Source: Candidatus Bathyarchaeota archaeon
GTDB lineage: Archaea > Thermoproteota > Bathyarchaeia > Bathyarchaeales > Bathycorpusculaceae
Direction of reading: 5' to 3'
Length of the DNA stretch: 64,000 nt
NCBI GenBank assembly: GCA_963780185.1
Contig: CAWABA010000004.1
Location: 79,944-143,943 of the forward strand
The position numbers were made by a program, and so were the translations under genes. Positions 1 through 64,000 of the stretch are shown here, one piece after another. Numbering within the stretch: the first letter of the stretch is position 1; each line of letters begins with the position of its first letter. Below the pieces are notes generated by a model. It did no database searches. It was not told the DNA's origin and saw only the letters and a program-made list of their open reading frames with translations.

Positions 1-402
1 TCCGAACACGCCAACTTTGGTGCCTTGGTCGGGTTTGAGGTTGTTTAGGCAGTCTTTGACGGAAGCGGTTAATGAGCCTGCGTAGGTTGGTCCGCCTACG
101 ACTATTATTGCGTAGCCTGAGGTGTGTGATGCGGCTGAGCTTTTTATGCCTGCCAAAGTGACAGTATAGCCTTTTGCCTGCAAATCACTTGCAATTTTGT
201 CAGCGACGCCTTTTGCAGCTCCAGACAACCCAGGATCATAAAGAACCAGGGCTTTTCCCGTTGAAGCCCCCGTGGGAGTTAACGTTTTTGATCCAGTTGC
301 CGTGTAGGCAGCCAAATCCAAGAAGATTAATGCGCCAAAGGCGGCTACCAAAATAATTATGACAGCAAACACTGCCAAGATAATTTTGAATACTTTCCTC
401 AT
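1..402 (-). CDS. Membrane-anchored flavodoxin-like domain protein (3' end runs off the window)
   Basis: Not in the ORF track. My translation from ATG at 402 gives MRKVFKIILAVFAVIIILVAAFGALIFLD (TM), then KALVLYDPGLSGAAKGVADKIA...IIVVGGPTYAGSL, a flavodoxin-fold pattern. Open to position 1. Confidence 0.75.
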   Translation of the reverse strand, partial: MRKVFKIILAVFAVIIILVAAFGALIFLDLAAYTATGSKTLTPTGASTGKALVLYDPGLSGAAKGVADKIASDLQAKGYTVTLAGIKSSAASHTSGYAIIVVGGPTYAGSLTASVKDCLNNLKPDQGTKVGVFG

Positions 403-615
403 TTTAATGCCCGCTTGCCTATTCCCCATTGCGATATTTAAGAGTAATCCATTCTCAGTCGGACTTCGAGGAAAATTTTGTGGAAAAATTTGTGCACGAA
501 CATGTTTAGCCCTAAATTATCATGTGAGATTAACGACATTTGTCGAATCTAAATGTTTAAACTGACGCGAGAGTAGGGTAGATTGTACGGCGTTATTTGG
601 AGGTGAAAAAGAGAT

Positions 616-684
616 ATGATATTCGAAGAGGAAGATGAATGGGAAGAAGGCGAAGACGAAGAATGGGAAGAAGAAGAATGGTAA
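616..684 (+). CDS. Putative 22-aa hyper-acidic micropeptide MIFEEEDEWEEGEDEEWEEEEW
   Basis: GGAGGTGA SD at 599-606, ATG at 616, TAA at 682-684. TATA-like TTTAAA at about 556-561 and a T-rich tract at about 712-723. Confidence 0.6.
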   Translation: MIFEEEDEWEEGEDEEWEEEEW

Positions 685-800
685 ACAGATCGTTAAACTC
701 CAACTTTATTGTATTTTTCTTTTGAGCCAATTTTTGGTAGCGACTTGTTTTTGCTTGCGGGTGCCTCTGTTGCACGTAGTATGGGCATATTTGGATAAAG

Positions 801-842
801 TTTAAAGGCATATACCCCCAGTATATACGATGAGAGTATATG
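801..842 (+). promoter_or_regulatory. vapBC promoter with probable antitoxin operator
   Basis: TTTAAA at 801-806, followed by CATATAC (809-815), GTATATAC (821-828) and GTATATG (836-842), which form inverted half-sites over the start region. Confidence 0.5.
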
Positions 843-1097
843 CAAGAAACTTTAAACCCGCCTGCACCTTCAAGCAGCCAAACGGTAATTACAGTAAAAA
901 TACCCGCAAAAATGAAAAAAGAAATGAAGAAAGCGGGTATTAACTGGAGTGAATACATTCGGCAATGCATTCAAAAGAAAATCAATCAGCAGAAAATGAA
1001 AGAAGCATCCGATGAGCTCGATGAAATACGGAAAAGCACGAAGCCAACATCAACAGAAGAAATAGTAGCTTGGATTAGAGAAGACAGGGAGAGATAA
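840..1097 (+). CDS. vapB: VapB-type antitoxin (ribbon-helix-helix)
   Basis: VITVKIPAKMKKEM...INWSEYIRQCI RHH pattern and C-terminal IREDRER typical of archaeal VapB. Directly upstream of a PIN gene. Confidence 0.8.
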   Translation: MQETLNPPAPSSSQTVITVKIPAKMKKEMKKAGINWSEYIRQCIQKKINQQKMKEASDELDEIRKSTKPTSTEEIVAWIREDRER

Positions 1098-1115
1098 AGT
1101 TCAACGCTGCTTTAC

Positions 1116-1535
1116 GTGCTAGATGCTAGCGTCGCAGTTAAATGGGTATTATCAGGCGAACCTTTAGAAGAAAACGCCACTAAGCTCAAGGCCGACCTAA
1201 TGTCTGGAAATGCTGAACTATGTGCTCCTTCTTTCCTAATACAAGAAATAACAAATGCAATTTGGCGTGCTATTAAACTGAGAAGAATCACTCCTGAAAA
1301 AGCAGAAAGAGCCCTAATACGACTTGACGATTTAGCGATTACTTTTTATGATTTTAACTGGAAAGACGCCTGTGAAGAATTGGTTATAGCGACAGAGCTA
1401 GACTTGACAATTTACGATGCCGCATATATTTTCCTTTCCAGAAAACTAAATGCCAAACTAATTACGGCTGACGAAAAAATGTACCAAAAAGCAAAAAGCA
1501 CTTTTCACGTACTTCACCTTAAAGATTACCTGTAA
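1116..1535 (+). CDS. vapC: VapC PIN-domain ribonuclease toxin
   Basis: VLDASVAVKW, QEITNAI, TIYDAAY and LITADEK supply the PIN acidic tetrad. Exact start uncertain. Confidence 0.9.
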   Translation: MLDASVAVKWVLSGEPLEENATKLKADLMSGNAELCAPSFLIQEITNAIWRAIKLRRITPEKAERALIRLDDLAITFYDFNWKDACEELVIATELDLTIYDAAYIFLSRKLNAKLITADEKMYQKAKSTFHVLHLKDYL

Positions 1536-1597
1536 AGCCTTATTTCTGGTTTTTAAATTTATTACTTAGTTGTTACCTTGATAGTGAGAGTTTAGCC

Positions 1598-3403
1598 ATG
1601 ACGAGAATCGCTGTCCTCAACCAAGACAAATGCAAAGTCAAAAAATGCAACCAAGTCTGCGTAAGCTTCTGCCCAATGGTTCGCAGCAGAGTAGAAGCCA
1701 TAAGGATAGAAGGAAACAAAGCACTCATATCCGAGGCTCTTTGCAGCGGCTGCGGAATCTGCGTCAAAAAATGCCCCTTCAAAGCCATCAGCATCGTCAA
1801 CCTACCCGACGAGCTGGAGAAAGATTGCAGCCACCGCTTCAGCGAAAACAGCTTCAAACTTTTCCGTCTACCCATGCCTTCACCTGGCACAGTGCTGGGT
1901 TTACTTGGACAAAACGGCATCGGCAAAACTACGGCGCTTAAGGTTTTTGCAGGCGAAATCAAACCCAACTTCGGCAGGTTCATTGACCCGCCTGATTGGT
2001 CAGAGATTATTCAGCATTATCGGGGTTCCAGCCTTCAAGATTATTTTCAGAAAATGAGTGAGAAAAAGCTCAAGGTTAGCAGTAAACCGCAGTACGTTGA
2101 TAAAATTCCGAAGGCGGTCGCTGGGAAAGTCGGCGATTTGCTGGAAAAGGTTGATGAGAGAAAACAGTTAAACGCGATTGCCGAAGAGCTTGAGCTAACA
2201 AAGGTGTGGGATAGACCGTTAGATGTGCTTAGCGGCGGGGAACTTCAGCGTGTTGCGGTTGCCGCTGCGCTTAGCCGTGAGGCGGATGTTTACCTTTTTG
2301 ATGAGCCGTCAAGCTACTTGGATGTGAAGCAGAGGCTTGTGGTGGCGAGGGCGATACGCAGCCTCAAGGAGCAGCAGAAAACAATCGTTGTAGCTGAACA
2401 CGACTTAGCCATAATCGACTACCTCTCAGACCAAATCTGCCTCTTCTACGGTGAACCAGCCGTCTACGGAGTGGTTTCCCACACGCATGGCGTCCGAACA
2501 GGCATTAACATTTACTTGCAAGGTTACATCCCAGACGAAAACATAATGTTCCGTAAAGAAGCGATCGTTTTCCATGAGAAGCCGCCGACTGCAGGGTCAA
2601 ACGTTGGGGAACCCATCTTAAAATGGGACAACATGGAGAAATCCTTCAATGAATTCAAACTTTTCATAGAACCTGGCGAAATCAGAGTCGGCGAAATCGT
2701 TGGCATTCTAGGTCCAAACGGCATCGGAAAAACCACGTTTGTAAAGATTCTTGCTGGCGTTGAGGAAACGGATGACAAACGGAAGCTTGGCGAGTTAACG
2801 GTAAGCTACAAACCCCAGTATATAGCACCCGACTACGCAGGCTCGGTTCAAGAACTGCTGATGAGTGTTGCTAAAGAGAACTTTACGTCAAGCTGGTACA
2901 AAACCGAGGTTGCTCAGCCTCTGAGGCTTCAGGTTTTGATGGATAAGAACGTGATGGAGCTCAGCGGTGGAGAGCTGCAAAAAGTCGCCATCGCCGCCTG
3001 CCTCAGCCGCAAAGCTGACCTGTTTCTGCTTGACGAGCCAAGCGCCTACTTAGATGTTGAAGAACGCTTAAACATGGCTAAGACACTTCGGCGGGTTGTT
3101 GAAGCACACGGCATCCCAGCCTTCGTGGTTGAGCATGACGTTGTAACCCAGGACTTCATCGCCGACCGATTAATGGTCTTCAACGGTGAGCCTGGAATAA
3201 GCGGTACTGCTCATCCGCCCACAAGCCTGAGGAAAGGCATGAACACGTTTCTTAAAGAAATGGACATAACCTTCCGCAGAGACTCAATCACTTTCCGCCC
3301 CCGAGTAAACAAGGAAGATTCCCAGATGGATAAGTTCCAAAAAGGCATAGGCGAATACTACTACACCAAAACAACCAAACCCGAAGCCCCACCCAAAAAG
3401 TAG
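1598..3403 (+). CDS. rli: Ribosome recycling ATPase ABCE1/Rli1
   Basis: N-terminal two-[4Fe-4S] Cys motifs, two Walker A (GQNGIGKT, GPNGIGKT), two LSGGELQ signatures and the C-terminal RPRVNK. Confidence 0.97.
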   Translation: MTRIAVLNQDKCKVKKCNQVCVSFCPMVRSRVEAIRIEGNKALISEALCSGCGICVKKCPFKAISIVNLPDELEKDCSHRFSENSFKLFRLPMPSPGTVLGLLGQNGIGKTTALKVFAGEIKPNFGRFIDPPDWSEIIQHYRGSSLQDYFQKMSEKKLKVSSKPQYVDKIPKAVAGKVGDLLEKVDERKQLNAIAEELELTKVWDRPLDVLSGGELQRVAVAAALSREADVYLFDEPSSYLDVKQRLVVARAIRSLKEQQKTIVVAEHDLAIIDYLSDQICLFYGEPAVYGVVSHTHGVRTGINIYLQGYIPDENIMFRKEAIVFHEKPPTAGSNVGEPILKWDNMEKSFNEFKLFIEPGEIRVGEIVGILGPNGIGKTTFVKILAGVEETDDKRKLGELTVSYKPQYIAPDYAGSVQELLMSVAKENFTSSWYKTEVAQPLRLQVLMDKNVMELSGGELQKVAIAACLSRKADLFLLDEPSAYLDVEERLNMAKTLRRVVEAHGIPAFVVEHDVVTQDFIADRLMVFNGEPGISGTAHPPTSLRKGMNTFLKEMDITFRRDSITFRPRVNKEDSQMDKFQKGIGEYYYTKTTKPEAPPKK

Positions 3404-3633
3404 CCAACGCCCCAATTTACTCGCCAATTAAAGCCAAAGTCTTCCTAAAGCGGGTAACGCGTGAAATAGGGTTTATTTTACATTTTTAAGGCAAAAAGAA
3501 CCATTTCCCAGCAGCAGCGCCCTGTCAAAAGCAAAGGTTTTCTTCTCTGGGTGCAGTTAACTTAAAAAACAAGCAGCAAATATACTAAGCACTCTACAGG
3601 GAGATAACAGGGAAAAAGTGGGGTAAGCAGCAA

Positions 3634-5259
3634 GTGGCTCAAGCAACCTTCGAAGAGATTTCCGCCAGTGACTTTTTTTACAGAAACAGAGACATCGCTG
3701 GCTTCACCAACCCATCCAGAGCCATATTCGCAGCAATCCGAGAGCTAGTTGAAAACTCTTTAGATGCCGCGGAAAGCCAAAAAATCCCTCCTGAAATCTA
3801 TGTGCGCCTCTCCTTTGAGGGAGAAGCCAGCAAAGACACCCAAATTTACAAGCTGCGCGTGGAAGATAACGGCAGCGGAATCCAGCCTCGCTTTATACCG
3901 TCGGCTTTTGGGCAAGTGCTTTTCGGCAGCAAGTACAAGCTCAAGCAGATGCGTGGGACGTTCGGTTTAGGCGGCAAGATGGCTGTCCTCTACGGGCAAA
4001 TCACTACACACCAGCCAGCGTTCGTTACTTCCAGCACGGGTCAAGCGAAAATTTACAGCTTCAAGTTGATGATTGATATTCAAAGGAACCGCCCGATAAT
4101 TCTTGACCGCAAAGTCCTAATCAACAAGGATAACTGGCGTGGAACTATCGTTGAGTTCTCTTTGGAAGGCGACTACCTGAGGGCGATGCCTAAAATCCTC
4201 GATTACTTCAAACAAACAGCCATGGTCAACCCCTACGCCAACCTGACTTTTGTCGACCCCAAAGGAAGGCTATACAAGTTTACCCGCGCAACCACCGAGA
4301 TGCCGGAGCCCCCGAAAGAAACGTTGCCTCACCCCTACGGCGTAGACGTGGAGCTGTTGCAGCGTCTCATAACTATTACGCCTTACAATAACATGACTGA
4401 TTTCTTGACGGGACACTTTCACCGTGTCGGCGCCATTACAGCGCTTAAATTCTTGATCTTTAGCGATTTAATAACGTTCACATGCGCGGAGCATGGCAAA
4501 ATTCCAAGTGTCCAGATAAAATTGGTTGACAACAAACCCGTCTGCCCCACTTGCGGCAAGGAAACGACGTCAACCACAAAGAACCCCAAACGCCTATCCC
4601 ACGAAGAAATCGTGCGTCTAATGCAGAACCTCAAGAAATACAAGGAATTCCTGCCGCCTGACGCCAGCTGCCTTTCACCACTGGGCGAGGAGCTGCTGAA
4701 AGCAGGCGTTCAAAAAGAGCTAAACCCTGAGTACCTTGTCGTGGACCAACGCAAGCCATCCACTTATGCGGGTCACCCCTTCATTGTTGAAATGGCCATA
4801 GCCTACGGCGGCGGAGTGCCAAAGAGAGGCAGCTTCGTGATTTACCGTTTCGCAAACAAAATCCCCTTGTTGTACGATGAGGCAAGCGACGTTTCTTACC
4901 GTGTTATCTCAGCCATGAACTGGCGCCGCTACAAAGTCGCGCCGGATATGCCTATCGCCATCGTTATTCACATTTGCAGCACAAAAGTGCCCTACAAGAC
5001 GGTTGGAAAAGAATTCATCGCTGACCGCCCTGAAGTCCGTCGTGAAGAAGCAAACGCGATCCGCGAGGTTGCCCGTCAACTGCAACATTTCCTTTCACGT
5101 CAAGAGCACGTGCACATGGAGAAGAAGCGGCTGGGAATCTTCAGCAAATACCTGCCTAAAATCGCCCAGTTCTCAGCAACTTTAGCTGGGCAAGAACGTG
5201 TTCCTGACATAGATAAATTGTTAAAGAGTGTACAGAAGTATGGCGCAGAAGAAAGCTAA
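3634..5259 (+). CDS. top6B: DNA topoisomerase VI subunit B
   Basis: GHKL motifs ELVENSLDA, EDNGSGI, RGTFGLG; PHPYGVD; RFANKIPLLYD transducer. Confidence 0.97.
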   Translation: MAQATFEEISASDFFYRNRDIAGFTNPSRAIFAAIRELVENSLDAAESQKIPPEIYVRLSFEGEASKDTQIYKLRVEDNGSGIQPRFIPSAFGQVLFGSKYKLKQMRGTFGLGGKMAVLYGQITTHQPAFVTSSTGQAKIYSFKLMIDIQRNRPIILDRKVLINKDNWRGTIVEFSLEGDYLRAMPKILDYFKQTAMVNPYANLTFVDPKGRLYKFTRATTEMPEPPKETLPHPYGVDVELLQRLITITPYNNMTDFLTGHFHRVGAITALKFLIFSDLITFTCAEHGKIPSVQIKLVDNKPVCPTCGKETTSTTKNPKRLSHEEIVRLMQNLKKYKEFLPPDASCLSPLGEELLKAGVQKELNPEYLVVDQRKPSTYAGHPFIVEMAIAYGGGVPKRGSFVIYRFANKIPLLYDEASDVSYRVISAMNWRRYKVAPDMPIAIVIHICSTKVPYKTVGKEFIADRPEVRREEANAIREVARQLQHFLSRQEHVHMEKKRLGIFSKYLPKIAQFSATLAGQERVPDIDKLLKSVQKYGAEES

Positions 5260-6340
5260 GATTATTGAGAGAAGAAACGAAGTTCTTGCCGGTTTACAAA
5301 AGTTCGGTGCTAAAATGTACAGTCAGTTGGATCAAGGTGTTTTTCCAACCATTGACATGCCTAGCCGCGGAACCGACAACATCATGTATGATGCGGCTCT
5401 TCGTCAATACATCCTTGGCGAAAGAAACGTCAGTCGAAGCGCCCGAAACATACGCCACATTAAACCGTTCACTCAGCTGGCGTGGGCAGCCATGTTCAGC
5501 AACGAACTTACCAGCCAACGCAAAACCAGCACCCTAAGAGACGTCTACTACTCCGCGCAGGCTTACGAGATGACATTCACGGACCAGCAGGAATCCAACA
5601 ACATCATCACCGACCTGGAAACCTTAACTGGTTTTGCCCGAGAAGACTTTCATATTTTCCCTGAAGAACGCAGCGCCATCTTCGGCGACTTAGACATTGG
5701 CTACACAGTACCCGGCTACGAAGGAAAAACCCTGAATTTAACCAGCCACCCCGACGGCGTCTTGATTGGCCCCGCTTTGACTTCATCCGAACTGATCCAC
5801 ACGAGAGCCGACAAGGTAATCGCCATCGAAAAAGGCGCCCTTTTCACAAGATTCATCGAAGAAAACGTACACAACAAGCACCATGCTCTGTTGATTTCGT
5901 GCGGTGGACAAGCGCCAAGGCAAACCCGAAGCTTCATTCGGCGACTCCACGACGAACTTAACCTGCCAGTCTACATCCTAACCGACGGCGACCCATGGGG
6001 AATGCACATTGCACAAGTCATCATTTCAGGTTCAGCCAACGCTGCCCACTTAAGAGAGCTTAACACTCCTGACGCGGTTTGGAGCGGAGTTTGGGCAAGC
6101 GACATAGTTGAATACAAGCTGCCGACTGACCCGCTGGATGAAGTAGACATAAAACGCCTGTACGAGCTACAGAAAGACCCCAGATACCAGAATGACCCTC
6201 TTTGGCAGAGAGAAATCAAGCTTTTCCTAAAAATAAAGCGCAAGGCAGAGCAAGAGGCTTTCAGCCGCTACGGATTGACCTACATAGTTGACGAGTATTT
6301 ACCGACGAAGCTTGAAGCCAAAAGTGAAAAGAAAAAATAG
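5240..6340 (+). CDS. top6A: DNA topoisomerase VI subunit A
   Basis: TLRDVYY catalytic Tyr, IEK and TDGDPWG Toprim motifs, KAEQEA. Overlaps the top6B stop. Confidence 0.97.
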   Translation: MAQKKAKIIERRNEVLAGLQKFGAKMYSQLDQGVFPTIDMPSRGTDNIMYDAALRQYILGERNVSRSARNIRHIKPFTQLAWAAMFSNELTSQRKTSTLRDVYYSAQAYEMTFTDQQESNNIITDLETLTGFAREDFHIFPEERSAIFGDLDIGYTVPGYEGKTLNLTSHPDGVLIGPALTSSELIHTRADKVIAIEKGALFTRFIEENVHNKHHALLISCGGQAPRQTRSFIRRLHDELNLPVYILTDGDPWGMHIAQVIISGSANAAHLRELNTPDAVWSGVWASDIVEYKLPTDPLDEVDIKRLYELQKDPRYQNDPLWQREIKLFLKIKRKAEQEAFSRYGLTYIVDEYLPTKLEAKSEKKK

Positions 6341-6517
6341 GTAGGCAACTAAGAAACCCTCTTTTTTGGTTTTCGCCTTTCTATCGAGTTTACATCATTA
6401 GCGCTTCCATTAAGTCGCCTGTTGAGGGAGACGAAATGGGTGGGAAGAACAAATAATTTAAAATACCCCTCTTGTTTAATGTAGCCATTAACACGGAGAA
6501 GTAGGGCGCAAACAACT

Positions 6518-6721
6518 ATGAGTGAACAAGGCGACACATTCTGGGTATCGCTTGCCGAAAAATTCTTCGGCTTGATAGTAATAGTAATCGGCGGAGTACT
6601 GCTCTACTTGACAGCTACAAGCACCAGCCAACTTGGGCAGTTCAGCCTGTTTTTCGGGGTAATAAGCGCAATTTTGCTTGCCATCGGCTTGTTTATGCTG
6701 CTTGTTAGACCTTCAGAATAG
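6518..6721 (+). CDS. Small two-TM membrane protein
   Basis: 67 aa with two hydrophobic helices. AT-rich TATA-like region upstream. Confidence 0.7.
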   Translation: MSEQGDTFWVSLAEKFFGLIVIVIGGVLLYLTATSTSQLGQFSLFFGVISAILLAIGLFMLLVRPSE

Positions 6722-6864
6722 CATATTTCACCATTATTTCTTCAGTTAAAACTCCACGTGCGGGCAAATCTAAGCTTGACGGCTTTTGCTTCAGTTTCCA
6801 GCATTCATTTATAAACTATAAAAACATTAAACTCATGGATAATTTGTAACGGAAGCGAAAAACA

Positions 6865-8652
6865 ATGCCCACACGCCAACCCATTGTATGTGTCTTAGGA
6901 CACGTAGACGCAGGCAAAACCTCACTTCTTGACGAACTACGAAAAACCAGCGTGCAAGCCCGAGAAGCCGGAGGAATGACCCAGCACATCGGCGCAAGCT
7001 TCTTCCCCGTTGAAACACTCAAACAGCTCATCGGGCCGCTGCTGTCTAACTTCAAAAGTGGCATTGAGATTCCGGGGTTGCTGATTGTTGATACGCCTGG
7101 GCATGAAGCTTTCACGAATCTGAGGCGTAGAGGCGGAAGCGTAGCCGACATCGCCATCTTAGTTGTTGATGTTTTGCGGGGTTTTGAGGCGCAAACCTAC
7201 GAATGTATAGAAATCCTAAAGGCACGTAAAACACCGTTCCTCGTAGCCGTCAACAAGATTGACCGTGTTCCCGGTTGGAAGCCGCAGCAGTCGATGCCTT
7301 TTTTGCAGTCCTACGCGTCCCAATCGAGCTTTGTTCGTGAGGAATTGGATAACCGTCTGTACAATATTATGGGTTTGTTTAGTCGGCAAGGTTTCAAAAC
7401 CGACCGCTTTGACCACATCCGAGACTTCACAGTAAACGTGGCTTTGGTGCCGACCAGCGCCAAAACAGGCGAAGGCCTATCCGAGCTAGTTATGGTTCTG
7501 GTTGGGTTAAGCCAGCAGTTCCTTAAGAAACGGTTGCAGACCACTGAAGGCGCAGCTAAAGGCTCCGTTCTCGAAGTAAAAGAGGAACCAGGCTTAGGCT
7601 TAACGCTAAACACGATTATTTACGACGGCACCCTGCATAGAGATGACTTGATCGTTGTCGGCGGACGCAACGGACCGATTTCTGCTCGCGTACGGGCGAT
7701 TTTGGTGCCGAAACCACTGGATGAAATGAGGGATCCCCGAGACAAATTCACGCCAGTAGAATGCGTTTTTGCCAGCGCAGGAGTAAAAATTGTTGCACCC
7801 GATTTGGATGGAGCTTTGGCTGGTGCGCCCCTGTTTGCAGTGCCCACAGGCGAAGACCCTGCAAAGTACGCTAAACTTATCACTGAAGAAATAGGCAGAA
7901 TCCGAATTGCCAAAGAGATTGAAGGCGTCATCGTTAAAGCTGACACGCTGGGTTCATTGGAGGCAATGGCTGAGATTTTGAAGGCAAACAACGTGCAAGT
8001 GCGTATTGCCGACGTCGGCGACATCAGCAAACGTGACGTAATCGAAGCATCAGTAGTGAAGACCCGTGAGCCACTGGTGGGCGCAATCTTGGCTTTTGGC
8101 GTAAAAACCTTACCTGACGCCGCGGAAGAAGCAGCAGCTAACGGCGTCCCAATCTTCAACCAACCCATCATCTACAACCTCATAGACGCGTATCTGCAGT
8201 GGGCTAAAAACAAACGTGAAACGAAGAGTGAAGCTGAATTTGAAGCGTTGGTTAAGCCGGGCAAAGTTACGGTTTTGCCTAACTGCATTTTCCACAGGGC
8301 CAAACCATTGGTCGTGGGTGTGGAAGTGCTGGCTGGACGGTTAAAGCCGAAGTATGGGCTTATGCGCAAAGAAGACGGAAGCGACCTAGGCGAGGTTGAC
8401 CAGATTCAGGACCAAGGCAAAGCAGTAGCCGAAGCTAAGGTAGGAATGCAGGTGGCGATTTCAATGGACAAACCCATTGCAGGCAGGCACGTTTTCGAAA
8501 AAGACGTGTTATACGTGAAGGTGCCCGAGAAAGACGCACAGGCGCTGTTGACGACGCATGCCGATGATTTGACGGCTGACGAGCAAGAACTGCTCAAAGA
8601 ATACGTCAATTTGATGCGCAAAAAGATTCCCTTCTGGGCAGGCGTCATGTAA
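6865..8652 (+). CDS. infB: Translation initiation factor aIF5B (IF-2)
   Basis: GHVDAGKT, EAGGMTQHIGA, DTPGHEAF, NKID, KADTLGSLEA. No intein seen. Confidence 0.97.
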   Translation: MPTRQPIVCVLGHVDAGKTSLLDELRKTSVQAREAGGMTQHIGASFFPVETLKQLIGPLLSNFKSGIEIPGLLIVDTPGHEAFTNLRRRGGSVADIAILVVDVLRGFEAQTYECIEILKARKTPFLVAVNKIDRVPGWKPQQSMPFLQSYASQSSFVREELDNRLYNIMGLFSRQGFKTDRFDHIRDFTVNVALVPTSAKTGEGLSELVMVLVGLSQQFLKKRLQTTEGAAKGSVLEVKEEPGLGLTLNTIIYDGTLHRDDLIVVGGRNGPISARVRAILVPKPLDEMRDPRDKFTPVECVFASAGVKIVAPDLDGALAGAPLFAVPTGEDPAKYAKLITEEIGRIRIAKEIEGVIVKADTLGSLEAMAEILKANNVQVRIADVGDISKRDVIEASVVKTREPLVGAILAFGVKTLPDAAEEAAANGVPIFNQPIIYNLIDAYLQWAKNKRETKSEAEFEALVKPGKVTVLPNCIFHRAKPLVVGVEVLAGRLKPKYGLMRKEDGSDLGEVDQIQDQGKAVAEAKVGMQVAISMDKPIAGRHVFEKDVLYVKVPEKDAQALLTTHADDLTADEQELLKEYVNLMRKKIPFWAGVM

Positions 8653-8692
8653 AGGCGAACCGTTCTTGATTTAGCTTTGAAAAGGTATTCAG

Positions 8693-9211
8693 TTATTTTT
8701 TGAAGAATTTTTTGAGCACCAAGTCTAGATTGAAGAGGTAGTCTTCTTCTGGTCTAAGGTACGTTTGAACCAGCAACAAAGCCCGTTCTCTGATTTGGTC
8801 TTCTGAAACCTGTCCCTTGTTGATGCAGGTTTCTATGTCTTGCATATCTCTCGCGTTTAGTCTGCCAATTTTTGTTACGATTATGTCGAGCGGTTGAAGG
8901 GCTCTGAGCGATATGCGGCTAAAATCTTTTATTTTGATGCTCCGTTCCAAGTAATCGCTCGGTAGTGTCTGGCAGAAAATACGTCCATCTATCCATCGGT
9001 CGACTTTGTAGCCGGGTGGATTGTTTTTCAGAGCTAGCTCAAAGTATATCATGTCGCTGCTTGGAATTGTGAAGTCAATATCCAATGTAGAGGGCTTTAG
9101 GTCAAGCAGAGTCATTGCTGTCCCGCCTACAGCAACAAGAGTGATCTTCTTGGTCAGGTCCTCGTCTAACACGCTTAGAAAATCGAAGAGCGCAGTTTTG
9201 TCACAGGGCAT
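8693..9211 (-). CDS. Nucleotidyltransferase, DUF6036/AbiEii-like
   Basis: VAVGGTAM...STLDIDF (GG...DxD) and C-terminal TKIGRLNARDMQDI (K..R..D..D). Confidence 0.75.
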   Translation of the reverse strand: MPCDKTALFDFLSVLDEDLTKKITLVAVGGTAMTLLDLKPSTLDIDFTIPSSDMIYFELALKNNPPGYKVDRWIDGRIFCQTLPSDYLERSIKIKDFSRISLRALQPLDIIVTKIGRLNARDMQDIETCINKGQVSEDQIRERALLLVQTYLRPEEDYLFNLDLVLKKFFKK

Positions 9212-10253
9212 TGTATAGCTCCAACTTTTGTCTTATGCTTGATTCATCTGCAGGAAGTTCTTTTTGATCAATAGCCTCTAAAAACTTGATGGTTCTGTCA
9301 ATTTCTGGTTTTGAAATGGTTTGCCTTAATATTTTTAGTATCCCGAGCAATCTTGACGACGTCAGGTACTTTTGGCTCAAGAAAAACAGGAGGTTGCTGT
9401 TGAAATTGTTTTTTGCAAGAATAACTGCTGCGGCGTCTATTCCTCGTGCCTCTTCTCTGAGAAGCAAAGAGACAGTAATGTATTCAACACAGATTTTTCT
9501 TCCTTGAGCAAAAATGGCGCCGAACTCGCTGTACCCAAATCTATTGAGATTAAACGTCAAGTCTGAATCAGAGATGTTAAGGAGTTTTGTTTCCGAGCTA
9601 ATAGTTCGAATTTGGTTTTTTTGAGCGATTTCCTTAATCTCGCTCCAGAATGCTTGAGGATTATAGAGAGCAATTTGTTTGCTTAAAGCTTCTCTAACTG
9701 GATTAATTTCATCCGACGTTAATAGATCATAAAAATCGCGCTTGTCAAGAATTAAGTTGTTGATTTTGAGGTTATTTTTCTTCTGCAGGTTTTGCATTTC
9801 TTTACAGAGCGCAATGGTCTGTTTTGGAAAATCAGTTGTTTCGCGAAGCAGAAAGAGCAATTCAATTCGGTTAGCTTTTATGTTCCTTAATGGATTGAAT
9901 GCAATAATTGATTTTACGGAGCCCCTTTCAGTCAAGAATTTATCCATTTCAATAAAGAAGGAGTAAAGGTTGGTTCTCTTGGACAGAAACTCCAATTTCT
10001 TTTCTATTTCCATTTCGGCTAACGTGTCGATTAGAAGGTAATTTTGAAAATCCAGGCTAATGCTCGAGGACCTGCCTATCGGCTCTATATCGAGTAAGCC
10101 TTCGCTTTTCAGTTTCTGCAATTTTTTATAAATATTTGCGTAATAGGCTGATCCGTAGTTGTCCTTGATTTTTTCAGTGAGTTGGTTGATTGATAAAGAA
10201 TCACCTATGCTCGATGATATTGTTTCTAAGATTCGAAGTGTAGGTGTATCCAT
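9201..10253 (-). CDS. wHTH protein with degenerate NTase-like middle domain; probable partner/antitoxin of the downstream NTase
   Basis: N-terminal LSINQLTEKI...YANIYKKLQKLKSEGLL wHTH. 11-nt overlap with the NTase gene. Confidence 0.65.
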   Translation of the reverse strand: MDTPTLRILETISSSIGDSLSINQLTEKIKDNYGSAYYANIYKKLQKLKSEGLLDIEPIGRSSSISLDFQNYLLIDTLAEMEIEKKLEFLSKRTNLYSFFIEMDKFLTERGSVKSIIAFNPLRNIKANRIELLFLLRETTDFPKQTIALCKEMQNLQKKNNLKINNLILDKRDFYDLLTSDEINPVREALSKQIALYNPQAFWSEIKEIAQKNQIRTISSETKLLNISDSDLTFNLNRFGYSEFGAIFAQGRKICVEYITVSLLLREEARGIDAAAVILAKNNFNSNLLFFLSQKYLTSSRLLGILKILRQTISKPEIDRTIKFLEAIDQKELPADESSIRQKLELYNAL

Positions 10254-10277
10254 TCTAATGTTTTCTTCCCACCGCCA

Positions 10278-10333
10278 TTATAGCAAATTCAATATATATT
10301 AAATTTACTATAACATCATAGCATTTTTACTAT
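10278..10333 (-). promoter_or_regulatory. Inverted-repeat operator straddling the TATA box of the wHTH-NTase pair
   Basis: TTATAGCAAATT (10278-89) and AATTTACTATAA (10302-13) match 11/12 and flank AATATATATT. Second half-site pair ATAG-N8-CTAT at 10318-33. Confidence 0.6.
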
Positions 10334-10395
10334 AATTTAAGCCAAAATTGGTTTAAGAGACGTCGGGTGAGATATTAAATTAACCAATGATGCGG

Positions 10396-10992
10396 CTAAG
10401 GCTTCTTTTTATAGCACATCGTTAGCATGCCGTCGATGCAGAAAGGCGACAGCTCCCCCTCCGAATCCTGCCTAATACACAGCGGCTTCATATCGCATTT
10501 CGGGCACACCGCACTTCTAAGCTGAGCCCCCGTGGTTGCCAGGAGACTTTTTTCTTTAAGCGTCTCGTAAGCGAACTTTAGGTATTTGCCTTCAGCTATG
10601 CGCGGCACGTCATATTTGGCTGCTTCGACGCCTGCGTCAAGCGCGAAGTACTCGTAGAGCCTTCTTGCACCCTTCGACGAGTTGCAGCTTTTACAGATCC
10701 AAACAAGATTCTTCTCAACATTAGGACCATGATACTTCTGCGGCAACAAATGCTCCAAAGTCAAATTTGCAGTCGCACCACAGAAACCGCACAAGTTCCC
10801 CGTTTGCCGTTCTTTGATGTACTCGCGGATTTCGTTCCAGCTAATGTCACCCGCCTTGAGCTCTTTGAACTTATTCATGATAAAACCGTAATCTTTCTTT
10901 CCCATGCCAGCAGAGTCAGCGATAATTTTCGCGTACTGCCAATAAATCAAGTCCCTAACAGTTTTAACCACAGCTGGAGGCATAATGCTCAC
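10396..10992 (-). CDS. HNH endonuclease with extra C-terminal Cys cluster
   Basis: CGFCG...LTLEHLLP...NLVWICKSCNSSK HNH signature. Additional CPKC...C...C near the C-terminus. Confidence 0.85.
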   Translation of the reverse strand: MSIMPPAVVKTVRDLIYWQYAKIIADSAGMGKKDYGFIMNKFKELKAGDISWNEIREYIKERQTGNLCGFCGATANLTLEHLLPQKYHGPNVEKNLVWICKSCNSSKGARRLYEYFALDAGVEAAKYDVPRIAEGKYLKFAYETLKEKSLLATTGAQLRSAVCPKCDMKPLCIRQDSEGELSPFCIDGMLTMCYKKKP

Positions 10993-11118
10993 CTGTAAGT
11001 TCTATGAAAGATAACTTTGTTATTAGAGCAGGTTTACTTTTTAGGGTTTACTGAAATCCAACCTTTTTCTTTGCAAAAGACCGCTTAACTGAATGTTAGA
11101 AAGGGTCATTGATTTTTG

Positions 11119-12477
11119 TTAGTGGCTTTTTCGGTGCCTTGCATAGAGCAGCACCAATAACGAAGCAATTGCAGCCAACAAAATCGCCACAACAGTTACG
11201 AAAACAGTTGCTGGCACGGAAAAAGCTAAGGGACCAGCGGGTTTTGTGGTTGATGCTGAAGTCGAGGAAGGCGTCGGGCTGGAAAAAGAGAGTGCTGGAG
11301 AGGGACTTGGAGAAGCTGTTGGGATAGGTGTAGAAGTTTGAGTAGGAATTGTTGGCGCTTGGGGGTTTGGCGCGGTTAAGAACGGAACAAATGTTACTGT
11401 GCCTAAGTTGAAATCGTCCTTAGAGTCACGAATGGACTGGCTGATGACTGATTGATTAGTTGTTCCCCACCAGTTATTGGCTGCATTAATATTGTTCGGT
11501 GTTTCACAGTCAATCAAGTATCTGGATATTTCCTCAAAGTTGTTGTTAGCAAGAGTCAGATTACCTGTCATAGTTGAATCTACCAAGATTCCAGTAGAAC
11601 TGCCTACGACCGTGTTGTCTTGAATGGTGATGTCTGATTGAGGTCCTGAGGCTTTTATTCCAACTAAGGAAGACTGAATTAGCAGTAGGTTATTTTGGAT
11701 TGTCGCTTCTCCTGAAGCAATAATACACATATTATAATTTCCTGTAATTGTGTTGCCGCTGACAAATGATACGTCGGTTTCATCCAAAGCGTACCGGGAA
11801 CCTAAGGCAATTGCAAAGTTGCCGCCTCCCGTTATGGTGTTGTCTGTTATTGTTGGTGAACCAGCTGAGACTGTGACTCCGGAGCCTAATGTGTTTCCAG
11901 AAATAGATGGAGACCCACCCCACTCCAAGATGGAAAGATGAGAATTATCGGAGATTACCGAAGAACCGCCTTCAATCAGTAACGCCGCTCCTTGAGTGTT
12001 TGTTATTTTGGAAGAGGCGTCTATCGCGATTTGGGTCGAGTTAAAAACCGCGTTGCTAATTATGCAGCCTGATCCATCTTGTTCATTCCAGCTGGTACTC
12101 GATGGGTAGAAGGTTATTCCGGCTGGAGTAAATGGACCGAAAGGATTATTCACATCCATAGAGCTGCCGCCGCTTATTTGGATTGGATTTGCGTTTGTAC
12201 CTATAGCGATAAGGGTTCCGTTAACTTGCATGTAATAACTGTTCAGGTTCACCATGGCTCCAGGTTGGATTGTCAATGTAATGCCTTGAGCGACAGCAAC
12301 CGGGCCAGTGAGACTGTACGGACTACCACCTCGGGTCCAAATAGCATCAGAAGATATTATGCCATTCTCAGTTGTCCCATTTTGAGCCAACCCGTACGGC
12401 ATGGACCCAACCAGTGCAATTCCTGCTAAGACAGCCAAAATGAGAAGAATCCCCAAGGTCTTGTGGAAATGGCTCAT
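11119..12477 (-). CDS. Secreted right-handed beta-helix surface protein with S/T/P linker and C-terminal TM anchor
   Basis: Signal peptide, WTRGGSPYSL, repeated 'ISGNTI' coils, ANNWWG, PT-rich linker, TM plus RHRK. Confidence 0.85.
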   Translation of the reverse strand: MSHFHKTLGILLILAVLAGIALVGSMPYGLAQNGTTENGIISSDAIWTRGGSPYSLTGPVAVAQGITLTIQPGAMVNLNSYYMQVNGTLIAIGTNANPIQISGGSSMDVNNPFGPFTPAGITFYPSSTSWNEQDGSGCIISNAVFNSTQIAIDASSKITNTQGAALLIEGGSSVISDNSHLSILEWGGSPSISGNTLGSGVTVSAGSPTITDNTITGGGNFAIALGSRYALDETDVSFVSGNTITGNYNMCIIASGEATIQNNLLLIQSSLVGIKASGPQSDITIQDNTVVGSSTGILVDSTMTGNLTLANNNFEEISRYLIDCETPNNINAANNWWGTTNQSVISQSIRDSKDDFNLGTVTFVPFLTAPNPQAPTIPTQTSTPIPTASPSPSPALSFSSPTPSSTSASTTKPAGPLAFSVPATVFVTVVAILLAAIASLLVLLYARHRKSH

Positions 12478-12502
12478 AATCCAGTCTGAGGAATTGATGG
12501 CG

Positions 12503-12557
12503 ATAAAAGCATTCTCGTAAATTTATCTTGACTAAGTTAAGTCAAGGTTTCTTGACT
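12503..12557 (-). promoter_or_regulatory. AGTCAAG tandem-box promoter module, copy 1
   Basis: Sense strand AGTCAAGAAACCTTGACT-taactt-AGTCAAGATAAATTTACG-agaatgc-TTTTAT, 25 nt before ATG 12477. Confidence 0.8.
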
Positions 12558-12561
12558 GGAA

Positions 12562-12858
12562 TTAGCCGCCGCCTACTGGAGGCAGAATCGCTAATACATC
12601 CCCGTCCCGAAGCTCCGTTTCCAAGCCGTTCATGGTTGAGGTGCTGTTTCCGTTGACGAGGAACTGCAAGAAACTTTTAGGCTGCCCAGTTGTGCCGTCA
12701 TAAACGTAATCCTTGAAGGCAACGCCATATTTTTCTGAGAGCATTTTGAGGACAGAGTCAACCGTTGCCTTCGTGCCCGTGGGGAGAGTTAGGGTTTCTT
12801 CTCTTTTGTTCACGATTTCCCGCAGGGAAGTGAAGAAGCGAACTTTAACCTCGACCGT
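12562..12858 (-). CDS. moaD: Ubiquitin-like MoaD/SAMP sulfur carrier
   Basis: VEVKVRFFTSLREI N-terminal strand and C-terminal LRDGDVLAILPPVGGG di-Gly. Start probably ACG at 12858 behind GGTGA (see findings). Confidence 0.9.
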   Translation of the reverse strand, partial: TVEVKVRFFTSLREIVNKREETLTLPTGTKATVDSVLKMLSEKYGVAFKDYVYDGTTGQPKSFLQFLVNGNSTSTMNGLETELRDGDVLAILPPVGGG

Positions 12859-12903
12859 TTCGATTCACCGTTACCTACTAATGCGAAAACCTGAAAAATA
12901 ACC

Positions 12904-13078
12904 GTTGCGCCAAACGCAACCATTCAAACTTGATTAACCAGAGACTACCCCTGAATCGCCGTGTCCGAGGTTGATGAGAAATCTTGGCTGAGGCTCTGGA
13001 AAATTTAAGGAAGAAAAGACGGACATGGGGAATTGCAGTATATCCATCTCGGTGAGTTTAACCAGAGACCTCAGCCAA
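12904..13078 (-). ncRNA. Candidate structured RNA or long 5' leader
   Basis: 16-bp outer stem (13062-78 with 12984-99) and an 11-bp inner stem with three G-U pairs only on the minus strand. TATA-like element about 25 nt upstream. Terminal hairpin at 12904-20. Confidence 0.5.
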
Positions 13079-13297
13079 TAATTAGGAAGTTGCAGCTAGT
13101 TACATATATTATTTTTCCTTCTACGAGCATAAATGTTACAAAAATGAAGTGAATTGTTTAGAAGCATTTAAAAAAAGGCTCAAAACCACTTGGAAAATAG
13201 CGGAGTTTTTTTGTGGAAATTGGTTGATGTTTTCCATCGGACAGTATTTGCAATCTTAGCAAAGCAACAGTTTATAAAAAGCTAATTAGGGATAGCC

Positions 13298-13771
13298 ATG
13301 TGGGGAGACAATAAGCCCATGCTGATCGAAACCGCAACCATCGACGATGCTACAGAGATATTATCTCTTCAGAAGCTAGCTTACCTAGGCGAGGCAGAGA
13401 TATACAACGACCTTTCTATTCCGCCGCTAGTTGAGTCTCTCAACGAGTTGAAGCAAATTTTTAAAAGCCACATCTTTCTGAAAGCAACGGTTAATGGAAA
13501 AATCGTCGGGTCAGTCAGGGCATTTGAGAAAGACGGCACATGCTACGTTGGCAGGCTAATGGTTCACCCCGACTTTCAGAACAAAGGTAACGGCACGAAG
13601 CTTCTGCTGAAAACTGAGTGCGTATTTGCTTCTTGCCTCAGGTTTGAGCTTTTTACAGGAAGCAAGAGCTTCAAGAATATTCACCTGTATGAGAAGCTCG
13701 GTTACAAGGCATTTAAGACTGAGGAAGTCTCGGGCAATTTAAAGCTTGTATTTCTTGAAAAGCTGAAATGA
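13298..13771 (+). CDS. GNAT family N-acetyltransferase
   Basis: GRLMVHPDFQNKGNGTKLL acetyl-CoA motif and NIHLYEKLGY. Confidence 0.9.
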   Translation: MWGDNKPMLIETATIDDATEILSLQKLAYLGEAEIYNDLSIPPLVESLNELKQIFKSHIFLKATVNGKIVGSVRAFEKDGTCYVGRLMVHPDFQNKGNGTKLLLKTECVFASCLRFELFTGSKSFKNIHLYEKLGYKAFKTEEVSGNLKLVFLEKLK

Positions 13772-13831
13772 ACCGACTTGTTTATCTCTTAAGCACATTT
13801 TAGAGTACTTTAAATGCAGAGGCTCAGCGGT

Positions 13832-14602
13832 ATGAAGTTAAGTTTGTCTAACGGATTATTCAGTAAGCTACGCTTGGATGGGAACTTCGCGGCTGTTAAG
13901 CAACTCGGGTTTGAAAACATCGAGTTTAACATGAAAGCCATAAAGAAAGAGCACGACAGAGACGTTTACCGGGAACAGAAGGCGTTGGCGGCTTCGGGGC
14001 TGAACTGCTTAACTCTTCACTCAGCTATTCTGCACGTGAAAGACCCCATCGAGGTGCATCAAGCGGTTTACTATGGCAAAATCTCGCTTGAATGTGCCCG
14101 CGCACTTGGCGTTTCACTTATGACCGTGCATTCAAACGTTTCAAAGAAGCTTCCCCGCAACGTCAGAGAAAGATGCCTCAACGAGATTTTTAATGATGAA
14201 ATCAAACCTTTCGCGAAAAAGCTGGGCATAAAGTTGGCTTTGGAAAACCTTTCCTACACGTCAACGGGGTTTGGCAAAAACGTTGAGCAGCTTGAAGAAA
14301 TCCTATCGGTCATAGACGACGAAGGTACCATGGGGATAACGTTTGATTTGTGCCACGCGTTGGAAACCAAGCAAACGGACAGTCTTCTTGAGAAGTATGG
14401 CAGCCGCGTCTGCAACGTTCACATGGCAAACAAAGCACATCAACCGTTCACCGAACCCAAACCCGAACTCCTATCCTTTCTGATAAAGTTACACTGCTTC
14501 GGCTACGATGGCCCCATAACGCTGGAGCTTGTGCACGACACGTCTATGGAAGAAATTGCAAAAAGCAAAGCCCTCTTTGACAGGCTTCTAAGCGAGTTTT
14601 AG
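13832..14602 (+). CDS. Sugar-phosphate isomerase/epimerase (xylose isomerase-like/AP endonuclease 2 TIM barrel)
   Basis: LGFENIE, LALEN, TFDLCH, NVH and GYDGPITLE metal motifs. Confidence 0.85.
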   Translation: MKLSLSNGLFSKLRLDGNFAAVKQLGFENIEFNMKAIKKEHDRDVYREQKALAASGLNCLTLHSAILHVKDPIEVHQAVYYGKISLECARALGVSLMTVHSNVSKKLPRNVRERCLNEIFNDEIKPFAKKLGIKLALENLSYTSTGFGKNVEQLEEILSVIDDEGTMGITFDLCHALETKQTDSLLEKYGSRVCNVHMANKAHQPFTEPKPELLSFLIKLHCFGYDGPITLELVHDTSMEEIAKSKALFDRLLSEF

Positions 14603-14861
14603 GGTTCAGGCAGGTTTTGGTTCACTCTATGGTGCAACAGCGGCAGACGCATTTTGCGCGTTTATAAGCGTGGGCTCCCTTATGTAGGCTGAAGAGTTTC
14701 TTTTGTTCTCTGGGTAATTGTCCAGTCACTGATTCTTTTCTGAGATAAGGAGAAGAAGGGGTAAAAAAACATGTATTTTATGGTTGGAGCATGGGCTCTG
14801 GAAGAAAATCTGCGGGAAAATTCCTGCAAAACAAGAGTCGCGCAAACGGGGGATTCAGTTT

Positions 14862-15068
14862 ATGGTTAATATAGGCGACGCGATGAAGTGCCCGGAATGT
14901 CAATCGTTAGGGTCCGTTGTCTGGCTCTCGCTTGACAAAAAAACGATGGGTGTGCGGTGCCACATGAGCCATCGGGAAGCGATTAGACCAGCATCTAAAT
15001 ACGGCGGAAAAGTAGCTGTCTCAACCAAGTCCAGAAAAAACGTGGTTTTCATAACGGCTGTAGGCTGA
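14862..15068 (+). CDS. Small zinc-finger protein
   Basis: MKCPEC...RCHMSH (CxxC...CxxxH), followed by a T-rich terminator tract. Confidence 0.6.
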   Translation: MVNIGDAMKCPECQSLGSVVWLSLDKKTMGVRCHMSHREAIRPASKYGGKVAVSTKSRKNVVFITAVG

Positions 15069-15148
15069 ATTTAGCGGACTTGAGCGGCTTTTTTCTGCTC
15101 TTTTTTTAAATCGCAATCATCGGGGATCGAACATAATTGTTTTCGTTG

Positions 15149-15448
15149 TTATAGAACGTAGACGTCTTGTATGGTTACTAACCCGTTGTCCCCGACTATC
15201 CGTTTTAGCTCTGGCAGAAGCGGTTCAAGCTTTGACTGCTCATCAATCACTTCAACTATTATAGGCATGTTAACCGTAACGCCTTCAAGCTTCAGAGTGG
15301 ACTTACCCCGTTTACCAAACCCGTCCACACCCGTCCAAACGGTGGCGCCGCTGACTCCAGCTTTGGTCAAAAGGTCTATGACGAGGGGTTCAAGCCGTTT
15401 GCCGCCGACCTCATCGTTCCGTTTGAATCTTACCGTTAAACTCCACAT
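15149..15448 (-). CDS. DUF190 family (PII-like) protein
   Basis: GVSGATVWTGVDGFG and MPIIVEVID. Coupled to crcB as in many genomes. ATG behind GGTGA. Confidence 0.85.
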   Translation of the reverse strand: MWSLTVRFKRNDEVGGKRLEPLVIDLLTKAGVSGATVWTGVDGFGKRGKSTLKLEGVTVNMPIIVEVIDEQSKLEPLLPELKRIVGDNGLVTIQDVYVL

Positions 15449-15456
15449 TTTAAGCC

Positions 15457-15846
15457 TCACCTTACTATCCGCTCCATCAACTCGTTCCCCACCACTTTCC
15501 CACCTAGCACCGCGCCTAAAGACAATCCAACATTCGCTAAAATGTTCAGCGCAACTAGGATAAAGCGGTTGCTATCCATGAGGTTGCTGGTTTCCAGCGC
15601 GAAGGACGACATTGTTGTGAATGCTCCGCAGAACCCAGTGGCGACAAGCAGGGTGTAGTTTGAATCCAAGTTCAAGGCAACAGCGAGAACGGAGAATAAC
15701 CCAAGGATGAAGCTGCCAAGAATGTTTACAGCTAAAACGTTGACGGGCAAGCCGCCGATGGTTTTGGGTGAAGCAACCATTACGTAACGGAGAAAAGCGC
15801 CCACTACTGCGCCAGCCGCCAGCAATGCGAATTCTATCATTTTCAT
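15457..15846 (-). CDS. crcB: Fluoride channel CrcB/Fluc
   Basis: GAFLRY, NILGSFILG and TGFCGAFTTMSSFALE Fluc signatures; four TM segments. Confidence 0.95.
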   Translation of the reverse strand: MKMIEFALLAAGAVVGAFLRYVMVASPKTIGGLPVNVLAVNILGSFILGLFSVLAVALNLDSNYTLLVATGFCGAFTTMSSFALETSNLMDSNRFILVALNILANVGLSLGAVLGGKVVGNELMERIVR

Positions 15847-15871
15847 GTGTGCCTACCTTGTTTTCGTTTGG

Positions 15872-15935
15872 GTAGGCATTATCAGCGTCCATCGGAGCAG
15901 TTCTGACCAGGCGGTCAAGGCTAATGCCATAGCGC
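15872..15935 (-). ncRNA. Fluoride (crcB) riboswitch aptamer
   Basis: GCTATGGCATTAGCC...ACCGCC...GCTGATAATGCCTAC matches the crcB motif (GCTA/TAGC stem, GGCAT/ATGCC pseudoknot, CCTAC tail), directly 5' of crcB. Confidence 0.88.
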
Positions 15936-16003
15936 AGATTTAGCTCAAAAATACGGCTGAAACATTTAAGCCTATTGGGCTGCCTCAAGCGTTTTTGTTG
16001 GTT

Positions 16004-16058
16004 AGTCAAGAAAATTTGACTGAGTTTAGTCAAGAAACCTTAACGAGAACCCTTTAAT
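16004..16058 (+). promoter_or_regulatory. AGTCAAG tandem-box promoter module, copy 2
   Basis: AGTCAAGAAAATTTGACT-gagttt-AGTCAAGAAACCTTAACG-agaaccc-TTTAAT, 24 nt before ATG 16083. Confidence 0.8.
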
Positions 16059-16082
16059 GGTAAATCGCCCCCAAACCAAACC

Positions 16083-17073
16083 ATGAGCCCCTTGAGTAAG
16101 ATTCTCCCGTTTACTTATTGTTCTCTTGTTAGTAGCCTGCAGTTTAATTGCGGCTAAGCCAGCTTGCGCCCAGTTGCCGACGCCATCTCCGCCCCAATTC
16201 ACTGTCAGATACGTCGGATTACTCTTATGATGTGCCGCCGACTTATGCGATTGACCAGTACACGGGACAAAACATAACCACAAGCGCTGGCTACCAAGTG
16301 GACAACAGAACCGTCGAATTCACAATCAGCAACCAACCCTATGTACCCAGCACTGACACGAACGGAAACACAATAGGGTTATACTACAACTTCCGATACA
16401 AAGGACACTACAGCCTCGACTGGAACTACTACCCATTCACTTACTGGACCAACAACCAAGTGACCACAATGCAGACCACCCACTCCTACGGAGCATACTC
16501 AGGTGGCTTCTTCCAACCCTACTCAGCTTCAAACACAGCATACACCGTCATAACGGTCCCACTGTACGACTTGACAAGCTATCCAGGCGGCCCACAAATT
16601 CCCAGCGGGGCCAAGTTGACTTCGAAGTACAAGCACAGTTGGGGTACATCTGCGACATACCTTCAGGCTTGCTGGCAGGAGACTTCTACAATTTCACGGG
16701 GCAAACAAGCCCATGGAGCGACCTGCAGACACTAAACATCGGGCAAACCAATCCAAGCGCAACCCCCGCTACGCCGACAAACCAGACAGCCTTAGTTATT
16801 GATGCCCCGATTCCCACAGATACGCCCACACCAACACCTGCATCAACCGCCACGTCGCCCACTTCAACATCAGGCAACCAAGACGCAACGCAGGCACCAA
16901 GCCAGCCCAGCCTCTACTCAACAGCGACTAAACCAAGCTTCAACTGGATTGAAGCCGTCACGGTCGCCAGCTTAGGCGTTTTCGCCATATTAGCAGGCAT
17001 CATCGTTTACATGCGGAGAAGAATTCGGGTTTTGGAGAACAAGATTGGGAATTCGAATCGAAGGGGAGATTGA
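16083..17073 (+). CDS. Secreted single-pass surface protein ('PSxPxFT...YDVPPTY..D.YTG' family), split by indels
   Basis: Fragments join as signal peptide, PTPSPPQFTVRY, YSYDVPPTYAIDQYTG...WSDLQT, PT linker, TM plus RRR. Confidence 0.7.
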
Positions 17074-17076
17074 CAG

Positions 17077-17980
17077 ATGAATTTGGCTCAAGCATGTGGC
17101 GTGCTCTTGGTGGCTTCGATGGTTGGCGGGTTGGCTTTAGGCATCAATTTTGGCTTGGTGCAGGGTCAATCCGCTATACCTACGCCTTCTGTTCCCAGTT
17201 TTGCACTCTACTACGTTGATCATCCATATGACGTTGCGCCAGTGGCGCCGACTTACACGACAAACCCCTACACGGGAGAAACACAGCAGACCAGCCCAGG
17301 GTCGCCAGGATACCATGTGGACAACACGTCTATTGAGTTGTGGATTTTGAACCAACAGTATATTTACTATTCAAACTACCACCTTTACTACGACGTCAGA
17401 ACAAGAGGCCATTTCGAACAAAATTGGACAGACGTTTACCCAACAGAACAACGAATGCGAACCGCAAACTGGACTGATCTACACCATACATCCAAAATCC
17501 CACCCCAATGCAATCAAACTCCCTATACACTGTCCTCTCGTTTTCAGCCACCTCATCACCTGTCAATGTCTATCCGCAAACTTACTATCCGCCAAACGCC
17601 ACGATCGATTTCCAAGTCGCGGCATTCGTGGGACACGATTCAAAATCTTTCCAAAACGAACACATCATGACATTCCCATAGGTGAATACATTGCAGCGGT
17701 CGCATTTGACACCCAAAGTGACTGGAGCACAATTCAGACCCTAACCATATCAAACGACTCCCTCACAACCGCTACACCAGACAACCCAACGCTGCCTCCA
17801 ACACCAACCCCGATACCGCTTTCAACTCCAACACCGCAAATAACAGCGCCGCCAGCGACAATCACACCAACACCAACTTCCACCGCTTCTGTTCCCGAGC
17901 TTTCCTGGCTGATAATCTTGCCTTTGCTCGCTCTCACTCTGTCTTTTGCGGCTACCATTAGACTTAAGAAGTGGGCTTAG
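17077..17980 (+). CDS. Tandem paralogue of the preceding surface protein, split by indels, ending in a VPEL-TM-basic tail
   Basis: IPTPSVPSFALYYVDHPYDVAP...NPYTG; downstream frame reads SDWSTIQT...VPELSWLIILPLLAL...RLKK, TAG at 17978-80. Confidence 0.7.
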
Positions 17981-18082
17981 GCACCCTAACGCAAAGTCGC
18001 CTACCTCTCTTTCAAGAAAGAGGGTTTTCCGAAACCTAAAATAAGCTGGCAACAAAATTGTACCCATCTGAGGTTTAATGCC

Positions 18083-19337
18083 GTGTCATCCATCATCGAA
18101 GACCTCATTGCAGGAAAGTTTTCAACAACCGCGGAGAAGAAACCATAGAGGTTGACGTAATCACCACAGGCGGCTTCGGACGTGCCGCGGCTCCCGCTGG
18201 AAAAAGCCGTGGGAAAGCTGAGGTGGTTTATTACCCACAGGGCGGAGTCGAAGCAGCCATCAAAAAAGTTGACGACTTAATTGCCCCTGAACTTGCGGGT
18301 TTGAACGCGGATTTCCAAGAGGAAATCGACAGCACCCTGCATGAAGTGGATGGGTCAACCGATTTTAAGAACATCGGCGGAAACACAGCCTTCGCCATCT
18401 CACTTGCCAACGCCGAAGCAGCCGCCAACAGCCACGGGCTTTTGCTATTTCCAGTTTCTCGGTGGAAACGCCGCGACCACGCTGCCGTACCCGCTTGGCA
18501 ACTGCATAAGCGGCGGTCAACATGCACGGGGCAAATGCGCCAGACATTCAGGAATATCTTGCGTTGCCGAGTGGCGCTGAAACCTTTGTTGAGGCGCAGA
18601 CGGCGAACACTCAGATTCACCGAAAAATCGGGGATTCACTCAAGAAGAAAAGTACAACTTTTAACGGCGGCAAAAGCGACGAGGGCGCATGGATAGCTAA
18701 CATTGACACGACTGACGCGTTTGAAGTTATCGCGAAAGCCTGTGAAGAAGTCGGCAACGAACTTGACTTTGAATGCGGCTTCGGCATAGACGTCGCTGCG
18801 TCTTCGCTTTGGAAGCCAAAAGAAGAAAAATACGTGTTGGAAAGCGAAGGCAAAAAACTTGAAACAGCCGAGACAGCTGGAGTTCCTGCTTGAATTGATC
18901 GAAAAATACCATCTCGCCTACGTGGAAGACCCGTTCCACGAGGAAGACTACGAAAGCTTCGCTGAATTAACCCGCAAATCCAAAAACTGCCTTAATCTGC
19001 GGCGATGATTTATTCACAACTAATACTGAAAGGTTAAATAATGGAATCAAGATTAACGCTGGAAACGCTATCATAATAAAAGTCAACCAGATAGGCACTC
19101 TTAGCGATGCGGCTCAAACGATTGAAACAGCGCAGAGGCACGGGTACGACCCTGTTGTTTCGCACCGTTCAGGAGACACATGCGACTGGCACATTGCCCA
19201 TTTAGCCGTCGCGTACAGTGCCCCTCATCAAAACAGGCGTCGTGGAAGGCGCACGCATAGCTAAACTCAATGAGCTCATAAGGATCGAAGATTTCCTTGG
19301 GAACAGAGCCAAAATGGCTGATTTAAAAATACGCTAA
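18083..19337 (+). CDS. eno: Enolase (several single-base indels in this sequence)
   Basis: Fragments [65 protein letters not shown] and KLNELIRIE are colinear across frames. GAGGT SD before GTG. Confidence 0.9.
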
Positions 19338-19353
19338 CAGAGAAAGTGAAAGT

Positions 19354-20177
19354 ATGTCTGAAGACGAAGTAAAAGATAATCAACCAGAAGAAAACGAAGA
19401 AGAAAACCCAGAGGAACCCGTAGAAGAGGAAGCTGCCCCAGAAGAACAGCAAGTTGAGGAACCTGCAACAGAAGCAGAAACTGAGGAAGAAACTCAACCA
19501 GCTGAAGGCGAAGAGGCCGAGGAAGCGGAGGCACCCCGACTCCAGAAGCAGCGCCAGGAGAAGAGTTGCTTTTGCCACGCGACACATTGCTGTCAGCAGG
19601 CATCCACATCGGCACCCGAATGAAAACCCTGGACATGGAGCCATTCATCTACCGAGTCCGCCCAGACGGGTTATTCGTACTTGACGTTAAAAAAACGGAC
19701 GACCGAATCAGAGTCACCGCCAAGTTCCTGTCACGTTATGAACACGCCAAAATCTCCGTGGCAGCAACCAGACTTTACGCGCAGGAACCAATCAAAATGT
19801 TCTGCAAACTCACAGGCGCAACACCGCTTATCGGCAGATTCATTCCTGGGCAACTGTCAAATCCGCAGTATCCAGGCAGAATCGACCCTGAAGTCATCGT
19901 TGTCTGCGACCCACGTGCAGACGCGCAGGCAGTCAAAGAAGCCAGCAACGTCGGCATCCCAATCGTCGCGTTATGCAGCACCGACAACGAATTCTCAGGC
20001 GTAGACCTCGTCATCCCAACCAACAACAAAGGCAGAAGAGCATTAGCCGTCATATTCTGGCTTCTGGCAAGGCAAGTGCTCCGTGAAAGAGGAGAACTTG
20101 GACCAGACAAAGACCCACCAGTAACCATCGATGACTTTGAAGCTAAAGTGACACGCGAAGAGGAGGAGGAACCCTAA
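19354..20177 (+). CDS. rps2: 30S ribosomal protein uS2 with long acidic N-terminal extension (one indel near 19535)
   Basis: LSAGIHIGT, GRFIPG, DLVIPTNNKGRRAL. ATG 19354 frame joins the core frame at a C run. Confidence 0.93.
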
Positions 20178-20182
20178 AGCAG

Positions 20183-21034
20183 TTGCCGACCCTTCGGCGC
20201 CCAACCGTCGCAGGACAATTTTATGAAGCCGACGCCGAAGAGCTCAGAGCACAAATTAAAAGTTGTTTCCTCCGCAAACTTGGTCCGCAGAAACTTCCAG
20301 AAGTAAACCTTAGTTCCCACCCGCGAAGCATCGTCGGGTTAATTTGCCCCCACGCGGGCTACATGTATTCAGGTCCCGTGGCTGCATCTGCTTTTTACGA
20401 GTTAGCCCAAGACGGCAAACCTGACACCGTGGTTCTTTTAGGCCCAAACCACACAGGCTACGGCAACGCGCTTAGCATGATGAGGGAGGGTGTTTGGCAG
20501 ACCCCGCTTGGCAAAGTCGAAGTAGACACGGCGTTGGCTGACCAGATACGACAAGAAACCAGCCTCATCGACATAGACGAAGCCGCCCACCGCTACGAGC
20601 ACTCCCTTGAAGTGCAGTTGCCGTTTCTGCAATTTCTCTATGGAGACGAATTCAAGATTGTTCCCATCTGCTTTCTGATGCAGGATTACGATTCCGCTTT
20701 TGAGGTTGGAAGCGCGCTTGAAGAAGCCTTGGACGCAACGAACACGGTGGTTATCGCTTCTTCGGACATGACGCATTATGAGCCGGCAAAGTTGGCTGCT
20801 GAAAAAGACCAAGCGGCTCTCAAAGCCGTGACGGATCTGGATGCCAAACGCTTCTACGAAACCGTTGAGGCAAAAAACATCACGGCGTGCGGCTACGCGC
20901 CGATAACTGCCTTAATCACTTATGCTGGCGGCGTCTGCGCTAAAGCGCAACTGCTGAGCTACCATAACAGCGGCGACATAACAGGCGACCACTCCAGCGT
21001 AGTAGGCTACGCAGCAGTAAGCTTCAGAAAATAA
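20183..21034 (+). CDS. MEMO1 family / AmmeMemoRadiSam protein B
   Basis: RRPTVAGQFY, PHAGYMYSG, GPNH, EHSLEVQLPFLQ, ASSDMTHY, VVGYA. Confidence 0.93.
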   Translation: MPTLRRPTVAGQFYEADAEELRAQIKSCFLRKLGPQKLPEVNLSSHPRSIVGLICPHAGYMYSGPVAASAFYELAQDGKPDTVVLLGPNHTGYGNALSMMREGVWQTPLGKVEVDTALADQIRQETSLIDIDEAAHRYEHSLEVQLPFLQFLYGDEFKIVPICFLMQDYDSAFEVGSALEEALDATNTVVIASSDMTHYEPAKLAAEKDQAALKAVTDLDAKRFYETVEAKNITACGYAPITALITYAGGVCAKAQLLSYHNSGDITGDHSSVVGYAAVSFRK

Positions 21035-21050
21035 GGGTAAGCAGCGGTTT

Positions 21051-21702
21051 TTAGATGGAGTCCCATCGGGTGAGGGCTTCTTGCCTTTTCTTCTCGCTTT
21101 TAAGCCGCTGAATCTGGTCGTAAATTTCGCTTGCCTCCACGAACTGCACATCATACTGCCGAATAGTATCCTGCATTGCATCTGTCCAGTCTAAGAAGGT
21201 GCGGGTAAAGCGGGGTTATCCCGTGGCTGCCTTCTCGTTCAAACCAGAATTCAAAGTATGTGCCCGTGTAGCCGCTGGCTGTCACGCGGAAACCAAATTT
21301 CTCCAACACAACCCCCAAACGCCCCAGTACACGCCGCACGGCTCGGTCAAGAACCTCAGGGAACTTGTCAGCTACCTGCCTGTAGCGTTCGATGGATTCG
21401 TGCAGATGCGGCTCCAGATGCCACCATAGTGCGGGGTTGTCGAGTTCCGCCTGCACCGTTTTTTCCGCGTTCCTAACTAATTCGTTGACGTGGGCTTTCA
21501 TGGAGGCTATTTTTTCTTCAGTTAAACTTAAGGTGACTTCAGGGTTTTTGGTGATGTATTCTTTCGCGGTTTTTCTAAACCACTCCGACGCAAAAGCCGC
21601 CGTTTGCTTCGTGAATTGCGTTTTAAGTTCATCCATGCGTGAGAGAAGAGGCGAAAGCTCAGCTTCTTTTCTTTCAATTAAAGCATCTATTTCTTCACTC
21701 AT
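21051..21702 (-). CDS. Helical hypothetical protein (probable indel near 21195)
   Basis: The 183-aa ORF continues in another frame as LDWTDAMQDTIRQYD...KRQEALTRWDSI-stop at 21051. Confidence 0.6.
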
Positions 21703-22197
21703 GCCGCGGAATCCTCAGCCATTCCCTCTTAGACCTGTTTGCCTGATGTCTTTATGCGGTTAGGTGAAAAAAGATTCTGCAACTGCAATTCACATTCAAA
21801 TTCCTGATTTATGCTCCATTCAAAGCCGAAGCAGAAAACGTCGACAAACGCCGAGGCAGGTTGGGCAAGCGAGGCAGAGCTCTATATAACCAAGCGGTTG
21901 TGACTTCAAAATGTAACAACATTATCTTATATCTTATTCCTGTGTAGAATGCTTGAGCGAGAAAGGAAAAAGCAAGGGATTGCCAACAACAGTTAGGCGG
22001 TCTGGCTGCTAGCAAGGCGACGAGGCATCTTTGCCCAAAAAATTTTTTGCCTGTCCCATGCTAACACAAGGCTTGAGCGCCTAACGCTACTTTTCCCCCA
22101 CTAACCAAACTTGCCCAACCAAATATTGTTCAAGATATCGTTTAATTTTGGCTTTGCGAAAAAAAAAGAAAAAATAGAGATTGAAAAATATTTAGCT

Positions 22198-22386
22198 TTA
22201 CAGTTTCTTCTTTACTTTTGTAGCTGCTTTCTTGGCATCTTCAGCCGCTGCTTTCCCGACTTTTTTGGCGTCTACAGCAACTTTTTTAGATTCTTGGGCA
22301 ACTTTTCCGCCCACTTTCTTAGCATCTACCGCAAGTTTCTTTGCGTCTGCTTCTACTACTTTTTTCGCGTTTTTTATAGTTGGCAT
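22198..22386 (-). CDS. Small Lys/Ala-rich repeat protein
   Basis: 62 aa with repeated (D/E)(A/S)KK units. TATA-like TTTTAAAT upstream and a long T tract downstream. Confidence 0.7.
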   Translation of the reverse strand: MPTIKNAKKVVEADAKKLAVDAKKVGGKVAQESKKVAVDAKKVGKAAAEDAKKAATKVKKKL

Positions 22387-22640
22387 ATTGTTAACCAGCT
22401 TAAGTCTTGGATGTCCATATTTAAAAAGTCTCTGTTTTTCACTCCTCTTCAGAAAAGGCTCTTGAAAAAAACTTCGTTTTTATTTCTAAACTCAGGCTTG
22501 CGAGGAATGCACTAACGGCTTTTATCTCGGCATAAACGTGGAAAATCGGCTGATTTTTCGTTTTCTCAAAACGACACTTTGATAAAAGAATGTTTTTATT
22601 ATAATTGGCGTTATAGCTACCTTTCAAGGTGTAAAACTGT

Positions 22641-23582
22641 ATGGGTAAGGGGTCAGGTTACGGGAAAGTAATTTTGTTCGGCGAACACTTCGTTGTCCAC
22701 GGGGCACCCGGCGTCGTCTCCGCGATTGATTCCACAACCGACGCAGAAGTCAAAAAAGCAGCAAAAGGAATCAACGTAAAGGACGAACGGAAAACCGCTA
22801 AAGGCTACAGCGAAGAAAAACGTCTCCAGCAAATCGAATCCATCGAGAATATGCTAAGAACCATGGGCGTCGACCCTAAAATCGGGCTTGACATCTGGAT
22901 CGGCGGCACCCTTCCAGCCTTCAGCGGACTGGGCGCTTCCGCGGCAAGCAGCGTCGCCATCGCAAGAGCCATCGCGCAGGAACTTGGCATGCAATTCTCC
23001 GAGGAAAAAATAAATCAAATAACCTACGAAGCGGAGAAAGCTTACGCTGGCAACCCCTCAGGCATCGACAACACCGCTGCAACCTACGGCGGCTTGATGT
23101 GGTTCAAAAAAGATGCGGCTGGTGGACCCGACAAGATTGAAAAACTGCATGTGCGGAGACCAATTGAAATTGTCATAGGCAGCACGGGCAAAGTTGCAAA
23201 CACCAAAGCCATGGTGGAAGGCGTTGCTGACCGCAAAAAGAAAAACCCAGCGAAATATGACCCAATCTTTAAGCAAGCTGAAAACGTCGCCTTTGCAGGG
23301 CGGAAAGCGCTTGAGACATATGACCTAAAAAAGGTGGGTGACCTCATGAATGAAAACCACCGTTTGCTCCAAGAAATCGGGGTATCCAGCACGGAACTTG
23401 ACATGCTTGTTGATTTAGCCCGAAAACAGGGCGCTTTCGGCGCGAAGCTTACAGGCGGAGGCGGCGGAGGATGCATGGTCGCGCTTACTCCAGGAAAAGA
23501 ATTGCAGGGCAAAGTTTTGAGCGCCATCAAATACTTGGGTTTTGAAGTTCTGAGCACAAAAGTCGGCGTTGAAAAATATTAA
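22641..23582 (+). CDS. mvk: Mevalonate kinase
   Basis: GKVILFGEHFVVHG, PAFSGLGASAA, GNPSGID, AKLTGGGGGGC (GHMP). Confidence 0.95.
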   Translation: MGKGSGYGKVILFGEHFVVHGAPGVVSAIDSTTDAEVKKAAKGINVKDERKTAKGYSEEKRLQQIESIENMLRTMGVDPKIGLDIWIGGTLPAFSGLGASAASSVAIARAIAQELGMQFSEEKINQITYEAEKAYAGNPSGIDNTAATYGGLMWFKKDAAGGPDKIEKLHVRRPIEIVIGSTGKVANTKAMVEGVADRKKKNPAKYDPIFKQAENVAFAGRKALETYDLKKVGDLMNENHRLLQEIGVSSTELDMLVDLARKQGAFGAKLTGGGGGGCMVALTPGKELQGKVLSAIKYLGFEVLSTKVGVEKY

Positions 23583-23595
23583 GGTGGATGGCAAA

Positions 23596-24903
23596 TTGGG
23601 TTTGAGAAGTTTCATAGAAGTTCTCGATAAAAGCGGAGAATTAACCAGGATTAAGAAGCCTGTCTCCACCGAGTATGAGTTAGCTGGCATAATAGATGCT
23701 TTGGGCGAGAAGCCAGTGTATTTTGAGAAAGTTAAGGAATCAGAGTACCCTGTCGTTGCGGGGCTTTTGTCGTCCAAAGAGTTGATTGTGAGGTCGCTTG
23801 GCATAAGTAAAGACCAGTTGTTGCCTAAGCTGTCCTCCGCCATTGAGCATCCTGTGCCGCCGCAACTCGTTGAAAAAGGAGAATGCCAACAAGTAGTGGA
23901 AAACAATGTTGATTTAACTAAACTTCCTATAATGCGGTACACGGAAAAAGACGGCGGAAAATACATCGCGTCAGCCGTCACCATAATCAAAGACCCGCAG
24001 CTGGGCAGAAACATGTGTTTCCACCGCCTCATGCTCAAAGACAGAAACCACTTCGTCGCCCGAATCGTGGAGCACCGCGGCACCGACACCGCCCTCGCAA
24101 AAGCAGGAGGCGAACTGGACATCGCAATCTGCATCGGGAATTCCGCGGCGGTTCTGGTCGCAGCCGCGACGACTCTGCCCATGGGCGTTGACGAACTGGG
24201 GATGGCGAACGCGCTAGAGAAAACCGAGCTGGTGAAATGCAAAACCGTCGATTTGGAGGTGCCTGCCGCCAGCGAATTCGTGCTGGAGGGACGCATCACA
24301 AAGGAAAAAGCAACGGAGGGACCTTTCCTGGATTTGACAGGCGTCGTCGACCGAGTGCGGCAGCAACCTGTCCTCGAAATCAAATGTGTCACACACCGCC
24401 GCAGCCCGATTTACCAGACGATTCTCGCGGGCAAGAACGAGCACAAATTTCTCATGGGCATGCCCAAGGAGCCTACGATTTTCAACGAAGTTAACAAGGT
24501 TTGCCAATGCAGGGACGTCTACATCACGCCCGGCGGATGCAGCTGGCTCCACGCCGTCGTCCAAATCAAAAAGCAGAACACGGATGATGGGAAAAAAGCG
24601 ATTGCTGCGGCTTTCGAGGGGCACAAGTCGCTTAAGCATGTGGTTGTCGTCGACGAAGACATTAACATTTACGACCCCCATGAAGTCGAATGGGCGATTG
24701 CGACGAGGTTCCAAGCCGACAAAAACACGGTCATCCTAAGCAACCAACCAGGCAGTTCGCTTGACCCTTCGGGCGACCTGAGCGAAGGCAAAAAAGCCAC
24801 AACCGCCAAAGCAGGGTTGGACGCAACCATCCCACTCGTTACCACGGGCAAAGGCTTCGGCAAGCAGGAATACGTCAAAGTAGACTTAAACAAGTATCTG
24901 TGA
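23596..24903 (+). CDS. UbiD-family decarboxylase, probably anhydromevalonate-phosphate decarboxylase
   Basis: FHRL, EFVLEG, EGPF, VVVVDEDINI...VEWAIATRFQ, GSSLDPS. Sits between mvk and acnX genes. Confidence 0.88.
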   Translation: MGLRSFIEVLDKSGELTRIKKPVSTEYELAGIIDALGEKPVYFEKVKESEYPVVAGLLSSKELIVRSLGISKDQLLPKLSSAIEHPVPPQLVEKGECQQVVENNVDLTKLPIMRYTEKDGGKYIASAVTIIKDPQLGRNMCFHRLMLKDRNHFVARIVEHRGTDTALAKAGGELDIAICIGNSAAVLVAAATTLPMGVDELGMANALEKTELVKCKTVDLEVPAASEFVLEGRITKEKATEGPFLDLTGVVDRVRQQPVLEIKCVTHRRSPIYQTILAGKNEHKFLMGMPKEPTIFNEVNKVCQCRDVYITPGGCSWLHAVVQIKKQNTDDGKKAIAAAFEGHKSLKHVVVVDEDINIYDPHEVEWAIATRFQADKNTVILSNQPGSSLDPSGDLSEGKKATTAKAGLDATIPLVTTGKGFGKQEYVKVDLNKYL

Positions 24904-24909
24904 CCCAAA

Positions 24910-26109
24910 ATGCAGTTGACTAAACAAGAGCAAAAGATGTTGGAAGGCGCTGAAGGCTACGCCGTGCGGAAAAGCATGGAAATCCTCGTTGCACTCGGCG
25001 AGATTTACGGCGCAAAAAGCCTCATAGAGGTAGGCAGCGTCCAAGTGGCAGGAGTCTCATACAACAACCTCGGCGACGCCGGGTTAGAATTTCTCGACGA
25101 GTTGGCAAAAGATGGCAAAGTCCGTGTTCTCACAACACTGAACCCAGCAGGCATGGATTTGGAAAACTGGCGGCAACTCGGCATCAGCCCAGAATTCGCT
25201 GAAAAACAAAACCTCGTCATCAAAGCCTTCGAGAAAATGGGCATCCTCATCAGCTGCACCTGCACACCCTACCTAATCGGCAACCTACCGCTTTACGGAG
25301 AACACATTGCGTGGTCAGAAAGCTCAGCCGTCACCTTCGCAAACTCGGTGATTGGCGCAAAAACAAACAAGGAAGGCGGACCATCCGCTTTGGCGGCGGC
25401 TTTCGTCGGCAAAACGCCCTGTTACGGGCTGCATTTGGATGAGAACCGAGTTCCCGACGTCCATGTTGAGGTGAAGGCTGAGTTGAAGAAGCTTTCGGAT
25501 TGGGGCGCGTTGGGCTACGCGATAGGGAAGAAGGCGGAAAACAAAACCCCGTTCATCACGGGAATTAAAGAGGCTAACTTAGACGAACTCAAATCATTCT
25601 GCGCCTCCGTCGTGACTTACGGCGCCAAACCACTCTTCTACATCAAAGGTATAACGCCCGCTTCAGAGCAGCAAAAAATGCCGAGCCAAACAGTAACCAT
25701 TGAAGCAGCCGACATCAAAAACGCCTACGACAACATCAACGACCAAGTAAACGAAATAGAACTCGTCTGCGTCGGCTGCCCACACTGCTCAATCAACGAA
25801 ATCGCCAAAGTCGCGGAGCTTGTTGAAGGAAAAAAGGTCGCGGCGGGCACGGAGTTTTGGGTAGCAACCTCACGAAGCGCCAAGCAACTTGCAGACAAAC
25901 GAGGCTATACGACGACTATTGAGGCGGCTGGCGGCAAATTCGCATGCGACACATGCATGGCTGTTGCGCCGCTGAAAGGCAGGTTTAAGTCGTTGGCGAC
26001 AACGTCGGCGAAAGGCTGCTTCTACTCGAGGCAGAACCTGATGAAAACCAAGATGGGAAGCATTGAAGAATGCGTTCAGGCGGCGGTGACTGGGAAATGG
26101 AACAGTTGA
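24910..26109 (+). CDS. Aconitase X large subunit, probably phosphomevalonate dehydratase large subunit
   Basis: TTLNPAG, CTCTPY, WSESSAV..NSVIGA.TN.EGG, GCPHCS, DTCM. Confidence 0.9.
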   Translation: MQLTKQEQKMLEGAEGYAVRKSMEILVALGEIYGAKSLIEVGSVQVAGVSYNNLGDAGLEFLDELAKDGKVRVLTTLNPAGMDLENWRQLGISPEFAEKQNLVIKAFEKMGILISCTCTPYLIGNLPLYGEHIAWSESSAVTFANSVIGAKTNKEGGPSALAAAFVGKTPCYGLHLDENRVPDVHVEVKAELKKLSDWGALGYAIGKKAENKTPFITGIKEANLDELKSFCASVVTYGAKPLFYIKGITPASEQQKMPSQTVTIEAADIKNAYDNINDQVNEIELVCVGCPHCSINEIAKVAELVEGKKVAAGTEFWVATSRSAKQLADKRGYTTTIEAAGGKFACDTCMAVAPLKGRFKSLATTSAKGCFYSRQNLMKTKMGSIEECVQAAVTGKWNS

Positions 26110-26483
26110 AAGGCAGAATAATCTACAAAGGCAAAGCGCAGGGAGAAGCGCTCGTTACTAGCCAACCTATTTCGTTCTACGGCGGAGTAGACCCGAACAC
26201 AGGCGTCATCATCGAGAAAGGGCATGAACTTCAGGGACAAAGCGTCAAAGGCAAAATATTGGTTTTCCCAACGGGCAAAGGCTCAACCGTTGGCTCCTAC
26301 ACATTGTACCGCATGAAGAAGAACGGCGCCGCACCCGCAGGCATGATCAACAGGGAATGCGAAACCGTGGTTGCAGTCGGAGTCATCATCAGCGAAATCC
26401 CATGCGTCGACAAAATTGACATCTCAAAAATAAAGACAGGCTACAAGGTCAACATAGAAAACGATACAGTCAGCATAACATAA
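26097..26483 (+). CDS. Aconitase X swivel (DUF126) subunit, probably phosphomevalonate dehydratase small subunit
   Basis: ISFYGGVDP.TG, GKILVFPTGKGSTVGSY. Confidence 0.92.
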   Translation: MEQLKGRIIYKGKAQGEALVTSQPISFYGGVDPNTGVIIEKGHELQGQSVKGKILVFPTGKGSTVGSYTLYRMKKNGAAPAGMINRECETVVAVGVIISEIPCVDKIDISKIKTGYKVNIENDTVSIT

Positions 26484-26628
26484 AACCCTCAGTTTCCAAA
26501 ATCAGCGGTTTCTGCGTCCCAGCAGGCTTTTTGAGACGCCTAAAAAATCGCTTCTTTTCTGGCACGAGATAGAAAAAACTGGGAGCGTGATTTAGGTGTT
26601 TTCGTAGTTTTGCCGCTTGCAACCATTT

Positions 26629-26952
26629 TTACGTGCTGGCTTTGGCGTCTTTGTCTCCGACGTTGACAGTTACGTTTTGCTGAATGTTTTGAGGAGTTTT
26701 TTTGTCAGATCGGTAGGTCACTATTGTGAATACTAGCCAGACGATGAAGCCATAGATAACTGCATTAAAGATTGCCTTTATCAGGACGTCTCCGTAGATT
26801 GCGCCGCCTACCTTGTACGTCGTTGTCTCAATGGGTAGCTTTAGCATGTTGTATAGAGCTTGCCCCGGAGGAATCGTGGTTGCGCCGATGCATACCAAAA
26901 GGACGATTACGAACACTGCTAAGAATACAAGTGCCCCTTTCATTTTTCCCAA
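26629..26952 (-). CDS. Two-TM membrane protein
   Basis: Two hydrophobic segments; IPPGQ motif. Confidence 0.7.
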   Translation of the reverse strand: MGKMKGALVFLAVFVIVLLVCIGATTIPPGQALYNMLKLPIETTTYKVGGAIYGDVLIKAIFNAVIYGFIVWLVFTIVTYRSDKKTPQNIQQNVTVNVGDKDAKAST

Positions 26953-27143
26953 ATACCCCGTGGATTTTTATCAGATGGATCGCAATATAAGCCTTTATGA
27001 AGTTCACGCAACCATAACGAGCACGCACGACATCTTTATGCAACCATAAATGCAAAAGCTACAGAATTTTGCCTTCGCTTAGAGACAGCAATCTGCCTCA
27101 AAATTTATGTTTTCTTGACCGACAACGCTTTGGGCTGTTTTTC

Positions 27144-27587
27144 TTAGTCTATGGGTTTTGTCCATCCGCCGTTGCTGAACCGTGCTAGGCACCCGAAGGG
27201 AAAACACAGCAGCAGGTCAATTACGGCTATGGTAGGCAGGAACGGCAGGTTGAAGGTTACTCTCAGGACGAGGTTCAGGGTGGAGAAGGCAAGCAGCAGG
27301 AACAAACCGTTTAGCCAGAAGCCCACTTGCCAGCCACGGGTTTTATGCAGGCTGTTGATCAAGGCGATGTTTACTACGCCAAGTATGAGGGGCTGCGCAA
27401 AATAGGTGATAGCAAGCAGGAACGCGAATCCCAGCGGCGGCATGTAGCTCATGAAAGATTGCTGCGTGGAGTCAAGCCAAGCTTGAATCACGATTAAGAT
27501 GATGACTGTTACTAAGCCTTGCAGAAACAGTTTTTCTGCTAGCCGAAGATTTCTGAAGTGATTAAGCATTTTGTTTTCACTTAGCAT
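27144..27587 (-). CDS. Four-TM membrane protein
   Basis: Four hydrophobic segments. Overlaps the stop of the upstream hydrolase gene. Confidence 0.7.
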   Translation of the reverse strand: MLSENKMLNHFRNLRLAEKLFLQGLVTVIILIVIQAWLDSTQQSFMSYMPPLGFAFLLAITYFAQPLILGVVNIALINSLHKTRGWQVGFWLNGLFLLLAFSTLNLVLRVTFNLPFLPTIAVIDLLLCFPFGCLARFSNGGWTKPID

Positions 27588-28506
27588 TTTCTGCAATCCA
27601 GTTACCTACCGCTGTCTCTGTCTGTGTCCCGCGGATCCCGTAGTTATCGTAAGCGCTATTCCAATACACGATCCAGCAGCCTTTTAGCCCCATGCTTTTA
27701 AAAAGGTTAAGCCCGTTGATGATGTAGCTGGTTTGGGCGACGCTGTCACTTGTGGACATGCCAAATTCGGTGATGACCACGTTCTTATGAGTTATCTGAG
27801 CCAAGTTATTTACGAAATGCGGGGACAAAACAAGAAATGAATTCATGAAAATGTCAAAGCCCACGAAGTTAAGTTTCTTGCTGAGATCAATTGGAATGTT
27901 ACTTCTTACTATGTAGCCGATTCCAAAGTTGGTGTAGTATTGAACGGGCAAGTTGTGGGCTGCAACTGTTGCATACATAGTGTTAAAGTTAGAGATAATT
28001 TCGTCATCAGAATACAATGCACCGATGTCCCAACCCGAAGAAGTTTCAGGCTCATTCATCACTTGGACATATTTCAGATCGTTCCCCCAGCGGTCCAGGT
28101 AATAATTGATGGTGTCGGTTGTCTCATAGTTCTGGATTACAAGAGCCACTGCTAGCCCATAATGGGAAGTGGCGGAAAAAAACATGTCTGTTTTCTGATT
28201 GTTTATGTCATTTGGATTAAGCGGGTTGCAGACAAGGTTGATTCGGATAACTTTGAAGCCTAAATCGTGGATCTGTGTGACTTGCGCATAAATGTCAGTC
28301 AGGTTATCCTGCTCGTAAACGTAGTGTATGCCGACTTGGAAGGCGGAGTTGGAGTTTCTCTGACCAGACGCGTAATAGTCGTAGGAGTAGAAAATCTGGA
28401 TGAAGAGGAACATAACGCATAGCGTGATGACAATGAGGTTCTTAACCAAGCTCTTGTTAGTAAACCTGGCTAACCCTTGAACAAGGTTCGAAGCAGGCTT
28501 CCCCAT
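27577..28506 (-). CDS. Membrane-anchored clan GH-A-like glycoside hydrolase (TIM barrel)
   Basis: N-terminal TM, LGFKVIRI, QVMNEP (acid/base) and VVITEFG (nucleophile). Confidence 0.7.
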   Translation of the reverse strand: MGKPASNLVQGLARFTNKSLVKNLIVITLCVMFLFIQIFYSYDYYASGQRNSNSAFQVGIHYVYEQDNLTDIYAQVTQIHDLGFKVIRINLVCNPLNPNDINNQKTDMFFSATSHYGLAVALVIQNYETTDTINYYLDRWGNDLKYVQVMNEPETSSGWDIGALYSDDEIISNFNTMYATVAAHNLPVQYYTNFGIGYIVRSNIPIDLSKKLNFVGFDIFMNSFLVLSPHFVNNLAQITHKNVVITEFGMSTSDSVAQTSYIINGLNLFKSMGLKGCWIVYWNSAYDNYGIRGTQTETAVGNWIAENAK

Positions 28507-28621
28507 AGCCTACCATGTACACCATTGCTCTTTTAAGGTTTAATGAAACACGAACGATTTTTCTTCGTTACATACAAAAGTAATTTATATTTTAAGAGCA
28601 CATAGCCCAAGCAGGGTTACC

Positions 28622-30160
28622 ATGAAACGCCTCGCCTGCATCCTTCTAATTGCAACTATTTTGGTTAGCGGGCCATTTCTCTTCCAAAACACCCATGCGC
28701 AAGTTTACAGCAACTTGACGATTGTGAACAACACGGAATGGACAACCGCACAAAGCCCAATCAACTTCAACGGAACCGTTATCGTGTCCAACAACGCCAC
28801 TTTAACCATCGACCCAGGAGTCACCGTTAGCATGGGGTACTATGCATTCGACATCTACGGCACTTTAATCGCGCAGGGAACCCCGGGCAACCAAATCGTT
28901 TTTACAAGCGTTGGCAACCAGACCGTGCAAAGCGGTTCCACCACCCCGATTTACCTTGGACAATACAACTATGGGGGCAGCAGTTCGAGTGGTCCAGCCT
29001 CGATTTTTCAATACGCCACTTTTAACGGAGTAATCATAAGCCAAATAGGAGGGTCATCGCCTGAAATAGACAGCTGCGTTTTTAATTTTGGAGCGTCATA
29101 TCAGACTGCCATCGCCGTCAACGCAGGTTCACCTCAAATCTCCAACAACGTTATAAACTTCAACAGTCAAGGTGCCAACGGCGCCATAAACGGCATAGGC
29201 GTATTCGGCGGAACCCCTCAAATAACCAACAACCAGTTCGAAGGAACACTCTCAAACCCAACCTACGCTGGCACCCCCAACGCATGCATCGAAGTTTCTT
29301 CGGGGGCTGCAGTGATAACAGGCAATACTTTTGCAGCCCAATTTGTCAATAACAGCGACGGCGTGGAGGTAACCTCGGGCAGCGCGCAGATAAGCAACAA
29401 CCAATTCCAAGGCAACGGCTGGCTTATCGGCGTAGATGACTTATCTTCCTCTTGCTTCACTGTTTCGAACAACGTGTTTTCAGGCTGTTACATGGGTGTA
29501 ATCGCCAAAACAGGAAGCACATTGACGGTTCAGAATAACCAGTTCGTGGAGGGAACCGACGGAGTCGACGCCTCAGGCACCGCACAAGTAACAGTCACGG
29601 ACAACTTGATTGACGGCAACTCCCGATACGGAATCAACGGAGGTGGAACCATAAGCTCCAACACAATTACCAATAACCAAATAGGAATACACAATCCAAT
29701 AAGCGGCGTCATAAGCGAAAACAACATTGTAGGCAACACCGAAAACAGCATAACCGCAACCAACGTGGATATTGATGCGCAAAACAACTGGTGGGGAATA
29801 GCGGACACGGCAACAATCAACCAAACAATCTATGACTCAAAAACGGACTATCACCTTGGAACCATAACATTTGTGCCCTTTTTGACTCAGCCTAGCCCGT
29901 CAGCTCCAGCTATTCCCGGCAATACGCCAGTTATCACTCCCGTCCCAACTTCGACGACGGTGACACCTGCGCCAACCGCTGTCATCCTGGAAACGCCGAC
30001 ACCTACACCATACGAATACTCGAAAACATTCGTTTACCAAACAGGCACACTGTTGAACTTGAACTTGATAACAACCGCCACAGCGATAATACTGGTTCTC
30101 GTTTGGATAATAGTGATATTGGGTTACTCAGCCAAGAAAGTTTTAAGAAAAAAAGACTAA
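28622..30160 (+). CDS. Secreted right-handed beta-helix surface protein
   Basis: Signal peptide, WTTAQSP, many 'ISNN' coils, AQNNWWG, PT linker, TM. Paralogous to 11119-12477. Confidence 0.85.
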   Translation: MKRLACILLIATILVSGPFLFQNTHAQVYSNLTIVNNTEWTTAQSPINFNGTVIVSNNATLTIDPGVTVSMGYYAFDIYGTLIAQGTPGNQIVFTSVGNQTVQSGSTTPIYLGQYNYGGSSSSGPASIFQYATFNGVIISQIGGSSPEIDSCVFNFGASYQTAIAVNAGSPQISNNVINFNSQGANGAINGIGVFGGTPQITNNQFEGTLSNPTYAGTPNACIEVSSGAAVITGNTFAAQFVNNSDGVEVTSGSAQISNNQFQGNGWLIGVDDLSSSCFTVSNNVFSGCYMGVIAKTGSTLTVQNNQFVEGTDGVDASGTAQVTVTDNLIDGNSRYGINGGGTISSNTITNNQIGIHNPISGVISENNIVGNTENSITATNVDIDAQNNWWGIADTATINQTIYDSKTDYHLGTITFVPFLTQPSPSAPAIPGNTPVITPVPTSTTVTPAPTAVILETPTPTPYEYSKTFVYQTGTLLNLNLITTATAIILVLVWIIVILGYSAKKVLRKKD

Positions 30161-30309
30161 GCGCCAATTTTTCGGTTTCAAAATAACGCGATGTTTTAAG
30201 CAAGCTTTTTAGTCCTAAAACAGTATGAGAGTGAAGCAAGCTTTCAACCATTAGTCATGAAAGGGCAGAGTAAATCAATTGAAGCTGTTTACAAGTTTGA
30301 AAAGAAGAA

Positions 30310-31920
30310 TTGGGGTTGGTTTCCTATGCAGTCTGGGTGCGTCGGCTTGATAGGTGGCGCATTTGCTTAATAGTGCTCGCGGTAGTCTACGGCTGCATCT
30401 TAACAGTAAATCTGTCCTCTGCGTCCATGGAGTGGGATGAAGTCACTCACTTCACAGGAGGGCTCCTCTTATCCAGAGGTCAAATTGGATTGTGGGTGAC
30501 GACAAACTCGCTTTACCCACCGATATACGACATATTTGTAGCAATTTACTACATTGCGATCGGACCAAGCGTCTTTGCGGCTAGACTAGTAGCCGTCACT
30601 TTTTCGGCGCTATCGCTTTTTGTGATTTTTGAACTCGCAAACCGACTGTACAACAAGAAAACTGCCTTGGTTTCAGCCCTGTTGTTCAGCGTTATGCCTG
30701 GAATAATATGGCTTTCCAGGATAGCCATGATTGAAACCATGTTAATCTTCATTTTTTCGGTTTCTATGCTTTTTTTCTTCAGTTGGTTAATGACTAACCG
30801 TGAAAGAGACCGCATGATAAGTATAGCCGCATTCGCAGTTGGCGTCGCGGTGAAGTATCAAGTGCTCGTCGTGGTTCCCTTAATCATGCTTCTGAGCTTG
30901 TTCTTCTGGAAAAGAGATTACCTGAAAACTCAACTAAAGAGTTTGATGCGACTTCCACGGTTGGCAGTTGTCGTGTTGGTGATTGGAGTTGCTGCAATCG
31001 TACTGTATCTGCTTTCATCGTCAGGGCTTTTGAGTTTGTTGCTTTTCACCATCCGCGAAGGCACGGCGCAAAAGGCGTTTTATAGTCGTCAGTACCCTGC
31101 GCCGATTTTTTACTTTGTTGAGATGACATGGTTCAACAATGTAGTCCAGCCTATTTCACTTATTTTGTACGCGATAGCGATTGCGGGATTGGGGTTAATG
31201 GCGTATAGGCGGAAACGTCAAGACAAGTTTTTGCTTCTCTGGTTCATCGTTGTGTATTTCGTTTTTACGTTGATCCCGAACAAGGATTGGCGGTATGTTA
31301 CGATTGCGTTCCCGGTTTTAGCTATCTCAGCCGCCAACCTTCTGATAGCGACTTTTGAAGGGCTTTCGAAAATCGTGCGGACAGCCAAAACAAGCTTAAC
31401 CAGGAAGTTAGGAGCAAAAATTATAGGCGGGCTTCTCGTCGCCTTGGTCCTAACTGGAGTCTACTACAGTTTTGTTAGCGCCTATAATTGGCAGGTCCAA
31501 ACAGGATTTCAAGTGCCCGTGGAACAGGCGACTTTCTTCGCATCGCAAAACTTGAATCAGAATCAAAGTCTCGTTGTCGCCTGCCCGGTTAACAGCTTTA
31601 ACGAGCAAATGGTTTGGCTTTACATGTCTATGAAGAATCCAAACCAGAGGTATAATCAAATCTTGCAATACCCTGCATTGGCGGCAGATGCCTACTCGCC
31701 AGACTTCAACATTTCTCAGTTTGTAATCCTCTGTCAACAACACAATGCGAAATATGTCTTAATTTATGAATTTGGCGATTTGCAATACTTTAGCTCAACC
31801 CTTACACAACAACAAGTCTGCAGCAGCCTTAACCGAACAGGCGAATTCACATTGCAAGCAACTTTCGGAACTCAACCTAACCGAGTATTCGTTTACTCAT
31901 ATTTTCCACAAAAAAGTTGA
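30310..31920 (+). CDS. ArnT/PMT-like (GT-C) membrane glycosyltransferase
   Basis: WDEVTH, YPPIY, ARL, K.RY motifs and about 11 TM segments with an extracellular C-terminal domain. Confidence 0.85.
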   Translation: MGLVSYAVWVRRLDRWRICLIVLAVVYGCILTVNLSSASMEWDEVTHFTGGLLLSRGQIGLWVTTNSLYPPIYDIFVAIYYIAIGPSVFAARLVAVTFSALSLFVIFELANRLYNKKTALVSALLFSVMPGIIWLSRIAMIETMLIFIFSVSMLFFFSWLMTNRERDRMISIAAFAVGVAVKYQVLVVVPLIMLLSLFFWKRDYLKTQLKSLMRLPRLAVVVLVIGVAAIVLYLLSSSGLLSLLLFTIREGTAQKAFYSRQYPAPIFYFVEMTWFNNVVQPISLILYAIAIAGLGLMAYRRKRQDKFLLLWFIVVYFVFTLIPNKDWRYVTIAFPVLAISAANLLIATFEGLSKIVRTAKTSLTRKLGAKIIGGLLVALVLTGVYYSFVSAYNWQVQTGFQVPVEQATFFASQNLNQNQSLVVACPVNSFNEQMVWLYMSMKNPNQRYNQILQYPALAADAYSPDFNISQFVILCQQHNAKYVLIYEFGDLQYFSSTLTQQQVCSSLNRTGEFTLQATFGTQPNRVFVYSYFPQKS

Positions 31921-32069
31921 ATCGCATAAATTGATTGTTGACCAAATCCCTGAGCGTTAAGTTCTTTCACAGATAGCCGTTTTTGATCAAATGACGTAGA
32001 GGCTTCTTTGGTGTTTCGGTAATGCTTTTCAAGGAGTGATTTGATACTTCATGTAAAGGTGTATGAATA

Positions 32070-32870
32070 TTGAACGTGGCGAAACCAGTAATCCTAAAAA
32101 TCGGCGGCTCAGCCATCACCGACAAAACAGAACAGTTAGCCGCAAAAACAGAAATCATCAATCGTCTAGCGGAAGAAATCAAGCGGGCAGACCTTGACAA
32201 CCTAATTATCGTTCACGGCGGCGGCAGCTTTGGGCATCCGACTGCGCAAAAGTACGGCATAAAAGAAGGATACAAAGAGGACCCAACGCAGAAACTTGGT
32301 TTCGCAGAAACCCACCATGTGATGACCGTGTTAAACGGGTTGGTTATGGACGCGCTTATTTGGCATGAAGTTCCAGCCATAAGCATAGCTCCATCAGGCT
32401 GCATCTTAACTAACAATGGCAGGATAAGGTTTTTTGACGAAACCGTGCTTAAAGCGATGGAGAAAATGTTGTTTAAGCCTGTCCTGTACGGCGATGCGGT
32501 TTTGGATGATAAGTTAGGCTTCACAATTCTCTCTGGCGATCAACTGGTTGCGTATTTGGCAATCAGGTATAATGCTTCAAAAATCGTCGTGGGCGTTGAT
32601 ACCGACGGCTTGTTTGACTGCGACCCGAAAACTAACCCAGAAGCTAAACCCTACAAACACTTGACGCTGGCGGAGCTTAAGCAGATTCAGCCTAAACTCG
32701 GCAAAGCAGCAGGCGCAGACGTCACAGGCGGCATGGCGGGTAAAATAGCAGAGCTTATCCCAGCAGTAGAAGCAGGCATTCATGTTACGGTTACTGGAGC
32801 CACAAAGGGATTATCGATTTACAGGGCACTAACAGACCAAAGTGTTTTAGGTACGGAAATCGAGAAGTAA
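32070..32870 (+). CDS. ipk: Isopentenyl phosphate kinase
   Basis: LKIGGSAITDK, VHGGGSFGH, ILSGD, DVTGGMAGK. Confidence 0.93.
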   Translation: MNVAKPVILKIGGSAITDKTEQLAAKTEIINRLAEEIKRADLDNLIIVHGGGSFGHPTAQKYGIKEGYKEDPTQKLGFAETHHVMTVLNGLVMDALIWHEVPAISIAPSGCILTNNGRIRFFDETVLKAMEKMLFKPVLYGDAVLDDKLGFTILSGDQLVAYLAIRYNASKIVVGVDTDGLFDCDPKTNPEAKPYKHLTLAELKQIQPKLGKAAGADVTGGMAGKIAELIPAVEAGIHVTVTGATKGLSIYRALTDQSVLGTEIEK

Positions 32871-32874
32871 CGGT

Positions 32875-33975
32875 ATGGCTGAAAAAACGGAAAACCGCAA
32901 GGCAGACCACATAAGGATTTGCCTCGAGCAAAAAGCTCAAGCAAAAAAAACCACCTCAGGCTTTGAAGACATTCAGTTCATCCACCGCGCCCTCCCAGAA
33001 CTTGACCGCGAAAAAATCAGCTTATCCACTTCTTTTTTCGGCAAAAAACTTTCAGCGCCCCTAATCGTAGGAGCCATGACAGGCGGAACAAAAGAAGCCA
33101 CAAAAATTAACGCTTCAATCGCCCTCGCCGTAGAGAAGCTACATTTAGGCATGGGCGTCGGAAGCCAAAGAGCAGCCATCGAAGACAAAAAACTCGAAGA
33201 CACCTACGCGGTAGCACGCAAAAAAGCGCCAACCGCCTTCTTAATCGCCAATATCGGCGGAGTCCAACTTGCACACGGCTACGGCTTAAAGGAAGCAAAG
33301 AAAGCAGTGGAAATGATAGATGCAGACGCGTTGGCAATCCACATGAATCCGCTGCAGGAAGCCATCCAACCCGAGGGACAAACCAACTTCAAAGGTGTCC
33401 TCGCAAAAATCGGCGAAATCGCCTCTGAACTAGACGTGCCCGTTATCGTTAAGGAGACGGGCTGCGGCTTTTGTGCGGAAGACGCAAAAGCTTTGGAAGA
33501 CTCTGGCGTAAAAGCCATTGACGTCGGCGGAGTCGGCGGAACAAGTTTCGCCGCTGTTGAATTTTACCGTTCAGTAGACGGCAAAACTATGGGTGAAGCG
33601 TTCTGGGACTGGGGAATCCCAACCGCTGTAAGCCTGATTGAAACAACTCAAACCGTAAAGATTCCAGTGGTCACTTCAGGCGGAATACGAAACGGCATAG
33701 ACATTGCGAAGTCAATCGCGTTGAACGCAAGTTTAGCTAGCCTAGCCCAACCCGTGCTTGAAGCCGCCGTGAAAGGAGCCAAAGAAACTGAAGAGTTGCT
33801 TTCCTGCTTAACCAATGAAATGCGCACCGTCATGTTTCTTGTCGGCGCCAAAAACATTGAATCCCTCGCAAAAGTGCCTGTTGTCGTGACAGGAAAAACC
33901 GCAGAATGGCTAAACATTCGAGACTTCGACACAGCAAATTACGCCCTCAGGAGAAACGTGACGTTTGAATATTGA
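32875..33975 (+). CDS. fni: Type 2 isopentenyl-diphosphate isomerase
   Basis: RKADHI, AMTGG, GVGSQR, NPLQEAIQPEG, VKETGCG, GGTS, WGIPT. Confidence 0.96.
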   Translation: MAEKTENRKADHIRICLEQKAQAKKTTSGFEDIQFIHRALPELDREKISLSTSFFGKKLSAPLIVGAMTGGTKEATKINASIALAVEKLHLGMGVGSQRAAIEDKKLEDTYAVARKKAPTAFLIANIGGVQLAHGYGLKEAKKAVEMIDADALAIHMNPLQEAIQPEGQTNFKGVLAKIGEIASELDVPVIVKETGCGFCAEDAKALEDSGVKAIDVGGVGGTSFAAVEFYRSVDGKTMGEAFWDWGIPTAVSLIETTQTVKIPVVTSGGIRNGIDIAKSIALNASLASLAQPVLEAAVKGAKETEELLSCLTNEMRTVMFLVGAKNIESLAKVPVVVTGKTAEWLNIRDFDTANYALRRNVTFEY

Positions 33976-35035
33976 AAAGTTTCTTGAAGAAAAGGCACCC
34001 TTAATCGATAAAGCCATCGAAAAATATGTTCCCAGAAAATTCACTGAAGATTCGGTTCTTTTCAAAGTCGATCCGCCGATGTACAGCTACAACTTGCAGC
34101 CGCTTAACAAGGCAATCGCGGATCCGATTTGGGACATGCTGGACCGCGGCGGAAAAAGGTGGCGCCCAGCCCTCTTCCTGCTGATATGTGAAGCACTTGG
34201 CAACAGCTCCGATTATTGCTTGGACTTCTCCATTATCCCCGAAGTTATCCATAACGGCACGCTGGTGGTTGACGACATCGAAGACGCCTCAGAGCTTCGC
34301 CGTGGCAAACCATGCACCTACAAAATCTTCCAGATGGACATAGCGGTTAACGCTGGAAACGCCATGTATTACCTTCCCCTTCTGCCGCTGATGACGCAGA
34401 AAGCAAAGATGGCGCCTGAGACGCAGCGGGACATTTACGAGGTTTACGTTCAAGAAATGATTAACCTCAGTTTGGGGCAAGCCATGGACATCGCGTGGCA
34501 CAGCGGCTTAGCCAACGCCGACGAGCTGTGTGAAGAGGATTACCTGCAGATGTGCGCTTACAAAACAGGCACGCTTGCGCGGATGGCGGCGAAAATGGCT
34601 GCAGTTCTCGCAGGCGCGAACAAACCGCTTGTAGATAAGCTTGGGCGTCTGGCTGAAAGCATCGGGGTGGCTTTTCAGATGCAGGATGACATTTTAGATT
34701 TGACTGGTGTGGACTTCGCGAAAAAGAAAGGCGGCGTCGGACAAGACATAACAGAGGGCAAACGAAGCCTAATGGTTATTTACACACTTGGAAAGGCTAA
34801 CAGCGTCGATAGGAAGCGGCTTATTCAGATTCTTAACATGCATACTTCCGAGCAACCGCTGCGAGATGAAGCTATCGCCCTGATGCAGAAGTACGGCGCC
34901 ATAGGACACGTCAAAGCCACCGCGGAGCGAATGGTTGAGGAAAGCTGGGTTGAAACTGAGAAGCTGTTGCCGACGCCTCAAGCTAAGGAAAAATTAAAAG
35001 CGTTCGCTGAATTCTTGATTAAAAGAAACAAGTAG
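33965..35035 (+). CDS. Polyprenyl (geranylgeranyl) diphosphate synthase
   Basis: GGKRWRP, VVDDIED...RRG, GQAMDI, KTG, FQMQDDILD. Confidence 0.93.
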   Translation: MNIEKFLEEKAPLIDKAIEKYVPRKFTEDSVLFKVDPPMYSYNLQPLNKAIADPIWDMLDRGGKRWRPALFLLICEALGNSSDYCLDFSIIPEVIHNGTLVVDDIEDASELRRGKPCTYKIFQMDIAVNAGNAMYYLPLLPLMTQKAKMAPETQRDIYEVYVQEMINLSLGQAMDIAWHSGLANADELCEEDYLQMCAYKTGTLARMAAKMAAVLAGANKPLVDKLGRLAESIGVAFQMQDDILDLTGVDFAKKKGGVGQDITEGKRSLMVIYTLGKANSVDRKRLIQILNMHTSEQPLRDEAIALMQKYGAIGHVKATAERMVEESWVETEKLLPTPQAKEKLKAFAEFLIKRNK

Positions 35036-35038
35036 TTT

Positions 35039-36805
35039 GTGAGCGTTACGGATTTGGCATTAGAAAAAGATAATGACTTAAAGGAATTCATACGGAAAGC
35101 CGCGTTGCTGAACGCTGTTTCCCATGACGGAAAGGCTCAAGCAGGCGCTTTAGTCGGCAAGGTTCTCGGCGAAAAAGCGGACCTGCGCTCAAAAGTGAAG
35201 GAGCTTTCAGGCGTAATCAACACCGTCGTAAACGAAGTTAACAACTTGTCTTTTGCGGAGCAAAAGGCGATTGTGGAGAAGAATTGGCCTGAAACGCAGA
35301 AAAAAGAGAAACCTGAAGAAAAACGTCTCTCCCCCCTGCCAAACGCCGACAAGTACCCGTCGATAGTGACCCGTTTCTCCCCGAACCCCGACTGCGTCCT
35401 GCATCTGGGTTCCGCAAGAGCCATCCTTCTTAGCCACGAATACGCCCGCATGTACGGCGGCAAATTTATCCTGCGTTTCGAAGATACAGACCCCAAAGTG
35501 AAGAAGCCGTCGCTGGTTTTCTACGACAGCATCAGGCAAGATTTGAAGTGGCTCGGCTGCGCAGTCGACGAAGAATACATCCAAAGCGACCGACTCCCCA
35601 TATACTACGAATACACAGAGAAGCTAATCGAAGACGGCAACGCCTACGTCTGCGAATGCCCCGCTGAAGAGTTCCGCAAAAAAACCATAGAAAAACAAGC
35701 CTGCCCATGCCGCAACCTGCCTGCAGCGGAACAGCTGGAACGCTGGAAACGCATGTTAAGCGGCGGATACACCGAAGGACAAGCAGTGGTCAGAGTTAAA
35801 ACTGACATTGAACATCCAAACCCAGCCGTCAGAGACTGGCCAGCGTTAAGGATTATTGACACGAAAAAATATCCGCATCCGAGGGTGGGAAGCAGATACA
35901 TTGTTTGGCCGCTGTACAATTTGGCTGCGGGCTTAGATGACCACCTGATGGGTATGACCCACATCATCCGAGGCAAAGAACACTACACCAACATGGTCCG
36001 CCAAAAATACATGTACCAACATCTATGCTGGGAATACCCTGAAGCCATACACTACGGCAGACTCAAAATCACAGGCGCGTTCTTGAGCAAATCAAAAATC
36101 GTTCAAGGCGTAAAAGACGGCTGCTACACAGGCTTTGACGACCCACGCCTAGGCACCTTCGCCGCACTTAGGAAACGCGGCATAACTCCTGAAGCCATCA
36201 AAAAAATGATAATTGACGTAGGAACAAAATCAAACGACGTGACGCTAAGCTGGGAGAACCTGTTCTCGTACAACCGCAAAATTCTAGACGCCGCAAGCAA
36301 CCGATACTTCTTCGTTGACGACCCAGTCGAACTCAAAGTTTCGAAGGTGCCTAAAACCTTTAACGCCAAACTCCCCTTGCACCCAGAGAACCCTGAACGC
36401 GGATTCAGAGAATACACCGTGACTCCCGAAGGTCAAGAGCAAGCAGCGAGTTTCTGGGTTTCAAAAAAGGATGCTGAGGCTTTGGAGCCTGGCAAGATTG
36501 TGAGGCTGATGGAGCTTTTCAACGTTAAAGTCGAAAGCAAAACAAGCGACTCGGTGACGGCGACGTACGCAAGCGAGTCATACGACGATGTCAGAAAAAT
36601 TAAGGTCCAGCTTATCCAGTGGATTCCAAAAGGCGCAGAGTTCCAATGCCAGGTTGTTATGCCAGATGCCTCAGTTACCGAGGGGTTTGCTGAGAGCGCC
36701 TGCAAAAACTTAAAGCCAGACACCATAATACAGTTTGAACGTTTCGGATTCACCCGAATAGACCGGGTAAACCAGAAATTGGTCGCGTACTACGCTCACA
36801 AGTAA
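35039..36805 (+). CDS. gltX: Glutamyl-tRNA synthetase (archaeal type)
   Basis: RFSPNP..LHLGS, RFEDTDP, THIIRGKEH, LSKS, QFERFGF. Confidence 0.96.
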   Translation: MSVTDLALEKDNDLKEFIRKAALLNAVSHDGKAQAGALVGKVLGEKADLRSKVKELSGVINTVVNEVNNLSFAEQKAIVEKNWPETQKKEKPEEKRLSPLPNADKYPSIVTRFSPNPDCVLHLGSARAILLSHEYARMYGGKFILRFEDTDPKVKKPSLVFYDSIRQDLKWLGCAVDEEYIQSDRLPIYYEYTEKLIEDGNAYVCECPAEEFRKKTIEKQACPCRNLPAAEQLERWKRMLSGGYTEGQAVVRVKTDIEHPNPAVRDWPALRIIDTKKYPHPRVGSRYIVWPLYNLAAGLDDHLMGMTHIIRGKEHYTNMVRQKYMYQHLCWEYPEAIHYGRLKITGAFLSKSKIVQGVKDGCYTGFDDPRLGTFAALRKRGITPEAIKKMIIDVGTKSNDVTLSWENLFSYNRKILDAASNRYFFVDDPVELKVSKVPKTFNAKLPLHPENPERGFREYTVTPEGQEQAASFWVSKKDAEALEPGKIVRLMELFNVKVESKTSDSVTATYASESYDDVRKIKVQLIQWIPKGAEFQCQVVMPDASVTEGFAESACKNLKPDTIIQFERFGFTRIDRVNQKLVAYYAHK

Positions 36806-36818
36806 GAGATGACCCAGC

Positions 36819-37121
36819 ATGAAGAAACTCGATAAAGCAATAATTTGGCCAATCTACTTTGACGCCAACAAACCAAGAAGAAAAGGACGCCGAGTACCCA
36901 AAAACTTAGCCGTGCAAGCGCCGAAAATCGACGAAGTTAAACAGGCAGTTGACCGACTGGGCTTAAAAAACGAGGTCCGACTTGAAGCCCACTTCCCCAG
37001 AATTCCATGGGCTAAGACTGGAATGTTACTTGTTGAAAAGAAAGAACCGAAAGAAAAGATAATCCAGAAAATCGCAAAACAACTATTAAAGATAAGAAGC
37101 GTACCTGCGAAACCGCAGTAG
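36819..37121 (+). CDS. srp19: Signal recognition particle protein SRP19
   Basis: IIWPIYFD...GRRVPKNLAV..P. Confidence 0.93.
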   Translation: MKKLDKAIIWPIYFDANKPRRKGRRVPKNLAVQAPKIDEVKQAVDRLGLKNEVRLEAHFPRIPWAKTGMLLVEKKEPKEKIIQKIAKQLLKIRSVPAKPQ

Positions 37122-37122
37122 C

Positions 37123-37518
37123 TTAAGCTTTTTCTTTAGTGATGAGAACCGCGTTGATTACGCCGTCGTTTCCTGGGCGACTGGTAACTTTTGCCAAGCC
37201 TAGGGAGGTTTCGATTTCTGCGCCTTTAGTGATGACGCCTCTGCGGTTGTAGTCTACGTTTGCGCCGTTGCGGACGACACGGGTGATTTCTGTTTTAGCA
37301 GTTTTGCCCGTTTTCGGGTCGGTGACTGAAACGAACTTGTCGCTCAAAACTCTAACTTTGGTGTTGCCGCCCATGCCTCGAGTGGTTTTCCTTTTAGGTT
37401 CACCGAGGACTGTCTCAGCTGGGTAACCGCCTTCCTCATATTTTTTCTTGACGCGGTAAGCTCTTTTTTTGCCGCCTGAAAGTTTCCGTTTACGTAAAGT
37501 GCCATGCCAAACAGACAT
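37123..37518 (-). CDS. rps8e: 30S ribosomal protein eS8
   Basis: RK.SGG, RGMGGN.K, RRGVITKGA.I.T, VTSRPGNDG.INA. Confidence 0.96.
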   Translation of the reverse strand: MSVWHGTLRKRKLSGGKKRAYRVKKKYEEGGYPAETVLGEPKRKTTRGMGGNTKVRVLSDKFVSVTDPKTGKTAKTEITRVVRNGANVDYNRRGVITKGAEIETSLGLAKVTSRPGNDGVINAVLITKEKA

Positions 37519-37769
37519 TATTCCACATTTCCTAACGAATATCTAATTCGAGCATTCACTAAAACATTGGATTTCCATATAAACGTATCCGTTTCAAGCC
37601 TTATCTTCCTCAACCAAGATGCTTATGCGTTCTCGTTTCAAGCCTATTTTGCCCTCTACAGAAGTATATGGCTTGGTAGATTGTCGCATTAGAAAAAGTT
37701 GCCAGCATAGTTTGTTGAGAATAAGTGTCAAACCTTAAAAAGGAAAAAGTGTTAGTTACTTTGTCTACG

Positions 37770-38069
37770 ATGAAGTCCTTGGAAGAAATAAAGGCTCAGT
37801 TAGAAAAACTCAAGCCAATTCTCAAAGAAAAGTATCAAGTGGAAACGATAGGCGTGTTCGGTTCGTACTCGCGAGGTGAACAGAAGAACAAAAGCGACAT
37901 TGACATTCTCGTCACTTTCTACGAACCAAACGACATCGACCTTATCGACTTCATCGAAATAAAGCAGTTCCTTAGCAACAGACTGAAGACAAAAGTTGAT
38001 CTGGTAAAAAAGAGCGCTTTGAAGCCTTTAATTAAAGACAAAATTCTTGGAGAGACGATCTACATTTGA
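37770..38069 (+). CDS. Minimal nucleotidyltransferase (MntA-type antitoxin)
   Basis: FGSYSRGEQKNKSDIDILV (GSx10DxD) and KVDLV. Confidence 0.9.
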   Translation: MKSLEEIKAQLEKLKPILKEKYQVETIGVFGSYSRGEQKNKSDIDILVTFYEPNDIDLIDFIEIKQFLSNRLKTKVDLVKKSALKPLIKDKILGETIYI

Positions 38070-38410
38070 CCAGAAGCATGAAACTCTACCTTCAAGACAT
38101 CTCTGACGCCATCAAAGAAGTTGAAGAATTCATGACAGGTCTTTCTTTTGAAGATTTTTCCGAAAACAAGCAAGTAATTCGAGCAATAACAATGGATTTC
38201 ATAATAATCGGAGAAGCATCTAAACATTTGCTGACGGAGACCCGCAAAAGATATCCTCAAATTCCTTGGCAAAAAATTGTCGGGATGAAAAATATTCTCA
38301 CACACGATTATCCTGAAACAGATAACGAAATCCTCTGGAAAACAGCCAAGAAAAGATTACCAGAATTAAAGATCGTAATCGATGAAATCCTCGAGGAAAC
38401 GTCTGAGTAA
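38066..38410 (+). CDS. HEPN/DUF86 (HepT-type) toxin
   Basis: IIGEASK, YPQIPWQKIVGMKNILTHDY. 4-nt overlap with the MNT gene. Confidence 0.88.
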   Translation: MTRSMKLYLQDISDAIKEVEEFMTGLSFEDFSENKQVIRAITMDFIIIGEASKHLLTETRKRYPQIPWQKIVGMKNILTHDYPETDNEILWKTAKKRLPELKIVIDEILEETSE

Positions 38411-38515
38411 ATAATAGAAGATTTTCAGTTAAGTGTTTGATTAATAATTGATTACAAAAAATCCGTTACACGCAGAAAAAATTTTGACCCCCAGAGTAAG
38501 ATCTGTAAAGGAAGA

Positions 38516-39118
38516 TTACTGTTGGTCCTTTTCGTCTTTTAATGATTCGCCAAAAATCTTTTTCAAATTCCTTTTCATTTCGGTTATGTCGTTGGGTAAG
38601 CCGAAGTAGTCGGCGAAGTCAGCCGTGGTTTTCAGCATCATGGAGCGCCCGCTTTTTTCAGCCATAATCAAATGGCTCTCTTTTAGCTCCTTAATATGAC
38701 CGTACGCGTGTTGTCCCCTAACATCGATGACTCGTTTCTGGCTGATAGGCTGCCTGATTGCAATGTAAGAAAGCGTTTTGAGGGGACCTGAAGAAAGCAA
38801 TGGGCGATTCACCAGTTTCTGGATTAAATGAGTGAAATCTGCTTTGACCTGCAGCACGTAGCGTTCGTCTTTTAAAGCCAATATCTCAAGCGCCGTCTTC
38901 CTCGCATTGTACTCCTTCATCAGGGTGTCTGCGTATTTTTGGGCTTTCTTTTTTGATCGACTACCGATGACTTGGCACAGCTCGTTCAAGTCTAAGGGTC
39001 GCCCGGCAACAAAGAGGGCGGCTTCTATGAGCACCATGCAATGAGCTTTACGCTCTTCATCCTGCGCTTGCTCCGCATCAGGGTTTAATTCAACTGGTGT
39101 TTCCTTCGGCTTTTCCAA
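38516..39118 (-). CDS. scpB: SMC-Scp complex subunit ScpB
   Basis: IEAALFVAGRP, LKTLSYIAIRQPI, TTADFADYFGL. Confidence 0.93.
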   Translation of the reverse strand: MEKPKETPVELNPDAEQAQDEERKAHCMVLIEAALFVAGRPLDLNELCQVIGSRSKKKAQKYADTLMKEYNARKTALEILALKDERYVLQVKADFTHLIQKLVNRPLLSSGPLKTLSYIAIRQPISQKRVIDVRGQHAYGHIKELKESHLIMAEKSGRSMMLKTTADFADYFGLPNDITEMKRNLKKIFGESLKDEKDQQ

Positions 39119-39806
39119 CGTTCAGTTTCCCCACAGCAATGTATAATTCTTCAGTTTCCTCATTCTGCCAAAGACTTACCAAGCCATCCTGAGCTAAGAA
39201 CAGCAGGTAAATGAATGTTCTCAACGCTTCAATCCGAGTCATGCCTTTAGTGAGGGTTGAAAAATCAATTATTCCCGAACCCCCAACCTTCTCAGTTAAG
39301 ACACCGTATAAATTGTTGATTTGCAACTCGATTTCTGCCATAAACTTGTCAAACTGCGGAAGCAAATCTGTCACGGAGGGCAAAATCGGATGCTGCTCAA
39401 CCACGTGGTTCAGGTTAAGCAGTCTTTCGCCTTTGAGCACGTCATCTAAGACTTCAAGCAGGTGCTGAATGGTGGTTGAAGTCAATTCGTGCCTAAGCGG
39501 CAGAAACAGAGGCGGCGGAACATAATCCGTGACTCCCCGAGGCGGCGGCGGAGGCGGTTCCTGCAGAGTAAGCAGCAGCTTGGATTTCATCAGGTAAATC
39601 AGGGCGGAAGAATCCAACGCGACGCCTGAAGCTCGGAAATCCGTTTTCTCGGTTCGCTCCATTTCAGTCAGAAACGACCGTAGAAGGTAGGCTATGTTAA
39701 CGTTCCAGGGCGTGAGTTTCTCTAGCTTGCTGATTTCAAACAGGATGTTCCAGGGTGGACGCAGATAGAACGGTTTTCGCATCGGCGATGTTGTCTCTGT
39801 CGCCAT
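39090..39806 (-). CDS. scpA: Kleisin ScpA
   Basis: PWNVNI, SALIYLMKSKLL and C-terminal FIYLLFLAQDG.VSL.Q. Lies between smc and scpB. Confidence 0.88.
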   Translation of the reverse strand: MATETTSPMRKPFYLRPPWNILFEISKLEKLTPWNVNIAYLLRSFLTEMERTEKTDFRASGVALDSSALIYLMKSKLLLTLQEPPPPPPRGVTDYVPPPLFLPLRHELTSTTIQHLLEVLDDVLKGERLLNLNHVVEQHPILPSVTDLLPQFDKFMAEIELQINNLYGVLTEKVGGSGIIDFSTLTKGMTRIEALRTFIYLLFLAQDGLVSLWQNEETEELYIAVGKLNVGKAEGNTS

Positions 39807-39807
39807 T

Positions 39808-42800
39808 TTAGCTGGGCTGCCTCCGCTGGGAACTTTGCTGTCACAACGTTGGAGATTCCGTTGCGTTCGTAGACTCCGTAAACTTTCTGCGCCCGGTTCA
39901 CCATTTCGGGTCTAAGACTGATTACTATGAACTGCATTTTTGCGGCTTCGTCCAAAAGTAGGTCGGCAAGCCTGCGCCGTGTGGTAAGCGTCCAAGTGCG
40001 CGTCGACTTCGTCGAGGATGTAGAATGAGGCTGGCGTGAAGTCTTTAAGCGAGAAAATGAAAGCAACCGCCGTAATTGAACGTTCACCGCCGCTGGCTCC
40101 GCTGACCACGATTGAAGGCTTATTCGGGAACTGAACAATCATGTCTATACCGCCAGCGAAGGGTTCATCAGGGTTTTCAAGCTTAATCGTAGCTTCGCCG
40201 CCGCCGGTGAGTTTAGAGAAGTAAACTTTGAGGCTGGTGTTGATTTTTTCGAATGCATCCATGAAAACCTTGCGTTTCTTAGCTTCAATCTCATCCATAA
40301 ACTGCACAATGGCTTGCTTTTCTTTTTCCAACTCGTTTAGCCGCACTGAAAGTTCTCGGTAACGTGAAAGCTGGTCGGCGTAGTGGGAAAGGGCAAGCTG
40401 GTTTATGGCGCCGATGGTTTCTATTTCGAACTGCATCATCCGAATAGTGGTTTGCGCCTCTTCAACCTGCTTCTGGGTTGTTTCCAGCGGCTGATCATAC
40501 CCGAACTGGCGAAGTTGACTTTGAAGCTGCTGCAAACGCAGTTGATTCGTCTCCGTGCTAAGTTGCAGTTGATTCAGCAAACGGTCAGCTACCTCATACT
40601 CGGTGTCGAGCAAACGCAGTTCAGCGTCGATAGAGTCAATTTGCGCAGTGAACTTTTTGGATTCTTCCCTGGCGGAAAACACGGCTTTGGAAAGTTCAAC
40701 CCGGCTCTTCTCTTGCTCTTCAAGTTCCTTCTTGACGCCGTCGCGTTCCAGCAGTGCGTCTGCGACTTCTTTTTCCAGTTTTTTCTGCTGCTGCTCAACC
40801 CGAACGATCTGAATCTTTATGTTTTTGTATCCGTTGCGAAGAACCCTGTCGAACTGGGATTGGTAAGTTGAAATCTCCGTCTGCGTTGACCCCGAGTTCT
40901 GCTTAAGCGTGTTGACTTCTTCGCCGAGTTTTTCTCGTCCGACCTCAAGCGCCTGGATGTTCTTAACGTCAGTTTTCAACCTTAAATTGGCGATTTCGCC
41001 GCGAAGCCTCTCGTCTTCCCTGCGCATGCTGTTGCGTTCGTTTCGGTAAACCTCCATGCGTCCCTTGTAGGATGCGGCTTCACGTTCAAGTTTGCCGCCG
41101 TATTTTTCTGTGTAGCGGATGTTGAACTGGGTTCTTTTGACGCCTCGTTTGATTCTCACTATTTCCCTGTCCAAAGTAGCGATGCCTTCTACGAGACGGG
41201 TCATCTCGATTTTTGACTGCTCCACCTCTTCTTCAAGACCCGTAATGTCGGTTCCTCTCTGGGTAAGATGCGTCTGCAATGCGTTGACGGCTTCATCCAA
41301 GCTTTTCAGGGCGTTTTCGCTTGGGATAATCGTTGAGAAATCTATCGGTGCACGGTAATACCCGCTTTCGAAAGCGCCCGACTCGTACAGGTCGCCGTTG
41401 ACTGTGACAGCGCGGTAGCCTTCGTTTGAAAGCGCAAAAGCCACCTTATCGTTCGAAACCACCATGGTGTCTCCGAAAACATAGTTCACCGCCAACTCCC
41501 ACGTTGCTATCGTACTTCATGAAGCTGGAAAGCGCGCCGACTACGCCTTCGCGGTTGGGAACAGGTTTGTTTTTGACGTTTATGTATCCCTGCAACGGGA
41601 TAATTTTGATTCTGCCCAGCTTCATACGTCTGAGCGTTTCGGTGCAGGTGAAGGCTGAGTCAAGGTTCGCCACAACTAACGCGTCAAGCCAACCAGTCGC
41701 CGCTGCCTCAATGGCTTTCTTGAAGTTCTTATCAATCTTTATTAAATTGCGGAGTCTACCGTGGATTCCGTTGATTGCGCCGACATTTCCCATTTCCTCA
41801 ATGCTTCGAAGGGCTTTCTCTTCAGAGGCAATGGTTGCGGCAAGGTCTCTCTGGGTCGCGAATTCTATCACGGCGTCTTTGGCGGAGCTCGCGATTTTTT
41901 CGGCTGCTTCGATTTCTTTTTCAACGGTGTCTTTCTGCGTTTTTTTGCGTTCGATGGTTGCTTCAAGGTTTTTAAGCTGGATTTTCTGGTCCTTTTGAAC
42001 TTGCTCCAGCTCAGAAAGTGACTTTTCAATTTCCGCCAGGTTGGCGCGGAATCTTTCTTTGCGCACGGTTAAGTTTTTGATTCTTCCAGTGCAAAGGCGA
42101 AGGGCTCCTTTTTCTTTGGTGTATTCCGAACGCAAATAGGCCATGCGTTTAACGTGATTGTCGATTTGAGTCTGCTTTGCACGTATTTGCTCGTTGTTGC
42201 TGTCAAGTCCACCCCAAAGCTCAGCGGTCTGCTGCGCCAACACCTCGTGTTCAGACACCTTTTGAGCCATTGCAACCTGGATTTTCGCGAGTTCATTTCG
42301 GAAAACCCTGATTTTGAGGCGGTTTTCCCGTATTTCACTTCGAATATTTTCCTGCTGCGCCAAGTTGTTTTCTCGTACCCGCTTGAGGCTTTCGAGGCTG
42401 CCTTGCCCAGAATTGATTTTTGTGTTCAACTCGGATAATTTGGATTTTAATTCGCCGATGGTAATTTGGACTTTGAGAACTTGGGAGCCGCCTTCTTCGA
42501 GGTTTTCGCCGCTGAGTTTGCGCCATTCGCCTTCAACGTCGTGGCGTTTGCCCCTGCGTAGGTCCCGTTGCTCTTTGAGCTTGTCAACTCTTGCTTGGAC
42601 TTTTTCGTTTTGGCTTTTGGCTTCGTTTAGTTTGGCGTTTATTTGGGTGATGTCGCTTGAGATTTTGATGGCTTGAAACTTTTTGGTTTCCGCTTGGATG
42701 AAGTTGTATCGTAAGAGCTGGTTGCGTTCGCGTTCCAAATCGTCGAGGCGCTTCTGGACTTCATCGATTCTTCCCATGGCAGTGCGGATGGAAATGTCGG

Positions 42801-43362
42801 CTGCACGGAGTTTTTCTTCGGCTTCAACCTTCTCCGAGTCGTATTGGCCTATCCCGACGAGGTCTTCGATTATTTTTCGTCGCTCCAAAGAGTTAATTTC
42901 AGTGAGCCTTGTGAGTGTGCCCTGCGGGATGATGTTTTGGCTCATGCTGCTTATTGAGCTCATGGAGAGGGTTTCTGTTATGTATGCGCGTGACATTCTT
43001 CTGCCGTTTAAACGGTAGACGCTTTGCCCGTTCTTGAAAACTTCCCGTGAAATAGTCACCGTGGTTGTGTCCACAGGCATTGTGCCATCTGTATTGTCAA
43101 ATTGGATAACTACCTTCGCCATCTTCGCCTTTTCTTGCCCCGCCTTGTCTGAACCGTGAAAAATCAGGTGCGCCGCATTTTCAGCGCGAAGCCTTCGGGT
43201 GCTTAATTCGCCAAGGGCGAAAAGCACGGCGTCGATGATGTTGGATTTTCCGCTTCCGTTCGGACCCGTCAGGGCCGTGAATCCTTTGTCTAAGGATATT
43301 TTGATGGTCTGCGGCCCAAACGATTTGAAACCTTTTAACTCAATTTTTTTTATGTAGGGCAT
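39808..43362 (-). CDS. smc: Chromosome segregation protein SMC (indels near 41499, 39975 and probably 39815)
   Basis: GFKSF, GPNGSGKSN, coiled coils, hinge, SGGE and YILDEVDAHLD. Three ORF pieces are colinear. Confidence 0.93.
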
Positions 43363-43666
43363 TCAGCCTGTATCCTCACGGCAAACGGTCACGCTATTTT
43401 AACATCTCATCACCATACGTATAAAAGCTTATAGATACGCTACCGAGTTTACACGAATACTTTTGAGACGCGAAAACTTGGGCATTAGAGAATCTTTTTG
43501 GTTATTGACAGAAATGAACTCATATTGAACCATTTTATTAGAATAGCCAACTGCCGGGACAAGCTCTTGATACTGAGGCGCCCATCTTTCCGGGGCCTCA
43601 TTCAAGCGTTTAGCAGGTAAACTTTGCTAACTTATGATCAGGGTTGAATCAATTAAAAATACTTCA

Positions 43667-44431
43667 TTAAGCTGGTTTTGCAATGACTAATATGCCGGTA
43701 CACATGTTTTTTGATATTTTTTCAAGAAACTTGAAGCCTTTCCAATTTTCAAGTCCGAAAGAGTTGATGACTTGGAAACCATTGTCTTGCAATAAATCGC
43801 ATAATGAATAAATTGTGAAGGGACGAATGTGACCTGCAGGTTTCCATTGGTCCATCCGGTTTTTCAAAGAGTTAATCCTGTAGCCGTAACTTAATTTTTG
43901 AGTTGATACTTCAGTGTTGAACGGTTGTATCCCTAAAGGTACTAAAATTCGGTTTTTCCAGCAAACCACATTCAAAGTTGTTATTAACAAAACTCCGTCA
44001 TTAGAGATGCTTTTCCTTATCGAGGCGAGGAAAAAATCAGTGTTAAAAATGTGTTCTATGGTTTCAAAAACCGTTATCACTTGGCACTCTTTGGGCAAGA
44101 GGGAATCAGAATTAAAATCCGAACAAGAAAATTGTATCCCCTGACTTTCACATGCGTTTTGGCATTCTCTCGATGCATCGGCACCAACCGCTTCTACGGG
44201 CATATTTGAAGCTTCTTGAATAAACAAAGCAAATTTTCTTGTTCCTACGCCGCTTCCGCAGCCAACGTCCAGATACTTAATTGATTCCCGATTCTTTTTC
44301 CACTCTTGTGCTAAACTAAAGAAAAGTTCTTTTACAGACTTTTTGGACATCAATTCCCCATATCTGTCGGGTGTTTGCTCGAATCTTTCCCTTTGGTTAT
44401 AGAAGGCACCCGTTTTTTGCTGATTTGTCAT
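43667..44431 (-). CDS. Class I SAM-dependent methyltransferase
   Basis: YLDVGCGSG, FETIEHI, HIRPFT. Type common in glycan loci. Confidence 0.88.
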   Translation of the reverse strand: MTNQQKTGAFYNQRERFEQTPDRYGELMSKKSVKELFFSLAQEWKKNRESIKYLDVGCGSGVGTRKFALFIQEASNMPVEAVGADASRECQNACESQGIQFSCSDFNSDSLLPKECQVITVFETIEHIFNTDFFLASIRKSISNDGVLLITTLNVVCWKNRILVPLGIQPFNTEVSTQKLSYGYRINSLKNRMDQWKPAGHIRPFTIYSLCDLLQDNGFQVINSFGLENWKGFKFLEKISKNMCTGILVIAKPA

Positions 44432-47367
44432 TTGTTGTTACCTTTTTTCATTTTAGATTTTATGTTGTTGGCAAAGTGTGTGTAGACCGTTGGTTTTATA
44501 ATGTACAGGAGCATGGCGTCAGTAAAAACGATAGATAGTATGGTTAGACTGTAAGATAGGTCTTTGTCTTGTACATCAATTGATATTTTCTGGTTTACCA
44601 ATGTTTGGGTTGGGTTGAAAATCCAGCCTTTGAAGAAGACGTTGGCTTGAAAACTACTTGTGTCTAGAGATGTTTGGGGGTTCTTCAAGTTGTTGTAGAG
44701 GTACTGCGAGACTACTGCGAAGTTCGTTGCATTAGTTGACACCATTAAGGAAGACTCTTCGGAACTGTCTTCCAAAACCTTGTATGGTATTTGGTTGAAA
44801 TCTTGACGCATCGCAAACAACCTTATCGGATTGCTTCTAGTCACGGTTATTTGAGAGAAACGTGAGACTGATTGTTCGGAAACCAAGGAGATGTTTGCCA
44901 GCTGGGGTGAAATTGGGAAAGTCATGCATAAGTTGCCGTTTACATAAACATCGACTTGATCGATTAGGCGAGTGACATTAACGTTAATTGATTGGGCTGG
45001 ATTTCGAAGGCTGTAGCCGACATATTGATTGATTACCGATGAATGGAAAACGCCGTTTTGTTGAATTGCCAACTCAACATTACCGTCGTCGTGAAAAATA
45101 ATATAGTACCCTTGGCTGCCTGTATCGATAATAACTCGAGGGCTCAGAAAGCTCAGCAAACCATTTTGTAACACATTAACCTTGAAATCCAATGAGAAGC
45201 TTCCAGATGTGCCTAGTGAAAGCGCAGTTGAATTTAGTGTTACATCTTCAAATCGGCTTGTTTGCGCTGTTTCTGTCCCTACAGCTTTAACTGTATCTCC
45301 CGGCGACAAGGAAGTTATGGTTGAAAAATCGTTCAATAGATGTTCAATGCTTTTCTGCTGAAGCTCAACAGTCCTTGACTTGCCGCCGTTAGTTATGTCA
45401 AGCGTTAAATTGTTTGTAGTACCGTTTGGCAAGCATAGTGCATGTACCGCGTAGGTTCCTTGATCGCAAGAAAAGGGGACATTGAGTTGGGAGATTGAGT
45501 TCCCCTGATTTATGAAAACAGGTAAGTCGGCAAAGTTGACATAGTCAAAAGCGTATTTTAGTGTACCTACGTCATCGTAGAAGACATAATTGTTTGAAGC
45601 ATAAAGCAAAGGTAAAGCGTTCGGATTGTTGTACAGGTCGTAATCTTGTGACTTGCTGACAAGGGTTAGACCGCCGTCATTTCTAACTTGCTGAAGAGAA
45701 TTATTCATGTCATAAGTGGTTGGAAATATTAATTCATCGTTGGCGTCATAACCATTCATCACCGCCAAAGATTTTATTGAAAACATGCCCAGAGCTTTGC
45801 TCCAGGAGAAGCTTCCGTCTGATATTAATTCAGCGGATGGCCCGTTTAATGACGAAACAAGTTGGAAGATACGGGAATTAGGGTCGGAATAAAGTTCTAC
45901 TTTGTGGGTGTAAGGCAATATTATTCCTCGCTGATTCTGAGACGCTTGATCTAATTGGGTTGCTATGTTCACGTATGTTTGGTTGTAAAGACTGCCCCAC
46001 TTTGCCGCATCAGACACTTCTTGAAGAGTTGTTTGACCAGCATAATCGACTAACCATGGGCTATTGTAAACTACTGTCCCAACGATTAACAGTGTCAAGG
46101 CTAAACCAAAAAAGAATTTCTTCTTACCTCTTATGGCCGAAAACTCAACAATTCCAAAAAACCCAAGCAAGGTACTTAAAACAGAAATGAGCATGACCAC
46201 CCTTAACTTGACAGGAGTCTCCCAGGTCTTAAGTATTAAAGACAACAATCCGTTGCTAAGTAAGCCAGAATTGAGGGTTTGCATTAGCAAAATTAAAACT
46301 AAGGCAACTCCGAATAGGAGTATGCTCTGGTAAAAGAATAGCCTATCTTTGTTTAATCTGTTCTTTGGCAAAAAAAGAGCTAAAATTGATGCGGCAAAAA
46401 ACGCAAACAGGATGTACCCAAAATAATTCGTGACGGCAGTCGAATCATACCAAGCGTTAACTCCCAGCCCTGATCCGGCATCGCCCCCAAACCTAAGAAG
46501 ATTGACCAGATTAGAGTTATGGTAAGCGTAGCTTATTGTTAGAAGAAAACGTGAGGACGAGGGGCCCTGAAAATAAGTTGCCAAAGGAGCGCTTTGGATA
46601 TTAAATTGCGAAATGATAAGAGGCAAACAGACTACAAAAAACATTAACGCAAAGATCGAGAAGTTAACAGCACAAAGCTTCAAGAATTTTTTTGTTAAGC
46701 GGTACCTCATGAATAAAGCAACTGCGAAGGTAACCACTAAGAAGACAGTTACTAAAGCAACAGATAGGATGAATTGTTCATTGGCTGAAACTGTTAAAGC
46801 CAGAAACAACGAGGCAAATCCTAAGTTTTTCACTACGCCGGGTCTCTTTTGCGATTGCAGCTCCCGTAGTGAACGTACAAAGAATTTTAGCCCCAAAGGC
46901 AACAGGACTAAAGAAAAAGCGTTGATAATCGAGGCATAATAGTAAGGCGTTACAGGATTAACAAGGTAAAGAACTGAAACCAGAATTCTTAGACTTTCAC
47001 TTTTTAGGAACCCCTTTGAAAAAAAGTAAAACGAAACCATTGTGAGAACGTAGAATAAAAAGGGATAAACAATCGTTGAAGGAAGTTTAAGCAAAGAAAG
47101 AACATAAGTTAAAGGGAATAGAAACCCAGATTTGAAGGTCGAAAGAACCCCAATGTCGCCCATATAAGATGAACGAACAATTTTTGGTCCTATAATATCG
47201 ACAACATTGCTCTGAGTCCAGCGAAAATTGTCGCCGATGACCAGAGTGGGCAAAAAAATAACGCTAAAAGTCAAGAAGCACGATATCGCCAGAAAAACAA
47301 GCAGGGGAAAAAAGCGCTTACCTGCTGTTTGTTTAGTTTTGTCATCAGATGGAAACTTTAGAAAAAT
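44428..47367 (-). CDS. Large polytopic membrane protein, GT-C-like N-terminus with extracellular beta-rich domain
   Basis: About 12 TM segments with YLVNP, LYNNPNALP, a beta-sandwich-like region and a final TM. Open frame extends 31 codons upstream of TTG 47274. Confidence 0.65.
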   Translation of the reverse strand: MFLKFPSDDKTKQTAGKRFFPLLVFLAISCFLTFSVIFLPTLVIGDNFRWTQSNVVDIIGPKIVRSSYMGDIGVLSTFKSGFLFPLTYVLSLLKLPSTIVYPFLFYVLTMVSFYFFSKGFLKSESLRILVSVLYLVNPVTPYYYASIINAFSLVLLPLGLKFFVRSLRELQSQKRPGVVKNLGFASLFLALTVSANEQFILSVALVTVFLVVTFAVALFMRYRLTKKFLKLCAVNFSIFALMFFVVCLPLIISQFNIQSAPLATYFQGPSSSRFLLTISYAYHNSNLVNLLRFGGDAGSGLGVNAWYDSTAVTNYFGYILFAFFAASILALFLPKNRLNKDRLFFYQSILLFGVALVLILLMQTLNSGLLSNGLLSLILKTWETPVKLRVVMLISVLSTLLGFFGIVEFSAIRGKKKFFFGLALTLLIVGTVVYNSPWLVDYAGQTTLQEVSDAAKWGSLYNQTYVNIATQLDQASQNQRGIILPYTHKVELYSDPNSRIFQLVSSLNGPSAELISDGSFSWSKALGMFSIKSLAVMNGYDANDELIFPTTYDMNNSLQQVRNDGGLTLVSKSQDYDLYNNPNALPLLYASNNYVFYDDVGTLKYAFDYVNFADLPVFINQGNSISQLNVPFSCDQGTYAVHALCLPNGTTNNLTLDITNGGKSRTVELQQKSIEHLLNDFSTITSLSPGDTVKAVGTETAQTSRFEDVTLNSTALSLGTSGSFSLDFKVNVLQNGLLSFLSPRVIIDTGSQGYYIIFHDDGNVELAIQQNGVFHSSVINQYVGYSLRNPAQSINVNVTRLIDQVDVYVNGNLCMTFPISPQLANISLVSEQSVSRFSQITVTRSNPIRLFAMRQDFNQIPYKVLEDSSEESSLMVSTNATNFAVVSQYLYNNLKNPQTSLDTSSFQANVFFKGWIFNPTQTLVNQKISIDVQDKDLSYSLTILSIVFTDAMLLYIIKPTVYTHFANNIKSKMKKGNNK

Positions 47368-47418
47368 GTAATCACCTATAAGCTATCCATTGGCTGATTA
47401 GATAGTGTTTGGCATTTT

Positions 47419-48609
47419 TCACTGATAAGCTTTATTGTAGATGCTAACGTATAGATCGGCAATTTCTTTCCAAGATAAAATCTTACTATTATCCGTGTTA
47501 GCGATGAGCCTGTTTCTTAGAGTTGGATCAGTCAGAATTCTAATGATCGCACAGCCTAATTCTTCAGCGTTTCCCGTGGGGACAAGCAGCGAAGAGTCAG
47601 TTTTGATTATCTCGACTGAAGATGGAGTATCAAATGCTACAACTGGCTTATGCATCATTAAAGCTTCCAGCAAAACTATGCCAAACGGTTCTTGAAGAGA
47701 AGGAAAAACAACAACTTCCGACTGTTCATAAAGGCACGCCTTGCTTTCATCATCTATCCAACCGATTAATTTGACGCTTTTTGAAAGACCCCGCTTTTTA
47801 ACCAAATCCTCTAGAACCGACTTATACGATCCAGATCCAGCGATCAACGCTAAAGCATCCGGGACTTTCGCTAATACAGTTGGCATGGCATCAATAAGAA
47901 ATTGAAAACCCTTCGATTCACTCAGTCTTCCAACAGCAAAAATAACTTTCTTGTTTTCCAAAGAATACTTTTTTTCTACAAAGCTCGACACGTCGGGGTT
48001 CACTTTCGATAAGATAGCGTTGGCGCTGTTGGGAACAACTATTGTTTTTTTGTTAACCAGATTTTTGCTTTCACATTCGGTTAACAGAGCGTTAGAAACC
48101 ACCGTTACCGCCTTCGCGTTCTTTGCCATAACTTTTACGATTGTTTGCAAATAAATTTTGAAGAAAGTGTTAACAGCAATGTTTGATTTTTCAGGAGCTT
48201 TGGGAATCCCATGGCAGGTTAAGACGTATTTCTTACGTAAAAATACGCAAAAGAGGGCAGTCATGTTAATCATTGGATGGCAATAGCCGTGGAGATGAAT
48301 TACTCTATTTTTGCTTTGAGCCACCTCTTTTATTATATGCAGGGTTCCGCTGAAAGTTGGAAGAGTATAGGAAGCTGCATCATATTTTGAGGATCTAGGA
48401 AAAGGTAATAATGGAATAAAGTTAACTTGGAAATCATTGACTGGAACATTTTTGACCTTGCCGTTAATGTTCCTATTGTTGAAGTTCCCCGCCAATACTG
48501 TAACCTGATGATTATCAAGCTTGAGTTGTTTAGAGAGATTCTCGTAGACAACTCCGCCACCACCGATGCTTAGTGGTGGGAATTCAGGGGTAACTAGAAG
48601 AACTCTCAT
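47419..48609 (-). CDS. GT4 glycosyltransferase
   Basis: MRVLLVTPEFPP..GG, VGRL...KG, PSLQEPFGIVLLEA. Confidence 0.92.
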   Translation of the reverse strand: MRVLLVTPEFPPLSIGGGGVVYENLSKQLKLDNHQVTVLAGNFNNRNINGKVKNVPVNDFQVNFIPLLPFPRSSKYDAASYTLPTFSGTLHIIKEVAQSKNRVIHLHGYCHPMINMTALFCVFLRKKYVLTCHGIPKAPEKSNIAVNTFFKIYLQTIVKVMAKNAKAVTVVSNALLTECESKNLVNKKTIVVPNSANAILSKVNPDVSSFVEKKYSLENKKVIFAVGRLSESKGFQFLIDAMPTVLAKVPDALALIAGSGSYKSVLEDLVKKRGLSKSVKLIGWIDDESKACLYEQSEVVVFPSLQEPFGIVLLEALMMHKPVVAFDTPSSVEIIKTDSSLLVPTGNAEELGCAIIRILTDPTLRNRLIANTDNSKILSWKEIADLYVSIYNKAYQ

Positions 48610-48613
48610 AATG

Positions 48614-49750
48614 CTACCGACCGAGCAACTCTTCGTACAGAGAGCAAAATTGTGAAGCAACCACGTCCCACGATCTTGAGCCGGCAAAGTTGATGTTGCG
48701 CTGTCTTAGTTCAAATGCTAGTTCGGGTTTATCGAGGATTTCTTCGATTTTTTGAGCCAAAGCTTGAGGTTGATGTTGACTAATCAGCAAGCCGCATCCT
48801 TCTTCGGCTAATTCTCTGAATTCAGGTAGGTCAGTCGCAACAATCGGTGTTCCAAAGGAACTCGCCAAGTGAGCAACGCCGCTTGTTCCAGTGCACGTTC
48901 GATAAGGCAGTATTACAGCGTTCGCTTTTTCGAACAAAGCTTCAAGCTGATCCTCGGGAACGTAACCTAAGAAAAATATGTTTTTGTTGATTCTTTTTTG
49001 GTATTTTTCTAGATAGTTAGGGTAGTTTGGATGTGACGCGCCAGCAAGAATTAATTTTAAAGATCTGTGTTTCTTTTCAAGAATATCGAATGTCGCCAAC
49101 AATAGGTCAATGTCTTTGTATGGGCCGGAATGACCTATGTACAAAACGGCATCCCTTGCTCCTACTTGATCGACACGAACAGTGTTTTTCCAGGTGCCGT
49201 GTGCGATCGTTACAGCCTTTTTGCAGTGATATCTTTTCTCGAAGAAATCGGTGTGCGACTTCATGGTCAGAGTCACGGCTGAAGACGAAGCAATTAATCG
49301 GGTAACAAAGAACGCGCTAAGTCTATTGATAAAACTATTTTTGAAACCTGTTTTTTCGATGTCAATTTTGTCAACCAAGTTGTGCATAGTTGTTACTGTT
49401 TTAAAACCGATTGCCTTGCACACAAACGGTAAAGAGAGTCCTACGAAGTTAGGTACTCTGGACTGCCCAAAAACAGCCATGTGAATGTTGAAATGGACAA
49501 TATCCGGTTTAAGGGGCGCTATCTTCATGGGTATTAATAGTAGAGAAAGTGGGCTGTCTGATTTCCAAACCTTATGCAAGGTTACCTTGTCATTTATCTT
49601 ACGCACTTCATCCCGATCAGAATCTTTCTCTGCGATGATATCAATGTGGCTCACGCAGCTACATTTCTGCAGTTCCTCGACCAAGTTCAAAGCGTACTCA
49701 GCTAATCTGCCTTGCCTTGGCGGATAGTTTGTCACTATGGCGATTTTTAT
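48614..49750 (-). CDS. GT4 glycosyltransferase
   Basis: KIAIVTNYPP..G.LA.Y, YK.ID, LPY....TSGVAHLA, PIVATD. Start probably ATA at 49750. Confidence 0.88.
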   Translation of the reverse strand: MKIAIVTNYPPRQGRLAEYALNLVEELQKCSCVSHIDIIAEKDSDRDEVRKINDKVTLHKVWKSDSPLSLLLIPMKIAPLKPDIVHFNIHMAVFGQSRVPNFVGLSLPFVCKAIGFKTVTTMHNLVDKIDIEKTGFKNSFINRLSAFFVTRLIASSSAVTLTMKSHTDFFEKRYHCKKAVTIAHGTWKNTVRVDQVGARDAVLYIGHSGPYKDIDLLLATFDILEKKHRSLKLILAGASHPNYPNYLEKYQKRINKNIFFLGYVPEDQLEALFEKANAVILPYRTCTGTSGVAHLASSFGTPIVATDLPEFRELAEEGCGLLISQHQPQALAQKIEEILDKPELAFELRQRNINFAGSRSWDVVASQFCSLYEELLGR

Positions 49751-49900
49751 TGTTAAAACCTCCAATACTTAATTGAAACTAATAGAAGAATGGGATCAGT
49801 TCCCACAGACGCTGCAGAAATGGATCCTGAACAAGTCTTGGGATGTCTGATTCTCTTAAGTGCTCCTGATGTGCTTGTCGCCACCATGTTCGAGCCTCGT

Positions 49901-52684
49901 TTAGCTTGTCAATGTTGGTTTGCTATGTGTTGACCCGCTTATCCATGTCCAGCCTGAGAAACTGTTAGTGTTTAGATTTATTGAACTCTGCCAAAGTGTT
50001 ACTCCGTCACTTCCGACAACTACTGTGTAGAGGTTGTTGCCGATCACAGTTGCAGCGGGACCTTGGCTTGTAGAGCCTTGCGGCAGCACACTCCAACCTT
50101 GCCAACCAGAGCCTATGTATTTGTTGAAGTAGAGACCGTTGTCCGTTCCCCTTACAACTAGAACATAGGCGTTGCCGCTTAACCAAGGAGTCAAAGTGGG
50201 CGAAGATGATGTCAACCCAGGCACCAAAGTCCAGCTAGAAACCACATTTGTATCAAGATTAGCGCTTGCCTGCCACATAGTGCTGGTGTCGCCGAGACCT
50301 CTAACAACTACGCTGAGCATGTTGCCTTGCATAACAGCTGCAACTTGGTCAGAGGTAGAGCCTCCCGAAAACATCTGCCAAGCGTCCCACGTTCGCGTTT
50401 GGGGAATGTAAACACGGTAGTATATGCCGTTGTCGGAACCTCTAACAACCAGAGTCTCGGCTGTCCCATTTGAAACCAAGGTAGGCGCAGAGGGGGTGGA
50501 ACCGCTTATCCATTCCCAACTCGAAAAGGTTCCGTCAGTTAGGTTTAGGTAGCAATGCCAAAGTGAAGTGCCATCTGAACCTCTAACCACAAAGTCCACC
50601 TCATTGCCGCAGACGGTTGACGCCGGGCTGTCCACTGTGGCTCCATTTGGCAAATTGCTCCAATCGCTCCACACGCCATTAGTGTTGAAAGAGCGGTAGT
50701 ATATTGCATTGTTCGATCCTTGCACTGCGAGGTAACCTGTAGGAATGGGTAACCCTGAAGTGCTGTATACTACAACGCGGTCGTTGTTTGTGTCTGCAAT
50801 GTAGACGTTCCCGCTGCCATCAACAGCGACGCCGTTTGGAAAAGTCAATTGGCTAGTTCCAGAGGGAATGCCCGAGGCGCCGAACTGCATTACATAATTG
50901 CCGTTGTTATCAAAAACGACTACACGGTCGTTGAATTGGTCCGCCACGTAGACGTTCCCGTTTCCGTCAACTGCAACGCCATAAGGTTCAACGAATTTAG
51001 TTCCTGAGCTAGTTCCGTCCCAACTTCGGATGAAAACGCCCGTGCTTGTGAATTCTTGAATGCGATTATTCCCTTCATCTGCTACGAAGACGTCTCCGCT
51101 GCCGTCGAAAGCAATGGCGTGAGGGGTAATGAATTGGCCGTTACCGCTGCCCAAACCGCCCCATTGAAATAGGAAGGTACCTGTGCTGGAAAAAACCTGA
51201 ATTAAGCTGTTGCTGCCTCCATCTGCCACGTAAACGTCACCATTTGCTGGGCTAACCGCAACGCCATTTGGACCTGTGAATTTCCCATTTCCAGAACCAG
51301 AGCCGCCGAATTGCAGGGTGAATGTGCCTGTGTTGGTGAATTCTTCAATAAGGCAGTTCGCGGTGTCTGCTACCCAAACGTTCCCGCTGCCATCAACCGC
51401 AATACCCTGAGGATTATAAAATAGGCCTTGACCTCCAGTGCCCGTGTAACCCCATTGTCTAATGTAGGTTCCTGCGGTTGAGAATTCTTGAATGCGACCG
51501 TTAAGTTCGTCGGCAACAAATACGTGGCCGTTTCCGTCTACCGCAACAGCCGTGTCTTGGTAGAATTGGCCATTACCAGTCGAAGTCGGGTACTGAGCAC
51601 TGTAGGTGCCGGAGGTACTGAAAGCCTGGACGCGGTTATTTCCAGTGTCTGCCACAAAAACCCAGTTTTGCGATCCGCCAATTAATCCTCCGTAAGATCC
51701 GATCCAAACTGCGGAGGGACTCGCGAGATAGCCGTTTCCTGAACCTGTGGGAGTTCCCCATTGCGTAACGTAGGTACCTGTTAGGCTGGTGACGATGATG
51801 CGGTTGTTACCTTGGTCAGCAATGTAGAGGTTAGTGTTTCCATATGCAAATGAGATGCTTGTTGGTGAGTGGAAGTTGCTGTTGCCTGTGCCTAAAGAGC
51901 CCCATTGTGCTTGGTACACGCCCGCACTATTGAATTTGACTATGCGATTGTTGCCGGTGTCTGCCACGTAGATCTGAGGGTTGCCTGATCCAGTAGTTAA
52001 ATCAACTGTTACGCCCATAGGATTATTTAGACCTGGGGTAGGCGTTATGTCTGAGCCAGTAAATGAAGTTACATAGGTGCCTGAGTGGTTGAGTTCAACG
52101 ATTCGATTGTTGCCTGAGTCGGCTATGTAAATGTTACCTGCGCCGCCTGTTGTAGTGACAACGATAGCGGTTGGGTGGTTGAGTGAAAGACCATTGTAAA
52201 TGCCGTTGAATTGGGAGCTGTAGAACCAGTGACCTGACCCTGCGTCATAATGGAACACTTGAATACGGTTGTTGCCGGTGTCCGCTATGTAGAGGTTCCC
52301 ACCCCAGTCGCATGCCAAGCCTGTAGGATTGTTAAATTGGCCATTGCCTGTGCCGACGCCGCCAAAATTGCTGTTAAAAGTTAAGGCGCTTCCTGAATAG
52401 AAAACTTGGTGGATGACATCGTGGCCTGAGTCTGCAACAAAAACCCATCCGGACGATGGATCCTGAGCAACACCCGAAGGATTGCTTAGTGGACCAGTTG
52501 CAATTCCATAGCTACCCCACTGCGTGGAATAAATGGCGGAGGGAGCTGCATGCACAAATGCCATGAAGCCAGATGAGACCAGAATGAACAAAAAAGCTAT
52601 GGCTAAAATTCCCTTCTTTCTCGAACGCCAAGAGCTACAAGCATTCGAATATTTAGACTTGAACATGTTTATGCGATTCTCCAA
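49901..52684 (-). CDS. Secreted NHL-repeat beta-propeller protein with C-terminal Trp-rich repeat (lectin-like) domain
   Basis: About 12 NHL repeats (G.G.F..P.GVAVD..GNVYVAD..N.RI), then VRGSDN.IY...W..W repeats. Confidence 0.88.
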   Translation of the reverse strand: MENRINMFKSKYSNACSSWRSRKKGILAIAFLFILVSSGFMAFVHAAPSAIYSTQWGSYGIATGPLSNPSGVAQDPSSGWVFVADSGHDVIHQVFYSGSALTFNSNFGGVGTGNGQFNNPTGLACDWGGNLYIADTGNNRIQVFHYDAGSGHWFYSSQFNGIYNGLSLNHPTAIVVTTTGGAGNIYIADSGNNRIVELNHSGTYVTSFTGSDITPTPGLNNPMGVTVDLTTGSGNPQIYVADTGNNRIVKFNSAGVYQAQWGSLGTGNSNFHSPTSISFAYGNTNLYIADQGNNRIIVTSLTGTYVTQWGTPTGSGNGYLASPSAVWIGSYGGLIGGSQNWVFVADTGNNRVQAFSTSGTYSAQYPTSTGNGQFYQDTAVAVDGNGHVFVADELNGRIQEFSTAGTYIRQWGYTGTGGQGLFYNPQGIAVDGSGNVWVADTANCLIEEFTNTGTFTLQFGGSGSGNGKFTGPNGVAVSPANGDVYVADGGSNSLIQVFSSTGTFLFQWGGLGSGNGQFITPHAIAFDGSGDVFVADEGNNRIQEFTSTGVFIRSWDGTSSGTKFVEPYGVAVDGNGNVYVADQFNDRVVVFDNNGNYVMQFGASGIPSGTSQLTFPNGVAVDGSGNVYIADTNNDRVVVYSTSGLPIPTGYLAVQGSNNAIYYRSFNTNGVWSDWSNLPNGATVDSPASTVCGNEVDFVVRGSDGTSLWHCYLNLTDGTFSSWEWISGSTPSAPTLVSNGTAETLVVRGSDNGIYYRVYIPQTRTWDAWQMFSGGSTSDQVAAVMQGNMLSVVVRGLGDTSTMWQASANLDTNVVSSWTLVPGLTSSSPTLTPWLSGNAYVLVVRGTDNGLYFNKYIGSGWQGWSVLPQGSTSQGPAATVIGNNLYTVVVGSDGVTLWQSSINLNTNSFSGWTWISGSTHSKPTLTS

Positions 52685-52984
52685 TTTTGTGCCTCTCCTT
52701 CAGGTTTTTTCCGTAAACTAAAAATTTATTGTACCTTACGTTGATTTCAAAAAATATAAGGCTGTGTGGTTGTCTGTGTACAGTCACAGCTCTCTCGGTT
52801 GGCTTGGTAGTACGATGAAAACAGAAAATGGTCAAAGAAAAAGAGAGAGAATTTTGTGCGAGAGACGTCGCCACAAGATTTCGTATAAAAGCTTATACTA
52901 ATCACACCTAGCTTATCCGTATGTTTTGAAGAATTGCTGAAGACACCGGTTGAAAACCTTGCCAATACAAAAAAAGAAAGGAAC

Positions 52985-54517
52985 TTATTTGTTTAGGTTC
53001 CATAGGTTCTGACAGCTAAAACTGGTTTGTGCATAGTTATTTTGGCAGTTTGAGCAGTCGATGCTGACTAGTTTCGGAATCAGGGTTGCTGCGTCGGGGC
53101 TGCCTAAGCCTGTGGGTGCGTCCCAGCCTTGAGTTGCTTTGTAGCCTTGGAGGCTGTTGCCAGTGGGGTAAGTGTTGTCGCCTACCGTGACGTCGTGGAA
53201 TGCTCCAGCATTGTACAGCGAGTTGCGGTATGCGTAGAGTTCGGAGTTTATGAATCCGAGGCTGTGATGTTCAAATTGACATGCAATAGCCGTTAGCGCC
53301 GACCAGAAAGGCGGACCAGCACTTGTTCCTCCAGCGACTGTTGCTTGAGGCGCTCTCGGAGACGCGGCGCTCAGGAATATGGCGCCTAAGCCGCCGTATG
53401 CTCCACTGTCGAATGAAACGTCAGCTATGCATCTTCCAGTAGGCGTGGTCGTTGTTCCGTCGGCGGATGTTAGGGTTATTCCTTTTTGCCAATTCGGCAG
53501 CGGAAACAGCATGCTTTGGGCTCCTCCCGCAGTCACCATGTCCATGGGCGCTGGAAATCCATCCGCAACCATGGCTTGGTAGTCGTTGCCTGCAATTTCA
53601 TAATTGTATTGGATTCCAACGTGGTTCTGTCCGTCCCATGAGTTTGTTCCCTCTCGGTAGCCGTCGCTGCATGTCATGAACAGGTTTGTTCCTCCCACCG
53701 CCGTGACGTATGGGTTGGATGCAGGGAAAAACGCGTTGTTGATTGGACCGCCGTTTGATGCGCCCCAGTCGCCGGTTCCAGCGAACACTGTTATGCCTGC
53801 GTTGGAAGCTGATTGAAACATCTGGTTGCAGAATGACACTTCGTAGCGTGCTGCTTGAGTGGTCAACAGGAATTCTGGAACTCCCCAGCTAAGCGACAAG
53901 GTTGAGCCCAGATGGTGGTTGATGGCGTAGCTTACTGCGTAGTCAACGGGTCTGTCATTGTCGTTGGGGGCAATCACAAGGGCGATGTCTGCTTTCGGAG
54001 CTATGGCATGAACCATGTCTACGTCTAAGGTTACTTCGTCGCTCCAGCCAATCTGGTTAGGGTCGCTGGCGTCGAAGGCGGGTTTGCCCAGGGGATAGTA
54101 GATGTGCAGATGCTGTTTTATTTCGCCAAGGCTTGTCCAAGGCAAGTTTGCGCCATAGTTGTTCTGCCACTGCGTAAACAGCAACAGGTCCTGGTATATT
54201 GTTGGACTACCGTAAGCGTCAACTATGACGACTGTTTGCCCTCTTCCATCATAGCCAGCTGCGTAAAGCGGGTTCAAATCGTAGGCGTTTCGTAGCTCAA
54301 AAACTGTGTTTGCCAAGAAGCCTCCGCCGTAGGCTTGGGTGCTGACCTGCGGGTTTACTTGATACTGGAATGTGGATCCGGTGTCTAATGTGGAGACGTT
54401 GGCGTCGGAACTTGTGTTTGAGTTGTCAAGTGTTGTGCAGAATGCTTGTGGAACTGCGTAGACGCATGATAGTATGAGAGTTAGAAGCGTTATTGTGGCT
54501 AAAGATTTTGGTTCCAT
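52985..54517 (-). CDS. Secreted S53 (sedolisin) family peptidase
   Basis: EVTLDV (E-x3-D), SLSWG, GDWGA, GGTSAG catalytic Ser, and the Ca-site [11 protein letters not shown]. Confidence 0.92.
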
Positions 54518-54760
54518 AATTTTGTCCTTATTTCTTTCTTGTCGGGCGGGGTCGCTTATACACTTTATGGTTTCTCACGATACTTGACAACCTGTAGAAC
54601 AATTCTAAAGTACAACAAACAGACAACAACACCCCAAAAAGAAAAAGAAGCCAAAACAGAAGAAGCAGCAAAAATCAATCAAGCCCCGAGGCGCCCCAGA
54701 AAAAGCTGGTTCTCCGAAACTCATAAAACTGAAAGCCACGTAAAAGCAACGGTTGATAAA

Positions 54761-57646
54761 ATGAAATCTAACCGTTTACTCGCTGCAGCCTTAGTTTTCG
54801 TATTTCTTTCGCCGCTACTATTTGCCGGGGCTACCGGAAGTAAGACATCAAACCAAGCCCTACCGAACACGTCTCAAACAGGTAACCTGACACCTCAATG
54901 GGGCACCCCGATAGCAATAGCAATTACTCATGATGGAAAATACGCCTATCTCAGTTTTGACACCACAGACATTATTGCAAAAGTGGATTTGGAAGATCTA
55001 TCAATTAAGGGGGCGGCTGATTTATCCGATTATTTCCCCTCAGATTGCATGGTCATGACCTTAGATGCCACCGAAACGAAGCTTTTTGCCTACAACCCTA
55101 CATGGCAGAAACTGCTTGTTGTAGATACCCAAACGATGAGCGTTATCCACACGATTGATGATATTAATGTTATCAGCCTCACTCAATCACAGTACGGGCA
55201 CGTCCTTATCGCTATGGATGGCGGGGCAGTGGTCAACCTAATTAACACTGACACTTACGTAGTGACACCCCTAACCGACATCTATATGCGTTTTCACAGA
55301 ATCAAGGAAAGCAGCATCGATTCCACCAAATGGTTTGTTGCAAGCAGACCAACCGTGGATACGGCTGTTGTGGGCATTTATGATTATGGAAATACGAGCT
55401 GGAGTTTTTCGGTTTCCATTCCCATGCATAGTTCAGGGGAAGCCATAACCGATTTGGAAGTTTTGCCGAACGAGCAGAAGCTTTACGTATCCACCTTCGG
55501 AGGCTGGTACCCAGATTTTCATGCCTACGGCTGGCTGTACTCCATTGACTTAACTGGAGCTGAACCCCTAAAAACTATCCTTATAGACGGCGGGGCAGGG
55601 AGCTTGGAACCAAGTTCCGACGGCAAGTTGCTGTACATAGGCACTGGCTGGCCAATACCGAACGACGCAAACATCCTTGCGCTTGATACTGAGTCTGATA
55701 CAATAGTTAATCAAACTCATTTAGGCAAAAGCATCTACAACTCACCCTACACACAGATGAATGATCTAAAGATTGACCCCACGAACCCAAAAGTCCTCTA
55801 CGCCACCTGCACCGACGCCAACTCCTTCCTCAAAATAAACCTTGACGACCTCACCGTTACAGGCTCAATAATCTTCAATTCTCAAGGCTTCTCTCCACGT
55901 TCCTTCATTGAGGAACCAATGCAAGATACCGGCTATGTTCTTCTGCGAAACAGTGCGTGCGCGTTTAAGCTTGATCTCCAGAACGCAACCCTTGAAAAAA
56001 TGGTTGAGTTTCCCATGATCCAAAACAACTCATATTCGTATGACGTGGGAATAGATGGCGACGGAAAACTGGTGATTGTTCAAGGCGAAGAAATGCTAAA
56101 GATTGATCCGGACAATTTTACTTTGCTCGGAACCTACGCGTTTCCACCAGACCTTTATGGCGTGTGGAGCTTTATTCTCTCCCATAATCATAACGAGCTC
56201 TACTCGATATGGACGGACCAGGATCAAGGAAATGTGGACCCTAACACTTTCTTGGCAATTAATGCTGCAAACTTTCATGTGGATGCAAGCATCAAGCTTG
56301 AGGGAGCCCCCTTTAACGATAGACCTTTTGAGTTGCCGGACGGCTCAAAGGTGTACGCTCTTGGCGGATTAGCCAACGGCGCCGTAGTTATCCAGGTAAT
56401 CAACACAACAAACTACACTATTGAAAAAACCATAACTTTCAACGAGACAGGTATGCAGGGCATATCCGCTGGGCCCTATTACCCATTTGCTTATGATTCT
56501 AATTCACATACGCTTTTCGTTGGAGCTACGCAGGTGGTGTTGGCTATAGACACGGATACTGATACGATAAAGAACGTTATTTATCTGGGGGATGCTGCAA
56601 GGGCCATTGGTCTTGACCCAAATCAACTGATCTACATTAACGCGATGAGCATGGTATTTAACCCGCAAGAAAACTGTCTCTATATCGCCCATTTCGACCG
56701 AAGTTTCATGAGCATTTACAATTTGACCAGCAGCAAGTTCTTGCCCCAAGTCATTCCGTTGCAGGGACTTACCCCGGATTTCATATTTGCCAACGATGAC
56801 TTCAGCAAAATCTACTGCGTAATGGGACGTTCAGACAGCATCACTGTGATTGACGTAAAGTCGAAAACTGTGGAAAAAGTCATCGACCTGCACAGCGCCT
56901 TGGCAGCGTCAACAACAAAGTTTGTTTTTAGTCATGACGCCAAATCCTACGATGTCTTGGTTTCCAGCAACTCTTCGGTTTCATCAGTCAATTTCGATCT
57001 TGACTCAAAACAAATCAGCTTCAAAGCCATGGGGTCATCGTTCGCCTATTCATTCCCTTTCTTTTTCAACATTACATTTCCAAACGAAATGCTTAGGGGA
57101 AACTTTGCTGTCCAAGTAGACGGCAACACAATTAACGGGTTTACGCAATCAGACAACGGCACATACACATCAATTTGCTTCAGCTATGAGTTACAAGGAT
57201 CCAAAGATGTGCAAGTCACCGGCACGGAAGCTGGAACTCCTTCGCCTGCCCCAACCGCAACTCCAACCCCCACTCCAACACCTACCGCGACACCAACGCC
57301 CACGCCTTCCCCAAGTCCTCTCCAACGCCAACTGCCTAGCCCAACACCGAGCCCAACGCCTTCTCCCACACCTTCTCCCTCTCCAACACCCACCACGGCA
57401 CCAACACAAGACGCCACAACCCAACCCACCCAACCAGCGACCTCCGCTCCAACTCCAAAAGTCACCACCACACCCACCCCAGCCGCAACACCAACAACTT
57501 CACCAACAAACAGCCCAAGCCCAACGCCCAAGATTCCAGAGTTTTCTACCCTCGCGATTTTAATTATATTTGCTTTGGCTGGCTTGGCATTGATTTCAGT
57601 TTACAAAAAGAAGCATGGGCGCCTCTCACGTTTTTTTCTGGGCTGA
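54761..57646 (+). CDS. Secreted YncE/YVTN-like beta-propeller protein with PT linker and PEF-type C-terminal sorting signal
   Basis: Signal peptide, propeller blades ([21 protein letters not shown]), PT repeats, KIPEF-TM-KKK. Confidence 0.85.
57237..57528 (+). repeat. Low-complexity Pro/Thr/Ser linker repeats
   Basis: Degenerate CCAAC/CCCAC hexamer runs encoding PTPTPSPT. Confidence 0.85.
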
Positions 57647-57701
57647 CTTTTTTCCCTGCAGATTTTCGCAAATTATAAAAGTACACCATATCAACTCTAA
57701 C

Positions 57702-60086
57702 ATGACTGCTATGAAAAAAGCTGTTGCCGCAACAATTCTTGTATTGGCTATGCTTCTTTCTTCCGTGGTCTTTGTGCAGTCCGTTCATTCTAAGACTGTA
57801 ACAAAAATTGTTATCAGACAAAGCGGAAGCATCGACCCTTCAACAGCGCCTATCGTTCGCCACGGGGAAACCTACGTTTTAACAGGAGACATAAGAACTC
57901 AAATCGTTTTGGAAAGGGGAGGCACAGTTCTTGACGGCGGCGGCTTCTCGCTTGTAGGCGGCGGAGGCGGGGTTGGATTAAACATGACCTGCAGCAACGC
58001 CACGCTTCAAAACCTAAACATAATCGATTGGCGAAGACGGCATACTGGGCATTTTCAACAACAACACCATTCAGGACTGTTCGGTAACCCAGTGTTTTGA
58101 CAGCGCCATCGGCATATACGCTCAAGACTATGCGGTGATAAGGAACAGTATTGAATGGAACGATGTAATGGCATCACAATCGGGCATGGCGGTCACAACT
58201 TCATTGCAGGCAACAACATAATCAATAATTACGTCGGCATTTCTCTTTGAGGATTCCAATAATGAAATAGTTCAGAACAATATTGAGAACTGCAGCCAAC
58301 GCGCAATAATTCTTGATGTTTCTGGATGGAGCCAAATCTGTTTTTCATAACAACTTTGTCAATAACCTGAAAGAATTGAGTGACGACACCTACGGCAACA
58401 GTGGAAGACCCGCTGCAGGCGTCTCTTCCTTTTTGGGATAACGGTTCAAGCGGTAACTATTGGAGTGACTACATAGGCATCGACGTAAACGGCGACGGCA
58501 TAGGCGACTCACCCAACATGATAACTACATACATCGGAAACAATGAGACTTGCTCCTTACAGTTTCGTAGACCGCTATCCCCTCGCAACACCATTCAACA
58601 TCAACCGACCACATTCCCCCAATTCCCAACAATCTAACGTCAACGATCGATTCCACCCGGAAGCCCCAGTCGCAAATGACCAAGCAATAGCATTGTCCTT
58701 TTTGAAAAACATAATCCAACTTGACACAAGCAAATACGCAATAACATTAACCTACGATACTGAGGCCACAAATAACGGGTTTTCCGACAGATTACCTCGG
58801 CTACGGACTTGTCCAGAAGAGCCAACCCTTTGACAGAACCGCAACGCAATTTTCGCAATCAGCCAATAACTCGGTAACCTCTTTCTCCATTCAGCCCACA
58901 GGCGGTCAACTGTTTTTCACGTACTTCGACCTCAAACAATTTTGATTCAGCCAACCAGGATTATGCAAAGCTATCAAACTTGGACAAAAGACTCAGACGT
59001 AAACAAAATGGTAAACCTGCTCAACACGGTTGGCTCCACAAGAAACTTTACCGACTATATCAGATAACATAGAATTTAAAATGTCAACAACATCCTGAAC
59101 AAACCTCGTTCAGTTGGAGCTACACCTACAATGGAGCCGATTATTCCAGCGTAAACTTGGAGTTCCAAAATCTTTTCGGATTCATTCTCATCAACTTTCT
59201 CTGATAATCGAGGCATCTACACCATAGGCAACACCAACGTAAACATCTCAACGCAACAAGCCATCCAGACTGCCGACAACTACGTCAGAAGCCTCTCGTA
59301 TCCGATGAATTACGGCAACGGAAGCATCATAACAGTTAAAGGCTTAACCATAAACGAAACCAACACCACAGCCAGCTTATCCACGACAAGCCAAGACTCA
59401 GTGACTCTGTACCCGTACTGGAGCGTCCAAGTCCCGCTTGCCCACAGCTACCCAGAAGAAACATACGCCGTTACGGTAGGTGTGTGGGCTGGCAACGGAA
59501 CAGTCTTCAGCTGCTCAACGTGATGTTGTTCCAAGAACCTTTCCTGTCCCGTCTTACGCTCCGCCTTCACTGTTTGGCATCTATTTTTCCGTTTTTGGGT
59601 TATCATACCATTCTTTCATTATTGCTTGGCTCATTTACTTCCTTTTAATGACAACTCGGACGGAGCAGAACTCAAAGAGAAATGTTTGTTTCAGGCAGAA
59701 CTCCTCGGGAAATAAAAGATGAAGCGTTGAGATGGTTCAGCCAAAACAGAGTTGACATTATGGAGAACCGCGTAGGTTTCGTGAAAGGCAGATGGGGAGC
59801 CGGATTGCTGACTGCCCAAAGCATTTTCAGGTCTATTTTACGACTGCAGAAGGCGGAGTTAAAGTCTACGTGGAAGGCTGGATAAGCTTCTTAGGAGCTG
59901 GCGAACAGAATTTTTCACGCTCAGCCGTAATGGGATGCGATTCCTCGAAGAGAAGGCTGGAGGGCCATGGAAAGACTTTGTTCCGCACTCGAAGGGATGT
60001 CGAGACCGACTAAAGTCTGTCCCCAATGCGGCAGAACCCTGTTTGTGGATGCAAAGTTTTGTAACTATTGCGGCAAAAAACAATGA
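57702..60086 (+). CDS. Heavily frameshifted NosD-type beta-helix surface protein, followed by (or fused to) a TM segment and a double zinc-ribbon domain
   Basis: Fragments: signal peptide, IVIRQSGSIDPSTAPI, WDNGSSGNYWSDY...DGIGD, TM, and CPQCG...FCNYCG ending at TGA 60084-86. One gene or two cannot be resolved. Confidence 0.55.
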
Positions 60087-60243
60087 CGAAGCTTTAGGTA
60101 ATTTTCTTTAGGCATTTTCCGTTTTGCTTTGTTTTCTAAAGCTTTTATTTTTCAAAAAGGCGAATACAAAAAAATGGGAAAAGCATAAGCAATTAAGGCT
60201 CAGCGACGCAATTTAGAATGTAGTTGGAACGTGGGGTTTGAGT

Positions 60244-61689
60244 ATGAAAGTTACCGTTGCAGTTTTAGATAAGCGGGGCAACCAACGCAGTGGGAAAGGT
60301 TCTGGACGTGCTCAAAGAGTTTGAGCGTTGAACAGCCTTTGCACTTCGGGGTAGTTTCTCCTCGGAAAAGCGTTCTTGACAAGAACCTTGAGCTTGCTAA
60401 GCAGGCAAAGCCCTGAATCCTCGACCGCCGTCGGCTGTATTTCCTCAAAACCAGCATCAAGAAGCTACGAATTCTTGCAGCTGGATGATGCAGCGCTTGT
60501 TTTGCAGGGAAAAGTGTACTCGGCAACCCCGAAAACAGCCGTTTATCAGCAGCTCGCCAAAGAGCCTCAGCACTGCGAAGCCATCCTGCAAACGCTCCTC
60601 GAGAAAGCCGACGGGGACTACGCGTTTCTTATGCTCAAGGAAGGCTGGATTGCGGCGGGAAGAGACCCCGTTGGAGTTCAACCGCTGTATTAGGGCGAAA
60701 ACCAAGACGTCGCCGCGGTTGCCACAAACCGAAAAGCACTCTGGAAACTGGGCATAGAAAACCCGTCTTCTTTTCCGCCGGGAAACTTTGCATTCATAAA
60801 CCGCGAAGGCGTCCAGTTCAAACCAGTAAAGACCCTGAGTTTCTCGTTGCCCAAGCCGATTACGCTGGACGAAGCAGCCCAAAAGCTTCAGGCGCTCGTT
60901 GAAGAATCACTCAAACGCCGCACAAACGACATCAAGGATGTTGCGGTGGCGTTTTCAGGAGGCTTAGACAGCAGCCTCGTCGCTTATTTGGCAAGCAAAC
61001 TCGGGTTAAAAGTCAACCTTCTACATGTAAGCATGGAAAATCAGGCGGAAACGGAGGAAGCCATCGTGGCGTCGGAACAGCTGAATCTGCCTCTTCAGGT
61101 GGATTTGTACAAGGATTCTGACGTGGAAAAAACCTTGCCCAAAGTCGTGGAGTTGATTGAGGAGGCTGACCCGATTAAAGCCAGCATCGGCTTGCCGTTT
61201 TATTGGATGGCGGAGCAGGCGGCTGAAGCGGGTTTGCATGTGGTTGTTGGCTGGGCAGGGTGCGGATGAACTGTTCGGCGGCTACCAACGCTACGTCAGC
61301 GAGTACTGCAGGGAAGGCAGCGAAAAAGTCCTCAAAACGATGTTCCACGACGTCATTAACATCCATGCGAGCAACCTTGAACGCGACCTGAAAGTCACGG
61401 GTTACCACGACGTTGAGTTGCGGATGCCGTTTCGCTTCGTTTGACGTCGCCGAGTTCGCGGTTGGCTTGCCGATTGAATGCAAAATCGAACCCAAACCGG
61501 ACACTCTGCGGAAGCTCGTCCTCCGCAAGGTTGCGCTTGAACGTCGGTATGCCGCGTCGCGTGGTGGATAAGCCTAAGAAGGCGGTGCAGTACTCGACGG
61601 GCATCAATGATGCGGTGAAGAGGGTTGCCAAGAAACATGGGAGAACGGTTAAAGAATACGTTGAGGAGCTTTTCCAGCAAACGAGATGA
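60244..61689 (+). CDS. Asparagine synthetase B-like ATP pyrophosphatase (several indels, one in-frame TAG)
   Basis: GDYAF, RDPVGVQPLY, AFSGGLDSS, GQGADELFGGY, RMPF, KKAVQYSTG. Confidence 0.85.
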
Positions 61690-61724
61690 CGGCAACCTAC
61701 TTTGGAGAAGAAAAAGCGTACAAG

Positions 61725-62972
61725 TTAGCGATTTTTTCGATGCCGCCTAAAAAGTATGAAGATAATGAATATCACTAAGACTGTAAAGGCGACAAAAGGA
61801 ATCGTGAGTGACGTAACTAAAACACCGATTGTGAAAGGAGGCGTAGGCGCTGGAGCTATTGCGTTAATATCGATAGGATGGAAAAGTGGATGGTAATCGG
61901 TGTTGTTTTGGTCTATTATGTATGGCGTATTAGCAATCCCCAAACCATTAAGTTCAGTAGCATTAGGATACTTCTTTTGGTAGTCACTCCAGTAATTGCC
62001 TACACGGCCATTGTCCCAGTAAACAATGTCAGAATAATTTGCAACATACATGCCGTCGGAACCAAAGTTATAAGTGCTCTGAATTTTTGCGGCCTGAGAA
62101 TTGCCGACTATATTGTTATAGTAAACATGGTTGCCAACGCGAGCACTAGCAAAAACGTCGTTTGAAGAGTATTTACCTATGTAGACACCAATCCCGTTAT
62201 CTTTAATATTGTTGTTATAAACTAAACAATTGTTTGCTCCATAAAATTTTATCCCAAATTGCGAGTTGCCTGTAATATTATTCTCAAAAACAAGGACTGA
62301 GTTGCCGTCTAATTCTAAGCCGTCGATTCCGTTTCCCGCTATATTGTTTTGCTTGATTGTCGCAGCAACACAGGAAGAGCTCATTGCTATTCCCGTACTT
62401 ACCCGAGTAACAGTATTGTTTGAAACGTCAGAGTATACAGAATTTAAAACAACACCAGCGTCTGCGCTTGTAATGGTATTCCCGAAAATAAGGTCATTCA
62501 TTATTCCATTGTCTTCGATGCAATCGTCGCTATTTTCTATGATATTACCGATTATTCTACATCTAGAAACCTCGTCAATGATAATGCCTTTGTTGAGCGC
62601 GCCGTCTATTGTAAAGCCTGATATTGTAACGTTGTCAGCGGATACAAGTATGCCTACTTGAAGGGGGTAATTGAATTGTGGTTTTATTATGGTTTTTTGG
62701 CTGTTTTCACCGATTAACAGTAGCGGTTTGTCAATTACTATGTTGACGTGGTCGTCTTCAAAATTAGTTGTTGGATGAACAAAGTAAGTTCCGTTTTTTA
62801 CATATACGGTGTCTCCAGCACTTGCGTTATTTATGGCGTCTTGGATTGTGGGGTATTGGTCAGGAACTACAAGAGTTCTGGTTTGAGCTTTCGCGGTTGC
62901 AGGTTGAAAGCTGACAATAGAGATTAAAAATAAACCAATAAGCACCAAAGCGAAAGTTTTCTTAAAGCCCAT
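61725..62972 (-). CDS. Secreted NosD-type beta-helix protein with TM anchor
   Basis: VPDQYPTIQDAINNASAGDTVYVKNGTY, WDNGRVGNYWSDY, DYHPL, TM plus RRHRK. Confidence 0.88.
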   Translation of the reverse strand: MGFKKTFALVLIGLFLISIVSFQPATAKAQTRTLVVPDQYPTIQDAINNASAGDTVYVKNGTYFVHPTTNFEDDHVNIVIDKPLLLIGENSQKTIIKPQFNYPLQVGILVSADNVTISGFTIDGALNKGIIIDEVSRCRIIGNIIENSDDCIEDNGIMNDLIFGNTITSADAGVVLNSVYSDVSNNTVTRVSTGIAMSSSCVAATIKQNNIAGNGIDGLELDGNSVLVFENNITGNSQFGIKFYGANNCLVYNNNIKDNGIGVYIGKYSSNDVFASARVGNHVYYNNIVGNSQAAKIQSTYNFGSDGMYVANYSDIVYWDNGRVGNYWSDYQKKYPNATELNGLGIANTPYIIDQNNTDYHPLFHPIDINAIAPAPTPPFTIGVLVTSLTIPFVAFTVLVIFIIFILFRRHRKNR

Positions 62973-62996
62973 AATAATCAGTACGAATGGTTGTCG

Positions 62997-63051
62997 ATAA
63001 AAGCCTATTCGTAAAGATTCCTTGACTGGGCCAAGTCAAAGTTTCTTGACT
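62997..63051 (-). promoter_or_regulatory. AGTCAAG tandem-box promoter module, copy 3
   Basis: Sense strand AGTCAAGAAACTTTGACT-tggccc-AGTCAAGGAATCTTTACG-aataggc-TTTTAT, 24 nt before ATG 62972. Confidence 0.8.
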
Positions 63052-63167
63052 TGTTTTCTATGCCTAACTATCACAGCAAAAGAGAACAAAAAGACGCAAA
63101 GGCACAATTACTAACCAGATAACAGAAGTCGAACATTTGGTGCTAATTGGTGTTAAATGCTGTTAAG

Positions 63168-63683
63168 CTAATAATATCCCTGATTAACCCAAGTTACCGA
63201 TTCAGACCCACTATATATTAGACTGTAATAGGTATGCGCATCATAATCCATCCCGTTAAAAATTGTTGTTGAATAGACAAATTGCAATTCAAAAACTTGG
63301 CTACTGTGAGATACTCCTATGGTGAGGTTCCCACTATTTAGGGGATTGACAGTTGCCTGAGGTAAAAACACACCACTTCTTGGAGCATAAAGTTGCAAGT
63401 GGAATTGAGAGTAGCTAACATCAATATCATTACCGCCGATAAAGGTTGCATTTACCATTAAGGTTACCTTCGTATTATTACCTACATCTCGGCTAATCTC
63501 ACTGTAACTGATAGACATTTTAGACGGGATTGGTGTTGGCTTAGGCGTCGGTGCAATAGTTGGGGATTTTGGGTTACTATAATTAATGCCAATATGATTT
63601 TCCACAAGTATAAGAAGAGAGATTAGACTAAACACTAAACTTAGAACAACCAAAACAAAAAGGATTGCCATCGAAGTCTTCAT
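63168..63683 (-). CDS. N-terminally anchored extracellular beta-rich protein
   Basis: N-terminal TM, PT linker and an alternating beta-strand domain. Confidence 0.7.
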   Translation of the reverse strand: MKTSMAILFVLVVLSLVFSLISLLILVENHIGINYSNPKSPTIAPTPKPTPIPSKMSISYSEISRDVGNNTKVTLMVNATFIGGNDIDVSYSQFHLQLYAPRSGVFLPQATVNPLNSGNLTIGVSHSSQVFELQFVYSTTIFNGMDYDAHTYYSLIYSGSESVTWVNQGYY

Positions 63684-63719
63684 TGCTATCTCTCTTAGCT
63701 ATTTGTGAATATCTTAGTC

Positions 63720-63773
63720 ATAAAAGGCTATTCGTAAAGGATTCTTGACTGGCTAAGTCAAAGTTTCTTGACT
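63720..63773 (-). promoter_or_regulatory. AGTCAAG tandem-box promoter module, copy 4
   Basis: Sense strand AGTCAAGAAACTTTGACT-tagcc-AGTCAAGAATCCTTTACG-aatagcc-TTTTAT, 36 nt before ATG 63683. Confidence 0.8.
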
Positions 63774-64000
63774 GAACTCTTCTCCAATTGCTTCTCTGAT
63801 TTCCCATGGTCAATCATAGGAGGAGTTTCTTTAACTATGCTCGAATAAGGATAGTTAAAGATTTAAGATGGTGGTTAGCGAAAGGCTTGATGTGGGCATT
63901 CGGCAAATTCGTGGTTTCTTGTGGGTTCTACTTGAAGGCAGGTGTAAATCGATTGATACCTGAAAAACCCCGTGGGTTCTGCTTTCTCAGAGTTCGGGTT

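Follow-up and report, generated by a model that had tools for sequence, protein, structure and literature searches.

In the genome of a Candidatus Bathyarchaeota archaeon we identified a promoter module of two 18-bp boxes and a TATA-like core, which is very likely a composite cis-regulatory element that co-controls a surface-protein regulon through predicted pairs of operators. Four copies lie in the window (the whole stretch of 64,000 nucleotides that was analysed), and they are among about 41 copies across the 2.75-Mb genome. Some 40 surface-protein genes carry the same two-box element, so that much of the surface coat is probably switched by a single DNA-binding protein. The Bathyarchaeia are abundant, uncultured archaea of sediments and peat, and our literature searches found no cis-regulatory code described for them.

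The module and its copies in the window

Read in the direction of the gene, the module consists of box 1, AGTCAAGAAAYYTTGACT, a 6-nt spacer, box 2, AGTCAAGRAAYCTTTACG, 7 nt, and the core CTTTTAT. Each box is an 18-bp palindrome, AGTCAAG-N4-CTTGACT, with the half-sites AGTCAAG and CTTGACT. An earlier note on this DNA had described four copies of the module, and all four were found, each followed by its target gene:

12503..12557 (-): module copy 1; box 1 at 12557-12540, 6-nt spacer, box 2 at 12533-12516, 7 nt, TTTTAT at 12508-12503
11119..12477 (-): target gene 1; 452 aa, signal peptide, C-terminal TM + RHRK anchor, start ATG at 12477
16004..16058 (+): module copy 2; box 1 at 16004-16021, box 2 at 16028-16045, TTTAAT at 16053-16058
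16083..17073 (+): target gene 2; member of an unnamed "PEFTVKY" surface-protein family, broken, ATG at 16083
62997..63051 (-): module copy 3; box 1 at 63051-63034, box 2 at 63027-63010, TTTTAT at 63002-62997
61725..62972 (-): target gene 3; 415 aa, NosD/right-handed beta-helix, signal peptide, TM + RRHRK anchor, ATG at 62972
63720..63773 (-): module copy 4; box 1 at 63773-63756, 5-nt inter-box spacer, box 2 at 63750-63733, TTTTAT at 63725-63720
63168..63683 (-): target gene 4; 171 aa, N-terminal hydrophobic anchor, no family, ATG at 63683

The TATA-to-ATG gaps of 25, 24, 24 and 36 nt (copies 1 to 4) and the start of copy 1 only 4 nt after the moaD stop, at the end of a ThiS/MoaD-family ORF (12562-12813, minus strand), also proved to be as the earlier note had them. 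With one mismatch at most, the box pattern has 11 matches in the window, where shuffling leads one to expect 0.22, and none of 100 shuffles reached 11.

Target gene 1 has no Pfam family, and it falls into a BLAST cluster with three other module genes that do have beta-helix matches. The ORF starting at 16083 in target gene 2 runs for 24 codons only, with the signal-peptide core and the ectodomain continuing in other frames (16148-16735 and 16639-17073); the break is a frameshift, whether real or an assembly error. A second paralogue of this gene, without a module, comes next at 17077-17670. Target gene 4 has the remnant of a TM + RHRK tail out of frame within 63052-63124. The apparent divergent small ORF (MPNYHSK...) adjoining box 1 in several copies is not a gene; it appears when the codons for the C-terminal anchor of an upstream tandem paralogue are read on the opposite strand.

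Genome-wide layout and conservation

A mismatch scan of the genome gave 36 unique two-box modules, to which a position weight matrix added two at 43.8 bits; three further modules have inter-box spacers of 15-17 nt. With the matrix, 41 matches score above 15 in the genome and none in the reversed genome, where the maximum is 2.7. The placement of the matches is non-random, as 31 of the 36 modules have a TATA-like hexamer exactly 7 nt past box 2. Of the 36, 30 have an inter-box spacer of 6 nt. The signal-peptide ATG follows the TATA by 22-26 nt in 20 modules, the ATG lies elsewhere in 16, and in every module the boxes stay clear of both TATA and start site.

The start-to-start distances between neighbouring boxes are 23 bp (three cases), 24 (24 cases), 25 (one), 33 (two), 34 (one) and 35 (one), and no other distance up to 80 bp occurs in this genome. 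The box pairs listed for a relative, G068, are 23, 34, 34, 35, 35, 44, 45 and 46 bp apart. Since only spacings of 23-25 and 33-35 bp, and in that one relative 44-46 bp, were seen, the inter-box spacing shifts by whole helical turns, and the long-spacer copies keep the 7-nt distance between box 2 and the TATA.

We considered whether the module might mainly be a special class of core promoter, in which one of several TFB paralogues recognises an extended BRE together with the TATA and no dedicated regulator binds the boxes. The genome has about four TFB genes (four pairs of cyclin-repeat matches, eight in all, above cut-off), and conservation runs right up to the TATA, through the 3' half of box 2 (TTTACG) and the A-rich 7-mer that ends in C. 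The contacts of TFB upstream of the TATA, however, span only about 6-7 bp, while the conserved block extends some 55 bp upstream, and two dyad-symmetric 18-mers whose spacing changes by whole helical turns are characteristic of dimers that bind separately. The A-richness of the 7-mer is, moreover, shared by the sequence upstream of this genome's other TATA-like hexamers; the promoter consensus obtained from ORF starts is too noisy for a detailed BRE comparison. We therefore regard a TFB-specific promoter class as very improbable.

Conservation among 26 aligned modules is concentrated in the boxes (1.3-1.9 bits per position) and the CTTTTAT core (1.2-1.7), with 0.2-1.7 bits in the BRE-like 7-mer, 0.2-0.6 in the inter-box spacer, about 0.2 after the TATA and about 0.1 from -40 to -3, bearing out the earlier observation that boxes are conserved while spacers vary. 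This bears on the explanation that the copies arose by recent duplication, by gene conversion or as a mobile promoter (plus gene) cassette, with no regulatory meaning of their own. Some targets are indeed tandem paralogues (C3:65-70 kb, C7:121-122 kb and 62.9-63.8 kb of the window), three modules share an upstream flank of about 30-90 nt, and one module, at C5:121643, is truncated. Of the 630 pairs of upstream flanks, however, 625 are unrelated and only five similar, the downstream genes form eight clusters with paralogues only 26-41% identical, and the same architecture precedes comparable signal-peptide genes in other species. Recent duplication is excluded, since neither the flanks and spacers nor the coding sequence share the conservation of the boxes and TATA. 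The modules are accompanied by neither recombinase nor terminal repeats; as the earlier note had stated, no recombinase is among the 52 ORFs of the window, and conserved termini or flanks of a MITE-like cassette were not found. The flank comparison speaks against the note's own alternative of mobile promoter-plus-gene cassettes, and we see next to no chance that this family of explanations is correct.

The element is found in 49 of 60 sampled congeneric genomes, with one control match in total. It occurs in one of 10 genomes from other genera of the family and in three of 18 from the order's other families; within the order, three genera besides this one carry it. Outside the order it matched one of 117 genomes of the rest of the class. 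Three relatives (G013, G046 and G064) have the same architecture, mostly ahead of signal-peptide genes.

The target proteins

Genes were called with a crude ORF finder, and signal peptides by hydrophobicity rules in place of a trained predictor. On this basis 25 of 28 module genes encode a signal-peptide-like N-terminus, compared with 486 of 2501 other genes. The enrichment that the earlier note's reading called for is strong for genes with both a signal peptide and a C-terminal anchor, assigned by the same rules: 21 of the 28 versus 146 of the 2501 (Fisher p 4e-20). Because only 21 of about 167 such genes have the module, it governs a subset of the surface proteome and not all of it. Modules C5:150706, C6:427456 and C9:273985 are exceptions, being upstream of non-secreted or unclear ORFs.

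The targets fall into at least eight unrelated BLAST clusters, including NosD/beta-helix, BNR and PQQ propeller proteins and a large unnamed family. Above the Pfam cut-off, five of the 28 match NosD/Beta_helix, two BNR_4 and two PQQ, leaving 19 with no match, and protein identity between paralogous targets is only 26-41%. An AlphaFold2 model of the largest family (mean pLDDT 72) shows only beta structure between the helix of the signal peptide and that of the anchor. As no PDB entry matches it at E <= 0.001, only a beta-rich ectodomain can be assigned.

Many targets end in a tripartite tail, ...VPE[FL]SW followed by a TM helix and RHRK. Tripartite tails are described as defining archaeosortase substrates (PMC6098224), and the target tails resemble archaeosortase/PEF-CTERM-type sets of surface proteins, although what unites those sets is a protein-sorting signal, and what unites the one described here is a promoter element. 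None of eight C-terminal 60-mers scored above the NCBIfam cut-off for a sorting domain, the best scores being 20.3 bits for PEFG-CTERM against a cut-off of 25 (one of the eight tails), 10-11 bits for PEF-CTERM against 23 (two of the eight) and 14.6 bits for Loki-CTERM against 19.9 (best of two). The genome has one match to the exosortase/archaeosortase family (PF09721) above cut-off, at a contig edge (C10:8-247), and two weaker ones.

Predicted mechanism and candidate regulator

The earlier interpretation of the module as the mark of a regulon is supported by the genome-wide placement, the ATG distance, the gene-class enrichment and the weak conservation of flanks. In the mechanism that we propose, the two palindromic operators would stand in fixed register with the BRE/TATA core promoter, and both would be filled, on the same face of the helix, by a regulator that recognises their sequence, most likely with one winged-helix dimer per box. 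It would act from about -46 and -70 to control TFB/TBP recruitment. Some 40 dispersed genes would thereby be co-regulated, and their products would be Sec-exported, C-terminally anchored surface proteins of several unrelated families. The transcripts are predicted to be mostly leaderless. The symmetry of the sites, their helical phasing and their place ahead of BRE/TATA suggest a protein that would be dimeric, bind cooperatively and activate.

Ptr2 of Methanocaldococcus jannaschii, of the Lrp family, has two adjacent palindromic sites just upstream of the TATA, where its dimers recruit TBP; its targets, rb2 and fdxA, are few. The paired sites upstream of the TATA are thus alike in the two systems, while the Ptr2 motif differs from the boxes. 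In the review of the TrmB family, Ptr2 is named as an activator interacting with TBP (PMC4158304). TFB-RF1 (PF1088) of Pyrococcus furiosus likewise has a palindromic site, TCTG-N5-CAGA, just upstream of BRE/TATA, and is reported to activate by recruiting TFB (PMC5937170). That system has a single site adjoining a weak BRE and only two known target promoters, in contrast to the two phased 18-bp sites, the roughly 40 targets and the different motif here. In the Thermococcales, as reviewed, a genome-wide palindromic motif, TGM (TATCAC-N5-GTGATA), similarly defines the TrmBL1/Tgr regulon, and its position relative to BRE/TATA decides the outcome, activation from upstream and repression from downstream (PMC4158304). 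TGM is found as a single copy in each promoter, ahead of sugar-metabolism genes, whereas the promoters of surface-protein genes here have two copies of AGTCAAG-N4-CTTGACT, and the boxes do not match the TGM sequence. The module has two properties of an upstream-operator regulon of the Ptr2, TFB-RF1 or TrmBL1 type: dyad sites upstream of BRE/TATA without overlap (box 2 being 7 nt from the TATA-like hexamer in 31 of 36), and a motif placed before a functionally coherent gene set above chance (41 matrix matches versus 0; 21/28 versus 146/2501).

The same operator pair could instead be bound by a repressor or dual regulator, a tetramer beside the BRE that blocks or distorts TFB/TBP binding and keeps the surface genes off for as long as no inducer releases it. 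Nothing separates box 2 from the 7-nt BRE-like segment, the strongly conserved TATA (CTTTTAT) is close to the consensus, so that these promoters may not need an activator, and most archaeal DNA-binding regulators are described as repressors, some working both ways (PMC4158304). In none of the 36 modules, however, does a box reach the TATA or start site, and repression sites in the same review are at or downstream of the TATA, with activation sites upstream of the BRE. Motifs upstream of BRE/TATA accompany activation there, as for Ptr2 and TFB-RF1 (PMC4158304; PMC5937170). We consider repression or dual control an unlikely account of the operator pair. The regulator is probably an activator, the chance of activation being a little better than even and that of repression much smaller, with the remainder falling to dual action.

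Our best lead to the regulator, a tentative one that we would hold at less than even chances, is the "b" paralogue of a family with a Cys4 motif and multiple wHTH domains. This HTH gene always has boxes of its own: b-type genes are preceded by AGTCAAG boxes in seven genomes (G000, the genome studied here, G013, G068, G006, G064, G056 and G045). Of the 75 homologue loci that were parsed, 11 carry the boxes and 64 the a-type ATGAC-N3-4-GTCAT palindromes, none having both or neither. The a-type gene carries its palindromes directly past its own TATA, a repressor geometry unlike that of the box modules. The b-type gene was not found in four box-bearing genomes, G046 (97% complete), G063 (85%), G204 and G213, and its rows were not resolved as one clade in a tree of 12 regulator homologues; for these reasons the b-type gene may be a target and not the binder. 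Few genomes were sampled per candidate.

Adjacency to modules was also considered as a route to the regulator and dropped. A split TrmB-like gene 1.1 kb from module C6:893566 has relatives of only 40-54% identity, and they are found equally whether or not a genome has the motif; two PadR genes past the target of C6:258356 and a RHH-AIR-synthase-like gene divergent from C6:793217 were the other candidates. The genome has 13 TrmB-domain and 12 PadR matches above cut-off, and no Lrp-family candidate emerged.

A more speculative suggestion, which we would call rather doubtful, is that a lineage-specific surface-coat switch arose from duplication of this regulator, b becoming an activator that senses metal or redox state and stimulates its own gene, and a keeping its private ATGAC-N4-GTCAT operator. 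The b protein would then bind the two helically phased operators and bring TFB to some 40 leaderless promoters, turning the surface set on together, while a would regulate little beyond itself. If true, the a/b pair would record a new archaeal regulon arising by divergence of operator specificity after duplication.

Whatever the identity of the protein, the module provides a defined DNA bait for fishing it out of enrichment cultures or for testing recombinant candidates, and the start codons of module genes can be fixed in annotation from the TATA distance. The natural series of spacers (24, 34 and 45 bp) bears on how an archaeal activator faces toward the TBP/TFB complex. This would be an unusually clean, ready-made regulon, in which about 40 near-identical operator pairs each keep the same distance to their core promoter, and the element would mark surface proteins that are made together.

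Architecture and number of the promoter modules

Inspection of the window placed the four copies of the promoter module exactly where the earlier note had found them, with the same distances from the TATA-like hexamer to the ATG, and copy 1 does start 4 nt past the end of a ThiS/MoaD-family ORF (12562-12813, minus strand).

Modules in the window
12503-12557 (-), copy 1, ATG 25 nt past the hexamer
16004-16058 (+), copy 2, ATG 24 nt past the hexamer
62997-63051 (-), copy 3, ATG 24 nt past the hexamer
63720-63773 (-), copy 4, ATG 36 nt past the hexamer

Sequence elements of the window copies
Box 1, gene sense: AGTCAAGAAA(C/A)(C/T/A)TTGACT
Spacer between the boxes: 5-6 nt, variable
Box 2, gene sense: AGTCAAG(A/G)(A/T)A(A/C/T)(A/C)TT(T/A)ACG
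7-nt segment after box 2: A(A/G)(A/T)A(G/T/C)(C/G)C
TATA-like hexamer: TTT(T/A)AT

Both boxes are inverted repeats of 7-4-7 form, as winged-helix dimers usually bind. Two conserved features go past this symmetry: box 2 consistently reads TTTACG, and not TTGACT, in its half nearer the promoter, and each box has a directional centre, GAAAC when read in gene sense. The window holds 11 matches to the 18-mer with at most one mismatch, where shuffling predicts 0.22, and none of 100 shuffles gave 11 or more.

A mismatch scan for two boxes across the source genome (G000; 2.75 Mb in 13 contigs, the window being C4:79944-143943) gave 61 matches on both strands, corresponding to 36 unique modules. A weight matrix of 56 positions, derived from the 26 modules whose spacer is 6 nt and whose TATA is offset by 7, scored 41 matches above 15 bits vs none in the base-reversed genome, where the top score was 2.7, and the score distribution is bimodal. 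The matrix added two weaker modules at 43.8 bits (C6:902391 and C5:149873); its other matches are reverse-strand shadows of the palindromes, two register-shifted matches to modules with 5-nt spacers, and one truncated copy. The latter, at C5:121643 (-), has box 1 and the spacer but breaks off 11 nt into box 2, where unrelated AT-rich sequence and then a different membrane-protein gene follow; it looks like a rearrangement breakpoint within box 2. Three more modules have a 15-17-nt spacer (C9:72134, C10:103794 and C11:16892/16910) and one is degenerate (C6:183255), for a total of about 41 intact modules and a few degenerate ones.

The spacing within modules is narrowly defined. Most inter-box spacers measure 6 nt (30 of the 36 modules), with 5 nt in three and 7 nt in three, and the hexamer begins 7 nt past box 2 in 31 of 36. 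A single-box matrix gave 106 matches at 92 positions (control, 4), and neighbouring boxes lie, start to start, 23 (three cases), 24 (24), 25 (one), 33 (two), 34 (one) or 35 bp (one) apart, with no other distance up to 80 bp in this genome. In the long-spacer copies it is box 1 that is displaced outward, box 2 staying 7 nt from the TATA. In the relative G068, the short-spacer two-box pattern gives no match, and there are 83 single boxes vs 11 control matches; the neighbouring pairs listed are 23, 34, 34, 35, 35, 44, 45 and 46 bp apart. Since only distances of 23-25 and 33-35 bp (and 44-46 bp among the pairs listed for G068) occur, box spacing changes by whole helical turns, in steps of about 10.5 bp. 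Such quantised spacing would be expected of two proteins that have to stay on the same relative face of the helix, and we know of no reason for a history of duplication to yield it.

We measured information content on 26 modules aligned at box 1.

Information content, bits per position
Positions -40 to -3: about 0.1
Boxes: 1.3-1.9
Inter-box spacer: 0.2-0.6
BRE-like 7-mer: 0.2-1.7
CTTTTAT: 1.2-1.7
Sequence after the TATA: about 0.2

In an all-against-all BLASTN comparison of 400 nt, upstream flanks are alike in only 5 of 630 pairs; similarity downstream of the modules is confined to paralogues (65-89% over short stretches), and members of the largest target family share 26-41% protein identity with the first member of their alignment. 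The earlier note had allowed that the module might instead mark the edge of mobile promoter-plus-gene cassettes, or a simple recent duplication, in which spacers and flanks would be as conserved as the boxes. As they show no box-like conservation, a regulon is favoured and the mobile-cassette alternative is removed.

Genes downstream of the modules

A Pfam scan covered 28 downstream proteins (25 intact ORFs and three long frames of broken genes), the eight modules without a usable downstream frame being absent from the set. Above cut-off, five proteins matched NosD/Beta_helix, two BNR_4 and two a PQQ propeller, while 19 matched no family. BLASTP clusters the 25 intact targets into groups of 10, 4, 3, 3, 2, 1, 1 and 1. 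Nearly all targets share the N-terminus M-x3-4-K-[ST]-x-A-L-x-L-[IV]-L and an A-x-A|Q-type cleavage region, and most end in a Thr/Ser/Pro-rich linker, often with VPE[FL]SW, a hydrophobic helix and RHRK. The expected enrichment for signal-peptide genes was borne out: by simple, heuristic hydrophobicity rules applied against a crude set of 2529 genes, an N-terminus resembling a signal peptide was called for 25 of 28 module genes vs 486 of 2501 others, and a signal peptide with a C-terminal anchor for 21 of 28 vs 146 of 2501 (Fisher p 4e-20). Thus, about one in eight members of the anchored surface proteome carry the module. The 52 other window ORFs scanned all lack it, in keeping with the claim that housekeeping genes do not carry it; they include topoisomerase VI, aIF5B, ABCE1, ribosomal proteins S2 and S8e, GluRS, SRP19 and SMC, as well as three more large proteins of beta-propeller or beta-helix type.

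The largest target family comprises proteins of about 250-300 aa with a mature N-terminus ...P[EQ]FTVKY... and has 734 database relatives at E <= 0.001, the best 120 of which lack Pfam domains and are named only "hypothetical protein". Its structural model is an all-beta ectodomain flanked by two helices, with no match in the PDB at E <= 0.001. The C-terminal tails of the targets resemble archaeosortase signals, and the genome has an exosortase/archaeosortase-family match; against NCBIfam profiles, the tails fall below cut-offs.

The signal-peptide-frame ATG lies 22-26 nt past the hexamer in 20 of 36 modules; in the remaining 16 it lies at 12-50 nt or there is no clear start. The usual archaeal TATA-to-start distance would put the transcription start of those 20 at the ATG or no more than a few bases from it, and these mRNAs are therefore probably leaderless.

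Not every module gene is intact. Copy 2 of the module is present, but the frame from its ATG is only 24 codons long, and both the ectodomain and the hydrophobic signal-peptide core are found further on in other frames, with at least two breaks in the region 16083-17670 (+). A second paralogue of the same family stands in tandem behind it (17077-17670, +) without a module of its own, and is possibly co-transcribed. The interval between the gene 4 stop and box 1 of copy 3 (63052-63124) holds what is left of a hydrophobic helix and RHRK tail, out of frame and extending into box 1, its opposite strand mimicking a small ORF, MPNYHSK...; gene 4 (171 aa, without an anchor) may derive from an anchored protein by truncation. 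SMC falls into two overlapping ORFs (39915-41495 and 41449-43362, -), and only a 157-aa N-terminal fragment of enolase is called (18223-18893, +). Such frameshifted housekeeping genes suggest indel errors in the assembly, and those of the module genes may be errors too; for this reason we refrain from calling the 8-10 broken module genes pseudogenes.

Toxin-antitoxin-like genes also lie amid the housekeeping genes of the window: a PIN-domain protein (1116-1532), a DUF6036 nucleotidyltransferase adjoining a 350-aa protein without a Pfam match (8696-10253), and a nucleotidyltransferase/HepT pair (37725-38407).

Distribution in relatives

Without mismatches, the two-box pattern was present in 12 of 24 congeners vs none of 16 genomes from other families of the order. 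With one mismatch allowed it occurs in 49 of 60 congeners, at up to 20 matches each (one control match overall), related genomes in these counts not being independent. Among 150 genomes drawn from the class, matches were found in four of five congeners, one of 10 genomes from other genera of the family (G204), three of 18 from the order's other families (G213, G167 and G025), and one of 117 from the rest of the class, a single one-mismatch match.

Three congeners (G013, G046 and G064) share the architecture of the source genome, most downstream ORFs beginning with signal peptides. The boxes can still be recognised in G213 and G204, with the central A-tract flipped or a third element added. Boxes are only at background level in the near-complete congeners G006, G019 and G047. 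The single member of the largest target family in G047 retains a collapsed, degenerate module; G006 has about nine members with a different conserved upstream sequence and a similar BRE/TATA, as if the operator had been replaced and the core promoter kept. At four G006 loci (L104, L107, L108 and L110), the other shared upstream sequence is followed by GGAATAACCTTTTTAAT. From this distribution, the element is old, at about the level of the order; most of the genus has kept it, and some species have lost or replaced it.

Mode of action and the candidate regulator

A hexamer at about -30 to -25 would place box 2 at roughly -55 to -38 and box 1 at -79 to -62, and the 7 nt between box 2 and the TATA would take the position of the BRE. 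A review of TrmB regulators describes palindromes bound by TrmBL1/Tgr and VNG1451C as activating upstream of BRE/TATA and repressing downstream, and Ptr2 and TFB-RF1 as upstream activators contacting TBP and TFB (PMC4158304); a paper on TFB-RF1 puts its site, TCTG-N5-CAGA, just upstream of BRE (PMC5937170). By this rule the module looks like an activator site, a reading we hold at slightly better than even. The bound protein may instead be a repressor or dual regulator abutting the BRE, for which the near-consensus TATA argues a little. The conserved TTTACG half and GAAAC centre suggest either contact with a basal factor or an asymmetric binder. The genome has about four TFB paralogues (C7:242916, C9:95203, C9:196268 and C6:944732), which may define promoter classes, and a dedicated TFB could be part of the mechanism, but it cannot explain 55 bp of dyad-symmetric sequence.

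In kind, the set is a probable archaeal transcription-factor regulon, with upstream operators like those of TGM/TrmBL1, TFB-RF1 and Ptr2, but it belongs to none of these systems, whose motifs differ on testing. Distinctive are the roughly 40 near-identical operator pairs in rigid register with the core promoter, spacer classes one helical turn apart, and a target set that, as predicted from sequence, consists almost exclusively of exported and anchored proteins from unrelated families, all this in a lineage that is uncultured. A full-text literature search, judged from its listing, gave no relevant description of Bathyarchaeota promoter or binding motifs, and none of the matches listed for Bathyarchaeia surface proteins and archaeosortase concerned the lineage.

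The window ORFs scanned encode no regulator, as the earlier note had said; none of the neighbouring TrmB, PadR and RHH genes tracks the motif. An HTH gene with the box does exist elsewhere: the degenerate module at C6:183255 (box 1, a 15-nt spacer, half of box 2, AAAACGC, TTTTAC, and GTG 25 nt on) precedes a Cys4 + multi-winged-helix gene, broken by frameshifts in this genome. Intact relatives have 311-337 aa, HTH_45 above the Pfam cut-off and, in one, HxlR; their closest solved structures are ArsR/NolR-type winged helices.

Paralogues of the Cys4 + multi-winged-helix family
Type a: two ATGAC-N3-4-GTCAT palindromes directly after own TATA; G000, G013, G019, G047, G068, G045, G046, G056, G063, G064, G204
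Type b: AGTCAAG boxes upstream of own gene; G000, G013, G068, G006, G064, G056, G045
Type c: neither; G019, G047, G063

Among the best 80 homologous loci in a collection of species-representative genomes, 75 could be parsed (five could not): 64 have ATGAC palindromes, another genus (G204) included, 11 have AGTCAAG boxes, and none has both or neither. In the source genome, the type a gene (C7:89014-89427, -; locus L075) has an operator (C7:89541-89573) of two ATGAC-N4-GTCAT palindromes 19 bp apart, immediately after the TATA. Intergenic ATGAC palindromes occur there, twice, and in only two other places, so type a looks like a classic autoregulator, probably an autorepressor. Type b has two boxes in five genomes, and one canonical and one degenerate box in G000 and G006.

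Locus L053 (C1:386900-388850) of G046, a genome in which no type b gene was found, has a module with the b-gene-type promoter signature AGTCAAGAAAGTTTGACT ... TTGACG AAAACCC ATTTTAC; downstream of it come a Cys-rich ORF of 63 aa and then a proteasome beta-subunit gene.

By analogy, type b may bind the AGTCAAG boxes and feed back positively on itself, although we put it forward as the predicted binder only tentatively, with the odds somewhat against it. The type b gene was not found in four box-bearing genomes, G046 (97% complete, three contigs), G063 (85%), G204 and G213, and a 12-row tree does not resolve the type b rows as a single clade; this is substantial evidence against type b as the binder. 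Otherwise, type b is a member of the regulon and not its binder, in which case it would be a regulator itself controlled by the switch.
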